Shown piece by piece: positions 1 to 64,000 of a stretch of 64,000 nt of DNA. Where the stretch lies: assembly GCA_040264895.1 (NCBI GenBank), contig JBDQHL010000002.1, forward strand, positions 12,342 through 76,341, in the 5' to 3' direction. The DNA is from Bacteroidota bacterium (lineage in GTDB: Bacteria; Bacteroidota; Ignavibacteria; Kapaibacteriales; UBA2268). Under the pieces are notes generated by a model. It ran no database searches. It had not been told where the DNA came from and saw only the letters and a list, made by a program, of their open reading frames with translations. Position 1 is the stretch's first letter. The number at the start of each line of letters is the position of its first letter. The position numbers and the translations under genes were made by a program.

Positions 1-1
1 C

Positions 2-121
2 TCTGAAACACTTTGGACTACGGGAGGAGAAAATTGCCATAGTTTGATAATTTCACCGGACGAGAAATATGTTGCATACCTCTGTGAAATGAGTGGAATA
101 TTAGTAATGAAAATAAAATAA
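2..121 (+). CDS. 3' end of an upstream CDS that runs off the window start; hypothetical
   Basis: The frame is open from the window edge (...SETLWTTGGENCHSLIISPDEKYVAYLCEMSGILVMKIK) and ends at TAA 119-121. Confidence 0.4.
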   Translation, partial: SETLWTTGGENCHSLIISPDEKYVAYLCEMSGILVMKIK

Positions 122-126
122 AAAAC

Positions 127-612
127 ATGAAACTAGCAATTATTATATTTATTCTAAATTCCATTTTTGTTGGTAAGATTATGGGACAAACTTACCAAGT
201 TAAGGTAAATATTAATGACAGTACATATATTATTCTGGAAAAAATTGATTTTGACACGACAGAAAAGAAAATTGAATATTTTGAGAATTTCCTAGTTGCA
301 ATTAATGGGAGACCAATTTTTGGAACGGATGGAGACTTACCAAAATTTACTTTAATAAAAGCAACTTTGACAATTGGAAAGAATGAATATGATTTGCAAG
401 TTGACGATATGTATAACCCTTGGTTTGGAAATGGAATTAATGATAGACTGTTTAAAATAAAAAAAGAAGGAAATAGATACCAGTTAACGGGAATATTCTC
501 TGATGGTGCTGGGTCTTACGGAGCTGAATGGCTAATTGTAGGAAAATCAAGTATTAGAACAATATTGACAAATGACGAATGGATATTTGAGTACATCCAT
601 GATGAATTATAA
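127..612 (+). CDS. hypothetical secreted protein
   Basis: 161-aa ORF with an N-terminal hydrophobic signal-like segment (MKLAIIIFILNSIFVGKIMGQ). I recognise no family. Confidence 0.5.
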   Translation: MKLAIIIFILNSIFVGKIMGQTYQVKVNINDSTYIILEKIDFDTTEKKIEYFENFLVAINGRPIFGTDGDLPKFTLIKATLTIGKNEYDLQVDDMYNPWFGNGINDRLFKIKKEGNRYQLTGIFSDGAGSYGAEWLIVGKSSIRTILTNDEWIFEYIHDEL

Positions 613-676
613 TATTACTCCAAAGCAATCATTGTTATAAATTAGAGAAATAGTTAAGAGAAAGATTTTATAAATC

Positions 677-710
677 AAAAAAAACGCCAGACTACAATCC
701 GGCGTTTATG
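677..710. terminator. bidirectional rho-independent terminator between convergent genes
   Basis: Perfect 7-bp stem AAACGCC (682-688) / GGCGTTT (701-707), with an A-run upstream and Ts downstream. Confidence 0.6.
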
Positions 711-722
711 TATATATAATTT

Positions 723-1508
723 CTACTTATTCGGGTCTATCAAGAATGGAGTTTGACCATTCGTGATAATGACTTTGGCGTTGGGTGATTTGGACAGGTT
801 GTCGAAAGCTTCTATGCTTCGCATCTTGATTAAATCCTCGGAAAGACCATCTTTTACTATTTTTTGAGCGTCTCTCTGACCTTCAGCTTCTATTACCTTT
901 TTTTTTGCTTCCTGTCTTTCTTTTTCAAGTACGAATTCCATGGTGCTTACTTCACCCTTGGCTTCTATCACTTTTCTCTCTGCCTCTAGTTCTTCCTTCT
1001 TTAGAATGAACTGCATTCGCATAACTTCTTGCTCTGCCTGCAATCTACCTTCGATTGAATTATAAAGACCAGGAGGAAGTTTGATAGATTTCATCAATAC
1101 CGTCTCTATTGTAATGCTTTTTTCTTCAAGATACTCATTCATCCTGTTTGTAATCTCTTTCTCAATTTCAGCCCTTTTACCAGAGTGCATATCCTTGGCC
1201 ATGGATCTGGCACATACATCTGCAGCTGTAGAGCGGAAAACACTACTGATGACGCTTTCGTAATTCGGACCTAACCTTTGGATAAATTCTTGTACATTAT
1301 TCGCCTCTATCTTGTAAAGAATAGAAATATTCGCCTCAATATTAAGCCCTTCTTTACTTGGTAAGCTAAGGTTGACTTCCATATTCACAGTACGAATGGG
1401 TATTCTTTCCATAGATGTCAAAAATGGATTTAAAAAGTGGGGCCCTAGAGCGTAAGTGTTTTCAGATAATTTTAGTTCCAAATTATACCTTAGGGAGTCA
1501 TAGGACAT
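723..1508 (-). CDS. SPFH/band-7 (prohibitin-like) domain protein
   Basis: 261-aa ORF with an SPFH core (PIRTVNMEVNLSLPSKEGLNIEANISILYKIE) followed by a coiled-coil EAE/RKVIEA repeat tail. No N-terminal membrane anchor is visible. Confidence 0.8.
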   Translation of the reverse strand: MSYDSLRYNLELKLSENTYALGPHFLNPFLTSMERIPIRTVNMEVNLSLPSKEGLNIEANISILYKIEANNVQEFIQRLGPNYESVISSVFRSTAADVCARSMAKDMHSGKRAEIEKEITNRMNEYLEEKSITIETVLMKSIKLPPGLYNSIEGRLQAEQEVMRMQFILKKEELEAERKVIEAKGEVSTMEFVLEKERQEAKKKVIEAEGQRDAQKIVKDGLSEDLIKMRSIEAFDNLSKSPNAKVIITNGQTPFLIDPNK

Positions 1509-1687
1509 TTTTTTCGATTAGGGTAGTAGTTATTTTAACTTTTTAGCGTTTACTTCTGCTTTTTTTTTAATACATTTTATTTCTGCTGCTGACAAATATC
1601 AAATTTTAAAGCACAACCCATTTTACCAATAAATATTTACTACTTCAGTAGTCATAATTATTAATTATAGATAACAGTGGAGCCTAT

Positions 1688-2908
1688 ATGCAAGCAAAAG
1701 AAGATATACATATAATTGGTGCGGGAATAAGTGGGCTAATTGCTGCTTATGAACTTGAGCAAACTGGTTACAAACCAACTATCATTGAAAAATCTTATGG
1801 AGTAGGTGGTAGAGTTAAAACTATCAATGAGGACGGTCTGGCTTTGGATCTGGGATTCCAGGTATTACTCAGTGCTTACCCTATGGCAAACAAATATCTT
1901 GATATGGATCAACTAAAGTTAACTAAATTAGAGTCAGGTGCATTGGTATATGCAGACGGTAAATCATATCTAATTGGTGACCCGCTGAGGAATTGGAAAG
2001 TTCTTGTTCCAACACTAATGGCAGATATCGGTTCAATCAATGATAAACTGAAAATATTGAAATTGAACCTAAAAGTAAAGAATAAGTCACTCGAAGAAAT
2101 ATTCAACTCGCCAGAAACAACAACACAAGAGTATTTAGTTGATTTCGGTTTCTCACCAAGAATAATAGGTCGATTTTTTAAGCCCTTTTTTGCTGGCATT
2201 TTCTTAGAGCCTGACCTAAAGACATCAAGTAGAATGTTTGAATTTGTTTACAAGATGTTTGGTGAAGGGTATGCTTGTATTCCTAAATTAGGTATTGGCG
2301 AAATAAGCAAACAGTTGAAGAGCAAATTGAAAAACACCAATTTCATATTCAATACCGAGGTAGAAAAAGTGACCAGTACTGATATTATTACTAGTTCTGG
2401 TGAACAAATACCTCACAAAGGAGTGATAGTAACAAACAATGCTTCCTCAATAATAGATGGACATAAGGCTCCTGTGATAAGCTGGAAAGAATGTATGTGT
2501 TTGTATTTTGAGGTTGATAAAACTAACATACCTGGTGGCACAATTGGATTGGTTACAGAAACAGATAGTTATTCGAACAATTTATATGCTTACAAAGATA
2601 CTAGTACAGGTAAGAATATCCTGTCTATTACTACCCTTCAGCATAATAATAAGTCTGACGAGGAGATAATAGAAAAGGTGATAGAAGAAATTAAGAAATA
2701 CACAGGTGCTTCACAGGTTAGTTATATTCAGAACTATAGAATTAAACAAGCGTTACCTGATATAGGAAACTTAAGTTTGACAGCGAAACCAAAAGAGATT
2801 GAAGTTAGAGAAAATGTTTTTCTTGCAGGTGACTATCTGCTAAATGGCTCACTGAACGCAGCCATGGAATCTGGAAAACTTGCAGCGCAAGGAATTATAG
2901 GAAAATAA
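1688..2908 (+). CDS. NAD(P)/FAD-dependent oxidoreductase (amine-oxidase / protoporphyrinogen-oxidase-like fold)
   Basis: N-terminal dinucleotide-binding motif IHIIGAGISGLIAAYEL...EKSYGVGGRV; 406 aa. Confidence 0.8.
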   Translation: MQAKEDIHIIGAGISGLIAAYELEQTGYKPTIIEKSYGVGGRVKTINEDGLALDLGFQVLLSAYPMANKYLDMDQLKLTKLESGALVYADGKSYLIGDPLRNWKVLVPTLMADIGSINDKLKILKLNLKVKNKSLEEIFNSPETTTQEYLVDFGFSPRIIGRFFKPFFAGIFLEPDLKTSSRMFEFVYKMFGEGYACIPKLGIGEISKQLKSKLKNTNFIFNTEVEKVTSTDIITSSGEQIPHKGVIVTNNASSIIDGHKAPVISWKECMCLYFEVDKTNIPGGTIGLVTETDSYSNNLYAYKDTSTGKNILSITTLQHNNKSDEEIIEKVIEEIKKYTGASQVSYIQNYRIKQALPDIGNLSLTAKPKEIEVRENVFLAGDYLLNGSLNAAMESGKLAAQGIIGK

Positions 2909-2944
2909 AAAATTAGTTAATTATCAATTCAAATTAGTAATCAA

Positions 2945-3580
2945 ATGCCAACATACAATTTACAAGATATATTAAACCTCGAAAAGTATCACAGGATCTC
3001 ATTGATAAACAAAATGTCAGGACTAAGAAGCGCTAACTTAATTGGTTCTAAAAGTAATAATGGGATTTCTAATTTAGCTGTTTTCAATTCGGTTACCCAC
3101 ATAGGAGCAAAACCACCTCTTTTGGGTTTTATCCTAAGGCCACTATTAGCTGAACGACACACATACTCTAATATCAAAGAGAATAGATATTATACGATTA
3201 ATCATGTGAACAAAGCAATACATCAGAACACGCATAAAAGTTCGGCTAAATTTCCAAAAGATGTGTCTGAATTTGACGAATGCGGTTTGACAGAGACATA
3301 CATTGATAATTTTCCAGCTCCTTTCGTAGAGGAAAGCAAAATAAAGATTGGGCTTTCATTTCAAGAGGAAGTTCTTATTAATACTAATAAAACTATTTTG
3401 ATGGTAGGAAGAATAGAAAAATTAATCCTACCAGATGAAGGAATCAGTGATGATGGTGATGTCAACTTTGAAACTTTAGACACAGTTGGAATAGGTGGAT
3501 TGGACACTTATTACGAATGCAAACGAATAGCAAGGTATGAATATGCAAGAGCAGATAGTGAGATTAAGAAAATAGACTAA
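2945..3580 (+). CDS. flavin reductase-like (FMN-binding split-barrel) family protein
   Basis: 211-aa ORF. The SGLRSANLIGSKS...NLAVFNSVTHIGAKPPLLGFILRP pattern is typical of flavin reductase-like domain proteins. Confidence 0.6.
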   Translation: MPTYNLQDILNLEKYHRISLINKMSGLRSANLIGSKSNNGISNLAVFNSVTHIGAKPPLLGFILRPLLAERHTYSNIKENRYYTINHVNKAIHQNTHKSSAKFPKDVSEFDECGLTETYIDNFPAPFVEESKIKIGLSFQEEVLINTNKTILMVGRIEKLILPDEGISDDGDVNFETLDTVGIGGLDTYYECKRIARYEYARADSEIKKID

Positions 3581-3610
3581 AAAAACTAAGCATAGTCTTA
3601 ACTTTCATTA

Positions 3611-4012
3611 CTACTTCACAAAATGTACCATCTGAATCTTATCATTCTCAATAGTGTAGATAGCAATGGCGTTCACTATCTCACCCTCTACTATACCTGT
3701 TACTTCCTCTGTATCGATTACTACATTGCCAAGGACTTCGCGGTTGGTCAGTTTGCAGTGTAGGTTTACTGCCTTCTCGAACATTTTGCCGTACCTCTCC
3801 CTCATCTTTTCTTTACCTTTGTACATCAGTTGATCAGGGAAAGTATATATCTCCACACTATCGCTAAAAGGAATAAGGAAGCTATCAATATCGCGGTTGT
3901 TGTATGCTGCCAGTTGCTCAGCGGCTAATCGCTCAGCAGTTTCCTCTTTCGTTTGTGAGAATAATATACTTGAAAAAAGTATTAGAGTTATTATTAGGGC
4001 GATTATTTTCAT
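3611..4012 (-). CDS. NTF2/SnoaL-like fold protein, secreted
   Basis: 133 aa with a signal peptide. The AYNNRDIDSFLIPFSDSVEIY...IAIYTIENDKIQMVHF layout is typical of the nuclear transport factor 2 family. Confidence 0.5.
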   Translation of the reverse strand: MKIIALIITLILFSSILFSQTKEETAERLAAEQLAAYNNRDIDSFLIPFSDSVEIYTFPDQLMYKGKEKMRERYGKMFEKAVNLHCKLTNREVLGNVVIDTEEVTGIVEGEIVNAIAIYTIENDKIQMVHFVK

Positions 4013-4046
4013 TGTTTGATTCTTGTTTCTGTTGATTTAATTTGGT

Positions 4047-4627
4047 CTAACAATCGCAATGGCTATTCACATAAGCGATAATATCTTGGAAAAAAGCATT
4101 GAACTCCTCGGTAAACAAGTCGTAAACATCGCGGAGATGATCCACAGCACCACCGAAATTTGATGGGAAACTGGTGCGTTCATCCATTTTGTCGAGCGTG
4201 AATTTCAGCCCTTCTAGGGATTTGTAATTGCTAAGCCAGTCGTATTCTATCATTCGCGGAAGACTGCGTTTTAAGCGAACAGGCATAACTTCCATTCTCT
4301 TTGAAAATATCTTATATACATCCTTTGCATAGTCAGGAAGTGATAGGTCAGAATAGCGTTCCCAATTATTGGCAAGTAGATGATCGTATAGGACATCGAT
4401 AACCACAGGCGAGTACTTCTTGTGGTGTGGTCTCAGTCTTTTAGTTGCCTTCCGAACTATATCGTGCTTATCTGTGTAGGAATCAATTTTCCTGTGTAGC
4501 TCTATTCCAGCATAGATTTCATCAGGCACATGCGTCAACTCCTACATCGTTATGGAATCTGCGATAAAGTTACCTATCAGCAAGTCTTCGTTTTCACAAG
4601 ACAGAAATATATGGGCGAGGTAGTTCA
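4047..4627 (-). pseudogene. acpH: acyl carrier protein phosphodiesterase (AcpH) interrupted by an in-frame TAG
   Basis: ATG at 4627 gives MNYLAHIFLSCENEDLLIGNFIADSITM. TAG follows at 4543-4541, and the same frame continues ELTHVPDEIYAGIELHRKIDSYTDKH... to the stop at 4047. Confidence 0.75.
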
Positions 4628-4686
4628 TAGTATGAGTAGACGATTCTATTAAGAAAAAGATGTATATAGGTTTAGATTGTAGTTTT

Positions 4687-5133
4687 TTATGTGTGAAGGA
4701 TAGATATTATTTCCTTACCAAACTTTTCAATTTTCTTCTCACCCCATCCATGAACTTTAGACAATTCAAAAAAAATTGGACGGTTTCTCTTTTGCAACCG
4801 AATATATATCTGTATTTAATAAAATCATAAAGATTGGAAGTGATTCTTGTTTTGCTTTCTCTTCTCTCCATTTTTTAATTTTTTCTACAACTTCTAACTC
4901 ATCATCATTTAAATCAATTTTTTCATATTTAATCTTTTTAAATGTATCGTACTCTATAGATTCATTTTTTTATCAGTGTATTGAATGATGATTGACCAAT
5001 AATTGATAGAGTCATTAACAAAAATACTTGATATTTCTATTACATGCACAGAATTGAGAAAGTCATTTATTAGGTTTTCATCGTACTCTTTATATAATTC
5101 ATCAGTTCTTATTTTAAAGATTTTTATATTCAT
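4687..5133 (-). pseudogene. HRDC-domain protein broken by two compensating homopolymer frameshifts
   Basis: The ATG at 5133 opens a frame that stops at 4956-4954. The frame changes at the T7 run 4965-4971 and changes back at the A8 run 4768-4775. The corrected read gives ...KKWREEKAKQESLPIFMILLNTDIYSVAKEKPSNFFELSKVHGWGEKKIEKFGKEIISILHT (HRDC-like). Confidence 0.65.
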
Positions 5134-5144
5134 TTTAGTAAAAA

Positions 5145-5723
5145 TTACTCAATAGAAATCTTTTTCGTTTCCCAGCTCCCATCATCTAATCTAAAACTAA
5201 ATATAAGCTCATTTCCATTAAGCGCAAAATCTTTAAATAGAGAATTGGTGCTCAAAACATTGTTTTCCTTTCCTGAAGTCGAAACAACACCTGATTTAAA
5301 ATCAAATGGAAACTTCTTATCCGAATTGTGATTTAAGAAAATCATTTCTGTGTATGTTGTATCAGAGAAATAAAGCAAATAATTCTCATCGGTATCACCC
5401 CATACAAATTGCGAACTGTAAATACGATTTATTTCTGTGCCCGTATCTTTATTAATAAAAACAACTGTTTTATCAAAATCAAATTTTGCTTCTTCAAGAT
5501 TACCTATGGCAAGATTGCATGACCCTCTATTGAAGTAAGCATCTCTATTATTATCATTCAATTCAATAGAGTTAGTGTAATCTTTTACTGCTTCTTCGTA
5601 GTTCTGATTGCTGTGCTTCTCGAAGCCACTATTATAGTATTCTTTAAATGTTTGACCCGTAGCAGCTTGAAGAGCTATTAAAACAACTGTCAAAAAAAAC
5701 AATATTGATCTATTCATTTGCAT
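5145..5723 (-). CDS. secreted TPR-containing hypothetical protein
   Basis: Signal peptide, then TPR-like repeats (YEEAVKDYTNSIELNDNNRDAYFNRGSCNLAIGNLEEAKFDFDKTV). Confidence 0.5.
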   Translation of the reverse strand: MQMNRSILFFLTVVLIALQAATGQTFKEYYNSGFEKHSNQNYEEAVKDYTNSIELNDNNRDAYFNRGSCNLAIGNLEEAKFDFDKTVVFINKDTGTEINRIYSSQFVWGDTDENYLLYFSDTTYTEMIFLNHNSDKKFPFDFKSGVVSTSGKENNVLSTNSLFKDFALNGNELIFSFRLDDGSWETKKISIE

Positions 5724-5834
5724 TAACCTTTTTTTCTAATATCCATTTAGTGTTAATGAAGATAATATCAATTCTATCCAATTACAAACTGAGAGTAGGT
5801 TTGTAAACATTAGATATTCAGTTTAAAAACACTA

Positions 5835-7106
5835 TTACCTTCTCCCCTTCCTACTATTACCGCCCTGTCTTTTTTCTTTATTCTTTCTTCTGTTGGCAGC
5901 GTGTTCTTGCTTGCGTCTATTCTTTTCTTTGTCAAACCTCTTTTTCTCCATAGGAGTCATTGGTTTTTCTGTCTGTGGGTAGGGGTTGTCCTTGATTAAT
6001 TCTAACTTTTGTTTTATTAGCTTTTCTACGTCCTTAACGAATGAGTTTTCTTCTGGTTCGGTGATTGAGATTGCTACACCCTCTTCGCCGGCACGACCAC
6101 AACGCCCTATTCTGTGGACATAAGTCTCTGATTCGTTAGGAATATTGTAGTTAATGACATAGCGAAGTTTGTCAATGTCAATACCACGAGCAGCTATATC
6201 AGTTGCAACTAATACTCTTACTTTACCATCTTTGAAATCGCCGAGTGCTTTTTGTCTCTGGTTTTGGGTTCTGTCGCCATGTATTGCAGCAGCATTTATC
6301 TTTCTTTTTTGGAGGTTACGGACTATCTTGTTTGCACCGTGCTTAGTTCTACAAAACAATAGCACCTGGTCCAAATCTTCGTCCTCCAGTATGTGCAGAA
6401 GCAAGTTCGACTTGGTGCCCCTGTTGGTGTAATAGAGATATTGCTTAACAGTCTCAGCCGCAGAAGAAACAACGTCCACAGCTATTTTAATGGGATTGAT
6501 AAGAATTTTGTTCGATAACTTAACTATACTGTCGGGCATAGTAGCAGAGAAGAAAAGTGATTGTCTTTTCTTAGGTAATAGCTTTATTATCTTCTTAATG
6601 TCGTTGATAAAGCCCATATCTAGCATTCTGTCTGCTTCATCCAACACAAAGTATTCTATGTCTTTTAGCGAGATGAATCCTTGCTCTATTAGGTCGAGCA
6701 AACGCCCTGGAGTAGCAACTAATATATCAACATCTCTTTTCAGGGCTCTAGTTTGCTTCTCTTGCTTTACTCCACCATAGATCACTGTGTTAGTCACATC
6801 AGTGTATTTGGCATAAGTGGTTATACTTTCGCCAATCTGAATAGCAAGCTCACGAGTAGGAGTAACTATCAGAGTAGAAATCTTTCGTTTCCCAGAGCCA
6901 CTTTCTTCCTTATTAGTCAAGTGCTGTATGATTGGTATAGAGAAAGCAGCGGTTTTACCAGTACCAGTTTGCGCACTACCGAGCACGTCCTTTCCTTTCA
7001 GTACAAGTGGTATTGCTTTTTCTTGTATTGAAGTTGGCTCTTCATATTTTTCGTCTTTTAATGCTTTTAATATAGGTGGGATTAAGTTTAGTTCTTCGAA
7101 TTTCAT
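5835..7106 (-). CDS. rhlE: DEAD-box ATP-dependent RNA helicase (RhlE-like) with a basic C-terminal tail
   Basis: Q-motif, AQTGTGKT, DEAD (VLDEADRM), SAT and HRIGRCGRAG motifs are present; the tail is RK-rich. Confidence 0.9.
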   Translation of the reverse strand: MKFEELNLIPPILKALKDEKYEEPTSIQEKAIPLVLKGKDVLGSAQTGTGKTAAFSIPIIQHLTNKEESGSGKRKISTLIVTPTRELAIQIGESITTYAKYTDVTNTVIYGGVKQEKQTRALKRDVDILVATPGRLLDLIEQGFISLKDIEYFVLDEADRMLDMGFINDIKKIIKLLPKKRQSLFFSATMPDSIVKLSNKILINPIKIAVDVVSSAAETVKQYLYYTNRGTKSNLLLHILEDEDLDQVLLFCRTKHGANKIVRNLQKRKINAAAIHGDRTQNQRQKALGDFKDGKVRVLVATDIAARGIDIDKLRYVINYNIPNESETYVHRIGRCGRAGEEGVAISITEPEENSFVKDVEKLIKQKLELIKDNPYPQTEKPMTPMEKKRFDKEKNRRKQEHAANRRKNKEKRQGGNSRKGRR

Positions 7107-7181
7107 TATATGTTTTGTTATTTCGGTGAGTTGTAAAGATGTAATATACGAAATAGTGAACTGAAAGAGATTATGGAATAA

Positions 7182-7802
7182 CTATTTTTTATTAAAACTA
7201 CAAAATACAAAGTTCTGTATGGAACCAGATGGAGTTTTGTGTTCAGTAGTAAAGCACTCTTTTTTATTAAAATATTCACTTAATCTATCCACCATAGTTT
7301 TTTCCGAGTATTGCTTTATCTCTATTCCGCTGCACTTGGTAGGTCCATCTTCGAAGAAGGTCCCAATTACTAAGGTACCTCTTATATTCAGACTGCTGTG
7401 AGCAGTTTCTATATAATTATCTATTTCAGCTGAATCTGTTAAAAAGTGAAATGCTGCACGGTCGTGCCAAAGGTCATATTTTTGTGTTGTGGTAAATTTG
7501 GAAGCATCGGCAACTATCCATTTTACTTCGGTTGCTTTCTCACCCAAACGCTCTTTTGCTCTGTTTATAGCAGCTTCAGAAATATCTAATACCGTGATGT
7601 TACTATATCCCAACTCAAGCAAATTATCTACCAAAAAGCTATCGCCTCCACCAATGTCAATAATACTTGCATTTGTTGAATTGCAATGCTTTTCAATAAG
7701 TTGGAGTGAAGTATCTGGTGTGGGTTGGTACCAACTAACCTCTTCTAACTTTTTCGTTTGGTATATCGTTTCCCAGTGTTTTTTTCTGTCAAATGGATTC
7801 AT
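7182..7802 (-). CDS. class I SAM-dependent methyltransferase
   Basis: Motif I IDIGGGDSFLVDNLLELGY...VLDISEAAI; 206 aa. Confidence 0.8.
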   Translation of the reverse strand: MNPFDRKKHWETIYQTKKLEEVSWYQPTPDTSLQLIEKHCNSTNASIIDIGGGDSFLVDNLLELGYSNITVLDISEAAINRAKERLGEKATEVKWIVADASKFTTTQKYDLWHDRAAFHFLTDSAEIDNYIETAHSSLNIRGTLVIGTFFEDGPTKCSGIEIKQYSEKTMVDRLSEYFNKKECFTTEHKTPSGSIQNFVFCSFNKK

Positions 7803-7820
7803 TTTTTATCTTGCTTTTCT

Positions 7821-9296
7821 TTACAATTTATCTGCTATAAACTTCTCAGCATTTTTTCTATGCTCGTCCTTTTTGTCATCTGACATCTTATTGAGAGTGT
7901 GGACTAACATACCAATTCGTGGGTTAGACTGAAAGAAGTCTTTATGATTCATCATAAATGACCAAAACAAGCCATCCCAAGTTTTTTCCCAATCCCCCTT
8001 AGGATAATTACTCATCTTCTTAATATAGTTTGACCCACCAATGTAAGGCTTTGTTGCAAAAGTACCGCCGTCTGCAAACTGGCACATACCATAGACATTA
8101 GGTACCATAACCCAATCATAAGCATCAATGAACAATTCCATAAACCATCGATAAACTTCGTCAGGATCAAATTCGCACAGCAGCATAAAATTACCAATAA
8201 CCATTAGCCGTTCTATGTGATGACAGTACCCTGTATCTAATACCTTCTTTATTGTTTCATCAATAGGAGGTATTCCAGTGCTGCCATCATAGAATGACTT
8301 TGGTATTTTTCTATTAAAACCCCAAAAATTCTTAGTTCTGGAAAATCTGCCCTTGCACATATACATTCCGCGAATGAACTCTCTCCAACCTATTATCTGC
8401 CGGACAAATCCTTCAGTTGAGTTGATAGGGACATTATTAGCTTTCGCATATTCCACAGTTTTATCAATAACATCACCGGGCAAAAGAAGCCCAATATTTA
8501 GCATCGGTGTCAATACACTATGATTGAGTATCGATTCCCCTCTGACTATTGCGTCTTCATAAGCACCGAATTCGTGAAATCGTTCTACAAAAAACTGCTC
8601 GAGCCATTCATTTGATTCATCATAATCAATAGGGTATAATCTTTGTTTGGTTATACTTCCATAATTATCAGAAAAATGTTTTTCAGTGTAATCTACTGCT
8701 TCATTCCATAGTTCGTTGTCTGTTGGGAATTGAATATTGGGTGGTGTTTTTTTCTTTGGGTATTTCTTCCTATTCTCTTTATCATAAGTCCAATTTCCGC
8801 CTTCTGGTCCACCGTCTTCATCAATCAGAATATCTAATTTTTTTCTCTGCTGTTTGTAAAATTTGGTTTGGAAAAAAGACTTTTTATCTGCTCTAAAGAA
8901 GTCACTTAAATCCTCTTCTGTATTTATAAACATTGGATTGCTATGAACTACTAAATCACAGTTTTTAGTAGCATCCTCTATTCGCTGCATCAACCAATCA
9001 TCAGTTGGATTAATTATATTAATCTTTTCTATGCCTTTGTCTTTTAACTCCTGGTCAAAATTCCGCATGTCAGAAATATCCACAGTGGAATCAACATAGG
9101 TGACGGATTTATCTCTTTTGCTTAAGTATTCCTCATAAACTTTCATTGTGGCTCTGTGGAATGCTATTTTTTGCTTGTGGAATTTATATTGCTTGAAGAA
9201 CAGAAATTCTTCAATAAGGTATATCTCGTTATCATTATCAATCAATGGGCTTTCAGCAAACAACTGATGTGGGAATACTATATTTATTTCTTTCAT
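7821..9296 (-). CDS. cryptochrome/photolyase family protein, COG3046 / FeS-BCP [(6-4) photolyase PhrB/CryB]-like
   Basis: 491 aa with the family pattern [21 protein letters not shown]...[14 protein letters not shown]...[16 protein letters not shown]. Confidence 0.85.
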
Positions 9297-9427
9297 TTTG
9301 ATTTATTCCTTCTGCATCTTTCGCTACAGTATTTTACATTTTCCCAATCTCTTTCCCATTTCTTTCGCCATGTAAATGGTTTACCACAGGTGGCACATAT
9401 TTTAGTTGGAAGATGTTGCTTTTTCAT
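9293..9427 (-). CDS. DUF2256 zinc-ribbon protein (a photolyase-associated small protein)
   Basis: 44-aa ORF absent from the ORF track: [44 protein letters not shown]. Its TGA overlaps the photolyase ATG (ATGA at 9296-9293). Confidence 0.75.
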
Positions 9428-9436
9428 TTAAGTTTG

Positions 9437-10093
9437 TCAGAAATTCAAGAATGTAATAATATTCAGTTGGTCTCTGCTACCGTTATTAAGAAACTGATTC
9501 ATATAGCCAAGTTCAAATTTTGCAAAGTCATTTAGTTTGTAACCAAGCCCTAAATATGTTCTATTTCTATCAAATAATTCGCTTTCACTATTGATAAATA
9601 TCTCATTATAAGCAGATAGATACCAAGAATTTTCTAATATATCTTTATTCGAAAATGGTATATTTATCGAAAGGAAATAGCGGAATCTAACTCGTAAATC
9701 TGTATCTTCTATCCACCTTTGCTCAAAGCGGTAACGGTGTTGTAACTTCACTATCCCTAATGACTGCCTAGAAATAAACTGTTGGTAAATTCTATGTTCG
9801 TTAATACCAATTTTATCTTCATCATTCACATAGTTCTGACTATTGATGAAACCATAACCAAGCAATAGATTACTATTGTTTTCTGTTAAATTGTAGCCAA
9901 TTCCAGTCCTAAGTAACAACTGCTCCAAATCACCGATACCATTATAATTTCTATACTGTACTTCGTGGTGCAAATTGAAATCAGAATCTATTTTTTTATT
10001 ACCAAAGTAAATAAGCCAGTTTCCTAGGTTGCTTTCTTGTGCTAATGAAGTGAATGGAATAACAAAAAGTAATAAGAATATTATCTTTTTCAT
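9437..10093 (-). CDS. DUF2490-like outer-membrane beta-barrel protein
   Basis: Signal peptide MKKIIFLLLFVIPFTSLAQ, then alternating aromatic beta-strand patterns ending in F. The start is taken at the internal ATG 10093. Confidence 0.6.
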   Translation of the reverse strand: MKKIIFLLLFVIPFTSLAQESNLGNWLIYFGNKKIDSDFNLHHEVQYRNYNGIGDLEQLLLRTGIGYNLTENNSNLLLGYGFINSQNYVNDEDKIGINEHRIYQQFISRQSLGIVKLQHRYRFEQRWIEDTDLRVRFRYFLSINIPFSNKDILENSWYLSAYNEIFINSESELFDRNRTYLGLGYKLNDFAKFELGYMNQFLNNGSRDQLNIITFLNF

Positions 10094-10182
10094 TTTGATA
10101 ATAGCATAAATGAGTAAAAAAGTCAATTTAACGAAAATTTGATACTAATCTTTTATTAAAGACTAAATAATTATACTTGTTT

Positions 10183-11280
10183 TTAAGTAATCGGTCTTAT
10201 CTCCTTCTTCACCTTTTTCCAAAAAGAAAAGAACGATGAATGGTATCCAGTCACCGAGCTAATCCAATCTCTTGGTTCTTCTGCCCCTTTGTAATGTTTG
10301 TTTAGTGGGTGCTCTTTGTATATTATATTCTCTATACCTATTTCACTTTCTAACTCATGAAACTCACCAATAAACACCTCTATTCCATCGATATTAGCAG
10401 CTAAATCTAGAATGAATTGTATATTCTTTTTAGCCAAAGGAAATTTTTTGAAGACTGATGGCTCCAAAAGTAGAACTCGTTGTCTATCTTCTTCTTTTTT
10501 CCATTCAGGGTCTAAGTTGTAATAGTTATAAATCAATGTAGTTTTATTCTTATCTAGCTTTGGTCTTTCAATTTTTGGTAACTCTAAGTTACTCGTAAAT
10601 ACAACTGCTTCTTCTAACTTTTTGGGTATATCCATCTCAGGAAATACGCTATAGTCAACATCTAAGAATGTGCCACTCTGATTGCTGTTAAAAAACTTGT
10701 TTATATTACCTTGATTTGCATAATACTTCTTGTTAGAAAACGCCCCGGCAACCCATTGCCAACTAAGTTGGTTACTTGCTAAATCACCGTCGAGTAAGTG
10801 CAAATACATCCATCTGGCAGGTGTTAACCAATGACATTTTGCAATATTGCAGCATATAGAAGCTACGTACATACGCATGTGATTGTGCATATAGCCATTA
10901 TTGTAAAGTGATTCTATAGCTTCATCTACTACTTTTATTCCCGTGTCTGCTTCGACTATGGCCTTAGGTATATCGTGACTAATTACATCGGATTGTGTGT
11001 TCTTCAAATCAGAATGTATGTCATCTCCTTTTGCTAACCATACTTGTTGCCAGTAGTCCCTCCAAGCTAATTCTTGAACTAATTTTTCTACCTTATACCA
11101 GGGAAGGTCTAAAGAAATTATGTATTCATATACTTGCTTTGTTGAGATTACACCGCGCGAAATATAAGGACTGAGATAGGTTACAGCACCATCACCATAA
11201 TTTCTGGTCTTCGCATATAGAGTTGGGTCTATATCCTCTATTCTTTTGCGAATGCTCTCTATGTCGGTTGGAAAATTTAT
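10183..11280 (-). CDS. photolyase-homology FAD-binding-domain protein with no canonical start codon (ATA at the expected start)
   Basis: The frame is open from 11280. YAKTRNYGDGAVTYLSPYISRGVIS, ELAWRDYWQQV, TGIKVVDEAIESLYNNGYMHNHMRMYVAS and DGDLASNQLSWQWVAG match the photolyase FAD-binding domain. There is no ATG/GTG/TTG between 11280 and the TTG at 11007. Confidence 0.7.
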   Translation of the reverse strand: MNFPTDIESIRKRIEDIDPTLYAKTRNYGDGAVTYLSPYISRGVISTKQVYEYIISLDLPWYKVEKLVQELAWRDYWQQVWLAKGDDIHSDLKNTQSDVISHDIPKAIVEADTGIKVVDEAIESLYNNGYMHNHMRMYVASICCNIAKCHWLTPARWMYLHLLDGDLASNQLSWQWVAGAFSNKKYYANQGNINKFFNSNQSGTFLDVDYSVFPEMDIPKKLEEAVVFTSNLELPKIERPKLDKNKTTLIYNYYNLDPEWKKEEDRQRVLLLEPSVFKKFPLAKKNIQFILDLAANIDGIEVFIGEFHELESEIGIENIIYKEHPLNKHYKGAEEPRDWISSVTGYHSSFFSFWKKVKKEIRPIT

Positions 11281-11546
11281 CGTTTTGATATTTTATTATT
11301 AGTAATGCTTTTTTGTCTTGAACACTTGAAACGAGAATGCGTGAAGCCACGCTTTTTTTGGTGCTTTAAGCTGACACCAGAATTAACCCTTTTTCGCCAC
11401 ATTCTAAAGGAACTTGGCTTTAATTCTTTTCGCATTATTTTAATAACTTCTGGTTCAGAAGTGCCAAATTGCAATTCGATTGCTTCGAAAGGAGTCCTAT
11501 CCTCCCAAGCCATTTCTATTATTCTATCTACTTCTACGTTTTGCAT
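11277..11546 (-). CDS. TIGR03643/DUF2805 family protein (photolyase-neighbourhood protein)
   Basis: MQNVEVDRIIEMAWEDRTPFEAIELQFGTSEPEVIKIMRKELKPSSFRMWRKRV is the family signature as I recall it. The start is taken at the internal ATG. Confidence 0.75.
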   Translation of the reverse strand: MQNVEVDRIIEMAWEDRTPFEAIELQFGTSEPEVIKIMRKELKPSSFRMWRKRVNSGVSLKHQKKRGFTHSRFKCSRQKSITNNKISKR

Positions 11547-11620
11547 TTTTCTTTTATTCGTTTTTTTAAATTTAATTACGAATAAAAACAATTTTTAGCT
11601 TTAGAAAACTAAATCTTAAA

Positions 11621-12328
11621 CTAAACACTCACACCAAACAAATACCCAACTAAACCAGAAAGGCCCATAGCAAGAGTGCTCCATACAGTAATTCTAATTA
11701 TGGCTTTAGTTACCTTAGCTCCACCAGCTTTGGCAGATGTAGCTCCCAATATCATTAGAAATATAATAGTGAAGCCATAGAGCCAATACTCCATACCGCT
11801 GAGTGGCGCTAACAAAACTACTACCAGTGGTAAAAAACCACCTAAGGTAAATGTTCCACCAGAAGCCAAAGCCGCTTGAATAGGGTTTGCTTGACTCATA
11901 TCCGTTATACCAAGTTCATCCCTTATGTGAGCACTAAGTGCGTCGTGTTCGGTTAGCTCTTTGGCAACTTGTATAGCCGTCTCTTTCTTTAGTCCCCGCT
12001 TTTCGTAAATTTGTGCTAATATGCTCAGCTCTTCTTCTGGCATTTCTTCCAGTTCTAATTTTTCTCTTTCTATATCTGCATTCTCAATATCAGTTTGGGA
12101 ACTAACCGACACGTATTCCCCGGCAGCCATAGATAGTGCTCCTGCTACCAACCCAGCTATTGTAGCCAACACAATTGGTTCAAGAGTCGTGCTTGCTGCT
12201 GCCACACCAATTGCTAAACTTGATACAGATATTATTCCATCATTAGCACCAAGTACGGCTGCCCTGAGCCAATTGCTGCGGTGTATGTAGTGGCTGTCTA
12301 AATAATTGTCTATTGTTATTGGTTCCAT
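11621..12328 (-). CDS. VIT1/CCC1 family iron/manganese transporter
   Basis: WLRAAVLGANDGIISVSSLAIGVAAA, the acidic metal-binding helix ENADIEREKLELEEMPEEE, and C-terminal TM helices. Confidence 0.85.
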   Translation of the reverse strand: MEPITIDNYLDSHYIHRSNWLRAAVLGANDGIISVSSLAIGVAAASTTLEPIVLATIAGLVAGALSMAAGEYVSVSSQTDIENADIEREKLELEEMPEEELSILAQIYEKRGLKKETAIQVAKELTEHDALSAHIRDELGITDMSQANPIQAALASGGTFTLGGFLPLVVVLLAPLSGMEYWLYGFTIIFLMILGATSAKAGGAKVTKAIIRITVWSTLAMGLSGLVGYLFGVSV

Positions 12329-12391
12329 GCTGAAATGTGTCTATATTTTTGTTATTGTATAAAAGTAATATACATAATTATATAGGATCTA

Positions 12392-13197
12392 TTAATCTAT
12401 CTCATTATTTATATTATACTCTATTTCGCTTATTTCTAATTTCAGCCAGGTCCACTCCCCTGAGTCTAATTTCCATTTGGCTTCACATTCTGTTGGTATT
12501 CTAATGCCATTCCGTGATTCAATTTTATTAGCTATAACTATCCATTTTCAAATTTGTCTCTACCTACTACTTTGAATAGCCCATAAATACTAAGGTCAAT
12601 AGACCAATTAAACGCAGGTGGATAAATAGTAAAATACTGTTCTGCCGTTGCTTCTGACCAGTCTTTCTGGTCTGGAGTCATTTTTAAATTTATTTCCTGA
12701 TCCAAATAAATGTTATCTATGTTGCCTTTGCTCATTGCCCCACTATTCTCTAACCAATTCCTAACAGGTGGTGGTAGTGCATTAAATTTCTCTTGGCTAA
12801 AACTATCGAATTTTGTGGGTGTTTGGTTGGAGTACATAGACTTAATTTCATCTTCGACAATAGCTTTAAAGCTTTGAGTTGAAAAGGCGACAAAGATAGG
12901 AATCAATAAAGCTATGTTAATTACAGTTGCAAATTTGGTATCAGCCCAATGGTTAATTATTAGGAATTGCGATATAATAATTACCAAAAGGCAAACTATC
13001 CACCAGTTATCACTGTCTAATATTAGCATAATCGCAGTTGTTACAAATGAAATTGAAGCTAAAAACCAAACTAAACCAAATCCTTTTGATACTGCTTTTG
13101 ATATATTTTCAAACTCCACAATATCAAACGCTTTCAGAAAGCCAAATAAATGGATTGTACCGTGAAGTAGTATTAATATTATAAGAACACAATACAT
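12392..13197 (-). pseudogene. DUF6544-like membrane protein with an internal deletion and frame change
   Basis: The 219-aa N-terminal ORF ends ...VVGRDKFENG at TAG 12540-12538. A second frame (12547-12392) reads KWIVIANKIESRNGIRIPTECEAKWKLDSGEWTWLKLEISEIEYNINNEID, which looks like the family C-terminus. Confidence 0.55.
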
Positions 13198-13230
13198 ATG
13201 TTTAATATTAAAAAGTTAAATCAATTATTT

Positions 13231-13452
13231 TTATAGTTTGTCAAACTCTGTTTTCTTCTCTTTCATCCAGTTATTTACTTCTTCTTCAGTCATATTTCTC
13301 ATCTTATTCATAGCTTCTAAGTGAGCCTTATCATTCTGTTTCATCATTTCCATACCGTGTTGTTGGCTCTGTTAAGCTATCTCTTGGAAGGTTTCTGCTT
13401 TGAATACAGTATCACAAGCCCCGCCTAACTGATTGCAAGTCATTTCTTTCAT
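13231..13452 (-). pseudogene. DUF1059 small protein with an in-frame TAA
   Basis: An AGGAG-like SD precedes MKEMTCNQLGGACDTVFKAETFQEIA. TAA (13374-13372) follows, then QSQQHGMEMMKQNDKAHLEAMNKMRNMTEEEVNNWMKEKKTEFDKL in the same frame. Confidence 0.65.
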
Positions 13453-13558
13453 ATTATTCTCCAATGTAGTTATAGTACTATCACAATATACAATTAAAAT
13501 TGTAACTAATAATTTTATGAACTGTTGTTCGGTATTATATCAATAATAGGACCCAACA

Positions 13559-14286
13559 ATGAAATACATATACACAATAATTCTTGCGATTGCTTTTTTG
13601 GCTTGCTCCGATGATGATACCACTTCACCCGAAGATAAAATCTGCATTCCCGAAGGCTTGCAAGAAAATCTAATAGCGTTTTATCCATTTTCGGATGGTA
13701 GCATAGAAAACACAGTTGACGGCAGTACTCCAGATAATATGAACAATGCTACACCAGGTGAAGACCGTGATGGTAATGCAAACTGTGCATTCAGCTTTAG
13801 CAAGGCTGACAGTAGCCACTTAGATGATAAAAATCCGAAATTCCTTGATGACAGAAGGTAATATTCTGTTTCTCTTTGGTATTATCACACAGTAAATAAT
13901 GACGGTGAATACGAAGGACTAGTACACAGGGGAGATGCAAACACCAGAACAAATAAGCTTGATATTGGTATTTACGATGTAAACAAAGCTACGTTCAGTG
14001 ATTTCTTTTCCGTATGGGACACAACTGATACTAATGAACTAAACAAATGGTACCACTTGGTTGCTATATGCGATTATGACAGTAAGACAATGAGACTTTA
14101 TCAAAATGGTGTGCTAATGGACTCTTACACAAGTGTGACTTTAGATGTAATAAACCCAAGCAACGGTGGCACCTGTTCATAGGTAAGGACTTTACTGGTA
14201 GAATAGACGACATAGCTATATTCGACAAAGTGTTGTAGAGTGTAGAAATTCAAGAACTGTACGAATCAGACGCTTGTTGTGAGTGA
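13559..14286 (+). pseudogene. LamG/concanavalin-like lipoprotein with two in-frame stops and one frameshift
   Basis: Lipobox LACS. TAA at 13859-13861 is followed in frame by YSVSLWYYH...WYHLVAICDYDSKTMRLYQNGVLMD. The frame changes near 14165-14180, giving LFIGKDFTGRIDDIAIFDKVL. TAG at 14236-14238 is followed by SVEIQELYESDACCE. Confidence 0.7.
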
Positions 14287-14370
14287 TAATTACTTTTACA
14301 TCTAATAATTATTATATCATCTTTTTTCATTATATTTATAAAAAAAAATAATTAAAGAGAATAAAAAAAT

Positions 14371-16866
14371 ATGAGATATTTACTGTTGTTACCCCTTTTT
14401 GTAATTGCTACATTTGCTGATAATGCTGAGGAAATGGTAAAGCAATTCAAGACTAATAATAATATTGACTCTATTAGGAATGCCTATATTGATGAGCTAA
14501 ATAACATAGAACCAGGTCTTGATTATAATATTATTAATCAGGAAATCCGATATGAAAAGGCTCGTTACAAAAACAATCAAAAGCTGAACAGAATTCAAGA
14601 TGAAGATAATAATGTAAACGTTATTGGATCCTGGTTTGAAAAAGGTAGTAACAATCAAGCAGGAAGAGTTATTGCTGCTGATATCGACTTTCCGAATGGG
14701 CTAATATATTGTGCATCACACGGAGGTGTAGTATGGAGAGGGGATATGAATGGTGAAAACTGGACGTCGCTAAATGACTCATGGCAGTTTCCTGGCATTA
14801 GGAAAGTAAAAGTATATACTGTAAACGACAGAAAGAGAATTGTAGTTATTGGAAGTAACCAATCATATTGGACAGAAGATGAAGGACAAACATGGAATAC
14901 TGGAACTGGTTTAGAAAACGTACAAAGGTGGGGCGGCATTACTGAGGCTTCACTGAATGACAATGGAATAGTTTATGCTATAGGGCAAGAGTGGGATTAC
15001 GGCGAGGATTGGCGTTCAAAAAGATTCCTTTACTACTCAGATGACTATGGTGAGAGTTTTGAAAGGATACGTGTTTCTCTTGTTGGTAATAGGCTAAGAA
15101 ATGGCTGGATGGAAAGTAATTCTGACAGATACTTTCTGGCTGAAAAAGATACAATATTCGAATACAAGAAAGGTGAATTAGTTAACCAATCTTTTATAAA
15201 TAACCCTGAAATCAACTCATTTTACGCAAATGATTATTCCAACAGACTCTCACTAAATGGAGTTAATAACAATGGCAACATAGCATTGCACTACGCCGTT
15301 AGAGTAGTTACTCAAGGGCTAGATGGTACTGTATATTACAAGTCGAATTCCGAAGATTTTTCAGTTATGAACTATACTGGAGATTTTGATAAATTTGACT
15401 ATTGGAGTTATAATATTTCAAATTCTGATATTGATAAAATTTATTGGGGGAATGTTAATTTGGAATTTTCTTATGATGGCGGTAAGAGCTGGGAACTTGT
15501 TAATAAATGGGGTGAATATTACGGAGACCCTGAAAACAAACTCCACGCTGACATCCCATCAATAGATGTATTCGACGACCCAACAAATGGTGACGAGGTA
15601 ATACTAATCTCAACCGATGGTGGATTGTATATTTCCAGATCTGATATGAAAGAAGTAAAAAACCTGTCTCTTTATGGGCATAATATCAGTCAATACTATG
15701 ATGTAGCCACCAGTGCTGACGGTAGTGTAGTTTATGCTGGTTCACAGGACCAAGGGTTCCAGCGAAGTTTGGATGATAATAACACTGTACTAAGTTATGA
15801 CCAGCTGATTAGTGGTGATTACGGCCAGTTTGCTACTTCTGACGGAGGTCAAACACTATGGAGTGTTTATCCAACATTCGCTATGGTGTATCAAAATGCA
15901 AATACTCAGAATGAAAATAGAAATTCTTGGAGCTACGAAGGAAGTGGATGGAAGTTTATGGCACCCACTGCACCCGATTATTCAGACCCGAACAGCATTT
16001 ATATTTCTGGGGGGTCAGCTGAAGGAGTTTCTTCACTGTGGAAGCTAACAATAATTAACCGAGAGATAATACCTGAACAAATTCTTGTTGATTTTGATGT
16101 AAGTGGTACTTGGTTTTCTGCTGTGTCAACTACTCCTACAAATAAAAGCATTATATATACTATGACAGCCGATGGCAGATTTGCAAAATCTACTAATTCG
16201 GGATCAAGTTGGGTAATAACAAACAATTTTGAATCTCCTGGTCCGCATTATTTCCATGGTGCTGAAATTAGAGTTTCTGAAATTAATCCCGAGAGAATAA
16301 TAATTTGTGGTGCGGGATATTCAAACCCAGGAGTGTACCAATCATTTGATGGTGGAGAAACATTCGAAGCACTAGCTGATGGATTACCTTCCACAATGAT
16401 ATACGATGTAGAGTTCGGTAAAAATGATGAAGTAATATATGCTGCTACGGCAGTTGGACCCTATATGTACTACGACGGTAATTGGATAGATATTCAATCT
16501 GGTGTGCCAGACCAGGCATATTGGGCCGTAGAATATGTACCAGCAAAAGATATAGCCAGATTTGCAAGCTATGGCAGGGGTATATGGGACTTTAAAATAG
16601 AAACACTTGATGCTACAAATGTACAGACTTTTGAGAGTATCGACTTTTCTGTTTCACCTAATCCTGCATCGAACAGTATAAAAGTCAACTATGAATATAC
16701 CTACCCACTTAGTATTAAAATATATGACAATAGTGGAAAGATAGTTAAGCAAATAGAAACTAACACAAACTCAGAGATTGACGTTAGTAATCTACCTACA
16801 GGTATCTATATGATTATTGCCACAGGAAATGGTAATACAGGTTTTGAGAAGCTAATAGTAAAGTAG
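14371..16866 (+). CDS. BNR/Asp-box repeat (sortilin/VPS10- or GH74-like beta-propeller) protein with a T9SS C-terminal sorting domain
   Basis: Multiple SxDxGxTW-type boxes (TEDEGQTWN, SDDYGESFE, SYDGGKSWE, STDGGLY, SFDGGETFE, STNSGSSWV). The C-terminus VSPNPASNSIKV...LPTGIYMIIATGNGNTGFEKLIVK is a T9SS CTD. Confidence 0.75.
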   Translation: MRYLLLLPLFVIATFADNAEEMVKQFKTNNNIDSIRNAYIDELNNIEPGLDYNIINQEIRYEKARYKNNQKLNRIQDEDNNVNVIGSWFEKGSNNQAGRVIAADIDFPNGLIYCASHGGVVWRGDMNGENWTSLNDSWQFPGIRKVKVYTVNDRKRIVVIGSNQSYWTEDEGQTWNTGTGLENVQRWGGITEASLNDNGIVYAIGQEWDYGEDWRSKRFLYYSDDYGESFERIRVSLVGNRLRNGWMESNSDRYFLAEKDTIFEYKKGELVNQSFINNPEINSFYANDYSNRLSLNGVNNNGNIALHYAVRVVTQGLDGTVYYKSNSEDFSVMNYTGDFDKFDYWSYNISNSDIDKIYWGNVNLEFSYDGGKSWELVNKWGEYYGDPENKLHADIPSIDVFDDPTNGDEVILISTDGGLYISRSDMKEVKNLSLYGHNISQYYDVATSADGSVVYAGSQDQGFQRSLDDNNTVLSYDQLISGDYGQFATSDGGQTLWSVYPTFAMVYQNANTQNENRNSWSYEGSGWKFMAPTAPDYSDPNSIYISGGSAEGVSSLWKLTIINREIIPEQILVDFDVSGTWFSAVSTTPTNKSIIYTMTADGRFAKSTNSGSSWVITNNFESPGPHYFHGAEIRVSEINPERIIICGAGYSNPGVYQSFDGGETFEALADGLPSTMIYDVEFGKNDEVIYAATAVGPYMYYDGNWIDIQSGVPDQAYWAVEYVPAKDIARFASYGRGIWDFKIETLDATNVQTFESIDFSVSPNPASNSIKVNYEYTYPLSIKIYDNSGKIVKQIETNTNSEIDVSNLPTGIYMIIATGNGNTGFEKLIVK

Positions 16867-16879
16867 ATTTTTTAAATTG

Positions 16880-17075
16880 TGGCGTTGACCTTCGGCTGCT
16901 GAGCTTGTAAAAGCACCGTCTATCTCAACGCTTGCGTTGAGCAGTGTTCGTAGTAGGCCAAATGGTCGGCCTGTCATTGCGAACGAAGTGTGGCAATCTC
17001 TATTGAGACAGCCACGTCCTTTCAGTCCTCGCAGTGACATGCTTTGTGAACTTAGTCCTCTGCGGGCTGATGTGG
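16880..17075. repeat. cluster of intergenic mosaic hairpin repeats
   Basis: 8-bp-arm palindrome CTCAACGC-TT-GCGTTGAG (16924-16941), a long imperfect hairpin at 16973-17038, and a 28-mer at 16973-17000 identical to 18675-18702. Confidence 0.8.
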
Positions 17076-17155
17076 ATGAAATAGTCACAATTTGTAAGTA
17101 ATACAAATTATTCTTAAAATTATGTTTTATTGATAAAACTAGTGGAAAAGTAAAT

Positions 17156-17533
17156 ATGAGTATATTGAATAAACTAATTGGTAATGCAGGAACAGTAAAG
17201 AGTGATGAATTGACTGCAGAACTAGGAGAACTCTTGGTTGAAGGTGAAACAATTGATATAGGTTTCAGAGTATTGCGGGACACATTTGCCTTTACTAACA
17301 AAAGATTAATTATTGTTGATAAACAAGGTATTAGGGGAAAGAAAATAGAATACTTAACAATAGGATACAAAAGTATTTCTCGATTTAGTATTGAGACGAA
17401 TGGCACTTTTAATTTAGATGCTGAATTAAAAATCTGGATTTCGAGTGAACAAAATCCTTCAGTAGTCAAAAAATTCAATAAAAAAGTGAATATATATGAT
17501 GTAAGTAAAGCTCTAACAACTTATACATGCTAA
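17156..17533 (+). CDS. bacterial PH domain (YokE-like/bPH) protein
   Basis: GETIDIGFRVLRDTFAFTNKRLIIVDKQGIRGKKIEYLTIGYKSISRFSIE matches the bPH layout; 125 aa. Confidence 0.75.
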   Translation: MSILNKLIGNAGTVKSDELTAELGELLVEGETIDIGFRVLRDTFAFTNKRLIIVDKQGIRGKKIEYLTIGYKSISRFSIETNGTFNLDAELKIWISSEQNPSVVKKFNKKVNIYDVSKALTTYTC

Positions 17534-17536
17534 TAT

Positions 17537-18511
17537 TTATTTTAAACTATCTCTTGCTTTTTTGATTATTTCGTCATATTCTGATTTAAATTGTTCTACC
17601 AATTGCTTTTCTAGCATACATTCAAGATTATACAAGACTTTTTCCTCTGCTTGATCCTCGATAAATTCTTTACTTGAAATGTCATTAAACCTCGACAGAA
17701 AATCGAATAGAACTATTGATTCATTTTTGGTTAATTCGATTGTTGTTTTGTTTTTATAAAGCGGTTTTTTGGGTTTTCTTTTTTTCATTTCTTCTAGATA
17801 GCCGGCTCCTATTATACCTGTTGGCAGTGCAACTATGCCGATACCTAGCAATGAAATTATGGAGCTAAATAGTATTCCTAAACTGGTAATTGGGTATATG
17901 TCCCCGTAACCCACTGTAGTCAGTGTGGCAACAGCCCACCAAAGAGAAATTAAAATATTAGAAAATACCTCAGGTTGGGAGGAGTTTTCGATATAATACA
18001 TCATAAAACCAGATAAAAATATCAGAAAAAAAGTTATAACTATTGCAGAAATAAGTTCTGGTTTCTTATCAATTATAATCTTTTTTAATAACATTAGGGA
18101 TTCGTTCAAATTTCTAAGTTTGAGCACTTTGAAAAACTTAAACAATCTTAGTATTCTTAGAAACCTTAAATCTATAACAACGAAGAATGGTAATAAAAAA
18201 GGAATTATCGAAAGTAAATCAATTATACCGTATAGTGAGAAAACAAACTTGAAGATAGATTTTAAACGAGAATCTGATGGGTGTGTTAAATCTGAAATAT
18301 ATAATCTCATAGTATATTCTATAACAAAGATTGACATTATAACCTGATTAGTAGACTTTAGAATCGAAGAATATGTAGATTTAATGGAAACTATTGATTC
18401 CAAGACAATTAAAACTATACTCAACAATATAAGTACAAAAATGAAAAGATTAAATTTACTTAAGCTATCATCATCCCTATAAGCAACCCATCTGTATAGA
18501 TATTCTTTCAT
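17537..18511 (-). CDS. voltage-gated (6TM, Kv-like) potassium channel
   Basis: S4-like RFLRILRLFKFFKVLKLR and the selectivity filter TLTTVGYGD. The start is taken at ATG 18511. Confidence 0.85.
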   Translation of the reverse strand: MKEYLYRWVAYRDDDSLSKFNLFIFVLILLSIVLIVLESIVSIKSTYSSILKSTNQVIMSIFVIEYTMRLYISDLTHPSDSRLKSIFKFVFSLYGIIDLLSIIPFLLPFFVVIDLRFLRILRLFKFFKVLKLRNLNESLMLLKKIIIDKKPELISAIVITFFLIFLSGFMMYYIENSSQPEVFSNILISLWWAVATLTTVGYGDIYPITSLGILFSSIISLLGIGIVALPTGIIGAGYLEEMKKRKPKKPLYKNKTTIELTKNESIVLFDFLSRFNDISSKEFIEDQAEEKVLYNLECMLEKQLVEQFKSEYDEIIKKARDSLK

Positions 18512-18548
18512 AATTTCTTTTAAATAAATTCTGCATTCCCCCAATATA

Positions 18549-18584
18549 ACAAAAAAGCAGTACCTAATTAAAGATACTGCTTTT
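18549..18584 (-). terminator. rho-independent terminator, probably ending the hslVU transcript
   Basis: Stem AAGCAGTA (18555-18562) / TACTGCTT (18575-18582), followed on the minus strand by a T-run. Confidence 0.6.
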
Positions 18585-18589
18585 AAAAT

Positions 18590-18850
18590 TCATCAATTGA
18601 CTTTTGTCCCGCACTTGTCCTCCGTTGGGGGAGGTGGCTTTTGCTAAAAGCAAAAGACGGAGGTAGACGAATTAGTCATTGCGAACGAAGTGTGGCAATC
18701 TCATTTGTGAGATAACCACGTCAACAATGCAAGCATTGTCTCCTCGTTATGACATAAATTATCCTCCTCAGTCTGAAACAAGTTCCAGACAGCCCCTCCA
18801 AAAGAGCACAAGAGACGAAAGCATTTCGACTATGCTCAATGCACTTAATC
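18590..18850. repeat. cluster of intergenic mosaic hairpin repeats in the hslU 3' region
   Basis: Nested hairpins (CCTCCGT...ACGGAGG enclosing CTTTTGCT-AAA-AGCAAAAG), the shared 28-mer at 18675-18702, and a TCGAC-N3-GCTC hairpin at 18821-18842. Confidence 0.8.
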
Positions 18851-20215
18851 TTACAATATATACTTACTCAAGTCAGTACTTGTAGCAATCTCGTCCAGAT
18901 GGTCTTTAACAAACTTCTCATCTATCGATAGCTCTGCTTCATCTAAGTCAGCAGGTGCATTGTATAGTATTTCCTCGAGCAATGTAGTGAGTATAGTGTG
19001 CAATCGTCGTGCACCTATATTTGTTATTTCCTCATTCACATCAGCTGCCGTCTTTGCTATTTGGCGAATACCGCTCTCATCAAATTCTAACTGCACGCCT
19101 TCTGTTTCTAACAATGCTTGGTACTGCTTTATCAGTGCATTCTTCGGTATTGTCAATATCTTAACAAAGTCATCTTCGGTAAGTGAGTTTAGTTCTACCC
19201 TAATTGGGAAACGTCCCTGCAATTCAGGAATCAAATCCGATGGTTTAGACACATGGAATGCACCCGAAGCTATGAACAATATGTGGTCAGTATGCACTAT
19301 ACCATGCTTTGTGTTTACAGACGAACCCTCGACTATTGGGAGCAAATCACGCTGTACACCTTCACGCGACACCTCACCGCCACCAGACTTCGAATTGTTT
19401 ACGGCTACCTTGTCAATCTCATCTATGAATACTATACCTGAGTTCTGTGTGCGAGCCAGCGCATCTTTCACAACGGCATCCATATCTATTAACTTATCTG
19501 CTTCTTCTTTTATTAAAAGTGGAAGAGCATCTTTGATTTTTATCTTTCGTTTCTTGCGTTTTTTGGGCATCATATTGCCGAGCATTTCTTGTATGTTTAT
19601 GCCCATATCGTCCATACCCATTGGCCCCATTACTGCCATCCCCGATGGACCTTGTTGAGTCAGTTCTAACTCAATGTCACGATCATCCATAACGCCATTT
19701 TTCAGCATAGCACGGAATTTTTCGCGAGTGTCTTTGTTGTCTTCTTCCTCTGCATCATCATCTTTCACAGGTGGAATAAGTATGTCTAATATTCTATCTT
19801 CGGCGTTCTTCTCTGCCTTAGTTTTTATCTTTTCTTCTTGCTCTTCTTTCACCATTTTCACAGCTGATTCCATCAGGTCACGAATCATAGATTCTACGTC
19901 ACGACCAACGTAGCCAACTTCGGTGAACTTTGTAGCCTCTACTTTAATGAATGGAGCGCCTGCAAGGCGAGCCAATCTACGTGCTATCTCTGTTTTACCA
20001 ACACCAGTTGGACCGATAAGTATAATGTTATTAGGCATTATCTCATCGCGGATTTCCGTTTGTACATTTTGGCGACGCCATCTATTACGAAGAGCAATTG
20101 CAACAGCTTTTTTAGCGTTGTCTTGCCCTATTATATATTTATTAAGTTCTGTGACTATCTGCTTGGGAGTTAATATATCCTGCGGTATAGCCAGTTTTGG
20201 TTCGTTGTTGCTCAT
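18851..20215 (-). CDS. hslU: ATP-dependent protease ATPase subunit HslU
   Basis: 454 aa with Walker [16 protein letters not shown], the I-domain, and the C-terminal DLSKYIL. Confidence 0.95.
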
Positions 20216-20224
20216 TTTTCTCTC

Positions 20225-20767
20225 TTATATTTCTTCTATCGTTAGGTTAGTGTTGGTGTATATACAGATCTCACCAGCTATATTCAGTCCGTTTTCTACT
20301 ATCTCTTTTGCACTCATATCCGTGTTGTTGTATAGTGCTCTGGCAGCCGATAGTGCGTAAGGTCCACCCGAACCAATAGCTAATATGTTGTCATCAGCTT
20401 CTATCACATCGCCAGTTCCGCTTAGTAGCAACCCTTGTGTATCATCCATAGCAATCATCATTGCTTCCAATTTTCTTAGGTATCTGTCCGTTCTCCAGTC
20501 CTTAGCCAGCTCAATTGCTGCACGCTTTAAGTTACCGCTGTGAGTTTCCAGTTTCGATTCGAACCTACCCAATAATGTGAAAGCATCTGCAGTAGAGCCC
20601 GCGAAGCCTACCATTACTTTTCCGTTGTAAAGCTTTCTTATCTTTGCTGTGCTATGCTTCATTATTGTATTGCCAAGCGTTACCTGACCGTCAGCACCGA
20701 GTGCAGTCTTTCCGTTGCGTACTACACCGAGCACGGTGGTCGATCTTATTTTTTTGTCATCGTTCAT
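20225..20767 (-). CDS. hslV: ATP-dependent protease peptidase subunit HslV
   Basis: 180 aa with the [12 protein letters not shown]-terminal Thr nucleophile context; adjacent to hslU. Confidence 0.95.
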
Positions 20768-20871
20768 CGTTTTCTATTTCTATTTTTAATCTATAAAATA
20801 TTCTATTTTTTAACAGAAGTTATTAGACGAGTGTGCAAGCTATTTGTTTAGAATGGGCGTGAAAAAAGTTG

Positions 20872-20883
20872 TGGGGGGGGGGG
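20872..20883. repeat. G12 homopolymer tract in the hslV/groES divergent intergenic region
   Basis: Direct read: t-gggggggggggg-att. Confidence 0.9.
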
Positions 20884-20956
20884 ATTAATACTTTACACTT
20901 ATTTCACACTTTTCCACACTCCCATACAACAAATTAGAGTACAATTCGTATTTTTG

Positions 20957-20983
20957 TTAGCACTCTAATTGTAAGAGTGCTAA
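20957..20983 (+). promoter_or_regulatory. CIRCE operator (HrcA binding site) upstream of groES
   Basis: TTAGCACTC-taattgtaa-GAGTGCTAA is a perfect match to the CIRCE consensus TTAGCACTC-N9-GAGTGCTAA, 57 nt upstream of the groES ATG. Confidence 0.9.
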
Positions 20984-21039
20984 TAGTTTTTAAAATCAAT
21001 TTTTTAATATATTTAATAAGTTAATCGGAGGTTGTTAAA

Positions 21040-21327
21040 ATGGCTTTAACTCCATTGCACGACAGGGTGTTAGTTCGCCCACAAGCACCAGAAGAAAAAA
21101 CAGCTGGTGGAATTATTATACCAGATACTGCAAAAGAAAAACCACAAGAAGGTGTGGTAGTAGCAGTTGGTAACGGTAAAGTAAACGAAGAAGGTAAAGT
21201 ATTGCCTTTGGCTGTGAAAGAAGGAGACAAAGTACTATACGGCAAGTATGGCGGCACTGAAATCAGTGTTGACGGCGAGGACTTACTTATCATGCGTGAG
21301 AGTGACATCTACGCAGTTATTTCATAA
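21040..21327 (+). CDS. groES: co-chaperonin GroES
   Basis: 95 aa, [12 protein letters not shown]...[16 protein letters not shown], with a GGAGG SD. Confidence 0.95.
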
Positions 21328-21344
21328 TTTTAATTAGAATATAA

Positions 21345-23006
<1,662 letters not shown>

Positions 23007-23080
23007 TTCAGACACAACAGCTCTGAACTTGGTCACTGAGCATGTCGATGTGCCCAAAATTCAACCCCAAAACATACAAA

Positions 23081-23110
23081 CCCACTATCATTTCGGTAGA
23101 GGGTTTTTTT
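23081..23110 (+). terminator. candidate rho-independent terminator of groESL
   Basis: CCCACTA...TAGAGGG stem (one mismatch) followed by T7. Confidence 0.55.
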
Positions 23111-23200
23111 GTTGACTATTCTTTACCATTATCAAAAACTCAAAACCTTATTTATTCGTATCTTTGTATAAATTTAGAATAACAAAAAGACAGAAAAGAT

Positions 23201-23962
23201 ATGAATCCGAATGGCGATGTAAACATACAAATTGAAAACAACATAGCTACAATTGAATTTTATCATCCATCGAGCAATGCCTTACCTGGCAATGTGCTAA
23301 GAAAACTAGCAGAAACAATAGATGAAGCTGGTAACAATGATGACGTTAGAGTCATTGTCCTTAAATCAGGTGGTGACAGAGCATTCTGTGCTGGTGCTTC
23401 GTTCGATGAATTAATTGCAATAACAGATTACCCAACTGGAAAAAATTTCTTCATGGGATTCGCCTTAGTTATAAACGCTATTCGCAAATGTCCTAAATTC
23501 GTTATCGCAAGAGTGCAAGGAAAAGCCGTTGGTGGTGGTGTAGGAGTTCTTTCTGCTGCTGACTATACATTGGCTACAAAATACTCTTCAGTCAAACTGA
23601 GTGAGCTTGCTTTGGGTATTGGACCATTTGTTATTGGCCCAGCAGTTGAGCGTAAGGTTGGTAAATCAGCATTTTCACAGATGTCTATTGACTATGATTG
23701 GTATGATGCTGAGTGGGCTAAAAACAGAGGATTCTACGCAGAAGTCTACGATGATATTGAAGCATTAGACAAAGCCGTTGCAGAATTCGCTACTAAGATG
23801 GCGGGCAATAGCCCAGATGCTATGGCAGAGCATAAGAAAGTAACTTGGGCTGGCACTGAAGATTGGGATAAATTATTAGAAAGTAGAGCTGAGATCAGCG
23901 GAAGGTTAGTGCTATCTGATTTTACAAAAAATTACATTAAACAATTTAAAGAAAAGAAATAA
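23201..23962 (+). CDS. enoyl-CoA hydratase/isomerase (crotonase) family protein
   Basis: VIVLKSGGDRAFCAGASFDEL and ARVQGKAVGGGVGV crotonase motifs. Confidence 0.85.
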   Translation: MNPNGDVNIQIENNIATIEFYHPSSNALPGNVLRKLAETIDEAGNNDDVRVIVLKSGGDRAFCAGASFDELIAITDYPTGKNFFMGFALVINAIRKCPKFVIARVQGKAVGGGVGVLSAADYTLATKYSSVKLSELALGIGPFVIGPAVERKVGKSAFSQMSIDYDWYDAEWAKNRGFYAEVYDDIEALDKAVAEFATKMAGNSPDAMAEHKKVTWAGTEDWDKLLESRAEISGRLVLSDFTKNYIKQFKEKK

Positions 23963-24624
23963 TGTACCTCTTCTTCGATACTGAGACAAGTGGTTTACCC
24001 AAAAACTATGATGCACCGATTTCTGATTTGGAGAATTGGCCATACATAGTACAAATTGCATGGTTAGAGCAAGATAAATACGGTAATGACATATCCACTG
24101 GTAACTACTATGTAACTCCATCTGGGTTTGACATTAGTCCTGATTCTGAGAAAATACACCGTATTAGTAAAGAAAAAGCAACGGATTTGGGCTACCCAAT
24201 TACAGACGTGTTAGAAGTTTTCATTGCTATAATTAAGAAATCGCAATTCATAGTAGCTCACAATGTTGAGTTTGACTACAATGTACTTAGTGCAGAGTTT
24301 GCACGCCATTACATAAAAAGTGACATAGCCGAGAAGAAGAAGATTTGTACTATGCAAGAAACGATAGAGTTTTGCAACTTGCCTGGCAGCAATGGTTTGA
24401 AATATCCCCGTTTGTCGGAACTTTACTACAAGCTATTTGCCAAAAATTTTGATAATGCTCATGACGCCAAAGCGGACATAGATGCAACTGCAGAAGCTTT
24501 TTGGGCGCTGAAGCAACGCGGTGTTATCGATGAATTCAACCTGAGAACTGAACAAATAATTGGGGTTAAAAAGAAGCAAGAAGAAGAAACAGACGATGAT
24601 GATTCGAGTATGTCGTTGTTTTAA
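23962..24624 (+). CDS. DEDDh 3'-5' exonuclease (DnaQ/epsilon-like) with an acidic tail
   Basis: FFDTETSGLP (ExoI), AHNVEFDYNVL (ExoII) and HDAKADIDATAEAF (ExoIII). Confidence 0.8.
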   Translation: MYLFFDTETSGLPKNYDAPISDLENWPYIVQIAWLEQDKYGNDISTGNYYVTPSGFDISPDSEKIHRISKEKATDLGYPITDVLEVFIAIIKKSQFIVAHNVEFDYNVLSAEFARHYIKSDIAEKKKICTMQETIEFCNLPGSNGLKYPRLSELYYKLFAKNFDNAHDAKADIDATAEAFWALKQRGVIDEFNLRTEQIIGVKKKQEEETDDDDSSMSLF

Positions 24625-24637
24625 TAGTAGATTTATT

Positions 24638-24862
24638 CTAACCACTCTCATCTAGTATTTCTAAATCACTTCCTGAGATTGAATCCTTTTTAACCTTCTT
24701 ACTTTGGTTTTTCCTCAGAAATTCTTGTTGTGCAGGCGTAAAAAGATTTTCTTTATCAATATAATTATTAATAACTTTTATAACAGATAGTAAGAACTCT
24801 TCATCGTCAGTATCTTTAACTATACTTATAATTTCTTCCTTTATTCTATCTACTTCAGTCAT
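24638..24862 (-). CDS. hypothetical small protein
   Basis: 74-aa ORF convergent with the exonuclease gene; no family recognised. Confidence 0.4.
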   Translation of the reverse strand: MTEVDRIKEEIISIVKDTDDEEFLLSVIKVINNYIDKENLFTPAQQEFLRKNQSKKVKKDSISGSDLEILDESG

Positions 24863-24949
24863 TATAATTCCTTACATTAATGAATTAAAATATTAGTTTT
24901 GTATTCTAATATAACAAAATATCTGAATATATAAACGTATTATAAAATT

Positions 24950-26122
24950 ATGGCAAGAATAGCAATAGGTTTATCAGGCGGGGTTGACTCTGCAGTATCA
25001 GCGCACTTACTTAAAGAGCAAGGGCATGATGTTATTGCAATGTTTATGCAAAATTGGGATGACCCAACTGGCACACTTCGAGGTGATTGTGAGTGGGAAG
25101 AAGACTTTGAAATTGCTCAGCTGGTTGCACGCCATTTAGATATACCTATTCACCATATTAATCTAAGCAATGAGTACAAATCGCGTGTAGCTGATTATAT
25201 GTTTGCAGAATACGAAGCTGGCAGAACACCCAATCCAGATGTACTTTGCAATCGAGAGATAAAGTGGGATGTCTTCCTAAAGGCAGCACTCGAATACGAT
25301 GTAGATTTGGTAGCAACTGGACACTACTGCCAAAAAGATGAGGTGGATGGTCAATATCGTTTGCTAATGGGTAAGGATAGCAATAAAGATCAGAGCTACT
25401 TCCTGTGTCAGCTTGACCAAGAAATGCTTCGCTATGCACACTTCCCTATTGGTGGACTTTCGAAACCAGAAGTTAGAGAAATAGCCAAGTCGCTAAAATT
25501 ACCAAATTATGATAAAAAGGACTCGCAAGGTCTATGCTTTATCGGTAAGATTGACCTGCCTACGTTCTTAAAACAAAAGTTAGAACCCAAGCGAGGCGAC
25601 GTAATTGAGATTCCTGACAAAGAGCACAATTGGAACATAGGTGAAAACCTATTAGACCAATGTATGCTCGATGAAGTCTGCTATCCAGTTCCTATGTGGG
25701 CTAGCGATGGCCATAAATTAGGACAACATGATGGTGCTCATTTCTTCACTGTAGGGCAAAGACGTGGACTTGCAATAGGTGGAACTAAGTTGCCTCTATT
25801 CGTAATAGGAACCGATGTTAAAAATAATATAATATACACTGGACAAGGCGAAAACCACTATGCACTAAATCGTCCTGGCATTCACATTAAGGCTAGCGAA
25901 GTACATTGGGTTCGTCCATCGCAAGAGATGAAAATAGACGAAATTCGCGAATACGATGTTAAAATTCGTTACCGACAACCCAATCAAAAAGCAAAACTAA
26001 TCCGTAAGGAAAACGGTGTATATATTATATTCGATGAGCTACAGAAAGGAGTTGCAGTAGGTCAATTCGCTGTTTGGTATGATGGTGATGAGCTTATTGG
26101 CTCAGGGGTTATCTTCGCATAA
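24950..26122 (+). CDS. mnmA: tRNA 2-thiouridine(34) synthase MnmA
   Basis: PP-loop GLSGGVDSAV, catalytic-Cys context NPDVLCNREIKW, and DSQGLCFIG. Confidence 0.92.
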   Translation: MARIAIGLSGGVDSAVSAHLLKEQGHDVIAMFMQNWDDPTGTLRGDCEWEEDFEIAQLVARHLDIPIHHINLSNEYKSRVADYMFAEYEAGRTPNPDVLCNREIKWDVFLKAALEYDVDLVATGHYCQKDEVDGQYRLLMGKDSNKDQSYFLCQLDQEMLRYAHFPIGGLSKPEVREIAKSLKLPNYDKKDSQGLCFIGKIDLPTFLKQKLEPKRGDVIEIPDKEHNWNIGENLLDQCMLDEVCYPVPMWASDGHKLGQHDGAHFFTVGQRRGLAIGGTKLPLFVIGTDVKNNIIYTGQGENHYALNRPGIHIKASEVHWVRPSQEMKIDEIREYDVKIRYRQPNQKAKLIRKENGVYIIFDELQKGVAVGQFAVWYDGDELIGSGVIFA

Positions 26123-26211
26123 TTGCCTTACTCTTTTATTCTGATTTTTATAATGCTTAAGTTTGTAAGTGAACAATCCCACAAGTTGGGATTTTTCTAT
26201 TTTAATTATAT

Positions 26212-26820
26212 ATGAGTGTGGTTATGGAAGGACTTTCAGCGTCAATTTGGTCATCGGCAGTAGTACTATTTTTCCTAATGGATCCATTGGGCAATGTGCC
26301 TGTTGTCCTGTCCGTACTCAAAGACATAGACCCCAAGCGACAAAGAGTAATAATTGCAAGGGAACTACTAATAGCATTATTCATATTGCTTATATTTCTA
26401 TTTCTCGGCAAACCAATGCTCAACTTCCTACATCTGCAACAAGAAGCTGTTACAATCTCTGGTGGAATAATACTTTTGATAATAGGACTAAGGATGATAT
26501 TCCCATCTCCCGAAGGTATAGTTGGTCAGCAACCAGAAGGAGAACCGTTCATAGTACCACTGGCTATACCACTAATAGCTGGCCCATCCGTATTGGCAAT
26601 GCTTATACTGATGACTCAGAATGGACCAAACAAAATGACTGATTGGCTTTTTGCGTTGCTAATAGCATGGGGACTTTCAGCTGTAATTCTAATAGCAGCA
26701 CCTTTCTTACTCAAGCTTTTGCGTCGCCGTGGACTAACTGCCCTAGAAAGACTAATGGGTATGATATTGGTAATGATATCAGTACAAATGCTTATAAATG
26801 GACTTAAATTAGTTACATAA
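26212..26820 (+). CDS. MarC family (UPF0056) integral membrane protein
   Basis: FFLMDPLGNVPVVLSVL signature and six hydrophobic segments. Confidence 0.85.
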   Translation: MSVVMEGLSASIWSSAVVLFFLMDPLGNVPVVLSVLKDIDPKRQRVIIARELLIALFILLIFLFLGKPMLNFLHLQQEAVTISGGIILLIIGLRMIFPSPEGIVGQQPEGEPFIVPLAIPLIAGPSVLAMLILMTQNGPNKMTDWLFALLIAWGLSAVILIAAPFLLKLLRRRGLTALERLMGMILVMISVQMLINGLKLVT

Positions 26821-26850
26821 AAAAAGCCCAACTAGTACTAGCTGGGCTTG
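26820..26850. terminator. hairpin terminator between convergent genes
   Basis: AAGCCCA-A-CTAGTACTAG-C-TGGGCTT, with an A-run on the plus strand that reads as a T-run on the minus strand. Confidence 0.6.
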
Positions 26851-26869
26851 GTAAAAGATTGTTAGAATT

Positions 26870-27969
26870 TTACTTAATTTTGGTAAGGATGATAAAAGAT
26901 TCTGTTGTTACATCAAAGTCGTCATCTTCTTTTTTCATTTGCAAATCAAAAGTTCCACTGGAAGATGTCTCGAATATGCCTTCTATCGTAACTCTTGCGT
27001 TAAACCCATTGTAAAATTGAAAGTCCTCTATAAATTCATTAGAGTTAATTACTTGCTTATAATCTAAATTATCGTCAAACGCCTCTATCATAACAACACC
27101 TGACGATGGTAAACCGTTTAATCTTATTGAAGGTCTTCTCTCCGTTCCAGTTGGAGCGAGTATCAAAATCCCCTTAATTTTATATACACTATTCGCATCA
27201 AGAGTAGCTGTAATATCAGTGATATTTACATAAGTTGTTGTACTTACCGTCTGGTCAGATGACTTGGTTAATACCGTTACCTCTGGCAGTCTGCGCCACC
27301 GCCGCCGCCACCAGTGATTATCTTACCAGTGTTATCTAGTTGTATATTTTGTGTGCCGCCGCCAGCTAAACCGGGCATAGTAATGCCAGTTGTTTTAGCT
27401 TCTAATGCAGTAGCGCCATCTATTGCTATCACTCCCTTGTTATTAACTTCATCATAACTAAGAGTCATTTCCGTACCACCAGTCATACCACCATCTGGCC
27501 CTACGTGAAGTGTATTACTCCCTACGTAAGCATCTTCCCACCTATTATCATCTTGACCAAGTGAGCTACTAGTGCTTGGTGGGCTGAAGTCCCCAGAATT
27601 ATTAAAGACAGTCGTGCTACCTTGCATCATCAATAGTTGGTCAACTCTCTGTTGTGAAAACAAAGTGCCACCAACATATATATCTACGACCACATTCGTA
27701 TTTATAGAGCTAGCACTAACGCTAGACAAATCTCCATTTGCACCAAGATGGTCAGCTAGTTCTACTATTACTATGCCATTATCATTGGGCGTCAAATTAT
27801 TGGTTTCACTTATGAAAAGTGTTGAGTTAGTAGAATAGTCTTTAATTTCAGCTCTCACACTTTGTGAAGAAGTATTTGTAGTGTAATAAGCAACCTTAAT
27901 AGGTTCTAATGATAGTGATGTAGATACTGAAAACAATATAGTTATAACTATTAGTAAAAGCTTTTTCAT
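26870..27969 (-). pseudogene. secreted tail-fibre-like protein split by a frameshift next to a GGC/GGT tract
   Basis: The 230-aa ORF (signal peptide; LGQDDNRWEDAYVGSNTLHVG) ends GGGGGGADCQR-TAA at 27277. A second frame is open from about 27322 down to 26870 (EVTVLTKSSDQTVSTTTYVNITDITATLDANSVYKIKG...) and has no ATG/GTG before the TTG at 27166. Confidence 0.5.
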
Positions 27970-28128
27970 AAATCCTCATAATTAACTTCAAATATTATGA
28001 CGGAAATAAGCAATTTGTATATTTTTCACAAGAACTACATAAACTGAAACTTTATACAAATACTATATTTTTAAATTAGTCTCACTTATTTCTTAGTTTC
28101 GAAATACTAAAAATTAACAATCACAATT

Positions 28129-29391
28129 ATGACAAAATCAGCCGAAGAAGCAGTAAAGCATATAAAAAGTAATGACAATGTTTTCATTCATTCAGCTACT
28201 GCAGTTCCTACTTTGTTAGTAAATGCAATGAGCGAACGACACAGTGAACTAAAGGATGTAAGTATCTACCAAATCCACACCGAAGGACCTGCGCCTTATT
28301 GTAATCAAGGTATGGAGGATTCATTCCTTGTTAAGGCAATGTTTGTTGGCTCTAACACACGTAGTTCTATACGAAGCGGAAGAAATAGCTATATACCTAT
28401 TTTTCTAAGTGAAGCTCCAAAACTCTTTAGAAAAGGGACTATTCCAATCGACGTTGCTTTGATTACTGTTTCCCCACCGGACAGACACGGCTTTTGTTCT
28501 CTTGGTACATCAGTAGATATTTCTTTAGCAGCAGTCGAATCAGCAAAATTCGTAATTGCCCAGGTTAATGATAAGATGCCAAGAACTCATGGCGATGGAA
28601 TTATTCACGTAAATGATATTGACATACAAGTAGAAGGTAATAGGGATATATATGAAATTCATTATTCAGAACTTTCTGATGAGAACAAATCAATAGGAAG
28701 AAATATAGCAGAATTGATTGATGACGGCTCCACATTACAAATGGGTATAGGGGCTATCCCAAATGCAGTATTATCTTTCTTAGGTAACCATAAAAATCTT
28801 GGAATTCATTCTGAAATGTTCTCTGATGGAATATTGCCATTAGTTGAGAATGGAGTGATTAATGGAATTCACAAAAAGAAGCACCCAGGCAAAATTGTAT
28901 CTTCGTTTGTGGTTGGCAGCAAAAAGCTCTATGACTTTATTGATGACAATCCTGTTTTACATATGTTGGATTCTGATTATGTCAATAGCCCAAACGTAAT
29001 TCAAAAAAATCCAAAAGTAGTAGCAATCAATAGTGCTATCGAGATTGATTTAACTGGTCAGGTATGTGCTGACTCAATAGGTTCAAAAATTTATTCTGGT
29101 GTTGGTGGGCAAATGGATTTCATCCGTGGTGCTTCACTTTCAGAAGGCGGTAAACCTATAATCGCTCTGAGCTCAGTTACTAAAACAGGAGAATCTAAGA
29201 TTGTGCCTTTCTTAAAACAGGGTGCAGGTGTGGTTACCACAAGAGCCCACATACACTATGTAGTTACCGAATATGGTGTAGCTAACTTGTATGGTAAAAC
29301 TATTGACGAAAGAATAAATGAGTTGATTGGAATCGCTCACCCAATGCACAGGGAAGAACTTGAAAAGTCGAAAAAGCTATTGTTTTGTTAA
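28129..29391 (+). CDS. acetyl-CoA hydrolase/transferase family protein (4-hydroxybutyrate CoA-transferase-like)
   Basis: 420 aa with LQMGIGAIPNAV, SEMFSDG and GVGGQMDF motifs. Confidence 0.88.
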   Translation: MTKSAEEAVKHIKSNDNVFIHSATAVPTLLVNAMSERHSELKDVSIYQIHTEGPAPYCNQGMEDSFLVKAMFVGSNTRSSIRSGRNSYIPIFLSEAPKLFRKGTIPIDVALITVSPPDRHGFCSLGTSVDISLAAVESAKFVIAQVNDKMPRTHGDGIIHVNDIDIQVEGNRDIYEIHYSELSDENKSIGRNIAELIDDGSTLQMGIGAIPNAVLSFLGNHKNLGIHSEMFSDGILPLVENGVINGIHKKKHPGKIVSSFVVGSKKLYDFIDDNPVLHMLDSDYVNSPNVIQKNPKVVAINSAIEIDLTGQVCADSIGSKIYSGVGGQMDFIRGASLSEGGKPIIALSSVTKTGESKIVPFLKQGAGVVTTRAHIHYVVTEYGVANLYGKTIDERINELIGIAHPMHREELEKSKKLLFC

Positions 29392-29402
29392 TTGGGTTTA
29401 TT

Positions 29403-30092
29403 TTAAGCTACCACACAGTGGTAAATATAAGATACACCAAAGAATTGAGGATAACCCTTTACACTTTTAAATCTATCAGTACTCATTAAAAGATCAACAA
29501 ACTCCTTTCCATAAGGAAAGTTATCAATAGTTGTTGGCAGATAAGTATAAGCATCTTCATTATTAATAAGTATTTTACCAAGCTTTGGCATTAATCTTCT
29601 GCTATAAAACTCATAGATTGATTTTAAAAAACCATTAGGTTTTCCGGTTTCTAAAATCATTAACTTTCCACCTGGCTTAGTTACTCTAGTTAGCTCTGCT
29701 AGACCACGATGTAGGTCGTCAACATTTCTGATACCAAATGATATACTAACAATGTCAAATGTATTATCATCATAATGAAGATTCATAATGTCGGCTAATT
29801 CTGCCTCTACTGTAACGTCTTTCTTAAAAGCTTTCATTGGTAATTTTTTGAGCATATCAGAACAAAAGTCTGTTGCCAAAACTTTACCTTCTTTACCGGT
29901 TACTTTTTTGAATTCAATAGCCAAATCACCTGTACCCGAAGCAGTATCTAAAATATTGTCATCTGACTTTGCACCAGATAGCTTTACCAATCTCTTACGC
30001 CACAAATGATGCAAACCGAATGACATTACATTATTCATGTAGTCGTAGTCATTAGATAAATTAGCGAACATATTTTTTACTTCTTCACTCAT
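29403..30092 (-). CDS. ubiE: demethylmenaquinone/ubiquinone C-methyltransferase
   Basis: MFANLSNDYDYMNNVMSFGLHHLWRKRL and LDTASGTGDLAIEF. Confidence 0.88.
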   Translation of the reverse strand: MSEEVKNMFANLSNDYDYMNNVMSFGLHHLWRKRLVKLSGAKSDDNILDTASGTGDLAIEFKKVTGKEGKVLATDFCSDMLKKLPMKAFKKDVTVEAELADIMNLHYDDNTFDIVSISFGIRNVDDLHRGLAELTRVTKPGGKLMILETGKPNGFLKSIYEFYSRRLMPKLGKILINNEDAYTYLPTTIDNFPYGKEFVDLLMSTDRFKSVKGYPQFFGVSYIYHCVVA

Positions 30093-30153
30093 TGCTATAT
30101 CAGATTATTTTATTACTTTTATCAAACCTTTCACTCACAAATATAATATATAT

Positions 30154-31407
30154 ATGAACAAACATCTACCTCTTTATTCTAACTATATATCAACTCGTAA
30201 AATAACACAAAGCTTATGTGCTCCTCTCATAGAAGAAGATTACACTACTCAAGTGGATTGGTTTGTAAGCCCTCCCAAGTGGCATCTGGCACATACAACT
30301 TGGTTTTTTGAGACTTTTATTCTCATACCCAATTTGAAAGAATATAAGGTATTTGATGAAAAGTTCTCTTATTTGTTCAATAGTTACTACTTATCTAAAG
30401 GTGACCAATTAACGAAATCGGAAAGAGGAGTTCTTGCTAGACCACAACTTAATAAGATTATGGATTATAGAAAGCAAGTTGATTTAGCTATTGAGCAGTT
30501 ACTAGGCAGTTGCTCTGAGTTAGAATATTCAAAACTAGAGTCACTGATGCATATTGGTATAAATCACGAACAACAACATCAAGAGTTGTTGCTTATGGAT
30601 ATAAAATACAACTATGCTTCTAGTAGCTTTAAGCCTAACTACGCTGATTCAAATTTAAAGTTTGATACAGATATATTGCCCCAAGAATTTCTAAAAGTAG
30701 ACGAAGGAGTTTACTCTGTAGGATTCGAAGGTGATGAATTTCATTTTGACAATGAAGTACCAAGACATAAACAGTACGTACATGATTGCCATATATCTAA
30801 TAGATTAGTAACCAATAAAGAATATCTTGGTTTTATAACTGATGGCGGGTACAAAGATCCCCTTCTTTGGTTGTCTGATGGTTGGGACTGGAAACAAAAA
30901 AACAACATTAAGAAGCCGCTGTACTGGAATATTAATGATAATGGCTGTGATTACTTTACTTTACATGGACTGAGAGAGTTGGATCCTTCTGCACCTGTTA
31001 GTCATATTTCATTTTACGAAGCCAATGCTTTTGCTAAATGGGCTGGCTACAGATTGCCGACAGAATTCGAATGGGAAGTAGCTTGTAATAATTATAGTGC
31101 TGATGATTTGGAAAAAGCCAACCTATTAGATAATAGATTTATGGCATTGCCGAATACAAGCGCTCCACAATGTATTGGTAATTTGTGGGTTTGGACTGAA
31201 AGTGCCTACTTGCCATATCCTAATTATTTACAAGATAAGGGTGCATTGGGTGAATACAATGGAAAGTTTATGGTAAATCAGAAAGTTCTGAGGGGTGGCA
31301 GTTTCGCTACTCAGAGAAGTCACATAAGGGCAACATATAGAAATTTCTATCACCCTGAATCGAGATGGTGCTTCAATGGAATCAGATTAGCTAAAAATAA
31401 TGACTAA
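30154..31407 (+). CDS. egtB: EgtB-like sulfoxide synthase (DinB_2 plus FGE-sulfatase domains)
   Basis: DinB-type metal site HIGINHEQQHQELLLMD and a C-terminal FGE-like domain (NLWVWTESAYLPYP...LRGGSFAT). Confidence 0.75.
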   Translation: MNKHLPLYSNYISTRKITQSLCAPLIEEDYTTQVDWFVSPPKWHLAHTTWFFETFILIPNLKEYKVFDEKFSYLFNSYYLSKGDQLTKSERGVLARPQLNKIMDYRKQVDLAIEQLLGSCSELEYSKLESLMHIGINHEQQHQELLLMDIKYNYASSSFKPNYADSNLKFDTDILPQEFLKVDEGVYSVGFEGDEFHFDNEVPRHKQYVHDCHISNRLVTNKEYLGFITDGGYKDPLLWLSDGWDWKQKNNIKKPLYWNINDNGCDYFTLHGLRELDPSAPVSHISFYEANAFAKWAGYRLPTEFEWEVACNNYSADDLEKANLLDNRFMALPNTSAPQCIGNLWVWTESAYLPYPNYLQDKGALGEYNGKFMVNQKVLRGGSFATQRSHIRATYRNFYHPESRWCFNGIRLAKNND

Positions 31408-31694
31408 TTGTCAGGGGAGTGACTATTTGACACCTGTCGTTGTGTCATATCTTTCTTCATAGATTTGATACCAAAGTTGATACCATAGATAAATATATAA
31501 ATGAACCCGATAATACCTGCTGCTTCTAATATATTTATGCATTGCATTTTGAAGGTGTCGAATATCATTTTGTTACAGACGTTCTCTAAAGTAAACGACA
31601 TAAATAGAAAAAGCCCGCCAATAAAGAATATAAAAAATATTGTGCGGGCAATTTTTTCAATTGTAGTTTTCGTTCTGTTTTCGTTAGCTTTCAT
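31404..31694 (-). CDS. small two-TM membrane protein downstream of an ECF sigma factor
   Basis: 96 aa with two hydrophobic helices; overlaps the sigma gene by 11 nt. No zf-HC2 anti-sigma motif. Confidence 0.45.
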   Translation of the reverse strand: MKANENRTKTTIEKIARTIFFIFFIGGLFLFMSFTLENVCNKMIFDTFKMQCINILEAAGIIGFIYIFIYGINFGIKSMKKDMTQRQVSNSHSPDN

Positions 31695-32241
31695 TGAGTG
31701 AAGTGTATAAACCGTTTAATTTCTTTCTTAAATGCAGAACAGCATATCTCTTTCTTGCTAAAAGAGTATTTATGTTTACGCCTGTTTCTTCTGACATTTC
31801 TCTAAACGAAATACCTTCAAATTCATTTTTAACAAACACATTTCTTTGCTCATCTGGTAATTCTTTTAGTCCATCTTGTACAGAATCCCATATTGTTTTT
31901 CTAAGCAAATCGTCTTCAGGGCTAGCACCTTCGTCTTCTATGAAGTATTCGAAAGTATCCATTCCTTCTTCTTGTTGCTTCGGTGTTTGTAAATCCGAAA
32001 ACGCCTCTGCGCGTTTCTTTCTGTATGAATCAATAATTCTATTTCTTACTGCAGTGAACACCCAAGATGCTATATTTTCTATTGGTTTTTGAACATTTTT
32101 AGATGCTGCTAAAACATTTGTGAATACATCTTGTAGGATATCTTCTGCTTCTTCCTGCGATCTTACTCTTTTTCTGATAAAACCTAGGAACTTCTTTCTA
32201 TCGTTCTTGAACAACTCTTCTATTTGTAATGCTAAATCCAT
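31684..32241 (-). CDS. ECF-type sigma-70 family RNA polymerase sigma factor
   Basis: Region 2 (EAEDILQDVFTNV...WVFTAVRNRIIDSYRKK) and region 4 (ISFREMSEETGVNINTLLARKRYAVLHLRKKL). Confidence 0.88.
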   Translation of the reverse strand: MDLALQIEELFKNDRKKFLGFIRKRVRSQEEAEDILQDVFTNVLAASKNVQKPIENIASWVFTAVRNRIIDSYRKKRAEAFSDLQTPKQQEEGMDTFEYFIEDEGASPEDDLLRKTIWDSVQDGLKELPDEQRNVFVKNEFEGISFREMSEETGVNINTLLARKRYAVLHLRKKLNGLYTSLNES

Positions 32242-32448
32242 CTTATAAATCCTCGTTTTTCTTCAATTATTTTAAATAAGACTATTTTACTCTTATTTAA
32301 CCTCAATAACTATCTAAACGCAAAAAAGTTTCACTTTTTATAAACATTTTTTTAATTTTTGTTAAATTTTTTTATTTCACTGACATAATGTCAAGTAAAT
32401 ATAGTCTTAATCTGTATAATATATACGTGGGAATACCGTGCCAACAAT

Positions 32449-34047
32449 ATGATAAATCACAAAGCCACAATCTCTGCACTTGCTCACGAACTCTCTATTA
32501 CAATAGGATACGAGATAGTAGAAATATATCAGCAGTCCAAAGGAGTGTTAATAATAAGATTAGAAAATAATTCTGAAACTATATTTTTAGAATTTTCTAA
32601 TAATCAACCATATGATAGATTATTTGCTAGGGTACTACACAAGAGAGCAAAAGCAAATACAATAGATTTATTTCAATTCTTAGTTGGTCAAAGGATTTCT
32701 AATATAGTACAAGTCAACGAAGATAGGGTTTTGTGTATAAGCACTCAGGGCTATTTACTATTCTTTAAGCTATTTGGGCATAACCAATCTGATTTGGTAA
32801 TTACAAATCACAAGCAAAAAATAGTAGCTACTTATGCTGCTACCGAAAATGTAGAAGATCAGTTTGAGCTAGAAGAAAAAAGACCAACCTTACCTATAGA
32901 TATGCCTGATGAAATAAAAGTAGAAAAGGCAATAAGAAGTAGTAGTTATTATTTGGGTAGGCACTATACTAATGATTTCATAGCAAAGAGTGAATTAGAT
33001 AAAAACAAAACACTTGGTAATATTAACAAACAGGAATTAACAAATACTCTGACAGAATATTACCTCACATTGGCTAGGTCAAGTAATTCATATGTCTATC
33101 AATTAACGGATAATGACTATCTTGTGAGTTTGATTGAGCTAAATGGCTACGAACTACACCAAAAGTTTGAAACGGTAAGTGAGGGTATTAGAACAAAATT
33201 TATTCGTGAGATTAGCCGCAAATCATTAATAGAATTACAAAAGAAAGCCAACACTATCTTAACGAGAATAATAGCTAAAGATGAAAAAGCAATAAATAGA
33301 ATAAAGCAGCTAGATGATGGAAAGGAAAAATCCGATATGTATCGTCACTTTGCTGAGCTTATGCTCTCGCAACCTAACCCGAGAGAAAAACACGGAAAAA
33401 AAATAGATCTGAAAGACTGGGACGGTTCAAGTATAACTATTCCCTTGGACGAGAAATTAGACTTGGTTGATAATGCAGAGAAATATTTCAAAAAATCAAG
33501 CTCTATACTTAAGGAGCGAAAAATCGCGAAACAAAAGCTACCAGAAATAGAAAAAAACTATGAGCTAGTAAAAGAGCTAAAAAGCAAAATAGATTCAGCT
33601 GATAATGTAAAAATTGTAGAAGATATAATTTCTGAAAACAAAGCAATATTTGGAAGTATAATGAACAAGAGTAACAAAGAAGAAAGAGAAGATAAATATA
33701 AGAAGTTTGAACTTAGTGAAAACTATACTCTATACGTTGGTAAAAACGCCAAGAATAATGATGAACTAACGCTCAGGTTTGCAAAACCTAATGATATTTG
33801 GTTGCACGCTAGGGGAGTTGGCGGTTCGCATTGTGTTATCCGAGTAGATGGAAGAAAACCAAGCAAAGGCATAATAAAAGAAGCGGCAGCAATAGCTGCT
33901 TATTATTCTAAAGCAAAAAGCTCTAACTTGGCTCCAGTGGCATACACTGAAAAGAAATATGTTAGTAAACCAAAGGGAGCTAATCCTGGAGCGGTTGTAG
34001 TTAGGCGTGAAGATGTAGTAATGGTAGAACCTGGCTTACCAGAATAA
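32449..34047 (+). CDS. NFACT family protein (RqcH/FbpA-like, with a DUF814/NFACT-R domain)
   Basis: 532 aa. The C-terminal YTLYVGKNAKNNDELTLRFAKPNDIWLHARGVGGSHCVIR is the NFACT-R signature. Confidence 0.8.
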   Translation: MINHKATISALAHELSITIGYEIVEIYQQSKGVLIIRLENNSETIFLEFSNNQPYDRLFARVLHKRAKANTIDLFQFLVGQRISNIVQVNEDRVLCISTQGYLLFFKLFGHNQSDLVITNHKQKIVATYAATENVEDQFELEEKRPTLPIDMPDEIKVEKAIRSSSYYLGRHYTNDFIAKSELDKNKTLGNINKQELTNTLTEYYLTLARSSNSYVYQLTDNDYLVSLIELNGYELHQKFETVSEGIRTKFIREISRKSLIELQKKANTILTRIIAKDEKAINRIKQLDDGKEKSDMYRHFAELMLSQPNPREKHGKKIDLKDWDGSSITIPLDEKLDLVDNAEKYFKKSSSILKERKIAKQKLPEIEKNYELVKELKSKIDSADNVKIVEDIISENKAIFGSIMNKSNKEEREDKYKKFELSENYTLYVGKNAKNNDELTLRFAKPNDIWLHARGVGGSHCVIRVDGRKPSKGIIKEAAAIAAYYSKAKSSNLAPVAYTEKKYVSKPKGANPGAVVVRREDVVMVEPGLPE

Positions 34048-34109
34048 AAAAAGTGAGCTGTTATAGAATACCTCCCTCCATACTTAAAGTCTTTTCTATC
34101 TGAGATTAC

Positions 34110-34736
34110 TTATTTTTTGAACTGGATGATGTTATTGTTTATTGTCATTTCAGAAGGATTGAAATTACTAGCAATCCATTGAAAAGTTCTATTTTTATAA
34201 ATGAAGACATGAGTAAAATCATTCTTATAATACCAATTATCGAAGTCAACATCATTAGTGTATATATTCGTTTTACAGTACAATCTGCCACCTGTGTTTA
34301 GCATATTGAACAATCTGCTAAACTCTTCAAAAGGGTGATGGAAATGCTCTATTACCTCGCAAGCATAGATATAATCGTATTTGTTATTTAACAGGTCGGG
34401 GTTATCATAATAAATAGGGTCATACTGTTTTACCACGAAACCATTATCACTTAGCTGTTTGTGGACAGCAGAGCCATTGCCAGCACCAAAGTCAAGACCA
34501 ATATGTTCTGCAGTTTGGTTAGCAATAAGTAAATCAGTCAGCGGCTTAACAAAATCTTGATAACCCTCATCTTCAGGATCATTTTGGTGCTTTAGGTATC
34601 TTTCCTTTTCTTCTTGATAGCTTGGCAGCTTTGATTTAGGACGGAACAACCCCTCACAAGTATTACATTCATAGAATATATCCTTGTAGAAGGAAGTTCC
34701 TTCTGACTTACACATTGGGCATTTTTCTATTTTCAT
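34110..34736 (-). CDS. class I SAM-dependent methyltransferase with an N-terminal Cys4 zinc ribbon
   Basis: CPMCKS...CNTC followed by GLDFGAGNGSAV (motif I). Confidence 0.75.
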   Translation of the reverse strand: MKIEKCPMCKSEGTSFYKDIFYECNTCEGLFRPKSKLPSYQEEKERYLKHQNDPEDEGYQDFVKPLTDLLIANQTAEHIGLDFGAGNGSAVHKQLSDNGFVVKQYDPIYYDNPDLLNNKYDYIYACEVIEHFHHPFEEFSRLFNMLNTGGRLYCKTNIYTNDVDFDNWYYKNDFTHVFIYKNRTFQWIASNFNPSEMTINNNIIQFKK

Positions 34737-34742
34737 ATTCTA

Positions 34743-35846
34743 TCACTCCCTGTTGACCCACAAGTCAATTATTTGTGATATTTCATCGGATTCTTTCATT
34801 GCTAATATTTGTAAGTTTATATCTCTTCTAATTGGACTTTTCGTAGGAAATACGAACCCATAGTTTTGTTTGTATAGCCCATTGGTAGTAAGAGTAAATT
34901 GCTTTTTATCCAACTTGTTGAATATATATTCCAAAGGAATAATATCATATACAATAGCATCAATTTTACCACTATTCAATAACTTCAGTGCCTCTTCAAT
35001 ATCTGGAACTTCAATTGGCTTTCCACCATTTGCTCTTATATTATCAGAAAGTCTGGAAATAGAAGGTATAGCTACTTTTTTCTCTTTATCTATATCGTTT
35101 AAGCTAGTTATAGTCTGGCTATTGCTATTGCTTGCTGTAAGTGTGCTAGCTATACCTGCTACGAATGACGTTGCCATAATTAATGATATTATCATCCAAG
35201 CACCTAGTATAACTTTCCCAGCAGCAGTTTTAGGTGAGTAATCTCCGTATCCGACAGTGGTCATGGTAACAATCGCTAACCATACACCTGTTCCAATTCC
35301 TTGTAATGGTTTGTCTCTAAATTCCTTCAGCTCTCCTTTTCGCTCTACTAACCATACCAAAAAACCTACTAAAGTTAGTATAAGGACAAGCCCAAAAACA
35401 GCGTAAAGAAAATTGATACTAAAAAATGGAGCCAACCTATCCCATATAGTAACTTCAACTACTGGAGCTAGTATAGCAAGCTCTGTGTTGTAGTATGGCT
35501 GGGAGAACGAGATCTGTTTTGCTCTTTCTAGGTTGATAGTAATAGGACCGATGAGTAAATCAATTTTGTTTGAAGTTACTGCATTTATTCCTTCCTTTAC
35601 AGAATTGTAATGTATGTATTTAAAGTCATAGTTGAGCTCGAAAGCGATATCTTTCCAAATATCAATTATTATACCTTCTGGATTACCTGTATGATAAAGA
35701 AATGGAACCGAGCCAGAATACCCTACTTTAAGTTGTTGTCTAGTCTGTAAGTTAGCACTACTGTCTATTTCTAATTCTTGACCAATTGAGGGTGTCAAAA
35801 AACATAGAAATAGTAATGATATTATTATATATTTATTTTTACTCAT
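34743..35846 (-). CDS. GluR0-like ligand-gated potassium channel (substrate-binding-protein domain split by an M1-P-M2 pore)
   Basis: S1 lobe, a TM helix, the pore TMTTVGYGDYSP, a second TM helix, then the S2 lobe (KIDAIVYDIIPLEY...YGFVFP). Confidence 0.8.
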   Translation of the reverse strand: MSKNKYIIISLLFLCFLTPSIGQELEIDSSANLQTRQQLKVGYSGSVPFLYHTGNPEGIIIDIWKDIAFELNYDFKYIHYNSVKEGINAVTSNKIDLLIGPITINLERAKQISFSQPYYNTELAILAPVVEVTIWDRLAPFFSINFLYAVFGLVLILTLVGFLVWLVERKGELKEFRDKPLQGIGTGVWLAIVTMTTVGYGDYSPKTAAGKVILGAWMIISLIMATSFVAGIASTLTASNSNSQTITSLNDIDKEKKVAIPSISRLSDNIRANGGKPIEVPDIEEALKLLNSGKIDAIVYDIIPLEYIFNKLDKKQFTLTTNGLYKQNYGFVFPTKSPIRRDINLQILAMKESDEISQIIDLWVNRE

Positions 35847-36058
35847 AGTTATAAACATACTAAATTTTTATTTGATGATAAAAAGTCTTCTACTTTAGTC
35901 TCATTAGCCTTCATAAATTCTCCTATTTGATATATAACGATGATAAAATAGAGATTTTTTCACTTTTACCCAAAATTATTTATGATTCTAAAGATTCAAG
36001 AATTGGAAATTGAAGTTATTTCCACTTTTATAATATAATAACGGTTCTCTGTTTTGAG

Positions 36059-36138
36059 ATGTATTCATATCGACTACGCTCTGTGTAAACAATACATATC
36101 TACTGTGCTAATTTCAAGCATTTCGACAAGCTCAATGC
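36059..36138 (+). repeat. two tandem hairpin repeats with a TCGAC-N2-3-GCTC loop
   Basis: ATGTATT-catATCGACtacGCTCtgtgtaaac-AATACAT (36059-36097) and GCATT-TCGACaaGCTC-AATGC (36118-36138). Confidence 0.8.
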
Positions 36139-36141
36139 ACA

Positions 36142-36333
36142 TCAATTACCCCCTTCCTCATTCTCCACCTGGCCCTTACGTTGGTATGAGCGGTAAAGTA
36201 GAAAAAGGTACAGAATAGTTACTAAGGTGGAAGGTAGCCAGCCGAAGCCAACTACATAGTAGAAGAAGAAATAGCTACCAAGACCAAGCAAGGTAAGTGC
36301 AGCAAATTTCTTTGGGTTTGTGTCTAATTTCAT
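36142..36333 (-). CDS. small two-TM membrane protein
   Basis: 63 aa. Its ATG overlaps the stop of the HD gene (ATGA at 36333-36330). Confidence 0.5.
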   Translation of the reverse strand: MKLDTNPKKFAALTLLGLGSYFFFYYVVGFGWLPSTLVTILYLFLLYRSYQRKGQVENEEGGN

Positions 36334-37520
36334 TTCGAGTCATACTCCTCGAACAGCTTATAGACCGGTACATCGGCTATTACTTTGCCAGCGTATTTGC
36401 GTCTTACTGCTTGGGTTGCCTCGGCTAATTCGCGTGATTTTATTCCATAATCTATAGAGTTCTGTGCTTCCAAAAAAGCTGCAAAATCATCAGCCACTTT
36501 GAGCAAAGTGCCATCATAAGGGTTGTATTTGTCTTCGTTGTACTTGCTGTTCATCTCTGATTGGTCGACTATTTCGCCGTCGTTTATTTTTGCAGTAAAC
36601 TCATCGCGAGTGAAGAATTTAATCTCATCCAACCACTCTGGTTCCAATTGTGGAAATATCTCTTGTTCAGCAAGCATTTCTTCTATTCGCTTTATCTCTT
36701 CTTGCATACCAGGAACGGAGCGTTTCACAGGCTTTATTATATCACGAGTTACTACTTCTGGCAAATCGTGGAATATCCCACCCCAGAAATTGTTGTATAT
36801 TCTTCTATCTGTCACATTAGGTATCTGCTTAGTAAAGAAATACGACAAACAAGCAACCAACATTGTGTGCCCTAATACCGATGTATTAGGTATTCGTGGC
36901 AGGTGTCCCCATCTAACTTGGTAACGCAGTTCGCCGGTAAGGTCTACAAAATTCTTGATTTTCTGTTTGTTCAGAATGTTTTGAATTCCCTTCAGGTCTT
37001 TGTATTTCTCTATCTCATTTACTAGTTCTTTGTGAATGTGGTCTATCTTATACCCCTCGGGATTAGCATTTCGAACTAATAGAAATTCGTAGTAAGTGGA
37101 ATATATGTGGGCAGCGTCTAATATCTTTTGGCTATGCGGGTGGATATAGTCATCCTCAGTCATGTAGCTTTTGAACTCTTGCTTTATCTCTTCATTGGTG
37201 AACTTATTCTCAACCTCTTTGAATATCATAAAGTTGAGTTTTTTCACTAACTCTTTGTTCTTGCTAATTTCTTTAAACACAGGTGACTGTATATCGCTGA
37301 TTACATTTCTTCTAATCAACTCATATATTCCACCTTTTATTATATCTAACCACTCAAATTCGTAGCCCTCTTCTTCCTCATACTTTGCTAGGCAGTAGGC
37401 AATCATCATTTTGTGTGAGTGTTTATCTATCTGTATTAAATCTATTGGTCTTAGTTTGTCATTCCATCTGACAATGGAAAACCCTTTGAAAAGTAAGTCA
37501 ATAAGTGATTTTTTTAGCAT
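36330..37520 (-). CDS. HD-domain phosphohydrolase family protein
   Basis: VLGHTMLVACLSYF...GGIFHDLPEVVTRDI (H...HD...D metal-site pattern). Confidence 0.75.
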   Translation of the reverse strand: MLKKSLIDLLFKGFSIVRWNDKLRPIDLIQIDKHSHKMMIAYCLAKYEEEEGYEFEWLDIIKGGIYELIRRNVISDIQSPVFKEISKNKELVKKLNFMIFKEVENKFTNEEIKQEFKSYMTEDDYIHPHSQKILDAAHIYSTYYEFLLVRNANPEGYKIDHIHKELVNEIEKYKDLKGIQNILNKQKIKNFVDLTGELRYQVRWGHLPRIPNTSVLGHTMLVACLSYFFTKQIPNVTDRRIYNNFWGGIFHDLPEVVTRDIIKPVKRSVPGMQEEIKRIEEMLAEQEIFPQLEPEWLDEIKFFTRDEFTAKINDGEIVDQSEMNSKYNEDKYNPYDGTLLKVADDFAAFLEAQNSIDYGIKSRELAEATQAVRRKYAGKVIADVPVYKLFEEYDSK

Positions 37521-37532
37521 AATTATCTTCTT

Positions 37533-38570
37533 TTATTGTTTTTTTTCTATTCTCTTATCTCTCTGCTGCTTAGCCAATACCCTTAGGTCAGCCACCTTGT
37601 CGCCTTCATCTATTATCTCTACGCCCAGTATCGTTTCCAGCACGTCTTCCATAGTTATTAGTCCTTCCACTCCACCATATTCATCAACTACTATGAACAT
37701 ATGCTTTTTTCTTCTTAAGAACTCTTCCAATGCCTTGTCTAACCTGGTGCCTTCTTCAATTAGGTTTAGCTCTCTGGTAATAGAGCGGATATTCTTATTA
37801 TTCTCACCTTTCAGTGCAGTTAGAAATATATCTTTGGAAAGTACATAACCTACTATTTCTTCGTGTTCGGTGTCCTGACTCCATACAGGTATTCTGGAAT
37901 ATTGGCTCAGCTCAGTTATATTCTGAACTTCACCAATAGTTTGCCCTTCTGTAAAAGTAATCATAACAGTACGAGGAGTCATTACATCAGATACTAATAC
38001 CTCACTAAAGTTCATTATGTTCTTTAGTATTCTATACTCATCATCGTCTAGTGAACCCTCGTCTTTTGCAGATTCAAACATGGCAGTTATCTCTTCTCTA
38101 CTGTTTTCTTCAGCATTTTTACCGCTAACTCTTAGTGATATTTTGTCTGTAAGGGCTTCCATTGGTTTGTTCAGTGTAAAGAACAAATCATAGAATGCGA
38201 TGAACTTGTGTACATACTTTTTAGATAGCTTCATACCAGCTACAAATGATGCGAATTTGAGCACAGCTATAATTACTAATAGAACAACAAATGAAACTAT
38301 AATACTAAATAAGCTGTCATCTGCCAATGTTAGACTTAGTCCATAAGTAAACAGTGCAAGGGAAAGTAATAGTGTTTCTAAAAGTAAGAATGGGTTTAAT
38401 GTTTCGTCGTAGCGAAGCCAAAACTTTTGCAGTCTTCTGGAATTAGGTATCTCATCTTCAATCATTTCATCCAGGTCATCTTGACTTAGCGACGAAATTA
38501 AGTTTGAAATAAACGAAATTAAGGTGGCAACTATAATAGAAATAGTCGTTATCGTCTGGGGTACGTCCAT
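37533..38570 (-). CDS. CNNM/DUF21-type membrane protein with a CBS pair and no CorC_HlyC domain
   Basis: N-terminal TM helices followed by VLVSDVMTPRTVM...IPVWSQDTEHEEIVGYVLSKDI...MFIVVDEYGGVEGLITMEDVLE. Confidence 0.8.
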   Translation of the reverse strand: MDVPQTITTISIIVATLISFISNLISSLSQDDLDEMIEDEIPNSRRLQKFWLRYDETLNPFLLLETLLLSLALFTYGLSLTLADDSLFSIIVSFVVLLVIIAVLKFASFVAGMKLSKKYVHKFIAFYDLFFTLNKPMEALTDKISLRVSGKNAEENSREEITAMFESAKDEGSLDDDEYRILKNIMNFSEVLVSDVMTPRTVMITFTEGQTIGEVQNITELSQYSRIPVWSQDTEHEEIVGYVLSKDIFLTALKGENNKNIRSITRELNLIEEGTRLDKALEEFLRRKKHMFIVVDEYGGVEGLITMEDVLETILGVEIIDEGDKVADLRVLAKQQRDKRIEKKQ

Positions 38571-38646
38571 AAATTAAAAAGCTTCTTGGCTCCTAATGTT
38601 TATAATATCTGTTAGTTAGAACAAAACTAACGTAACTGTGATTATA

Positions 38647-39279
38647 TTAGTTTGTCCAGTCTTTATCAACTATGTTTATCCTGCCGGGATAATTGATATT
38701 CCCCAACGGAGTTTTAACAGTTGGTCTGGCATCTAATTTTAAATTTGCGGCCGATCCGTTTTGCCCACCAATGGCAAGCGCCAGGTTTATAAGGTCACTG
38801 TATCCGTCATTACCAAAGAATTCGTATAAATCTATATTCATTGTCAGGGGTATATTAGTCGCGTTCCCAGTGCCAGGAATTATCAAGTCGTTACTAATAT
38901 CACCAGCTATAGTTTGCTTCCCATCTATGAAAAGCCTCCAGTCCAATCCAGTCAGAGTAGCTGATGATTGCTTAGTACCACCAGTGCCATCATTGGGATT
39001 ACGTGCATCTAAGTTGAGCACAAACTGAGCAGGCAATCTCTTGTCCGAAAATGCCTTAGTTAGTCTAATGCCATCCATAACTGATAGGTCACTAACAGAC
39101 TTTACATTACTTAAGTTTACTCCTGCTACGACAAAGTTGTTTACATTGTCTAACTTAAATTCTAATCTCTGTAAGTTAGCTATAGAGTCTTTTATCTGGT
39201 TCAGCGTCTTGCAACTACTTAGCATAAGCGATGCAATAAGTATTGCCAAAACTGATATTTTCAACCTGTTAATTTTCAC
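38647..39279 (-). CDS. lipoprotein, LEA type-2 (NDR1/HIN1-like) fold candidate
   Basis: Lipobox LMLSSC followed by a beta-rich pattern (FKLDNVNNFVVAGVNLS...WRLFIDGKQTIAGDI). Confidence 0.5.
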   Translation of the reverse strand: MKINRLKISVLAILIASLMLSSCKTLNQIKDSIANLQRLEFKLDNVNNFVVAGVNLSNVKSVSDLSVMDGIRLTKAFSDKRLPAQFVLNLDARNPNDGTGGTKQSSATLTGLDWRLFIDGKQTIAGDISNDLIIPGTGNATNIPLTMNIDLYEFFGNDGYSDLINLALAIGGQNGSAANLKLDARPTVKTPLGNINYPGRINIVDKDWTN

Positions 39280-39746
39280 TATACGTTTAGTCCAGCAGTT
39301 TCTAGTACATCATTCGAGGACTGACCTGCACTGTCTAAAGCACTCGACAAAACCGATACTTTTTTCTGTGCTATATATAAATCAGTTAATAGCTTAACTT
39401 GTGCTACTAATAATTTTTCTTCAATCGGTTTACTCAAGAAGTCATCTGCACCAGCATCTATTGACTTCAGCTGATTAGCTGTATCACTAAGAGCTGTAAC
39501 AATAACAATAGGAATATCCTTATTATTATCATTTTGTCTTAAATTTCTAACAGTTTCATATCCATCCATTCTTGGCATCATTACATCTAGTACTATTGCG
39601 TAAGGTTTTTTCTCCTTAACTACTTCCAGACACTCAATACCATCATGTGCTATCATTACTTCATAGCCGTTACTTTCTAGATATCTTTTTAACAATTTTG
39701 TTGTGATTTTATTATCATCAACTACCAATATTGGTTTTGTACTTAT
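39279..39746 (-). CDS. stand-alone response-regulator receiver domain with ATA at the expected start position
   Basis: (I)STKPILVVDDNK...DVMMPRMDG...TALSD...K. The only canonical start is the TTG at 39728, inside beta-strand 1. ATA at 39746-39744 lies 7 nt after an AAGG SD. Confidence 0.8.
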   Translation of the reverse strand: MSTKPILVVDDNKITTKLLKRYLESNGYEVMIAHDGIECLEVVKEKKPYAIVLDVMMPRMDGYETVRNLRQNDNNKDIPIVIVTALSDTANQLKSIDAGADDFLSKPIEEKLLVAQVKLLTDLYIAQKKVSVLSSALDSAGQSSNDVLETAGLNV

Positions 39747-39863
39747 AAGTTAACCTTAATTGTTGAATTTTTATTACAAATTTATTAAATAAAGCGTTAC
39801 CTGATGCTATAAATCTAACTATTTTTTAACACAGTTACAACTACTCCAAGCATTTTAAAACTA

Positions 39864-40487
39864 TCATAATCTATTATCCATTATACAATAGTCGCCATCC
39901 TCAATGCCATTGTGGTCAATAGTAAATCCTACGTATGGTCCAAAGTGCTTATATTTCCCGTAAGTTAATAATAATTCACCGTTTACATAACAATCTACAA
40001 CATTTTTTGTGCGAACAACCTTAATTTTATTCCACTGGCCTTTTGGGTTAATAACATTTTTCTGTTGTTTCCATTTTCTAATTTCTTGAGCTTTGCCGCT
40101 CCTTTTACCATTCATATACCTATACTGATTTCCTGAAACTACAATTCTCAAATGCTTATCTGTGTCTGGGTTCCTACTGAATATAAGGCCATATCCCCAA
40201 GTTTCTATACCAGCAGTTTGTTTAATGTCAAACTCAATAATGTAATTCGTGTCTTTTTCTAATAGGGTATGCATAAAAGACCAAGCACTAGATTTCTTTT
40301 CCTTTCTAATATTTTTAATTTTGTAGACACCATTCTTAATTTCAGCATCCAAAAATTTAGATTTACCTACAAACCATTCATTAGGATTACCATCGCTAAA
40401 GTTATCTTCAAATATTACTTTCTGGTTTGTTTGTGCTGATAAACTGATTGTTAGAAGGGCAAATATTGCTAAGACTAAAGATTTCAT
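39864..40487 (-). CDS. secreted DUF1080 (3-keto-disaccharide hydrolase-like / concanavalin fold) protein
   Basis: Signal peptide MKSLVLAIFALLTISLSAQ followed by VIFEDNFSDGNPNEW...W; the start is taken at ATG 40487. Confidence 0.6.
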   Translation of the reverse strand: MKSLVLAIFALLTISLSAQTNQKVIFEDNFSDGNPNEWFVGKSKFLDAEIKNGVYKIKNIRKEKKSSAWSFMHTLLEKDTNYIIEFDIKQTAGIETWGYGLIFSRNPDTDKHLRIVVSGNQYRYMNGKRSGKAQEIRKWKQQKNVINPKGQWNKIKVVRTKNVVDCYVNGELLLTYGKYKHFGPYVGFTIDHNGIEDGDYCIMDNRL

Positions 40488-40604
40488 ATTTCTACTGAAA
40501 TTAATTTTAATTATATAATGATTTGCAAAAGTAAGGATAAAAAAAAGAGTAGCAACCAATTGGTTACTACTCTTATAAAATTAATTGCTGAATGAATCGA
40601 ATTG

Positions 40605-41795
40605 TTACTCTTCGTCTTCAGTTTCTGTCAAGTTTCCTCTTTTCTCTTGGTCTCGTTCTATTGCTTCGAAAAGTGCTTGGAAGTTACCTTGACCAAAGCC
40701 AGTAGCGCCTTTTCTTCTCTGTATTATCTCGTAGAAAAATGTAGGTCTGTCACCAATCGGCTTAGTAAATAGCTGCAATAAGTAACCACCGCTACCTACT
40801 TCTACATCTACTAATATTCCTAACTCTTCTAACTTATCTATGTCTTCTGTTACCAAATCGCCATGCTCTTTGCTCTTCGCTCTAATGTCATCGTAGTAAT
40901 TTTTAGGAGCTCTGTCCAAAAACTCCATTCCGTTAGCACGCAGGTTAGCAACAGTTTTTATAATGTCGGTAGTAGAGAGAGCAATGTGCTGAATACCAGT
41001 ACCATGGTACTGTATTATGTACTCATCTATCTGAGATAATCTCTTTCCTTTATATGGCTCGTTGATTGGGTTTTGTATTACCCCATCTTTAGAGCGTACT
41101 ACTTTAGATAGCAGCGCAGAATATTGAGTAGAGATGTCGCCAGGACCATAGTCAACAAACGTTTCGAAGTCTAAAACCCTGTTGATATAACTTGCCCAAA
41201 AGTCCATTTCATTTACGTGTACATTACCTACTATGTGGTCAATGTGTGTTAGTCCAGTTGCCTTTTTTTCAATTTCGTAGTTCTGAACTGGCTTGTCGAA
41301 ACCAGGTTTGAATAGCCCTTTGTAATTGTCATAGTTAATGAAGTTGATTTCGGCATCGTCATAAAGCTTAATTGCTGCTTGTTCTACATAACCGTCTTCA
41401 TCTTCTAATTTATAAGGTGGCTTTACTGGCACTCCACCATTTTTGATAGCATTTTCATAAGTTTTTTTTACGTCTACTACTTCTAAACACCAACGCTTTA
41501 CACCGTCTCCATGCAAATTTGTAAAAGACATAATGTCTGATGTACTTGGCTGTAAAGAGCAAGTAATCATTATTTTAAGGTTTGTTTTTGTTGCAAGTAG
41601 ATAACTTGCTCTGTCACGAGTACCTGTTTCTGGACCTTGGTAAGCAACTATATCTAAGCCTAATGCTTTAGCGTACCAGTAGGCAGTCATTTTACCAGAG
41701 CCGACATAAAATTCTACGTAGTCGTAGCCACGTATTCCCATCGAGTTGTTTGGAACTTTACTAGGAATTCCACCATAACAAATGTCCATTTCCAT
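40605..41795 (-). CDS. hppD: 4-hydroxyphenylpyruvate dioxygenase
   Basis: 396 aa with HIDHIVGNV, GIQHIAL and GFGQGNFQALFEAIE motifs. Confidence 0.92.
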   Translation of the reverse strand: MEMDICYGGIPSKVPNNSMGIRGYDYVEFYVGSGKMTAYWYAKALGLDIVAYQGPETGTRDRASYLLATKTNLKIMITCSLQPSTSDIMSFTNLHGDGVKRWCLEVVDVKKTYENAIKNGGVPVKPPYKLEDEDGYVEQAAIKLYDDAEINFINYDNYKGLFKPGFDKPVQNYEIEKKATGLTHIDHIVGNVHVNEMDFWASYINRVLDFETFVDYGPGDISTQYSALLSKVVRSKDGVIQNPINEPYKGKRLSQIDEYIIQYHGTGIQHIALSTTDIIKTVANLRANGMEFLDRAPKNYYDDIRAKSKEHGDLVTEDIDKLEELGILVDVEVGSGGYLLQLFTKPIGDRPTFFYEIIQRRKGATGFGQGNFQALFEAIERDQEKRGNLTETEDEE

Positions 41796-41897
41796 GATAA
41801 TATTTCCCTTTTTATTTCTTTAAATTTTGTGCTTTACAAATATACAAAAATTACAGAACCTATTTATATTTTAAATTTAAAGATTGGTTGTTCTAAT

Positions 41898-44805
41898 ATG
41901 TCATACAAAAGCAAAGAATACAAAAGGATACACACAGTACTGTGGTTATTTTATGGGTTTTTTCTTCTAATAATTTTAGCATCCGCCTATATTTCTATAT
42001 CTGAATTACAGAGAGCCGATATATTGACTCATAATTTCAAATCAATGAACTAAGTTTACTATGCATTCGATGAGTTGTCAGAAGATACTCTTAGCTATGA
42101 TTATAGAAAACAAATACTTAATAAGGTTAAGAATAGCTTAGAATCAATAGACGAAATAAATTATGAAAAAAATCAGATTCTCTACGAGAATATCAAGCTT
42201 CACATAGGTGAGTACGAGGAATTTTTAAAATACAAATGAAAACCACAATACAAATTTAGAAAGCCAAATTAAAGAACGGATTAAAAAGTTTGTAGAGAAT
42301 ATATATAGTGATGAAGTTGAAAATTTGAATCAAACTAAAAAAATAGATTTAATTCTGATCTTAGTGGTTGTGCTTACATTGACTATTGTACTATTGTTAG
42401 TGGTATTCCCAGTAATAAAAAAATCAGACAGACTCACAACTAAGCTAAGAGCAACAAGCAACGAGAAAGAAGTTGCCTTGATGAATCTAAAAAAGCAAAC
42501 TCACGAATTATTTCTTAGAGAAGAAAGATTTAGCTCAATTGCCGAGCTTTCTCCAGTTGGATTGTACATGACAGATGCAGATGGTAGCTGCGAATATGTG
42601 AATGAACGATATAGTAAATTAATAGGATTAAGCATTGAAGAATGCATGGGGGAAGGGTGGAAGGATGGACTACACCCAGACGATAAGGTAAGAATATTCA
42701 AAACGTGGTATGAATCTGTAGCAAACAACGACCCAGTTTATATCAATGAATATAGGACTGCTAAAACAAATAGAGATATTTCTGTCAAAGCTAAAGCACT
42801 TAGAACTAAAGATGGAGAGATATATGCATTTTTAGGAGTGATAGAACCTGTACTGATTGAATTAATAAATAAGGATGGAAGTGTAAAAAAGGTAGAATTC
42901 AGATACAGAAATACCAAAAGTACTGAAATATGGGGGTTAATTGATAAAACTGAAATATTAAGATTAGAAGCGGAAAAAGAAAAAATGTCTGAAATGTATG
43001 ATCTGATACTTAATGCAACTAAAATTGGTGTTTGGAACTGGGATTCAAATAATAATAAAGCGACTTGGAATGACTCACTATTTGACTTACTTGGTAGAGA
43101 AAGAACATCTGAAAATCTTTTTAAAACCTATATGGAAAGAGTTCATGAGGATGACAAACAAACAGTTTTAGATAATAACATCAAATTAATGAAAGGCGTA
43201 TTAGATGAGGTTGTATCTAATTTTAAATTTATTAGACCAGACGGTGAACTAATATACTTAAGGTCTATTGCAAAAGTTGAGCGAGACAATGAGGGTAAAA
43301 CCGAGAGAATGTATGGAATAAATATTGATATTGCTGAAGAGAAACAGTATGAGAAGAATCTAGTAGTTGCGAAAGAAAAGGCTGATGCCGCTAATAATGC
43401 CAAATCAATCTTTTTAGCTAATATGAGCCACGAAATAAGAACACCTATGAACGCCATACTTGGGTTTGCTGAAATTCTGAAAAACAAAAATGAATCTCCT
43501 GAGTTAGAGAATTATATAGATGGAATTACCAAAGGTGGAAACACATTATTGTCTCTGATAAATGACATATCAGATATATCGAAGATAGAAGCAAATAAGA
43601 TGACTCTAAAAAATTCAGTAACAAACTTTGAATTGTTACTTGATGATATAGATAAGATATTCACGATTGTAGCTAACAAGAAAGGTATTAAGTTTAGTAT
43701 AGAAATGCTACCTACCACCCCAAAATATATGCTGTTAGATCAAACGAAAGTGAAACAAATATTAATAAATCTTATAGGTAATGCTATTAAGTTCACTGAG
43801 ATGGGTAGTGTAAAATTAGACATAAATTATAAACAAAATCCATCTGATGTTTCTAAAATGGATTTATATCTTGAAGTATCTGATACAGGCAAAGGTATAG
43901 AAGAAAAATATTTGGATAAGATATTTGATCCATTTACACAAGAAGATAACAGAGATAACAAGGAGTATGAAGGAACTGGATTAGGGCTTTCTATAGTTAA
44001 AAAGCTTACAGAACTATATGATGGTGATACTAAAGTAGATACAGAAGTTGGAGTGGGAAGTACGTTCAAAGTAAGGCTAAATGGTATTTCAATTTCAATT
44101 CTAAAGCCAAAAAAGTTCACAAACTTAGAACAACACCAAATTGACAATTTAGATTTTAATAATTTGAACATACTTTTTGCGGAAGACATAGAGTCAAATA
44201 GACAGGTTATTAAAGGTTTGCTTTCTAATTCAAATCTAAATCTATTTTTCGCAGAAAATGGAGAAGAAGCCCTGAAAATTGCAAGGGAGAATGAGATTTC
44301 TTTAGGTTTCATTGATCTACATATGCCAGTAATGGATGGAAGAACAATGGCAAGAATATGGAAGGAAGATGATAGTTTAAATAAAATTCCAATTGTAGCC
44401 TTAACAGCAGAAATGAGAGATACAAATTCCGATTCTGATGATCTATTTTCAGATTATTTGACAAAACCAGTCTCAGGTATTGACCTATACAGAGCTATAG
44501 CCAAATTTGTTAGTCCTGATTCGGATATTAATTTGAGTAATACTGGAAACAAAACAATAATTATCAAATTAGACGATAATATCATAGATGAAATAAAGGA
44601 AAAGAATCTTTATGGTATTGTTCAAGAGTCAATTAAAATAGTAAACACAAAAGAACTAAGATATTTGATTACAGAATTGCAAACTATCTCAGACTAAAAT
44701 GATGATGACTATTTGAAATCAATTACTAATGAATTAGAGTTAGCTCTTAATTCATTTAACATGGATAAGATAAAATCTTCCCTATTGTTAATCACCAACA
44801 ATTAA
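41898..44805 (+). pseudogene. hybrid sensor histidine kinase (TM, sensor, TM, 2xPAS, HisKA, HATPase, REC) with two in-frame TAA codons and one frameshift
   Basis: The ATG at 41898 gives a TM helix, then TAA at 42051-42053, then VYYAFDEL... in the same frame. The frame changes at 42229-42239 into the 790-aa ORF (H-box SHEIRTPMNAILGF, GTGLGLSIV, REC DLHMPVMDG). TAA at 44695-44697 is followed in frame by NDDDYLKSITNELELALNSFNMDKIKSSLLLITNN. Confidence 0.75.
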
Positions 44806-44927
44806 ATACAAACCCTCCAAATGTAAGCTAAAATACTTTAATGTCCTTAAGTTGTTGCCAATTATAATGCAAGAGTATTATATTCGTAGTCTATAAAAAA
44901 TCTATATTTAAAAAAAGGTATTTAAAA

Positions 44928-46235
44928 GTGAAAAAATTATATATAATTATGGCGGTTCTACTAAGCGGCTCTTTTGCTCTATTTACTCAGGTAGAATTAG
45001 TAGAAGAAGTTACAATCGATATAAATGACCAAAGAACTTTAGACGCATTTTACGACTTTCAACAGAACAATGTAATAACAGCGGAAGCAGAAAATTGGGA
45101 CATCTCGTTTATGAATGCACTATCGAGTGCAATCAGAATAAATGGTGGTCAAGGTGTTCGTTTGTGGCATGTTACAGATGGTAGTATTGATGATTTCAAT
45201 CAACCATTGGATACTACTGGTAAGTTCGAAGTTTGGGAAGAGCTATACAATTCAACTGATGAATGGGAAATAGGTGCGTTCAATATGGGAAATAATGGCT
45301 TCTCTGACGAAACTCCAGGTGAGTTTGGTTGGGGACAATATAGCCAAACGGTAGTAAGTGGTACTGAGCTATTTGTAATAAAACTAAGAAATGGAGACTA
45401 CAAAAAGATTGCAATAGATGAATTAAGCTCTGGTACGTTCTATTTCTTCTTTTCTGACCTAAATAATGAGAATGTTGAAAATGTAGAATTCTCAAAATCA
45501 AGTTTTGCTGGTAAAATGAATGGTTACTATGATTTGGAGAATGGTGTAGAAGTAGATAGAGAGCCTATGACTGAAGAGTGGAATATGGTTTTTAGTAAGT
45601 ACACACAAATAGTTGAAGGCCAAGGAGTAGTACAACCATATCCAGTAGTTGGTGTTAGAACTAAAAACAATATTATGGTTGCTCAACTAGACGGAATAGA
45701 GATAGTAGAAGACAAGTTCGATATGCCAAGTGAACTAAACTACACAACTTCTATCACAGAAATTGGCCATGATTGGAAAGAGTTAAATTTCTCTACTTTC
45801 GAATATGAAATGGTAGAAGGTCGTGTTTATATAGCTCAAGAATTCACGCCAACTCAAGACGGTGAAAACGTTCCTATTGGTGCCCCTGTTGCTATTAGAT
45901 TCACTGAATTCACTGGTGGCAAATTTGTATTCAAAACTAATGACATTACTCTTTCTGTTAATCAATATGATTACGACGAGAACCAATTTGCGATCTATCC
46001 AAATGTTGTAGAAAGAGGAGAAAATATTAATATGATTTATACTGGTTCTGATTTGGGTGCTGCTAATTTGAATATATATTCTTCTACTGGCGAACTAGTA
46101 ACAAGCAAATCAATTGAGCTAAACAAGAACCTACAGATTAACAATATAAATGCCAATAACATGAGTGCTGGCGTTTACTTTGTTAGAATAGAAAGCAACA
46201 ATTCAATCTACACACAGAAGTTTATCGTAAAGTAA
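44928..46235 (+). CDS. HmuY-like protein with a T9SS C-terminal sorting domain
   Basis: WDISF/WNMVFSKYT HmuY-type repeats, with the C-terminus IYPNVVERGENINMIY...MSAGVYFVRIESNNSIYTQKFIVK. Confidence 0.65.
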   Translation: MKKLYIIMAVLLSGSFALFTQVELVEEVTIDINDQRTLDAFYDFQQNNVITAEAENWDISFMNALSSAIRINGGQGVRLWHVTDGSIDDFNQPLDTTGKFEVWEELYNSTDEWEIGAFNMGNNGFSDETPGEFGWGQYSQTVVSGTELFVIKLRNGDYKKIAIDELSSGTFYFFFSDLNNENVENVEFSKSSFAGKMNGYYDLENGVEVDREPMTEEWNMVFSKYTQIVEGQGVVQPYPVVGVRTKNNIMVAQLDGIEIVEDKFDMPSELNYTTSITEIGHDWKELNFSTFEYEMVEGRVYIAQEFTPTQDGENVPIGAPVAIRFTEFTGGKFVFKTNDITLSVNQYDYDENQFAIYPNVVERGENINMIYTGSDLGAANLNIYSSTGELVTSKSIELNKNLQINNINANNMSAGVYFVRIESNNSIYTQKFIVK

Positions 46236-46236
46236 G

Positions 46237-48435
46237 TTGAAGATTAACACTTACATAGTTATTTTTTTTCTTGCTACTTTTGGTCTATTAGCCAAAGGTA
46301 GCTTGAAAGTTAAAGATAAAAAAACAAAAGAAACGTTGATTTCTGCTTCGGTTATGTTTGTTAATTTAAACCCAAATAAATTAGATTCTAACTTCAGGAA
46401 GACTGATGCTTATGGTTCAGTTACAATTCCTTATGACTCAGCTTTAGCCAAAGTGTCTTACTTAGGTTATGAACCAGTGGAAATAAAAACTTATAAAACC
46501 ACTAAGAACTTAGCTTTACTCAAGCAAGTGTCAATCCTATATTCTGAAATTGTTACTACTGGACAATATTCACCCACCCTTAGTACAAACTCAATAATTA
46601 AAGTTGATGTACTTGACCGAGATTTTATTGAAAGTAAGGCTGCAAACAACCTAAGTGATTTATTACTACAAGAGGGTGCAATAAATATCAATCAAGATGC
46701 ACAATTAGGTAGCAACTTATCTATCAATGGCCTTGGTGGTGAAAACGTTAAAATATTGATCGACGGTATTCCTGTGATTGGTAGAACTAACGGTAATATT
46801 GACTTAAGTCAACTTAGCTTAACAAATATTGATAGGGTAGAAATAGTTAAAGGTCCTATGTCAACTCTTTATGGAACCGATGCACTTGGTGGTGTAATAA
46901 ACCTAATCTCATCTAAAGAAAATGAAGACAGCTTTTCCGCAAATGCACGTGGGATGTACGAATCAGTTGGTAGATATAATCTGGATGTAGGTGTTAATGG
47001 AAGTATTAGTGACGGTTACGCAAGTCTTAATCTAGGACGCCACTTTTTCGGAGGGTTTGCTCCTACTAATAACTCACGCTCTAAGCTCTGGAAACCAAAA
47101 GAGCAGTATTTTGCTGACGTAGATATAAAAACTACATACGGTGGGACTGACATAAGATACAAAGGTAGTTATTTTGATGAACTATTGGTTTCAAAAGGTC
47201 AGCCTATTGCTCCATATTTTGAGGGAGCTTTCGATAATAAGTACAGTACTAATAGATTCAACAATGCTATTTTTATTTCGAAACAATTACAGAATAATAA
47301 GAATTATAATTTATCTTTTTCACATTCAGATTATACAAGGTCGAGAAATACATTTTTCAAAGATCTGGTTACTCTAGACGAGGTGATTACTGGAGATGAA
47401 TCTGAACAGGACACAACCAGGTTCAATTCTATCAATATTCGAGCAGCATTCTTTGATGAATTTTTGAATGATAATCTTGGGTATAATGTTGGGATAGATT
47501 TTAACTTAGACAATGGTTCTGGTGGAAGAATAGAGGGCACTCCAGTAATAAATGACTATGCTGCATATATATCTACAAAGTATATAATTGAAGATTTGCT
47601 TACTATTCAACCTGCAATGAGAGTTATATATAACACAAAATATGATGCACCTCTGATACCTGCTTTGAACTTAATGTCTGATCTGACAGATGAACTGACG
47701 GTTCGTGCCTCTTATGCAAAAGGATTCCGGGCACCATCACTTAAAGAATTATATTTCTTTTTCGTAGACGCAAGCCATAATATTCAAGGGAATCAAGATT
47801 TGAATGCTGAGAGCTCAGATGCATTTAATTTAGGGTTTGCATACACTTTAGTGAATAATAAAAGGGTGTTAAAATTCGAACCAAACTTCTATTATAATGC
47901 TATTGAAAATAAAATTAACTTAGCAAATGTACAAGGTGATTTGTTCACTTATATCAATATAGGTCAGCACAGAACTATAGGTACCAATACTACGTTGAAG
48001 TATATATACGACGACTTCTATAACAAGATTGGTTTCAACTATATAGGTACAGAAAACTTTATTGATGGAGTTTCTAATGGTGTTCAGTACACGCCAGAAG
48101 TTACATTCAATTCATCGTGGGAGTCAGATTTTTGGGACTTAAAGTTTTCAATTTTCTATAAGTTTACTGGAGAATCACCCGGGTTTGTACTAAATGATCA
48201 AGAAGAAATTGAGAATTTTACGATTGATTCATACCATAATATGGATGCAACGATTATGAGAAAATTTGAAGATTTGGGATTGTCTTTTTCAGTTGGTGCT
48301 ATTAATATATTTGATGTTACTACTGTTAATAGCAATCAAATTCAACAGGGTGGAACAGGTCACTCTGGTGGCTCAGCAGCATTGCCTGTGGGATATGGAA
48401 GAACAGTTTTTGCAAAATTTGAACTGGATATATAA
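46237..48435 (+). CDS. TonB-dependent outer-membrane receptor (heme-receptor context)
   Basis: CarboxypepD_reg-like N-terminus, plug (IDRVEIVKGPMSTLYGTDALGGVINLIS), a beta-barrel, and a terminal aromatic residue (FAKFELDI). TTG start. Confidence 0.88.
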   Translation: MKINTYIVIFFLATFGLLAKGSLKVKDKKTKETLISASVMFVNLNPNKLDSNFRKTDAYGSVTIPYDSALAKVSYLGYEPVEIKTYKTTKNLALLKQVSILYSEIVTTGQYSPTLSTNSIIKVDVLDRDFIESKAANNLSDLLLQEGAININQDAQLGSNLSINGLGGENVKILIDGIPVIGRTNGNIDLSQLSLTNIDRVEIVKGPMSTLYGTDALGGVINLISSKENEDSFSANARGMYESVGRYNLDVGVNGSISDGYASLNLGRHFFGGFAPTNNSRSKLWKPKEQYFADVDIKTTYGGTDIRYKGSYFDELLVSKGQPIAPYFEGAFDNKYSTNRFNNAIFISKQLQNNKNYNLSFSHSDYTRSRNTFFKDLVTLDEVITGDESEQDTTRFNSINIRAAFFDEFLNDNLGYNVGIDFNLDNGSGGRIEGTPVINDYAAYISTKYIIEDLLTIQPAMRVIYNTKYDAPLIPALNLMSDLTDELTVRASYAKGFRAPSLKELYFFFVDASHNIQGNQDLNAESSDAFNLGFAYTLVNNKRVLKFEPNFYYNAIENKINLANVQGDLFTYINIGQHRTIGTNTTLKYIYDDFYNKIGFNYIGTENFIDGVSNGVQYTPEVTFNSSWESDFWDLKFSIFYKFTGESPGFVLNDQEEIENFTIDSYHNMDATIMRKFEDLGLSFSVGAINIFDVTTVNSNQIQQGGTGHSGGSAALPVGYGRTVFAKFELDI

Positions 48436-49439
48436 TGAAAAAACTAATATTACTTTTAGCTATTTCTGTATTCCTGACATCGTGCTTCGACGAAGACATA
48501 GCTGTTACCCCTTTGGATAGGGGCGACGTTGTTTCGAATCAAGTCGAAATGATGGGCAAATATGAGAATCAAGTATATTTTGATTTAGGTAGTAACACTA
48601 CTGTGAGCACTAATAAATATGGTGAATGGGATTTAGGATTCCAGTCATATGATAGCTATCATATAAGATTAAACTCTGCTAGAAATATGGCAGTCCAAGA
48701 TTTAGGAAAAGTTGACTTTGCTTCAGTTAATGCAGAGTCAGATGAGATAGAATACAAGAGAGATGTACCAAGTGGTAACAAAGATTCAATGGTTATTGGT
48801 AAGTGGTGGTTGGAAGAAAACGGAGAACTAATAAGTAAAGAACATGTTTATATAGTAGACAGAAAAAGAAGCCATGATCGTACCAGAGGTGGGTTAAGAA
48901 AGATTAAAATTCTATCTGCAAATGAAAATAAATTTGTATTTATATTCGCAGAGTTAAATTCGTCTGAGTCTGACACAGTAGTAGTACCAAGAAATGAAAT
49001 GTATAATTTTATTACTGTATCACTTGATGGAAAAGGAAGTGTTACAAATTTGGAACCTAGGTCAGATGAATGGGACATAGTATTTACAAAATACACAGAA
49101 CTTTTCGATGTGCCAGGCTTTGAAGTTTACCCTGTCACGGGAGCGTTAATTAATACCAGATATTGCGAGGTAGTAGAAGCAGATAGTACAATTTCTTTTG
49201 ATGAATTGACAAGCGAATCTATTGGGGAATATGTATTAACTAATAAACGCGATGAAATCGGTTGGGATTGGAAACAAGTTGATATCAACACTGGTGTATA
49301 TACTGTCAATCCATTAAAGAAATATATTATTAGCGATACAGAAGGTTTTTATTATAAACTTAGATTTATAGGCTTCCAAAAAATTGTGGACGGAAAAGCA
49401 GAAAAGGGTTACCCCGAATTTGAAATTAAATTATTATAA
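48435..49439 (+). CDS. hmuY: HmuY-family lipoprotein
   Basis: Lipobox LTSC, plus GEWDLGFQS, WDIVFTKYTELF and GFYYKLRFIGF patterns. Confidence 0.7.
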   Translation: MKKLILLLAISVFLTSCFDEDIAVTPLDRGDVVSNQVEMMGKYENQVYFDLGSNTTVSTNKYGEWDLGFQSYDSYHIRLNSARNMAVQDLGKVDFASVNAESDEIEYKRDVPSGNKDSMVIGKWWLEENGELISKEHVYIVDRKRSHDRTRGGLRKIKILSANENKFVFIFAELNSSESDTVVVPRNEMYNFITVSLDGKGSVTNLEPRSDEWDIVFTKYTELFDVPGFEVYPVTGALINTRYCEVVEADSTISFDELTSESIGEYVLTNKRDEIGWDWKQVDINTGVYTVNPLKKYIISDTEGFYYKLRFIGFQKIVDGKAEKGYPEFEIKLL

Positions 49440-49455
49440 AACGATTGATTAGTTT

Positions 49456-50493
49456 ATGTCAGTTACTAAATTGAAAGAACAATACGAAGAAGTAAAAGCA
49501 AACAACCCAGGCCTAAGAATTAAGGAATATGCTGATTTAATCGGTATAACTGAATTAGAATTATTAGCTTCGGGTCTTCATGATAAAGCAACTAAATTAG
49601 ATGATAAACCAGTTGAGATTTACAAACACTTGCCTGAGTTAGGTAGGTTAATGGTACTGACTAGAAATGAGTCTGCAGTTCACGAGCGAAAAGGTGTCTT
49701 CAATGAAGTACAAATGCATGGGACAATGGGTCTAGTAGTTGGTTCTGATATTGATTTACGTATATTCTTTGATGATTGGAAGTACGTGTACAATGTAGAA
49801 AAAGAACACAGAGGCAAACTACTTAGGTCTATTCAGTTCTTCAACAAGTATGGTAAAGCTGCTCAGAAAGTATATTTGACTGACGATAGCAATGAAGAAG
49901 CATACAGAATGCTGATTGATGGATTCAAAACTGAAAATACTGAAATACCCGTTGTTGAAAAAGGTGCGAAACCAAAGAACTATAATAATGTTGAAGATAT
50001 AGACTTTGATAAGGCAATTAGAGATTGGAACAAATTGGACGACACTCACAACTTCCAAGCTATATTGGATAGCCAGAATATAAGAAGGCTGGACCTAATG
50101 AAGCGAGCTCCAGATGAACTCGCTTGTCGTGTTCCTAACGATGCTGTAATTGATATTCTATACTCAGCAGTTGAGACAGAAACTCCAATAATGGCTTTTG
50201 TTGCTAATGATGATTTGATTCAGATTCATACAGGTGAGGTTCACAATATAAGACTTATTGAAAACTGGACTAATGTAATGGACCCAGATTTCAACTTACA
50301 CCTTCGCAATGATTTAGTTGCAGAATCGTATGTAGTCAAAAAACCAGGTGATGCTGGTGGTACAATTACATCGCTCGAATTATACGATATGGATGACGAA
50401 CTTGCTATAACTTTCTTCGGTAAGAGAAAGCCAGGTATTCCTGAGTTAGAGAGCTGGAGAGAGATAATTGCTAAATTGGAAAAAGCAGATTAA
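49456..50493 (+). CDS. hemS: hemin-degrading/transport factor, ChuS/HemS/HmuS family
   Basis: 345 aa with two-repeat architecture (RLMVLTRNESAVHERKGVF... / IMAFVANDDLIQIHTGEV...). Confidence 0.85.
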   Translation: MSVTKLKEQYEEVKANNPGLRIKEYADLIGITELELLASGLHDKATKLDDKPVEIYKHLPELGRLMVLTRNESAVHERKGVFNEVQMHGTMGLVVGSDIDLRIFFDDWKYVYNVEKEHRGKLLRSIQFFNKYGKAAQKVYLTDDSNEEAYRMLIDGFKTENTEIPVVEKGAKPKNYNNVEDIDFDKAIRDWNKLDDTHNFQAILDSQNIRRLDLMKRAPDELACRVPNDAVIDILYSAVETETPIMAFVANDDLIQIHTGEVHNIRLIENWTNVMDPDFNLHLRNDLVAESYVVKKPGDAGGTITSLELYDMDDELAITFFGKRKPGIPELESWREIIAKLEKAD

Positions 50494-50495
50494 TT

Positions 50496-50831
50496 ATGAG
50501 TAAGATTGATAAAATAGTAAATGTTTTGAAAGAGAGGTGGGGTGTTAGCTCTGCATTCGATGTAGTTGTTATTCTTATTGTATTTGCTATAACTGGAATG
50601 TCGTCATTATACGTCAGCAAATTCGTATTTGAGGCACTTAACCTAACTTCTGATGACCCATTTTGGCTAAGAGCAATTGTTTATATATTTACTGTTTTGC
50701 CTGCTTACCAAGTTATACTTTTCATTGTAGGTACTTTGCTCGGACAGGGCAAGTTCGTTCGCAGCTTCCTTAAGATGATGTTTGGTCGCCTTACTTTTTG
50801 GAAGAAGAAGAAAAAGACAAAAGAAATTTAA
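50496..50831 (+). CDS. small two-TM membrane protein, last gene of the heme locus
   Basis: 111 aa with two hydrophobic helices; only a 2-nt gap after hemS. Confidence 0.5.
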   Translation: MSKIDKIVNVLKERWGVSSAFDVVVILIVFAITGMSSLYVSKFVFEALNLTSDDPFWLRAIVYIFTVLPAYQVILFIVGTLLGQGKFVRSFLKMMFGRLTFWKKKKKTKEI

Positions 50832-50895
50832 ACTTCCCATTTGCAAAAAAATCATTAATTTGTAGCTACACTTCATAATACAACAGGAAAAAGCT

Positions 50896-51627
50896 ATGAA
50901 TAAACTATACTACTTAGGACTTGCATTTCTTGCAACAATATTACTATTATCATGCTCTGATGATGATAATGGAGCCAGCCCAGATGACAATGACACAGAG
51001 ACTTTTAGTTTTCCTTTGGAAAGGGGAAACGAGTGGGTTTACGAAGAAGTTTTCTATGATAATGAAGGGAATGAGGGAGATAAATCCGGGAATCAAAGGA
51101 TTGTTTCCGTGGGAGAAACTCTTACACTTTTTGGAAAGGGTTGTTATATGATTACCACGAGTAATGTTCTTGCAGGAGCCGACGGTTCCACTTCAAAGAA
51201 ATATGCTTATTCAGATGAAGAGGGTTACTATGAATATGATCCTGCTTTTTTTGATATGTTAGAAGAAGCAGACCCCAATGTAGAGAGGGGATGGATAAAA
51301 CTATTTGGAATTGGTCAAGAAACCTAGACTGCTTATAGCTATCAGGGAACAGCAGGTTTATTAGACTCACACATAGTTGACGTAGCAGATGTGAGGGTTA
51401 AATACGAAAGAACTACAGAGCTAATTTCATCTGATAGTACCACTATTACTGTTAAGATATTTACTGTTACTACTTACTATGAACTAGAAACTGCTGAGAA
51501 TTATTACTAAAACTCTGAAACTAGAACTTACTATGTGCACGAAGAATATGGTGTTTTATCTGAAAGAGAAGTGCAAACTGGTGGCAATGGCGGCTGGGGT
51601 TGGAAATTAAAAAGTAAGAATTACTAA
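50896..51627 (+). pseudogene. lipoprotein (paralogue of 51687-52451) with two in-frame stops
   Basis: Lipobox LLSCSDDD. TAG at 51325-51327 and TAA at 51508-51510 interrupt a single frame that continues to TAA 51625-51627. The 244 codons compare with 254 aa in the neighbouring paralogue. Confidence 0.6.
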
Positions 51628-51686
51628 TAACAGAATTCAATAAAAATATTATCTTACTTTTTTAAGAATTCAATTATAACAAAAGA

Positions 51687-52451
51687 ATGAAGAACTCGAT
51701 TTCTAAAGTATTATTAATAGTCACAATCTTTGCTTTTTTCTCCTGTAGTGATGACGATGGACCTCAATTAATAGAGAATAGTAATAATGAAAGGCATGTC
51801 TTTGTTTTAGAACAAGGTCAATCTTTCGATTATGATCTTGCTAAGACTGACTTTGAGACATCTAGTGACACTATAAATAAAGATGTAAAAGTTTTTCGTT
51901 TAACAAGTACTTCTGTTGGTTCTTCTGTCAATATTGATGGTAAACAAGCATTTGTAATTAATGATAGTGAATTTCTAGAGTATTCTATATTCTCGAATGC
52001 TAAATATTTCTATAGCGATGACAACAGTTTAGAGATTTATACTGAATCGATTTTGGACCTTGCTAACTTGAATTCAAATGACGACGCTTATTATCCTCTA
52101 AGGGGAAAGTGGCTGAAAATTATTGATTTCAAAGAAAAGGAATGGACATCTGTAGATACTAAAGATACTATAAATTTGAATCTTAGAACATATGAACGAA
52201 AGTATGAAGTTACGGGTAAAAGGATAAATGTAACAGAAGTTACCTATGATGGGAAAGTCTTTGATGCATTAAATATAGATATAGTATATAAACATGAATT
52301 AAAATTGATAAATAGTTCTGAACGACCTATTGTAAGACAAGTTCAGACTAATATACTCTCGATTGGAGAACTTGGTATTTATCAATTGAAGACTTCTTCA
52401 GGCATAATAGCGAATGAATTTTATTATTCCATTCTATCAGACAATGATTAA
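51687..52451 (+). CDS. hypothetical lipoprotein
   Basis: Lipobox FFSCSDDDG; same N-terminal architecture as the upstream broken gene. Confidence 0.5.
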   Translation: MKNSISKVLLIVTIFAFFSCSDDDGPQLIENSNNERHVFVLEQGQSFDYDLAKTDFETSSDTINKDVKVFRLTSTSVGSSVNIDGKQAFVINDSEFLEYSIFSNAKYFYSDDNSLEIYTESILDLANLNSNDDAYYPLRGKWLKIIDFKEKEWTSVDTKDTINLNLRTYERKYEVTGKRINVTEVTYDGKVFDALNIDIVYKHELKLINSSERPIVRQVQTNILSIGELGIYQLKTSSGIIANEFYYSILSDND

Positions 52452-52468
52452 TAGAACTGTATAATTAT

Positions 52469-52507
52469 AAAAAAAGGCATTAGATTAAAACCTAATGCCT
52501 TTTTTTA
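52469..52507. terminator. bidirectional rho-independent terminator
   Basis: AAGGCATTAG (52474-52483) / CTAATGCCTT (52492-52501), flanked by an A-run and a T-run. Confidence 0.75.
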
Positions 52508-52523
52508 TACCATCTCTAGAATT

Positions 52524-54068
52524 TTACTTTTTGGCATTGACACTATCTATAACAACTTTGTAAGTTGGATCTTCCAATACGTTTACATCAATAATTGCCT
52601 CAGCATCCTTAAGTAGTTTACGGCAATCTTTACTTAGGTGCCTAAGGTGAATTTTCTTACCTACCTTGTGGTAACGCTCTGTTATCTTATTTAAGGCCTC
52701 AATAGCTGACATATCAACTACTCTGCTCTCTTCAAAATCAATGATTATTTCGTCAGGGTCACCAAGTACATCAAACTTATCGTTGAATACTGTAACTGAA
52801 CCAAAGAATAATGGTCCATATATTTCATAGTGTTTTATACCGTGATCATCAACATATTTTCTAGCTCTAATTCTCTTTGCATTGTCCCATGCAAAAACTA
52901 AAGCAGCAATGATAACACCAACTACCACCGCAATTGCCAAGTTGTGCAAGATAGCAGTTACTAGAGTAACCAATACCATAACAAATATATCTGTTTTAGG
53001 CATTCTACGGAGTGTACGCAAACTAGCCCACTCAAAAGTACCAATAGATACCATTATCATTAGTCCAGTTAGTGCAGCCATCGGTAGTTTTTCTATCAGC
53101 CCAGCACCGAACATAATGAAAACCAAAAGCATAACTGCAGCAACTATACCTGACAATCTTGCTCTAGCTCCCGACGACACGTTGATAAGTGACTGGCCAA
53201 TCATAGCACATCCACCCATACCAGAGAAGAAACCAGAAATTACATTTGCTGCACCTTGAGCTACAGCTTCTTTGTTGCCTCGTCCACGAGTTTCAGTTAT
53301 CTCATCAATAATATTTAACGTAAGCAAGCTTTCAATCAATCCCACACCAGCCATTACAGCAGAGTATGGTAATATTGTCATAAACATATCCCAGTTTAGA
53401 GGAACAGAAGGAATATGGAAAGGTGGAAAGCCACCTGAGATAGAGGCTATATCGCCTACTGTTCGCGTTTCGATACCAAATGCAACCACAATGCCAAATA
53501 TTGATAAAATAGCCACTAACGAAGCAGGAATAGCTTTACTGATTTTAGGTAAACCCCAAATAATAAGCATTGATAAAAGTACGAGTCCTAAGAACATATA
53601 CATTTCAGGACCAGTAAGCCAGTTGCCAGCATCGTCTTTAAACTGTGCTAATTGGGATGAGAATATAATTATTGCCAACCCATTGACAAAGCCAAAGATG
53701 ACGGGGTGAGGCACCAGCCGCATCAGCTTACCGAGCTTTAGCACTCCAGTTAGAATCTGGAAAATCCCTGCCAGTATTACTGCTGCGAATATATACTCAA
53801 CTCCGTGGCTAATAACTAAGGCAACTAACACAACAGCCACTGCACCAGTAGCGCCAGAAATCATACCTGGGCGACCTCCGAATATGGAAGTGATTAGCCC
53901 CATAACGAATGCTGCGTATAGTCCAGTTAATGGTGATAGCCCAGCAATAAGCGCAAAGGCAACTGCCTCCGGCACTAATGCCAGTGCTACAGTTAGCCCT
54001 GAGAGTATCTCGGTTTTGTAATCTACTTTTTCAGATGAAAAATCGAAGAAGTTTATAATCTTTTGCAT
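52524..54068 (-). CDS. SulP family inorganic anion transporter with a C-terminal STAS domain
   Basis: 514 aa with a polytopic membrane core and a STAS tail (HYEIYGPLFFGSV...VVDMSAIEAL). Confidence 0.9.
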   Translation of the reverse strand: MQKIINFFDFSSEKVDYKTEILSGLTVALALVPEAVAFALIAGLSPLTGLYAAFVMGLITSIFGGRPGMISGATGAVAVVLVALVISHGVEYIFAAVILAGIFQILTGVLKLGKLMRLVPHPVIFGFVNGLAIIIFSSQLAQFKDDAGNWLTGPEMYMFLGLVLLSMLIIWGLPKISKAIPASLVAILSIFGIVVAFGIETRTVGDIASISGGFPPFHIPSVPLNWDMFMTILPYSAVMAGVGLIESLLTLNIIDEITETRGRGNKEAVAQGAANVISGFFSGMGGCAMIGQSLINVSSGARARLSGIVAAVMLLVFIMFGAGLIEKLPMAALTGLMIMVSIGTFEWASLRTLRRMPKTDIFVMVLVTLVTAILHNLAIAVVVGVIIAALVFAWDNAKRIRARKYVDDHGIKHYEIYGPLFFGSVTVFNDKFDVLGDPDEIIIDFEESRVVDMSAIEALNKITERYHKVGKKIHLRHLSKDCRKLLKDAEAIIDVNVLEDPTYKVVIDSVNAKK

Positions 54069-54172
54069 TTCTAAGTATCTTTATTTCAATTAATGACAAA
54101 TAAAAGACGGCAATTTCTTAAAAATTAAGCTCATTACAATATTTTTAGGTAAATAAACTCCAATAGTAAACC

Positions 54173-55381
54173 TCACAATATCTCACTTGCTAAATAGAAC
54201 GATCCAACTATAAGAATGGGATTACTAATTTGCTTTGCCTCACTTAGTGCAGCCTTTGGATTGTCGATAGTGCTATATTCCACTTCTGAATTTATAACAG
54301 CAGATGCCAATTCGCTTGCTTTAGCTGACCTATCTCCTGTGACCTGAGTGAATATAAACCGCTCTGCAATCTGTTCTAATTGATTAACTATATCTCTAAA
54401 ATTCTTGTCTTTCATCATAGCAATAACTATTGTCCATTTCTGATTTGGATAGTAAGCGAAGAGTGATTCTATTAGATTCTTAGCTGCAGCAGGTGAGTGC
54501 GCAATGTCGATTATAGTCAAAGGGTTTTCATCTATCACTTCCATTCTACCGAAATAGCCAGAGTTCTCTCTTAGGCTTTTGATTGCGTTTAATTGAATTT
54601 CTTTATCTACTGGGTTGCCCAGATATATTTCGGTTACTGTTAGTGCAGCTTTATAGTTTTTCTGAAATGATTTGCTGACATAAGATTTAGTGATTTCGGT
54701 TAACACATTTTGCTCAATTTCTGATGTGGGTGTAATAATCTCAGCTGACATTTTGCTGGCTTTGTCTGTAATTACATCGAGAATAGCTTTATCAGTATTA
54801 GTGTTAATGACAGGAGTATTTAGTTTTATTATACCTGCTTTTTCGAATGCGATTTGCTCTATTGTATCGCCAAGAAATTCCTGATGATCCAAATCAATAT
54901 CCGTGATACATGTAACCTTCGGCTTGAGTATATTTGTGCTATCAAATCTGCCGCCCATGCCTGTTTCTATTACTGCAACATCCACATGATGATTCTGGAA
55001 GTGCATAAAGGCCATTATGGTAGTAATCTCGAAGAATGTGGCATCTAAGTCTTCTGCTATTGGGAGTAAGGTTTCAGAAAAGTCAATAAGCTCATCATCG
55101 GTGATTGGAGTTCCATTGACTCTTATTCGCTCGTTGAAATCCTTGATGTGTGGCGATGTGTAAAGTCCAACCGTCAGCCCCATTTCTGTGAGTAAAGAAG
55201 CCACAACAGAGCAAGTTGTACCCTTGCCATTTGTACCAGCTATATGGATTGTTGGATAGCTATCTTGCGGATTGCTCATTGCATTTGCGAGTGCTATAGT
55301 GCGTTCGAGTCCTGGCTTTATTCCAGCTCTCAGCTTAGCGTATAGGTCACTTAGTAGTTTTTCTTTTTTGGTGTTGTTCAT
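54173..55381 (-). CDS. folC: bifunctional folylpolyglutamate synthase / dihydrofolate synthase
   Basis: P-loop HIAGTNGKGTT and the Mur-ligase fold. The start is taken at ATG 55381. Confidence 0.88.
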   Translation of the reverse strand: MNNTKKEKLLSDLYAKLRAGIKPGLERTIALANAMSNPQDSYPTIHIAGTNGKGTTCSVVASLLTEMGLTVGLYTSPHIKDFNERIRVNGTPITDDELIDFSETLLPIAEDLDATFFEITTIMAFMHFQNHHVDVAVIETGMGGRFDSTNILKPKVTCITDIDLDHQEFLGDTIEQIAFEKAGIIKLNTPVINTNTDKAILDVITDKASKMSAEIITPTSEIEQNVLTEITKSYVSKSFQKNYKAALTVTEIYLGNPVDKEIQLNAIKSLRENSGYFGRMEVIDENPLTIIDIAHSPAAAKNLIESLFAYYPNQKWTIVIAMMKDKNFRDIVNQLEQIAERFIFTQVTGDRSAKASELASAVINSEVEYSTIDNPKAALSEAKQISNPILIVGSFYLASEIL

Positions 55382-55397
55382 AGGTGGGTAAATTAAC

Positions 55398-55433
55398 AAA
55401 AAAACCCCTCACCAAATAGATTGATGAGGGGTT
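55398..55433 (-). terminator. rho-independent terminator of icd
   Basis: CCCCTCA (55405-55411) / TGAGGGG (55425-55431), with a T7 run on the minus strand. Confidence 0.7.
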
Positions 55434-55456
55434 CTATAGGTCCAAAGTTTTTTTAT

Positions 55457-56920
55457 CTAGCTTACTTCACCTTGTGCCAGAGAGTAAGCTCTTGCACCAC
55501 TGAAATTATAAATATTTTCAGTTTTGATAAAGTCTAATCCAGCATTATTAATATTCTTAAGTAGTTCGATAATTAAATTCTTCTCTATGTTAGCACTACC
55601 TTCTGAAGTGGCGTAGTCAGGACTTACAAATCTGCATGACCAATGGTCAGAGCAGAATATATCTCTATCAACTCCAGGATAAACAGCAATTCCTCTGTTT
55701 GAAATTGTCTTCAATTTCAAGCCATCTGGTGTTAACTCTTCTAGTCTTCTTCCTAACTCATTTGGTTGTCGGTTATTTTCATTCCAATCCAAGTAAATAT
55801 CGACACCTACTAATGTCTTAGGAGCACGAGGAGTGTTGTATTGTGGTAAAGCGATTTGGTGGTTAGATGGCTTTGCAATAGTAAAGTTCTGTGGCTTTTG
55901 CCCAAGTCTTTCTATTACTGCCTGAGCAAATTCCTTTGTACCGACTAATTGCTTTGTCAATTCGCTTTTTAGGTCACCAGTGTGAATACCGTCTTCTATA
56001 GTCTTTAGCAATGCATTTTGTATTTTGAATGCATAGTCACCTAAGTTAAGATGTACTAACATCATACAAGCACCATTTAGCAAACCACTTGGGTTGGCTA
56101 TGTTTTTGCCAGCTATATCTGGTGCCGAGCCATGAATTGCCTCGAACATTGCTACCTTTTCTCCTACGTTCGACGAGCCACCCATTCCTACTGAGCCAGC
56201 TATTTCGGCTGTTACATCGGAGATAATATCGCCATATAGATTTAGAGTAACAATAACGTCAAATCTTTCAGGGTCGTTTGCAATTCTTGCGGTCCCAATG
56301 TCAATAATATAGTGCTCTGCTTCTATTTCTGGGTATTCTTCTTTTATTTCATCAAATACTTGGTGGAATAGACCATCAGCGTGTTTCATGATATTGTCTT
56401 TCGACATACAAGTAACTTTCTTTCTGCCGTGTGCCTTTGCATATTCGAAGGCATAGCGAATGATTTTTTCACTTCCTGGACGAGATATTAATTTCAGTAC
56501 TTGTACTACTTCGGGAGTTTGTTGGTGCTCTATTCCAGCATACAAATCTTCTTCGTTTTCACGAACAACAACCACATCCATTTCTGGGAAGTGAGACTGT
56601 ATGTATGGGCTGTATGCTTTTACAGGGCGTACATTTGCAAATAATCCCAAAGTCTTACGGATAGTCACGTTCAAGCTTTTGTAACCGCCACCTTGAGGGG
56701 TAGTGATTGGGCCTTTTAAGAATGCACCGTTGCGAGTGATTATGTCCCAGGCATCGTCAGGAATACCTGTTTTTATCCCTTTCAGATATACTTGCTCACC
56801 TACGTTGATTTCCTCATATTCCAGAGGAGCGCCAGCAGCTTCTAATATATCTATTACTGCATCTGTTATTTCTAAACCAATTCCATCGCCCTTGGCTAAT
56901 GTTACTTTTATCTTATTCAT
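55457..56920 (-). CDS. icd: isocitrate dehydrogenase (isocitrate/isopropylmalate dehydrogenase family, long form)
   Basis: GDGIGLEI, SLNVTIRKTLGLFANVRP, NLYGDIISD and GSAPDIAGKNIANP. Confidence 0.88.
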   Translation of the reverse strand: MNKIKVTLAKGDGIGLEITDAVIDILEAAGAPLEYEEINVGEQVYLKGIKTGIPDDAWDIITRNGAFLKGPITTPQGGGYKSLNVTIRKTLGLFANVRPVKAYSPYIQSHFPEMDVVVVRENEEDLYAGIEHQQTPEVVQVLKLISRPGSEKIIRYAFEYAKAHGRKKVTCMSKDNIMKHADGLFHQVFDEIKEEYPEIEAEHYIIDIGTARIANDPERFDVIVTLNLYGDIISDVTAEIAGSVGMGGSSNVGEKVAMFEAIHGSAPDIAGKNIANPSGLLNGACMMLVHLNLGDYAFKIQNALLKTIEDGIHTGDLKSELTKQLVGTKEFAQAVIERLGQKPQNFTIAKPSNHQIALPQYNTPRAPKTLVGVDIYLDWNENNRQPNELGRRLEELTPDGLKLKTISNRGIAVYPGVDRDIFCSDHWSCRFVSPDYATSEGSANIEKNLIIELLKNINNAGLDFIKTENIYNFSGARAYSLAQGEVS

Positions 56921-57201
56921 TTACTAATTAATATTTTTGATTTATGTTATTAAGAAGTTGCAATATAAGAATTAGAACAGTTTTGATAAATTTAATATTT
57001 GAAATAGGAGGAAAAAAGTTAGTTTAAATTACGGAGATGAGTTTGTCTCGTCTTTAACAGAAACTGTCTTAACTAGGAAAGCCACTCTTCGTTACAGTGA
57101 TGCTTCATGTTCACAATCAATATCAATTACTAATTTCAAAGAATTGAAAATAAAAGATTATTATCTTATATTTGATAAAAGCATAAAAGAGGAAATTCAA
57201 A

Positions 57202-58464
57202 TTGGATAAATTAGTTTTAGAAGGTGGCAACCGCCTACGTGGCTCCGTTAAGGTATCGGGTGCTAAAAATGGTTGCTTAGCTATTATGCCGGCTTGCTTG
57301 CTAGCTCCAGGAGTTTATAACCTAACCAACACACCAAACCTAACAGATGTATGGAGTATGTCTCGTCTGCTCAATGCTATGGGAGCTCACTCAGAGCTGA
57401 ATGGCGATACTCTATTCCTAGACACACGCGATGTCAATTCTTATGAAGCTCCTTACGAATTTGTAAAAAAGATGCGTGCCTCGTTCTATGTACTAGGGCC
57501 ATTGCTCGCACGATTTGGCAAGGCGAAGGTATCGTTACCAGGTGGTTGCGCATGGGGTCCAAGACCTGTTGACTTGCACTTGAAAGGTATGGAAAAACTG
57601 GGTGCTAAGATTGAAATAGAAAATGGATATATAGTAGCTGACGCTACGAACCTGACTGGTGGCAGATTCAACTTCGATATTTCGAGCGTTGGTGCTACGG
57701 GTAATGTGCTTATGGCTGCCGTGAAAGCCAAGGGCTCAACGATATTAACTAATGCTGCAATAGAGCCAGAGATTACTGCTCTTGCACGTTTCTTGGTTAA
57801 GATGGGTGCAAAAATCGACGGAATAGGCACTACCCAACTAGAGATAGAGGGAGTAGATGAGCTGAAAGCAGTAGACGAAGAAATAGTTCCAGACAGAATA
57901 GAAGCAGCTACGTTTATGATTGCTGCTGCTATGACCAAAGGTGATGTAGAGCTGACAAACGTAAACCCATACCACATAGCTGCCGTGATCGGTAGAATGG
58001 AAGAAACTGGCGCAGAGATAGACGTAAACGGCAATAGCATTAGGGTGACTATGGACGGAGATATAACGCCAGTGGACATTACTACTTCAGTTTATCCAGG
58101 AATACCAACGGATGTACAAGCACAATGGACTGCCTATATGATGGCTGCAAACGGTACTTCGAAGATAGTTGATAATATATACGCAGATAGATTCAAGCAT
58201 GTACCAGAGTTGCAACGACTTGGTGCAGACATATCGGTAACGGACAATATGGCTATAGTGCGTGGTGGCAAAAAGCTAACAGGTGCACAAGTCATGTCAT
58301 CTGACTTGCGTGCAAGTGCTTCTCTGATACTAGGTGGCTTGGTTGCTGAAGGCAGAACGGAGGTTCTTCGTGTCTATCACTTAGATCGTGGATATGAGAA
58401 TATAGAGCAGAAGCTAACGAGCTTAGGTGCTAACATAAAGCGCGAGAAAGCTGAGTTGGTGTAG
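57202..58464 (+). CDS. murA: UDP-N-acetylglucosamine 1-carboxyvinyltransferase
   Basis: 420 aa with VSGAKNG and the active-site loop LPGGCAWGPRPVDLH. TTG start with an AGAGGA SD. Confidence 0.93.
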   Translation: MDKLVLEGGNRLRGSVKVSGAKNGCLAIMPACLLAPGVYNLTNTPNLTDVWSMSRLLNAMGAHSELNGDTLFLDTRDVNSYEAPYEFVKKMRASFYVLGPLLARFGKAKVSLPGGCAWGPRPVDLHLKGMEKLGAKIEIENGYIVADATNLTGGRFNFDISSVGATGNVLMAAVKAKGSTILTNAAIEPEITALARFLVKMGAKIDGIGTTQLEIEGVDELKAVDEEIVPDRIEAATFMIAAAMTKGDVELTNVNPYHIAAVIGRMEETGAEIDVNGNSIRVTMDGDITPVDITTSVYPGIPTDVQAQWTAYMMAANGTSKIVDNIYADRFKHVPELQRLGADISVTDNMAIVRGGKKLTGAQVMSSDLRASASLILGGLVAEGRTEVLRVYHLDRGYENIEQKLTSLGANIKREKAELV

Positions 58465-58654
58465 AATATCTAGCTCTTAGTTTTGATTACTTTTTAACTT
58501 AACAAAATTACACCCTTACATTTCTACAATAGAATTAAGGGTTTACCTTACTTTGCACTTCAAAGGGTATTTATAAATATCAATGCCAATTACATCAAAA
58601 CAGTAATTAGTTCGTAATGCACCTAAGTAAATTTAACAATTTGAAATAAACTAT

Positions 58655-61024
58655 ATGAAAATAATAACATTTCTTTTACTATTCGCTACTGTGGCTACTA
58701 GCTATTCACAAGATGAATACACGCTAAGCGGATATGTAAAAGATACGGAAACAGGGGAAACGCTCATAGGAGCGACAGTGTCCGTAAAGGACACCAAAAA
58801 GGGTGCAGTCACCAATGCCTATGGATTCTACTCCATTACTTTACCGAAAGGAGATTATGCTTTAATTGCATCTTATATTGGCTATGACAAGAAGACTCCA
58901 GCAGTAAAGTTAGATAAGGATATTAAGCTAGACATAGAGTTGAGCAGTTCAAATATCCAAACAGAAGAGGTGGTGGTTTCCTCAAGGAAATCAAATGAGA
59001 ATGTCGTTTCGATTGAGATGAGTACATTGGAACTGAGCCAACAAATACTTACAAGAATGCCAGCACTATTGGGTGAAACTGATGTAGTAAGGTCAGTTCA
59101 ATTATTGCCAGGTGTTTCCACTGTAGGTGAGGGTGCCACTGGATTCAACGTGCGAGGTGGAGGTATTGATCAAAACTTAGTACTTCTAGATGAAGCTCCA
59201 GTATATAACTCTTCTCACCTATTCGGATTTTTCTCGGTTTTTAATCCAGACGCAGTAAAAGATGTTAAGTTAATTAAGGGTGGTATTCCAGCAAAGTATG
59301 GAGGACGTTTGTCATCTATTCTGGATGTAAGGTTGAAGGAAGGTAGTCCAAGAAAATTTAATGTAGATGGTGGTGTGGGAGCTATATTCAGCAGGTTGGC
59401 TGTAGAAGGGCCAATAATAGATGATAAGCTTTCATTCTTGGTTGCTGGTCGTAGATCATATATAGATGTATTAGCCAAGCCATTTTTAGAGGATGGTCTG
59501 AGTGATAGTCAATTCTATTTTTATGATTTGACAGCTAAGTTAAACTGGAAAATAGATGAAAATAATACTGTATTTACCTCTGGTTATTTTGGTAGAGATG
59601 TTTTTGGAGCAGGATTTGGTTTTGACTGGGGTAGTCAAACTGCTACGGTCAGATGGAATCACTTGTTCTCAGATCAACTCTTCTCAAATTTGACCTACTA
59701 TTTTAGCAACTATGATTACCAATTACAATTTGGTGATGAGGCAGAAGGTGAATTTTTTAAATGGAAGTCGAATATTATAACTCAATCTCTAAAGTATGAT
59801 TTAGAGTATTTCCTCAATCCAGAAAATAGTATTGATTTTGGTCTTGAAGCAATTTATTATGATTTTGTACCTGGTGATGCAATCGGTGGAAGTGATGGTT
59901 TTGAAGTTCCAATTAAATTAGATGATCAGTTTGCAGCACAGCTGGCTGCATATGTAAGCCAAGAAATTGATTTCACACCTGAATTTGCAATGAGCTATGG
60001 ACTTAGGGCTTCCTACTATAATTATATAGGACCTGGTACTGAATATATATACGGAGATACAACTTCGAATTATGCAAAACCAATTATTGACACTAAAGAG
60101 TATGACGATTTTGAAAGTATAGCGGACTATTTCAATTTAGAACCACGCGCTTCACTTAAGTATCAACTTGATGAAGAGAGCTCAATCAAAGCAAGCTATA
60201 ACAGGATGGTGCAATATGTCCACTTGCTTTCTAATACTGCAGCAGCATCGCCTTTAGATGTATGGAGACCAACAACAAATAACGTAAAGCCAGAGCTTTC
60301 TGATCAATATGCATTAGGCTATTTCAAAAACTTTGACGACAATGCATGGGAGACTTCTGTAGAAGTTTACTACAAGGATTTCCAAAATCAGATTGATTAC
60401 AGAAATGGTGCAGACTTGAATTTGAATGTTGAGTATGAGGCAGATTTACTTTATGGTGATGGACGTGCTTATGGTGCAGAATTTTACGTGAAGAAAAACA
60501 GCGGTGATTTTACAGGTTGGATAAGTTATACCTTAGCAAGAACTGAGAGAAACATAGCTGGAATAAATAATGGCGATTGGTACCCAACTAGGTTTGACAG
60601 AACACATAACTTGAACATAGTTGGTTTCTATGACTTATCAAAAACTTGGAGTCTATCAGCTAACTTTATATTAGCCTCTGGTACTCCTGCAACATTCCCT
60701 ACAAATAGACTGGAATGGCAAGGGTATGTGGCGCCACATAACTCAGAGAATACGAGAGGTAATTTCAGAATACCAATGTCACATAGACTTGATATCTCTG
60801 CTACTTACGACCCAGAAGATGATCCGGATGATTGGTGGTCAGGTAAGTGGGTTTTCTCTATTTATAATGTTTATAATAGAAGAAATCCATACTCAGTATT
60901 CTTCAGGAATAATGCGGATAATTTTGCTCAAACCGAAGCAGTAAGGTTTGCAGTGTTTGGCTCTATCGTTCCTGCAGTATCGTATAATTTTAATTTTGAT
61001 GTAAATAAATTAGTGAATGAGTAA
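58655..61024 (+). CDS. TonB-dependent receptor with a CarboxypepD_reg N-terminal domain
   Basis: YTLSGYVKDTETGETLIGATVSV, plug (DVVRSVQLLPGV), and a beta-barrel. Confidence 0.88.
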   Translation: MKIITFLLLFATVATSYSQDEYTLSGYVKDTETGETLIGATVSVKDTKKGAVTNAYGFYSITLPKGDYALIASYIGYDKKTPAVKLDKDIKLDIELSSSNIQTEEVVVSSRKSNENVVSIEMSTLELSQQILTRMPALLGETDVVRSVQLLPGVSTVGEGATGFNVRGGGIDQNLVLLDEAPVYNSSHLFGFFSVFNPDAVKDVKLIKGGIPAKYGGRLSSILDVRLKEGSPRKFNVDGGVGAIFSRLAVEGPIIDDKLSFLVAGRRSYIDVLAKPFLEDGLSDSQFYFYDLTAKLNWKIDENNTVFTSGYFGRDVFGAGFGFDWGSQTATVRWNHLFSDQLFSNLTYYFSNYDYQLQFGDEAEGEFFKWKSNIITQSLKYDLEYFLNPENSIDFGLEAIYYDFVPGDAIGGSDGFEVPIKLDDQFAAQLAAYVSQEIDFTPEFAMSYGLRASYYNYIGPGTEYIYGDTTSNYAKPIIDTKEYDDFESIADYFNLEPRASLKYQLDEESSIKASYNRMVQYVHLLSNTAAASPLDVWRPTTNNVKPELSDQYALGYFKNFDDNAWETSVEVYYKDFQNQIDYRNGADLNLNVEYEADLLYGDGRAYGAEFYVKKNSGDFTGWISYTLARTERNIAGINNGDWYPTRFDRTHNLNIVGFYDLSKTWSLSANFILASGTPATFPTNRLEWQGYVAPHNSENTRGNFRIPMSHRLDISATYDPEDDPDDWWSGKWVFSIYNVYNRRNPYSVFFRNNADNFAQTEAVRFAVFGSIVPAVSYNFNFDVNKLVNE

Positions 61025-61937
61025 GAAGATGAAAAAATTAATTTTAATTATAGTACTCGGTTTGGGATTTGCATCTTGTGAAGACGTAATAGATGTTGAT
61101 TTGAATGAAGGAACACCTCAACTTACAGTCGATGCAGTGATGTCCAATTCAGATGAGAACCCACATGTTAAACTAAGTATATCTGGTGAGTACTTTGATG
61201 CTTCATCAGTTAGCCCTGTTACAGATGCTGAGTTGAGCTTGACTGATAGCGATGGAAATTCATATGCATTTGATTCTCCAGATCAAGAAGGAAGATATTT
61301 TCTATCCGACGAGCTTAATAATATTGTACCTGGTGTTACATTCAAGCTAACTATAGATTATAACAACAGCCAATATACAGCAGAGTCAACAGTAAGGGAA
61401 ACCCCAGAGATTGATTCAATAAGTTGGTCTCGTGAAGATGTACCCTTTGGCGATATTGATTCAATTTGGGCTGTCCAATTCTGGGCAAGAGATTTGGATG
61501 GGTTGGGTGATGCTTATTGGGTAAGAGCGACTAGAGAAGGTATGGTAAATACTGATCCTGGTAAAATTGTAGTTGCCTATGATGGTTCTACAGGAAGAGG
61601 CTCACAAACAGATGGGATACCTTTTATATTGCCTATCCGTGCATCCATTACGCCTGGTGGTTTTGCTGGTCCCCCTAGCGATGAAGATCCAGCAGAAGTT
61701 GGAGATGAAATTGGTGTGCAGCTATATTCTATTAGTTTAGAATTTGCCGAGTATTTAGTAATATTGAGGGAGCAGCTTAATAATGGGGGATTGTTTGCAG
61801 AGACTCCTGCTAACTTACCGACTAATGTGTTTAATCAAGATGATAATGGAATACAAGCACTTGGTTGGTTTGCAGTCTGTAAAATGCACACAGAAAGTGG
61901 TATCATCAGCTGGGAAAAGAGTAATAATAGGCAATAA
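61017..61937 (+). CDS. DUF4249 lipoprotein (usual partner of this TonB-receptor class)
   Basis: Lipobox GFASCEDVIDVDL; overlaps the receptor gene by 8 nt. Confidence 0.75.
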   Translation: MSKKMKKLILIIVLGLGFASCEDVIDVDLNEGTPQLTVDAVMSNSDENPHVKLSISGEYFDASSVSPVTDAELSLTDSDGNSYAFDSPDQEGRYFLSDELNNIVPGVTFKLTIDYNNSQYTAESTVRETPEIDSISWSREDVPFGDIDSIWAVQFWARDLDGLGDAYWVRATREGMVNTDPGKIVVAYDGSTGRGSQTDGIPFILPIRASITPGGFAGPPSDEDPAEVGDEIGVQLYSISLEFAEYLVILREQLNNGGLFAETPANLPTNVFNQDDNGIQALGWFAVCKMHTESGIISWEKSNNRQ

Positions 61938-61971
61938 GAACTTTAGATTTAGTTCTAAAATATTTTACAGA

Positions 61972-62008
61972 AAAGGCAAATGGAGTTACATCATTTGCCT
62001 TTTCTTAT
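61972..62008 (+). terminator. rho-independent terminator
   Basis: AAGGCAAATG (61973-61982) / CATTTGCCTT (61992-62001), then a T-rich tail. Confidence 0.7.
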
Positions 62009-62021
62009 TTGACATAAAGTA

Positions 62022-62062
62022 AAAAAAAAGCAATCCGAGAATCATATCTCAAATTGCTTTTG
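62022..62062 (-). terminator. rho-independent terminator of gcvT
   Basis: AAAGCAAT / ATTGCTTT stem, followed by a T9 run on the minus strand. Confidence 0.6.
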
Positions 62063-62089
62063 TAAAAAATTAAACTTGAAGAAAACAGT

Positions 62090-63184
62090 TTACAGAAGTG
62101 GCATCTTTCTTACTATTGCCGGGAATCGTTTGCCTCTAGCTTCTATCTCAATTTTAGTATCTGGAGTTCTATAATCCCAATGAACATATCCCATACCTAC
62201 TGGCTTTTCTAAAGATGGTGATAAGTTACCCGTTGTAACTTCACCGATTTGCTCATCAGCTTTGAATATCTTGTAGCCCTTTCTTGCTATAAATCTATCA
62301 GCATCTACTTCAAACCCAACTAATCTTCTTGCTGGTCCATTCTCTTTTATTTTTGCTAATGCTTCTTTACCATTGAAATCTGAATCTTTATTCAATTTAG
62401 TTACCCAACCAAGTCCAGCTTCGATAGTATTTGTGGTTTCATCTATATCGTTTCCGTATAGTGCATATCCCTTTTCCATTCTTAAAGTATCACGGCACCC
62501 TAATCCTACAGCGGCTATCCCAAACTCTTCTCCGGCTTCCATAAGTGAGTTCCATATCTTTTCAGCTGTTTCTTGGCCACCTTTGAAATATAGCTCATAG
62601 CCAAGCTCACCAGTGTAACCAGTTCTTGATACTATAGCTGGGAATCCAGCCAGGGTTTCATTTTCCGAAAATCTGTAAAACTCCATTGAGTCTAAATCAC
62701 AGTCAGTCAATTTGGCTAACACTTTTTTTGAGTTTGGACCTTGAAGAGCTAGGAGTGAATATTCATCAGATTGATTTGATACTTCTGCATCGAACCCTTC
62801 TGTATTCTTCATTACCCAATCTATATCTTTGTCTATGTTTGCACCATTAACTACTAATAGGTAGCGGTTATCTGCTAGTTTATACGCTAGCAAATCATCT
62901 ACTATTCCACCATCATTAAAACACATTGCAGTATAGAGAACTTGCCCTATTTCTAATTTCGAAGCGTCATTTGTTATTAGTTTTTGTACTAAGTCCAATG
63001 CCTCATTACCTTCGATAAAAAACTCACCCATATGTGACACATCAAAAATTCCCACGCTTTCACGTACTAACTTATGTTCTTGTATAATTCCACTTGGGTA
63101 TTGAATAGGCATTTTGTAGCCGGCGTAGTCAACCATTTTGGCATTTAGACCAATATGTAAATTGTAGAATGCTGTTGTTTTCAT
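62090..63184 (-). CDS. gcvT: glycine cleavage system aminomethyltransferase T
   Basis: 364 aa with VGIFDVSHMGEF and SRTGYTGELGYE. Confidence 0.93.
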   Translation of the reverse strand: MKTTAFYNLHIGLNAKMVDYAGYKMPIQYPSGIIQEHKLVRESVGIFDVSHMGEFFIEGNEALDLVQKLITNDASKLEIGQVLYTAMCFNDGGIVDDLLAYKLADNRYLLVVNGANIDKDIDWVMKNTEGFDAEVSNQSDEYSLLALQGPNSKKVLAKLTDCDLDSMEFYRFSENETLAGFPAIVSRTGYTGELGYELYFKGGQETAEKIWNSLMEAGEEFGIAAVGLGCRDTLRMEKGYALYGNDIDETTNTIEAGLGWVTKLNKDSDFNGKEALAKIKENGPARRLVGFEVDADRFIARKGYKIFKADEQIGEVTTGNLSPSLEKPVGMGYVHWDYRTPDTKIEIEARGKRFPAIVRKMPLL

Positions 63185-63198
63185 TTCATAAATCCTAT

Positions 63199-63717
63199 TT
63201 AAACTGTTATTTTATCTTTCATCTTTTCAAATTTCTTAGGGCCTATGCCCTTTACTTTTTTAATATCTTCTATTGATTTGAAAGGTGTCTTTTTTCTGTA
63301 CTTAATTATTTTTTGTGCAGTTTTTTCACCAATACCTTTTATCTTCTTCAACTCTAACTTAGACGCAGTGTTAATATTGATTTTACCAATAATTTTATCA
63401 TCACTATCATCAGCATTGTAACTCTGCTTTTTTTTACTTTCTGGCTTCTGATTACCTAAGGCAATATCATTTTCATTACTTGTTTTGTCTATTGGCTCTG
63501 TCTCGTAATCTTCGAACTTACCACTGAAGTTGAAATTGGTTCCTGCAGATGCGTTCCTCGAAACTTTAATACCATCTAAGTCATCTAAACTTGTTCGGTC
63601 GTAATCAACAAATGAGCCAATGATTACACCTAATATGAATACCAAACTAATCATAAGCTCCCCTTTGGCTAAACCAAATACGGATTGAATTGATGATATG
63701 AGTTTGTCAATATTCAT
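63199..63717 (-). CDS. comEA: ComEA-family helix-hairpin-helix DNA-binding protein
   Basis: N-terminal TM helix and C-terminal INTASKLELKKIKGIGEKTAQKII...IEDIKKVKGIGPKKFEKM. Confidence 0.8.
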   Translation of the reverse strand: MNIDKLISSIQSVFGLAKGELMISLVFILGVIIGSFVDYDRTSLDDLDGIKVSRNASAGTNFNFSGKFEDYETEPIDKTSNENDIALGNQKPESKKKQSYNADDSDDKIIGKININTASKLELKKIKGIGEKTAQKIIKYRKKTPFKSIEDIKKVKGIGPKKFEKMKDKITV

Positions 63718-63742
63718 ACTACTGTAAGATATAATCTAATAT

Positions 63743-64000
63743 TTAAAAGAATGCTCCTTTAACTTTTTCAAAGAAACCTTTTGCGTCATTATTAGGCTTA
63801 AAGTTATCACTTTCTTTCATCTTTTTCAACATTGATTTTTCATCAGATGATAATTTCTTTGGTATATGGACATCTATTATTACAATCTGGTCACCTTTTC
63901 TGTAAGAATTTAGCAGTGGTAACCCCTTGTTTTTTAAAACGATTGACTCACCTGGTTGAGTACCAGATTTGACATCTACGTTTTCAGTTCCATATAATGT
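63743..64000 (-). CDS. dnaJ: molecular chaperone DnaJ, 3' end only (runs off the window end)
   Basis: ...VKSGTQPGESIVLKNKGLPLLNSYRKGDQIVIIDVHIPKKLSSDEKSMLKKM matches the DnaJ C-terminal domain II and tail. Confidence 0.8.
   Translation of the reverse strand, partial: TLYGTENVDVKSGTQPGESIVLKNKGLPLLNSYRKGDQIVIIDVHIPKKLSSDEKSMLKKMKESDNFKPNNDAKGFFEKVKGAFF

Follow-up and report, generated by a model that had tools for sequence, protein, structure and literature searches.

The stretch of DNA analysed here, a region of 64,000 nucleotides that we call the window, comes from an estuarine bacterium that has not been cultured and is akin to Candidatus Kapaibacterium; at NCBI its relatives are labelled 'Chlorobiota bacterium'. 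We examined this 64-kb window and approximately 12 kb of its flanks, in comparison with loci from a sister genome (sister A, the response regulator being taken from L196 and L197), from a second relative (relative B, L194) and, for AcpH, with locus L112. The core genes are intact: groESL, hslVU, mnmA, icd, folC and similar genes are full-length and 80-99% identical to those of the relatives, which agrees with the original prediction that core genes are spared and accessory ones hit. The broken genes encode surface lipoproteins, a sensor kinase, a response regulator and AcpH, together with small genes of unknown function. No broken gene was found in the approximately 12 kb of flanking sequence.

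The gene for AcpH, an acyl-carrier-protein phosphodiesterase (PF04336; 4047-4628, minus strand), is a pseudogene with an in-frame TAG at 4542-4544. This stop occupies residue 29 of 193 and is spanned by a full-length Pfam match. Since the codon is AAG (Lys) in the closest relative, L112 (93% amino acid identity), and mostly Lys in other homologues, the stop arose by an A>T transversion; the identical lesion is present in loci L005-L007 and L009. A small HRDC-domain gene (4687-5133, minus strand) carries two 1-nt indels of opposite sign, at 4965-4971 (T7) and 4768-4775 (A8, plus strand), both exactly within homopolymer runs, and six-frame reading follows it through frames 2, 1 and 2. Its domain is split across frames and, of the two frameshifts, only the second is bridged by a continuous Pfam HRDC match (2-68 of 68). 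An orthologue of this gene was sought and none was found, so the first frameshift is deduced from the structure of the open reading frames alone.

Two further genes on the minus strand are damaged in different ways. The DUF6544/DUF6920 pseudogene (12392-13197) has a single out-of-frame internal deletion of approximately 292 nt, with its junction at approximately 12541-12547. Of the 222 profile positions, 2-81 are found in the N-terminal piece and 178-222 in the C-terminal one, approximately 82-177 being missing, and in tblastn searches with the intact proteins of the relatives (365-368 aa) query residues 1-219 align in one frame and 317-367 in another. The DUF1059-like gene (13231-13452) is interrupted by a TAA at 13372-13374; relative B has an intact copy (L194 1253-1474, 79% amino acid identity) with CAA (Gln) at this position, so the stop is a C>T transition.

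Two lipoprotein genes on the plus strand have each been hit more than once. The LamG (Laminin_G_3) lipoprotein pseudogene (13559-14286) contains a TAA at 13859-13861, a 1-nt deletion at approximately 14170, explained by a change of GGCCA to GGCA, and a TAG at 14236-14238, and its 242-aa orthologues are intact in sister A (85%) and relative B (81%). The first stop is CAA in both of them; the second lies opposite ACC/ACT within a locally diverged patch and was excluded from the tally of ancestral codons. A lipoprotein gene of unknown family 3' of the haem-uptake cluster (50896-51627) has a TAG at 51325-51327, a G>A transition from TGG, and a TAA at 51508-51510, which is opposite ACC in a diverged patch and was likewise left out of the tally. 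The sister A orthologue (244 aa, 75%) is intact and lies in conserved gene order.

The gene for a hybrid sensor histidine kinase (41898-44805, plus strand) is a pseudogene in which there are four lesions: a TAA at 42051-42053, an extra nucleotide at approximately 42229-42232, an in-frame loss of 261 nt of a PAS core at 42846/42847 and a TAA at 44695-44697. In comparison with the intact 1055-aa orthologue of sister A, the first stop lies opposite GAG (Glu), the additional base near 42229 belongs to the window, and the last stop lies opposite AAA (Lys), the tail beyond it remaining alignable as far as the stop of the sister gene itself. The 87 missing PAS-core residues are also present in P0152. 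Through this damage TM1, the sensor and a PAS core are lost.

In the response regulator gene (39279-39746, minus strand) the only lesion is in the start codon. The 155-aa orthologue begins ATG AGT ACA AAA CCA and the window has ATA AGT ACA AAA CCA, the ATA lying at 39744-39746; as the sister has ATG there, this is a real lesion, a G>A transition, and the upstream region is conserved with the sister. The next possible start is a TTG at 39728, from which the predicted product would be 6 residues shorter. The 3keto-disac_hyd gene (39864-40559, minus strand) retains approximately its first 197 residues. Its orthologue in sister A has 702 aa (3keto-disac_hyd, PD40 and OmpA), the PD40 and OmpA parts being lost in the window through a rearrangement or deletion with its breakpoint within 39860-39900: the 3keto-disac_hyd homology stops at 39901, and homology to the region upstream of the sister's response regulator begins at 39859. 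Finally, a gene for a secreted protein of unknown family (26870-27969, minus strand) has a frameshift between 27289 and 27310, directly after a GGT/GGC repeat, and is approximately 650 residues shorter than a 1040-aa homologue of sister A. Both halves match this same protein, residues 1-191 and 844-891 in frame -2 and residues 900-1040 in frame -1; as identity is 42-54%, a loose orthology, and sister A also has a paralogue, the frameshift is supported and it is less sure how much was deleted.

The photolyase-related FAD_binding_7 gene (10183-11280, minus strand) was originally listed as having lost its start codon, to an ATA at 11278-11280, and we find that it is not broken. The ATA shares nucleotides with the stop codon of TIGR03643/DUF2805, the gene upstream (TAA, 11277-11279), and the same 4-nt overlap of ATA with TAA or TAG, without a canonical start, is found in relative B (L194) and in L020, L015, L034, L048, L092 and L084; ATGA stands at the equivalent column in L045, L029 and L051. 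We therefore reject a lost start here, the ATA being ancestral and common to one relative and at least six distant genomes. The lineage-specific changes in the gene (20 amino acid versus 32 synonymous) look like purifying selection. Overlapping start/stop junctions of the ATGA type serve translational coupling by termination-reinitiation. The junction at 11277-11280 resembles these in being a 4-nt stop/start overlap whose position is conserved across many genomes, and differs from them in that the window, relative B and the distant genomes read ATAA or ATAG, with a non-standard initiator. The ATA is probably used as the start codon of the FAD_binding_7 gene.

With that exception, the damage originally predicted was borne out. 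Fifteen of the 16 predicted lesions hold, including all eight in-frame stops (seven exactly as placed, the first lying at 4542-4544 rather than 4541-4543, a shift of one base), the six frameshifts or deletions (two in the HRDC gene and the others in LamG, the kinase, the secreted-protein gene and DUF6544) and, from the two proposed replacements of ATG by ATA, that of the response regulator. Three lesions come in addition to these: the PAS deletion of the kinase, the shortfall of the secreted-protein gene and the truncation of the 3keto-disac_hyd/OmpA gene.

The lesions are real, as was predicted in preferring true mutation to sequencing error, and they are fixed. Every listed stop, frameshift and deletion recurs without variation in 10 or more independent metagenome assemblies, all of them at least 99.95% identical to the window. 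The ENA, JGI and Logan loci, which come from different runs, are 99.95-100% identical to it and contain no SNP or 1-nt indel at a lesion; the assemblies, which include some from pelagic San Francisco Bay water, show 0-7 differences per 2-21 kb, again none at a lesion, and the maximum, seen in one Logan contig, is no more than 4 SNPs and three 1-nt deletions. That the lesions are errors of sequencing, assembly or consensus calling in a metagenome-assembled genome is thus extremely improbable. The source is uncultured, two of the indels sit in homopolymers, and the Logan contig L097 has three 1-nt deletions in A runs relative to the window, all of which would suit such an error; however, the lesion bases agree across pipelines (MEGAHIT k141, JGI, Logan), runs and projects, and stop substitutions and deletions of 261 to approximately 292 nt are atypical of read errors. 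Phase variation was likewise not seen: in the assemblies that cover them, neither the homopolymer runs (A8, T7) nor the GGT/GGC tract varies in length.

Real lesions might still leave functional genes if TAA and TAG were read as sense codons or if the frameshifts were programmed, and coding-like sequence does continue in frame past every stop. In this it resembles known stop-codon reassignments (codes 4 and 25, and TAG-recoded phages). Unlike in those systems, TAA and TAG are both hit here and yet both remain the main terminators, ending 47 of 52 intact genes (TAA 38, TAG 9, TGA 5). Recoding is excluded since all three stop codons terminate intact genes. The residues opposite the in-frame stops in orthologues (Lys, Gln, Gln, Thr, Glu, Lys, Trp and Thr) vary from site to site, so no single codon meaning would fit them, and the core genes of the window have no internal stops. 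No tRNA was found in the window, and the deletions of 261 to approximately 292 nt fall in the same set of genes. As to the frameshifts, two lie in homopolymer runs, and transcriptional slippage there could give back a small part of the product; orthologues, however, are read in one frame and have no slippery site, and we reject programmed ribosomal frameshifting, as the orthologues of LamG, the kinase, DUF6544 and the secreted-protein gene are single-frame. Continued function through recoding or read-through is accordingly very hard to credit.

The mutation spectrum is mixed. Alignment gives the ancestral sense codons AAG, CAA, CAA, GAG, AAA and TGG for six stops, and ATG for the lost start. 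These seven point lesions, two stops being outside the tally, comprise four G:C>A:T transitions and three transversions: AAG>TAG in AcpH, AAA>TAA in the kinase and GAG/GAA>TAA, also in the kinase (A>T twice and G>T once). The suggestion that the point lesions were all G:C>A:T, and with it a transition-only history of the deaminase type, therefore fails, and the lack of TGA among the eight stops, which had been pointed out in the same connection, is not significant (p = 0.13).

A mutator or deaminase episode, for instance through loss of ung or mutY or a deaminase toxin, might instead have produced a burst of G:C>A:T changes from which hits in core genes were then purged. Four of the seven resolved point lesions are of this kind; transitions make up three of the six resolved nonsense changes as compared to 12.5% expected under equal substitution (p = 0.03), and a gene for a CDA-fold deaminase lies directly upstream of the window. 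The excess of transitions, however, matches the G:C>A:T mutational bias that is usual in bacteria, and the deaminase is weakly TadA-like, under all curated cut-offs. Indels, deletions and a rearrangement, which are beyond any deaminase, account for approximately half of all lesions, and the three transversions also speak against it. In a small sample of six genes the synonymous branch of the window does not exceed that of relative B in length (window versus relative B, for instance, 27 and 37, 32 and 29, 38 and 32, 31 and 31). Such a history had originally been offered as one of two possibilities; we consider it very unlikely.

The lesions are lineage-specific. Close relatives have intact orthologues of the LamG, lipoprotein, DUF6544, DUF1059, kinase, response regulator, 3keto-disac_hyd and AcpH genes, and 9 of the 10 broken genes are matched in relatives if the 1040-aa homologue of the secreted-protein gene is counted. 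In a reciprocal control of approximately 45 shared orthologues, nine were broken only in the window and none only in the relatives, and no gene intact in the window was broken at the relatives' loci where it has an orthologue. The broken genes are less identical to their counterparts in the relatives (median 78.6% versus 92.1%; one-sided Mann-Whitney p = 0.003) and are thus the faster-evolving ones. Whole genes differ as well: a cNMP-binding gene and a 205-aa gene between DUF2805 and VIT1 are present in both relatives and cleanly absent from the window, and the window also lacks, compared with sister A, four small genes from the interval between sulP and folC and one of 488 aa from that between folC and icd, the polarity of some of these differences depending on two relatives only.

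Real, lineage-specific lesions in weakly constrained accessory genes bear out the ongoing gene decay originally proposed, and in our view the explanation is very probably lineage-specific reductive decay of such genes by an ordinary neutral process. When a gene is no longer under selection, disabling mutations of any kind could become fixed, be they nonsense changes by transition or transversion, 1-nt indels, in homopolymers or elsewhere, or losses of the start codon; the dead gene would then gather more hits freely, and deletions would later take parts of it and finally whole genes. The window offers examples of each stage: loss of the start only (response regulator), a single stop (AcpH, DUF1059), multiple hits (LamG, lipoprotein, HRDC, kinase), internal deletion or truncation (DUF6544, the kinase PAS core, the secreted-protein gene, 3keto-disac_hyd) and the absence of whole accessory genes kept by both relatives. 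Relaxed selection and drift in a nearly clonal population probably fixed the lesions, and a bottleneck or a change of niche could have been the cause.

Alternatively, inactivation might have been favoured, for instance as escape from phages or grazers or through genome streamlining. Several of the broken genes are for sensors or for proteins that are exported or lie at the surface, several have more than one hit with little extra missense change, and the population is nearly clonal, as it would be after a sweep. In three-taxon counts, lineage-specific amino acid and synonymous changes in LamG number 13 and 27 in the window, 12 and 30 in sister A and 21 and 37 in relative B, and in DUF6544 they number 7 and 13 in the window and 6 and 12 in relative B; no raised dN/dS, by which relaxed selection would show itself, is seen in the window for either gene. 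The amino acid changes being no higher than those of the relatives, this would fit inactivations that are recent relative to the split. Three lesions with few missense changes place LamG slightly above simple neutrality (rough Poisson estimate, p ~0.2). Neutrality too, however, predicts multiple hits once a gene is dead, and the cytoplasmic AcpH, HRDC and DUF1059 are also broken without an obvious link to the surface. We regard adaptive loss as unlikely, if less so than a mutator episode.

Gene decay by the neutral process that we favour is an already known kind of event. Pseudogenes have accumulated in bacteria that recently passed through a bottleneck or are confined to a niche, such as Sodalis glossinidius, Mycobacterium leprae, Yersinia pestis and Salmonella Typhi. 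As in these, nonsense mutations, small indels, start loss and deletions are mixed in the window, dead genes have several hits, the core is spared, the genes of relatives are intact and the diversity of the population is low. Unlike these four, the bacterium studied here is Kapaibacterium-like and uncultured and comes from pelagic estuarine water, with no known host; we saw no IS elements in the window. Deletional bias and a path from pseudogene to gene loss in bacterial genome reduction were reportedly described by Mira, Ochman and Moran in 2001 and by Kuo and Ochman in 2010. The window has every stage of that path, beginning with single point lesions, continuing with internal deletions and ending with the absence of whole genes kept by both relatives, the comparison here, unlike in those studies, resting on one 64-kb region. 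We speculate, tentatively, that the window shows genome reduction at an early stage, rich in pseudogenes, in a Kapaibacterium-like lineage that is pelagic and nearly clonal, a transition that to our knowledge has not previously been described for this group and habitat. If so, it would point to a recent severe bottleneck or to incipient dependence on a partner or host, and the two intact relatives would provide ready-made outgroups.

The broken genes in this stretch are best explained by gene decay of an ordinary kind, recent, confined to one lineage and affecting weakly constrained genes, in a near-clonal, estuarine, Kapaibacterium-like bacterium. The window has a G+C content of about 35% and carries about 58 plausible genes; no tRNA was found within it. 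The original prediction, of about 16 inactivating lesions in about 10 accessory genes, stands confirmed after minor corrections, with three further lesions now added, and its list was borne out almost exactly by a six-frame reading of the window. In-frame stops lie in the AcpH gene (TAG, 4542-4544, minus strand; the stop is present, one base away from where it had been placed), the DUF1059 gene (TAA, 13372-13374, minus strand), the LamG gene (TAA, 13859-13861, and TAG, 14236-14238), the kinase gene (TAA, 42051-42053 and 44695-44697) and the lipoprotein gene (TAG, 51325-51327, and TAA, 51508-51510). The two frameshifts of the HRDC gene fall exactly in the predicted homopolymers, T7 (4965-4971) and A8 (4768-4775) as read on the plus strand; the one in T7, first in the gene, is indicated by ORF structure alone and the one in A8 by a split HRDC domain, and no HRDC orthologue was found in any of the fetched loci.

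Read through their lesions, the reconstructed proteins were assigned by Pfam to AcpH (PF04336, full length), HRDC, FAD_binding_7, DUF6544/DUF6920, DUF1059 (weakly), Laminin_G_3, Response_reg and a PAS-PAS-HisKA-HATPase-REC hybrid kinase, with two proteins remaining without a family; a sequence search of the PDB with AcpH and DUF1059 found no usable homologue. In the flanking sequence of this genome, over about 12 kb, no broken genes were seen, and no gene remnants turned up in the gaps checked, three in the 10-kb downstream flank and one at 35882-36330 of the window.

The same region was located in other assemblies through exact-protein look-ups: two MEGAHIT contigs in ENA (ERZ27296340 and ERZ27296361), five JGI assemblies (3300066022, a single 2.25-Mb contig, 3300044676, 3300044723, 3300044724 and 3300021958) and four Logan assemblies (SRR25455802, SRR25452727, SRR7132117 and SRR26991416). 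SRR7132117 and 3300021958 are metagenomes of San Francisco Bay pelagic water (PMC10720571). Identity to the window was 99.95-100% throughout, and the alignments were gap-free except for the Logan contig L097. Over 2-21 kb, the matching loci (L001-L014 and L095-L103, from at least 10 runs or projects) showed 0-7 differences from the window, with a maximum of 4 SNPs, and none of these few differences fell at a lesion. The bases at each lesion are thus shared, unchanged, across independent assemblies, which excludes assembly error; the lesions are real, as had been proposed, and the population is almost clonal. We note that L097 (SRR25452727) carries three 1-nt deletions in A runs, at window positions 40539, 43608 and 46262, which would split the kinase further (379 + 354 aa) and also strike the 3keto-disac_hyd and TonB-receptor genes; these may be assembly errors or may mark a strain with extra lesions.

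At the 90% level, the GroEL of the window clusters with proteins labelled Candidatus Kapaibacterium or Ignavibacteriota, and close orthologues of the broken genes bear the name "Chlorobiota bacterium". A scan of species-representative genomes with the photolyase-related (DPRP) protein gave a best identity of 67%, and therefore neither the species nor any near relative of it is among those representatives; the loci from that scan held no orthologue of the broken genes. A word-indexed protein search with the concatenated reconstructed proteins returned no matches, whereas an exhaustive HMMER search with the same query found orthologues of 75-85% identity, full-length for LamG (85%) and the lipoprotein (75%). 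These orthologues, together with proteins that share 90% clusters with neighbouring genes, led to the syntenic loci of sister A (L104, L105, L186, L190, L192 and L196, of which L196 is NCBI GCA_046290495.1) and of relative B (L194, NCBI GCA_034670025.1). For AcpH, a metagenome scan gave a relative at 93% identity (L112). Core proteins are mostly 92-99% identical between the window and its relatives.

The lesions were compared with these loci one by one. Two stops arose by C>T transition from CAA, the DUF1059 stop (CAA in relative B) and the first LamG stop (CAA in both sister A and relative B), and the first lipoprotein stop by G>A transition from TGG. The AcpH stop, by comparison, is an A>T transversion (AAG in L112, with Lys in most homologues), as is the last kinase stop (AAA in the relative), while the first kinase stop, aligned to GAG, is probably a G>T transversion via GAA. 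No ancestral codon was assigned to the second LamG stop, which faces ACC or ACT in a diverged patch, or to the second lipoprotein stop, which faces ACC. The LamG gene (13559-14286) has also lost one nucleotide (GGCA for GGCCA in the relatives). The kinase gene (41898-44805), intact at 1055 aa in sister A, has gained one base near 42229, where sister A keeps a single frame, and has lost 87 codons of its PAS core at 42846/42847 through a 261-nt in-frame deletion; these codons are kept in sister A, including its kinase fragment P0152, which is cut at both ends and so carries no information on the terminal lesions. Since the 34 codons past the last kinase stop can be aligned as far as the sister's own stop, that stop is premature, although no Pfam domain was found in this tail. 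In the response regulator gene (39279-39746, minus strand) the sister's ATG AGT ACA reads ATA AGT ACA, a G>A change that removes the start codon; the next candidate start is a TTG six codons downstream.

The DUF6544 gene (12392-13197, minus strand), whose product has 365-368 aa in the relatives, has lost about 292 nt in a single out-of-frame deletion; a DNA alignment had suggested three small lesions, a reading rejected on protein-level comparison. For the secreted protein gene at 26870-27969 (minus strand), the predicted frameshift (27289-27310) is supported in that both halves align, in different frames and at only 42-54% identity, to one 1040-aa protein of sister A, relative to which about 650 central residues are missing. 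The 3keto-disac_hyd gene (39864-40559) ends after about 197 residues, as compared to 702 in the sister, at a rearrangement breakpoint within 39860-39900. At this synteny break (39859-39901) HPPD and the shortened 3keto-disac_hyd gene lie next to a block of response regulator, 210-aa, CNNM and HD genes; in the sister that block adjoins LamG and DUF6544, and ahead of it stand HTH and Peptidase_S24 genes, both absent from the window.

Comparison of the window with L104, L186 and L196 of sister A and with L194 of relative B further revealed genes that have vanished without remnant: cNMP-binding and 205-aa genes between DUF2805 and VIT1, kept by both relatives (window 11591-11621), four small genes between sulP and folC (54068-54173) and a 488-aa gene between folC and icd (55399-55457), the latter two sets kept by sister A. 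With such absences alongside the lesions, the window displays the whole course of decay, from a point lesion to the deletion of genes. The missing DUF2805-VIT1 block also holds a rhomboid or 174-aa gene in the relatives. Separately, sister A has a ParE-toxin gene beside a 77-aa partner (L192, 1778-2298); the window encodes a 74-aa protein 40% identical to that partner (24638-24862), and the toxin is absent.

One proposed lesion, a second ATG>ATA start loss at 11278-11280, is no lesion. Ahead of the conserved N-terminus encoded by the photolyase-related gene (10183-11280, minus strand) there is indeed no ATG, GTG or TTG, and the ATA shares bases with the stop codon, TAA, that closes the preceding TIGR03643/DUF2805 gene, the two together reading ATAA (11277-11280, minus strand). 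ATAA occurs at the same site in relative B (L194, 6587-6590), and the loci from the DPRP scan provided a wider comparison: ATAG stands at the same column in six distant genomes (L020, L015, L034, L048, L092 and L084), the canonical ATGA in three others, and TAAATG in many Flavobacteriaceae. As the arrangement is shared with relative B and at least six distant genomes, and the protein is under purifying selection in the window lineage, the ATA is inherited and apparently functional. The conserved overlap suggests that initiation at ATA might proceed via termination-reinitiation. Where the overlapped stop is TAG, reversion of ATA to ATG would abolish that stop.

Might the internal stops be read as sense? 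Such recoding of TAA and TAG is excluded: intact genes in the window end in TAA (38), TAG (9) or TGA (5), the residue aligned to an internal stop varies by site, and core genes contain no internal stops. Alternatively, a mutator or deaminase history had been suggested, with every point lesion a G:C>A:T transition. Transitions do make up 3 of the 6 resolved nonsense changes against 12.5% expected at equal rates (p = 0.03), but an excess of this kind is expected from the G:C>A:T bias general among bacteria, and the absence of TGA among the eight in-frame stops carries p = 0.13. The proposal is rejected, as the point lesions comprise four transitions, three transversions and two without an assigned ancestor, indels or deletions account for about half of the whole set of lesions, and the window lineage has as many synonymous changes of its own as relative B. 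A CDA-fold zinc deaminase of 199 aa (dCMP_cyt_deam_1 / MafB19-deam in Pfam) is encoded upstream, about 0.5 kb from where the window starts, at 19176-19775 of the matching locus L005; it bears on the deaminase idea, but it is only weakly TadA-like and scores under all NCBIfam cut-offs, and nothing ties it to the lesions.

The selective distribution originally put forward is borne out: nine genes are broken in the window alone, and of the roughly 45 window-intact genes with a counterpart in the relatives' loci, every one is intact in those loci as well. Median identity to the relatives is 78.6% for broken and 92.1% for intact genes (p = 0.003), a difference that is partly a product of decay itself. 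In LamG and DUF6544 lineage-specific amino-acid changes are not raised, and the inactivations therefore came late in relation to the divergence from the relatives; they are nevertheless older than the present clonal population.

A practical consequence is that gene callers list the fragments as separate proteins of 100, 143, 163, 219, 230 and 738 residues, which inflates hypothetical-protein counts for this organism. A literature search combining Kapabacteria and pseudogenes found nothing relevant. This kind of event is well known, and the present instance is new and neatly documented: a well-controlled case in which fixed, reproducible lesions can be set against two intact relatives as outgroups, and in which stages of decay, from a lost start codon to whole-gene deletion, stand adjacent in one stretch. 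Greater interest would follow only if decay is pervasive genome-wide; should the density seen here hold over the 2.25-Mb genome, this planktonic bacterium would be a natural setting in which the steps of reductive evolution could be put in order and dated, away from the classical host-restricted pathogens and symbionts.

Follow-up and report, generated by a model that had tools for sequence, protein, structure and literature searches.

The window analysed here, a 64,000-nt stretch of DNA from a Bacteroidota bacterium, carries small hairpins with a common loop just past several stop codons, which raises the question of whether these are elements working in the mRNA, as a preliminary description had proposed, or copies of a DNA repeat. 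The five strings given in that description were all present in place, as it had stated, every one of them intergenic and 3-30 nt past a stop codon, and in all of them GAGC...GTCGA is read on the strand of the upstream gene. The copies and the genes preceding them are:

14371-16866, plus strand: T9SS cargo gene, upstream of the 16897 copy
16897..16915, plus strand: doubtful or decayed copy TGCT-GAGC-TT-GTAAA-AGCA, 30 nt past the stop codon of the T9SS cargo gene
18821..18842, minus strand: intact hairpin GCATT-GAGC-ATA-GTCGA-AATGC (hslU mRNA strand), 8 nt past the hslU stop codon
18851-20215, minus strand: hslU, upstream of the 18821 copy
21366-23006, plus strand: groEL, upstream of the 23034 copy
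23034..23052, plus strand: eroded copy CACT-GAGC-AT-GTCGA-TGTG, 27 nt past the groEL stop codon
36059..36097, minus strand: eroded copy with the full core GAGC-GTA-GTCGA at 36070-36081
36118..36138, minus strand: intact hairpin GCATT-GAGC-TT-GTCGA-AATGC, 3 nt past the stop codon of a 63-aa ORF
36142-36333, minus strand: 63-aa ORF, upstream of the 36118 and 36059 copies

The loop core GAGC-N2-3-GTCGA was exact in four of these copies and had two mismatches in the 16897..16915 copy, whose stem is 4 bp long. In the 64 kb, TCGAC-N2-GCTC and TCGAC-N3-GCTC occurred twice each (shuffle mean 0.13 each), that is, four times against about 0.26 expected, which bears out the conserved core TCGAC-N2-3-GCTC reported earlier. 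The division into four clear copies and one degenerate copy held for the five sites but not for their intactness. A contiguous stem of at least 5 bp with a T-A closing pair was found at 18821-18842 and 36118-36138 and was absent from the other three; at 23034..23052 the closing pair is a T/T mismatch, and at 36059..36097 the inner stem is broken and the outer stem ATGTATT/AATACAT is left. A covariance model (CM R1) trained on unrelated family members and then run on the window recovered 36116-36140 (minus strand) with 32.7 bits (E 3.5e-6) and 18819-18844 (minus strand) with 30.9 bits (E 1.1e-5), followed by 23031-23055 with 14.0 bits (E 0.35), 16894-16918 with 11.7 bits (E 1.4) and 36070-36081 with 9.1 bits (E 7), the last being a match of the loop only. 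The sites ranked third and fourth window-wide were among those already flagged, all of them intergenic. Two copies in the window are intact and the other three are eroded. The intact copies agree at 19 of 21-22 positions and have the stem GCATT/AATGC in common, GCATT...AATGC being flanked by aaGT and TT in one and by atGT and TT in the other. The 36059 and 36118 copies form a direct pair and not an inverted one, and two more copies were found in the 10-kb upstream flank of the same genome (locus L325).

Across other genomes, the family unit measured about 21-24 nt and consisted of a stem of 5-7 bp, nearly unconstrained in sequence, and a fixed loop, GAGC-(GNA or YT)-G-N-CGA, with a closing pair T-A or sometimes C-G. 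Among 147 additional core matches in loci of other genomes, 81 had a stem of at least 4 bp, as compared with at most 2 in scrambled-core controls. The family presented 44 different 5-nt stems around an invariant 9-base loop core, and pair cells in which both sides had changed numbered 132 versus 46.7 in shuffles, a value reached by none of 500 shuffles; the signal collapsed in slid controls. The stem covariation is real, though demonstrated only across other genomes. The earlier statement that the stems vary around a conserved loop is thus upheld for the family but not within the window, where such variation rests on the eroded copies because both solid copies share GCATT/AATGC. At the gathering threshold of Rfam 15 the window had no match and 18 carrier loci had none beyond tRNA, and the E-value mode gave only chance-level matches for window and carrier loci alike, so the hairpin belongs to no Rfam family. 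A full-text literature search with the DNA strings of the repeat and with peptides from spurious ORFs returned unrelated primers only. The family, although very large, has no Rfam entry or paper that we found and is apparently unnamed; its size, below what repeat finders pick up, and its usual concealment within spurious ORFs would account for the lack of a name.

The window's exact 20-base version, GCATTGAGC-N2-3-GTCGAAATGC, was matched at least 120 times in reference genomes, which represented more than 10 phyla, about two matches being expected by chance according to our own arithmetic. The carriers, isolates included, belonged to the Cyanobacteria, the Alpha-, Beta- and Gammaproteobacteria, Bacteroidota, Chlorobiota, Chloroflexota, Gemmatimonadota, Fibrobacterota, Spirochaetota, Verrucomicrobiota, Nitrospinota and others. 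The hairpin sequence recurs in bacteria as different as Nostoc, Sphingomonas and Kordia, and the GCATT stem in phyla spanning 32-70% GC, which fits poorly with vertical descent of a selfish element and may instead indicate a shared host factor or horizontal spread. For the GC-rich form CTGAGCTTGTCGAAG in IMG/VR contigs, at least two further flank pairs were present in 81 of 133, with about 8 expected by chance.

Family members behaved as repeats. Copy density was about 90 per Mb in selected loci, indicating that genomes with one copy hold more, versus 2 marginal matches (about 0-3 copies per Mb) in 80 unselected hslU loci totalling 699 kb. Inverted doublets carried CCGTTCG/CGAACGG termini and measured 55-91 nt in proteobacteria, hairpins were nested within the loops of one another, one locus had a tandem array, and in cyanobacteria hairpins were found within a MITE-like unit of about 150 nt with the terminal inverted repeats TAAGTAG...CTACTTA. 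As the source genome was read over about 84 kb, the orientation scan was made across other genomes instead. Relative to both flanking genes 69 copies were co-oriented and 74 anti-oriented, and neither orientation was favoured at any distance from a stop codon; these statistics used crude ORF calls, with a Pfam check on three antisense cases, and antisense copies with Pfam-verified flanking genes exist, one of them in a Bacteroidota isolate. Gene contexts were convergent in 68 cases and divergent in 32, and a stop codon stood within 100 nt of 170 of the 309 copies. The hairpins form a true family that is 3'-proximal and randomly oriented; the transcript-relative orientation described earlier was valid locally, at all five loci of this genome, and not family-wide. 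Four of those five loci had generated the hypothesis, and the sole independent one, L325, was also sense, for which the chance probability is 0.5. That every locus here is sense reflects either chance in a small sample or a filter particular to the lineage, which might arise if the hairpins travel within 3' cassettes together with a terminator.

When compared with known systems, the family shared several features with REPs and REPINs, the extragenic palindromes mobilized by RAYT tyrosine transposases. REPs have a conserved stem, a short loop of 2-5 nt and a GTAG or CGTC tag (PMC3733652), and REPs and REPINs are extragenic and cluster as BIME mosaics (PMC3733652, PMC3116915). Like them, the present hairpins are short extragenic imperfect palindromes (REPs, 20-40 nt) near 3' ends between convergent or co-directional genes, are co-transcribed with upstream genes, form mosaic clusters as in BIMEs and frequently occur as inverted doublets with a short spacer, the GC-rich family forms having a conserved head CCGTTCG. 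Unlike in REPs, an 11-12 nt loop is conserved here and the stem is free (44 stems), the window copies are without a GTAG or CGTC tag, and the hairpin spans many phyla whereas REP families are species- or genus-specific; unlike REPINs, the hairpins of the window stand singly or, in one case, as a direct pair, inverted doublets occurring in other phyla. The RAYT domain Y1_Tnp was absent among the Pfam calls of called genes in the roughly 84 kb read. The cyanobacterial (about 150-nt) and proteobacterial (55-91 nt) composites with terminal inverted repeats are reminiscent of MITEs, but the 21-22 nt unit is far smaller than a MITE (50-500 nt), and terminal inverted repeats, a target duplication and a parent IS are all lacking for the copies in the window. 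Intrinsic terminators likewise place a hairpin directly past the stop codon, unlike which the present one has an AT-rich 5-bp stem, an 11-12 nt loop and no U-tract. The small dispersed repeats (SDRs) of Nostocaceae are reportedly 21-27 nt units with a common structure and compensatory changes, and are said to be nested in their own copies and within minitransposons. They are treated in later papers too (PMC3116915, PMC5861425), one of which reports SDRs as confined to the Nostocaceae (PMC5861425). The nesting and residence in larger units seen for the present family in cyanobacterial loci are SDR-like, whereas its presence in many phyla is not, the SDRs being compared here by their description.

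The reading that we favour, with a probability of roughly 0.55, is that the window hairpins belong, as two intact and three decaying copies, to a very widespread family of REP/MITE-like miniature palindromic DNA repeats that is passively transcribed. A putative machinery would recognize the hairpin form, most simply as ssDNA in the manner of REP/RAYT or IS200/IS605-type systems, and would copy or mobilize it. Copies were shown to gather where insertion is tolerated, in the gap between stop codon and terminator and in other 3'-proximal intergenic DNA, and to occur alongside other small hairpin modules; because they gather between stop codon and terminator, they are passively transcribed within 3' UTRs here. 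No mobilizing enzyme was found, as no protein family recurred beside the hairpins in 240 loci, and all-against-all clustering of their 1,678 ORFs revealed nothing beyond housekeeping families and phage head proteins. Neither an insertion nor an excision with exact boundaries or a target duplication was captured, and the sphingomonad composite had no match in PLSDB plasmids.

A broader and more tentative reading, which we consider possible at odds well short of even, is that of a pan-bacterial structure-specific module, in which a free stem bears tandem G.A pairs and a C(GNA)G mini-hairpin, that is recognized by a putative widespread machinery. On the favoured reading too, the 'loop' would itself be folded, with tandem sheared G.A/A.G pairs followed by a G-C pair and by a C-G pair closing a GNA triloop, and with the T bulged out; among 40 single-mismatch loop variants, 27 changed only the T of GTCGA, the proposed bulge. 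Such a fold, which we infer and which standard energy models do not predict, would explain the fixed loop together with the free stem. If the broader reading is true, no smaller mobile unit of autonomous appearance would have been described than this hairpin of 21-22 nt, which would insert into other repeats and into the loops of its own family; alternatively, the hairpin would be the binding site of a conserved hairpin DNA- or RNA-specific factor.

Further features of the window close to the hairpins are the following:

16973..17000, plus strand: GTCATTGCGAACGAAGTGTGGCAATCTC module, representing a second family of small hairpins (D7) and clustered with the 16897 copy
18553..18584, minus strand: intrinsic terminator ending the hslVU transcript region, with a U-run after the hairpin (-16.4 kcal/mol, z -6.0)
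18585..18850, minus strand: mosaic of about 270 nt of small hairpin modules, from the hslU stop codon to the terminator
18675..18702, plus strand: second copy of the GTCATTGCGAACGAAGTGTGGCAATCTC module, within the hslU 3' cluster and antisense to hslU
~23081..23110, plus strand: groESL intrinsic terminator, located past the eroded hairpin and with U7 after it (-14.8 kcal/mol, z -3.9)

The first module of the hslU mosaic is the family hairpin, and the mosaic modules are not all co-oriented, since that at 18675..18702 is antisense to hslU; cross-phylum relatives of the GTCATTGCGAACGAAGTGTGGCAATCTC module were also found. The 16897..16915 copy is clustered with further small repeat modules. Spurious ORFs seeded by repeats were observed, e.g. 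at 16852-17478 and 18679-18885, and Pfam gave no match for those crossing the clusters. T-runs are absent at the hairpins, as described earlier, and canonical terminators stand downstream. A terminator role was rejected in view of the 5-bp AT-rich stem, the lack of a U-tract and the true terminators further downstream, and thermodynamic protection of the mRNA 3' end was rejected as the hairpins fold no better than shuffled sequence.

An RNA-level cis element, in which the 3' UTR hairpin would serve for protein binding, processing or stability and its loop would be read in the sense orientation only, appears unlikely to us. It would account for the sense orientation of all copies at the four window loci and at L325, for the position of the intact copies 3-8 nt past stop codons, and for the conserved loop, which suggests recognition by some factor. 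Relative L137 keeps the terminator at 18553..18584 and also the 18821 hairpin, in which only the middle of the loop is changed (CT instead of ATA), modules of the hslU 3' cluster having been swapped between it and the window. In relatives L245-L247 (90% amino-acid identity), however, the hslU stop codon is followed by a plain terminator with no hairpin cluster, and a related organism in run X18 skips the cluster (joint 18583->18857). Similarly, the 36118 hairpin is identical in same-species strains, and a related species is without it in the 26 nt past the stop codon. The window hairpins fold weakly (-3.6 to -4.5 kcal/mol, z about 0), versus -15 to -16 for the downstream terminators, and thus are poor exonuclease barriers. 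One low-depth metatranscriptome contig (18763-18969) extends from hslU through the hairpin, which counts in favour of an RNA-level element, but as it reads through, no 3' end lies there; RNA runs with groEL words were from other organisms, the sequence diverging directly past the stop codon, and no usable RNA runs were available for the cyanobacterial unit. Random family orientation at all stop-codon distances, with verified antisense cases, the erosion of three of the five copies, and the frequent inverted doublets and nesting, which are unexpected of a strand-specific RNA signal, argue in the same direction, and the RNA-level function in 3' UTRs that had been proposed is not supported, though it may still apply in this lineage.

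Somewhat less probable still is a DNA site for a conserved host factor acting on hairpins or cruciforms in replication, repair or supercoiling, which would be kept by selection rather than by selfish spread. A 21-22 nt sequence shared by more than 10 phyla of 32-70% GC, its neutral orientation towards genes, the lack of a linked transposase in 240 loci and a free stem with a fixed loop, as would suit recognition of an extruded hairpin, are consistent with such a site. Its distribution is patchy, however, the 80 unselected loci holding about 0-3 copies per Mb; close relatives are without copies at the same sites, copies decay, doublets, nesting and MITE-like units look like proliferation, and no candidate factor is known. 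Chance resemblance of unrelated short palindromes sharing a 9-base core, which the E values of 0.35 to 7 for three of the five copies would allow and which is possible for 16897-16915, is very improbable overall and effectively refuted for the two intact copies by their 19 identical positions and E values of about 1e-5 to 1e-6, by the excess of exact cores, and by the intergenic third- and fourth-ranked model hits at flagged sites.

The 3' UTR hairpins of the window are most likely passengers and not regulators. If one machinery recognizes the family, it would constitute a new and very widespread system of hairpin recognition or mobilization; if there is no single machinery, the family would be a striking example of small selfish DNA that arose convergently or spread horizontally. 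As such repeats enlarge intergenic regions, give rise to spurious ORFs and interrupt metagenome assemblies, a family model would improve annotation.

A pattern search of the window recovered TCGAC-N2-GCTC and TCGAC-N3-GCTC twice each, against a shuffle mean of 0.13 for each pattern, with exact cores at the following positions:

23038-23048, minus strand, TCGAC-N2-GCTC
36123-36133, plus strand, TCGAC-N2-GCTC
18826-18837, plus strand, TCGAC-N3-GCTC
36070-36081, plus strand, TCGAC-N3-GCTC

All five hairpin strings of the preliminary description were located exactly at their coordinates, and the neighbouring genes named there agreed with our own analysis:

14371-16866, plus strand, gene for a Por_Secre_tail (T9SS-sorted) protein
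18851-20215, minus strand, hslU, beside the gene for an HslV-type proteasome subunit
21366-23006, plus strand, groEL (with groES)
36142-36333, minus strand, 63-aa ORF, conserved in one related species

As had also been described, all window copies are placed just 3' of the neighbouring gene's stop codon, at a distance that we measured as 3-30 nt, and every copy reads GAGC...GTCGA on the strand of the gene upstream of it. The whole window was scanned, with filters off, using a covariance model of the family (R1) trained on 59 members from other organisms and the two intact window copies, which thus match it partly by construction. The same five sites gave the top matches, with only noise beyond them in the window; instead of four clear copies and one degenerate one, two proved to be intact and three eroded:

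36116-36140, minus strand, intact copy (32.7 bits, E 3.5e-6)
18819-18844, minus strand, intact copy (30.9 bits, E 1.1e-5)
23031-23055, plus strand, eroded copy (14.0 bits, E 0.35)
16894-16918, plus strand, eroded copy (11.7 bits, E 1.4)
36070-36081, minus strand, eroded copy, loop-only match (9.1 bits, E 7)

The intact copies (36118 and 18821) have one common stem, GCATT/AATGC, and the eroded ones carry one defect each, namely a closing-pair mismatch, a broken inner stem or two core substitutions. Two further copies, both between two plus-strand genes, were detected on the same contig in L325, the 10 kb that adjoin the window on its upstream side:

L325 4346-4370, plus strand, hairpin copy (R1 E 4.5e-4)
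L325 4396-4421, plus strand, hairpin copy (R1 E 0.013)

The window (G+C 35.7%) originates from ena:ERZ27296340:k141_2242478, a 469-kb estuary metagenome contig, its closest reference genome among the matches listed being the EC_MBin.42 MAG ('Chlorobiota bacterium') with 86-92% DNA identity. When its own version of the hairpin, GCATTGAGC-N2-3-GTCGAAATGC (20 fixed bases), was used to query 185,579 reference genomes, at least 120 matches were obtained, as against about 2 expected by chance from the arithmetic for 596 Gb, two strands and two gap lengths. Carriers among the matches listed, several of them isolates, include cyanobacteria (Leptolyngbya, Nostoc, Calothrix, Nodosilinea), proteobacteria (Sphingomonas, Allosphingosinicella, Comamonadaceae, Nitrosomonadaceae, Rhodocyclaceae), Kordia, Fluviicola, Flavobacterium, Pedobacter, Brumimicrobium, Lewinella, Prevotella and Akkermansia, as well as Anaerolineae, Gemmatimonadota, Fibrobacterota, Spirochaetota, Nitrospinota, Latescibacterota and others, and the G+C content of the loci ranges from 32 to 70%. 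Carriers with complete sequences are Sphingomonas sp. AX6 (NZ_LR733979.1), Nostoc linckia NIES-25 (AP018222.1), Calothrix NIES-4101 (AP018280.1) and Kordia (NZ_OZ245041.1), and Brumimicrobium glaciale IC156, Pedobacter jamesrossensis CCM 8689 and Nodosilinea nodulosa PCC 7104 are among the cultured ones. In IMG/VR, at least two further flank pairs were present in 81 of the 133 matches listed for a GC-rich form, CTGAGCTTGTCGAAG (about 8 expected), the translations of which are familiar as spurious hypothetical proteins.

The claim of a conserved loop on covarying stems was borne out in these other genomes. Besides the ascertained occurrences, the genome loci contained 147 additional cores, 81 of which were flanked by stems of 4 bp or more, whereas four scrambled-core controls occurred 11-56 times each and had such a stem in at most two cases. 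Across the family 44 different 5-nt stems were counted. Among 99 distinct R1 hits the five inner pairs were nearly always paired, and pair changes on both sides filled 132 cells compared with 46.7 in shuffles (a value reached by 0 of 500) and collapsed in slid controls; because R1 itself shaped this alignment and ascertained sequences are among its members, the scrambled-core comparison constitutes the non-circular evidence. One-mismatch loop variants had only the T of GTCGA altered in 27 of 40 cases and any other core position at most twice, and the loop middle was either GNA (GAA, GTA, GGA, GCA) or YT (TT, CT). Based on these pairing and loop counts, the family consensus is a 5-7 bp stem with a T-A (sometimes C-G) closing pair and the loop GAGC-(GNA or YT)-G-N-CGA.

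The family has a patchy distribution and its copies cluster: where a locus had been chosen for one copy, about 90 more per Mb were present, in contrast to 2 marginal matches in 699 kb of unselected sequence around 80 metagenome hslU genes. It is also 3'-proximal, with 68 convergent versus 32 divergent gene contexts and a stop codon within 100 nt in 170 of 309 gene-end adjacencies. Orientation relative to the transcript, previously taken as a property of the motif, did not hold across the family, as crude ORF calls placed 69 copies in cross-genome loci in the same orientation as both flanking genes and 74 in the opposite one. Low-GC singletons were divided 11 to 11, and no orientation bias was found in any bin of distance from the stop codon. 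Pfam was used to verify the flanking genes of three antisense cases:

L181, Brumimicrobium glaciale, DNA_alkylation and DUF6090 genes
L234, MnmE and MmeI-type methylase
L177, FkbM methyltransferase

Composite units were frequently encountered. Proteobacterial doublets of 55-91 nt (21 examples; loci L135, L157, L161, L163, L164, L180, L193, L199, L206, L221 and others) consist of CCGTTCG, a hairpin, a spacer, an inverted hairpin and CGAACGG; their arms nearly always differ in stem, while the loops are complementary to each other. In some doublets the spacer itself forms a third hairpin, so that the outline resembles a cloverleaf. In sphingomonads one hairpin is nested where the mini-hairpin of another would be. 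A MITE-like cyanobacterial unit of about 150 nt with the ends TAAGTAG...CTACTTA carries two family hairpins inverted to each other (L125, L142, L150, L151, L168, L185, L214, L222, L242 and others), and a hairpin loop of the unit is interrupted by further small elements in L150, L168 and L242. A Lewinella MAG has four tandem copies with a period of 45 nt (L147, 1102-1262); a CRISPR array was rejected there, as the identical spacers indicate a tandem repeat. Prophage-like IMG/VR contigs carry hairpins at variable places between head genes. No recurring protein family was found beside the hairpins when family loci were compared.

Turnover was evident at the window's own loci. hslU is followed on its 3' side by a mosaic of about 270 nt that is made up of several small modules, with the hairpin in first place, and ends at a strong terminator (18553-18584). 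A related organism (L137) retains the hairpin (loop middle CT, ATA in the window), the next module and the terminator, with other small hairpins in the middle and about 34 nt less in length. Three metagenome relatives (HslU about 90% identical) have the stop codon, then an ordinary terminator within 40-60 nt and nothing else, and in the relative from sequencing run X18 the joint 18583->18857 skips the mosaic. The hairpin pair at 36059-36138 is unchanged in strains of the same species, and in the X18 relative the sequence directly after the 63-aa gene is unrelated to that of the window. In organisms with 90-95% identical groEL, divergence starts right after its stop codon. The T9SS cargo gene and downstream repeat cluster (14287-17075) are replaced by about 146 nt in L137 (1067-1213), from the closest reference genome among the matches listed, a difference that amounts to a 2.8-kb indel.

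The same repeat clusters hold other small elements. A second hairpin repeat, GTCATTGCGAACGAAGTGTGGCAATCTC (stem ATTGC/GCAAT), occurs at 16973-17000 (plus, sense to local transcription), at 18675-18702 (plus, antisense) and near 18404 (minus) of L325, and relatives such as GTCATTGCGAGCGAAGCGAAGCAATCC were found in sphingomonad loci and a viral contig, all also carrying the TCGAC hairpin. As its loop, GAGC-GNA-GCGAA, resembles that of the TCGAC hairpin, the sequences suggest that both may belong to one superfamily. The mini-palindromes CTCAACGCTTGCGTTGAG and CAATGCTTGCATTG (16924-16941 and 18725-18738) have the centre GCTTGC, as do REP cores from Pseudomonas, for example GGGAGCTTGCTCCC. Stop-free ORFs across the clusters (16852-17478, minus, 208 aa; 18679-18885, plus, 68 aa) had no Pfam match and are spurious, the former masking a real bPH-domain gene (17156-17533). 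An exact CIRCE operator, TTAGCACTC-N9-GAGTGCTAA, is located upstream of groES (20957-20983), an ordinary HrcA-type heat-shock control site.

Being multi-copy, patchy, turning over, tolerated near gene 3' ends, orientation-neutral and prone to doublets and nesting, the family resembles the small palindromic DNA repeats classed as REP, REPIN, MITE or SDR, and we consider passively transcribed repeats of this kind the leading explanation of the window hairpins (probability roughly 0.55). This behaviour argues for a hairpin formable on either strand, so that the agent keeping the loop constant would act on DNA or on both strands equally, and against a strand-specific RNA signal. The RNA-level function originally proposed is thus unlikely as a cis element of the window's lineage: the orientation is sense at 5/5 loci in its genome, but four of these generated the hypothesis, the single independent locus agreed at p = 0.5, and the family-wide orientation is neutral. 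Moreover, duplicated terminator-bearing 3' cassettes would impose sense orientation without hairpin function; in L137 only, a 217-nt stretch of the hslU 3' cassette, comprising small hairpin modules and an intrinsic terminator, is present twice with 97% identity (within 3736-4120 and 4807-5108), each time behind a different gene and in sense orientation. Regarding RNA 3' ends, a single metatranscriptome contig from an estuary (100% identity, depth 2.5) covers 18763-18969, running from the end of hslU through the hairpin to 58 nt past it, and shows no 3' end at the hairpin; it is consistent with read-through transcription, or possibly with DNA contamination. That the hairpins are a DNA site of a conserved host factor appears slightly less likely still, and chance resemblance is highly improbable.

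The loop, written T-GA-G-C-[GNA]-G-(T)-C-GA-A, could itself be folded. For GCATTGAGCGAAGTCGAAATGC, as DNA or RNA, we propose tandem sheared G.A/A.G pairs that would stack on the closing T-A, followed by a G-C pair and then a C-G pair at the base of a GNA triloop, the T forming a bulge. Such a fold would fit the T as the sole freely varying position, the 3-nt loop middles, which are all GNA, and the bulge-free loop GAGC-GNA-GC-GAA of the second repeat, whose proposed upper pair shows G-C to A-T swaps and is extended in one case (GCC-GAA-GGC). Standard nearest-neighbour models, which have no scoring for this fold, yielded only weak energies between -1.6 and -7 kcal/mol, at z-scores of about 0.

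The family lies outside the REP families as defined, since these carry a GTAG or CGTC tag, conserve the stem and have a RAYT, whereas the TCGAC hairpin has neither tag, conserves the loop instead, was seen with no RAYT and recurs as one sequence across many phyla. No Rfam family was found for it, and a search of 8.3 million full texts with the hairpin strings and their spurious peptide translations revealed no paper on the element, for which we know of no name. The closest description of such repeat behaviour is that of Elhai's SDRs, which are reported to be restricted to Nostocaceae (PMC5861425). We file the family among the small dispersed palindromic repeats, with a recognition machinery that may possibly be new.
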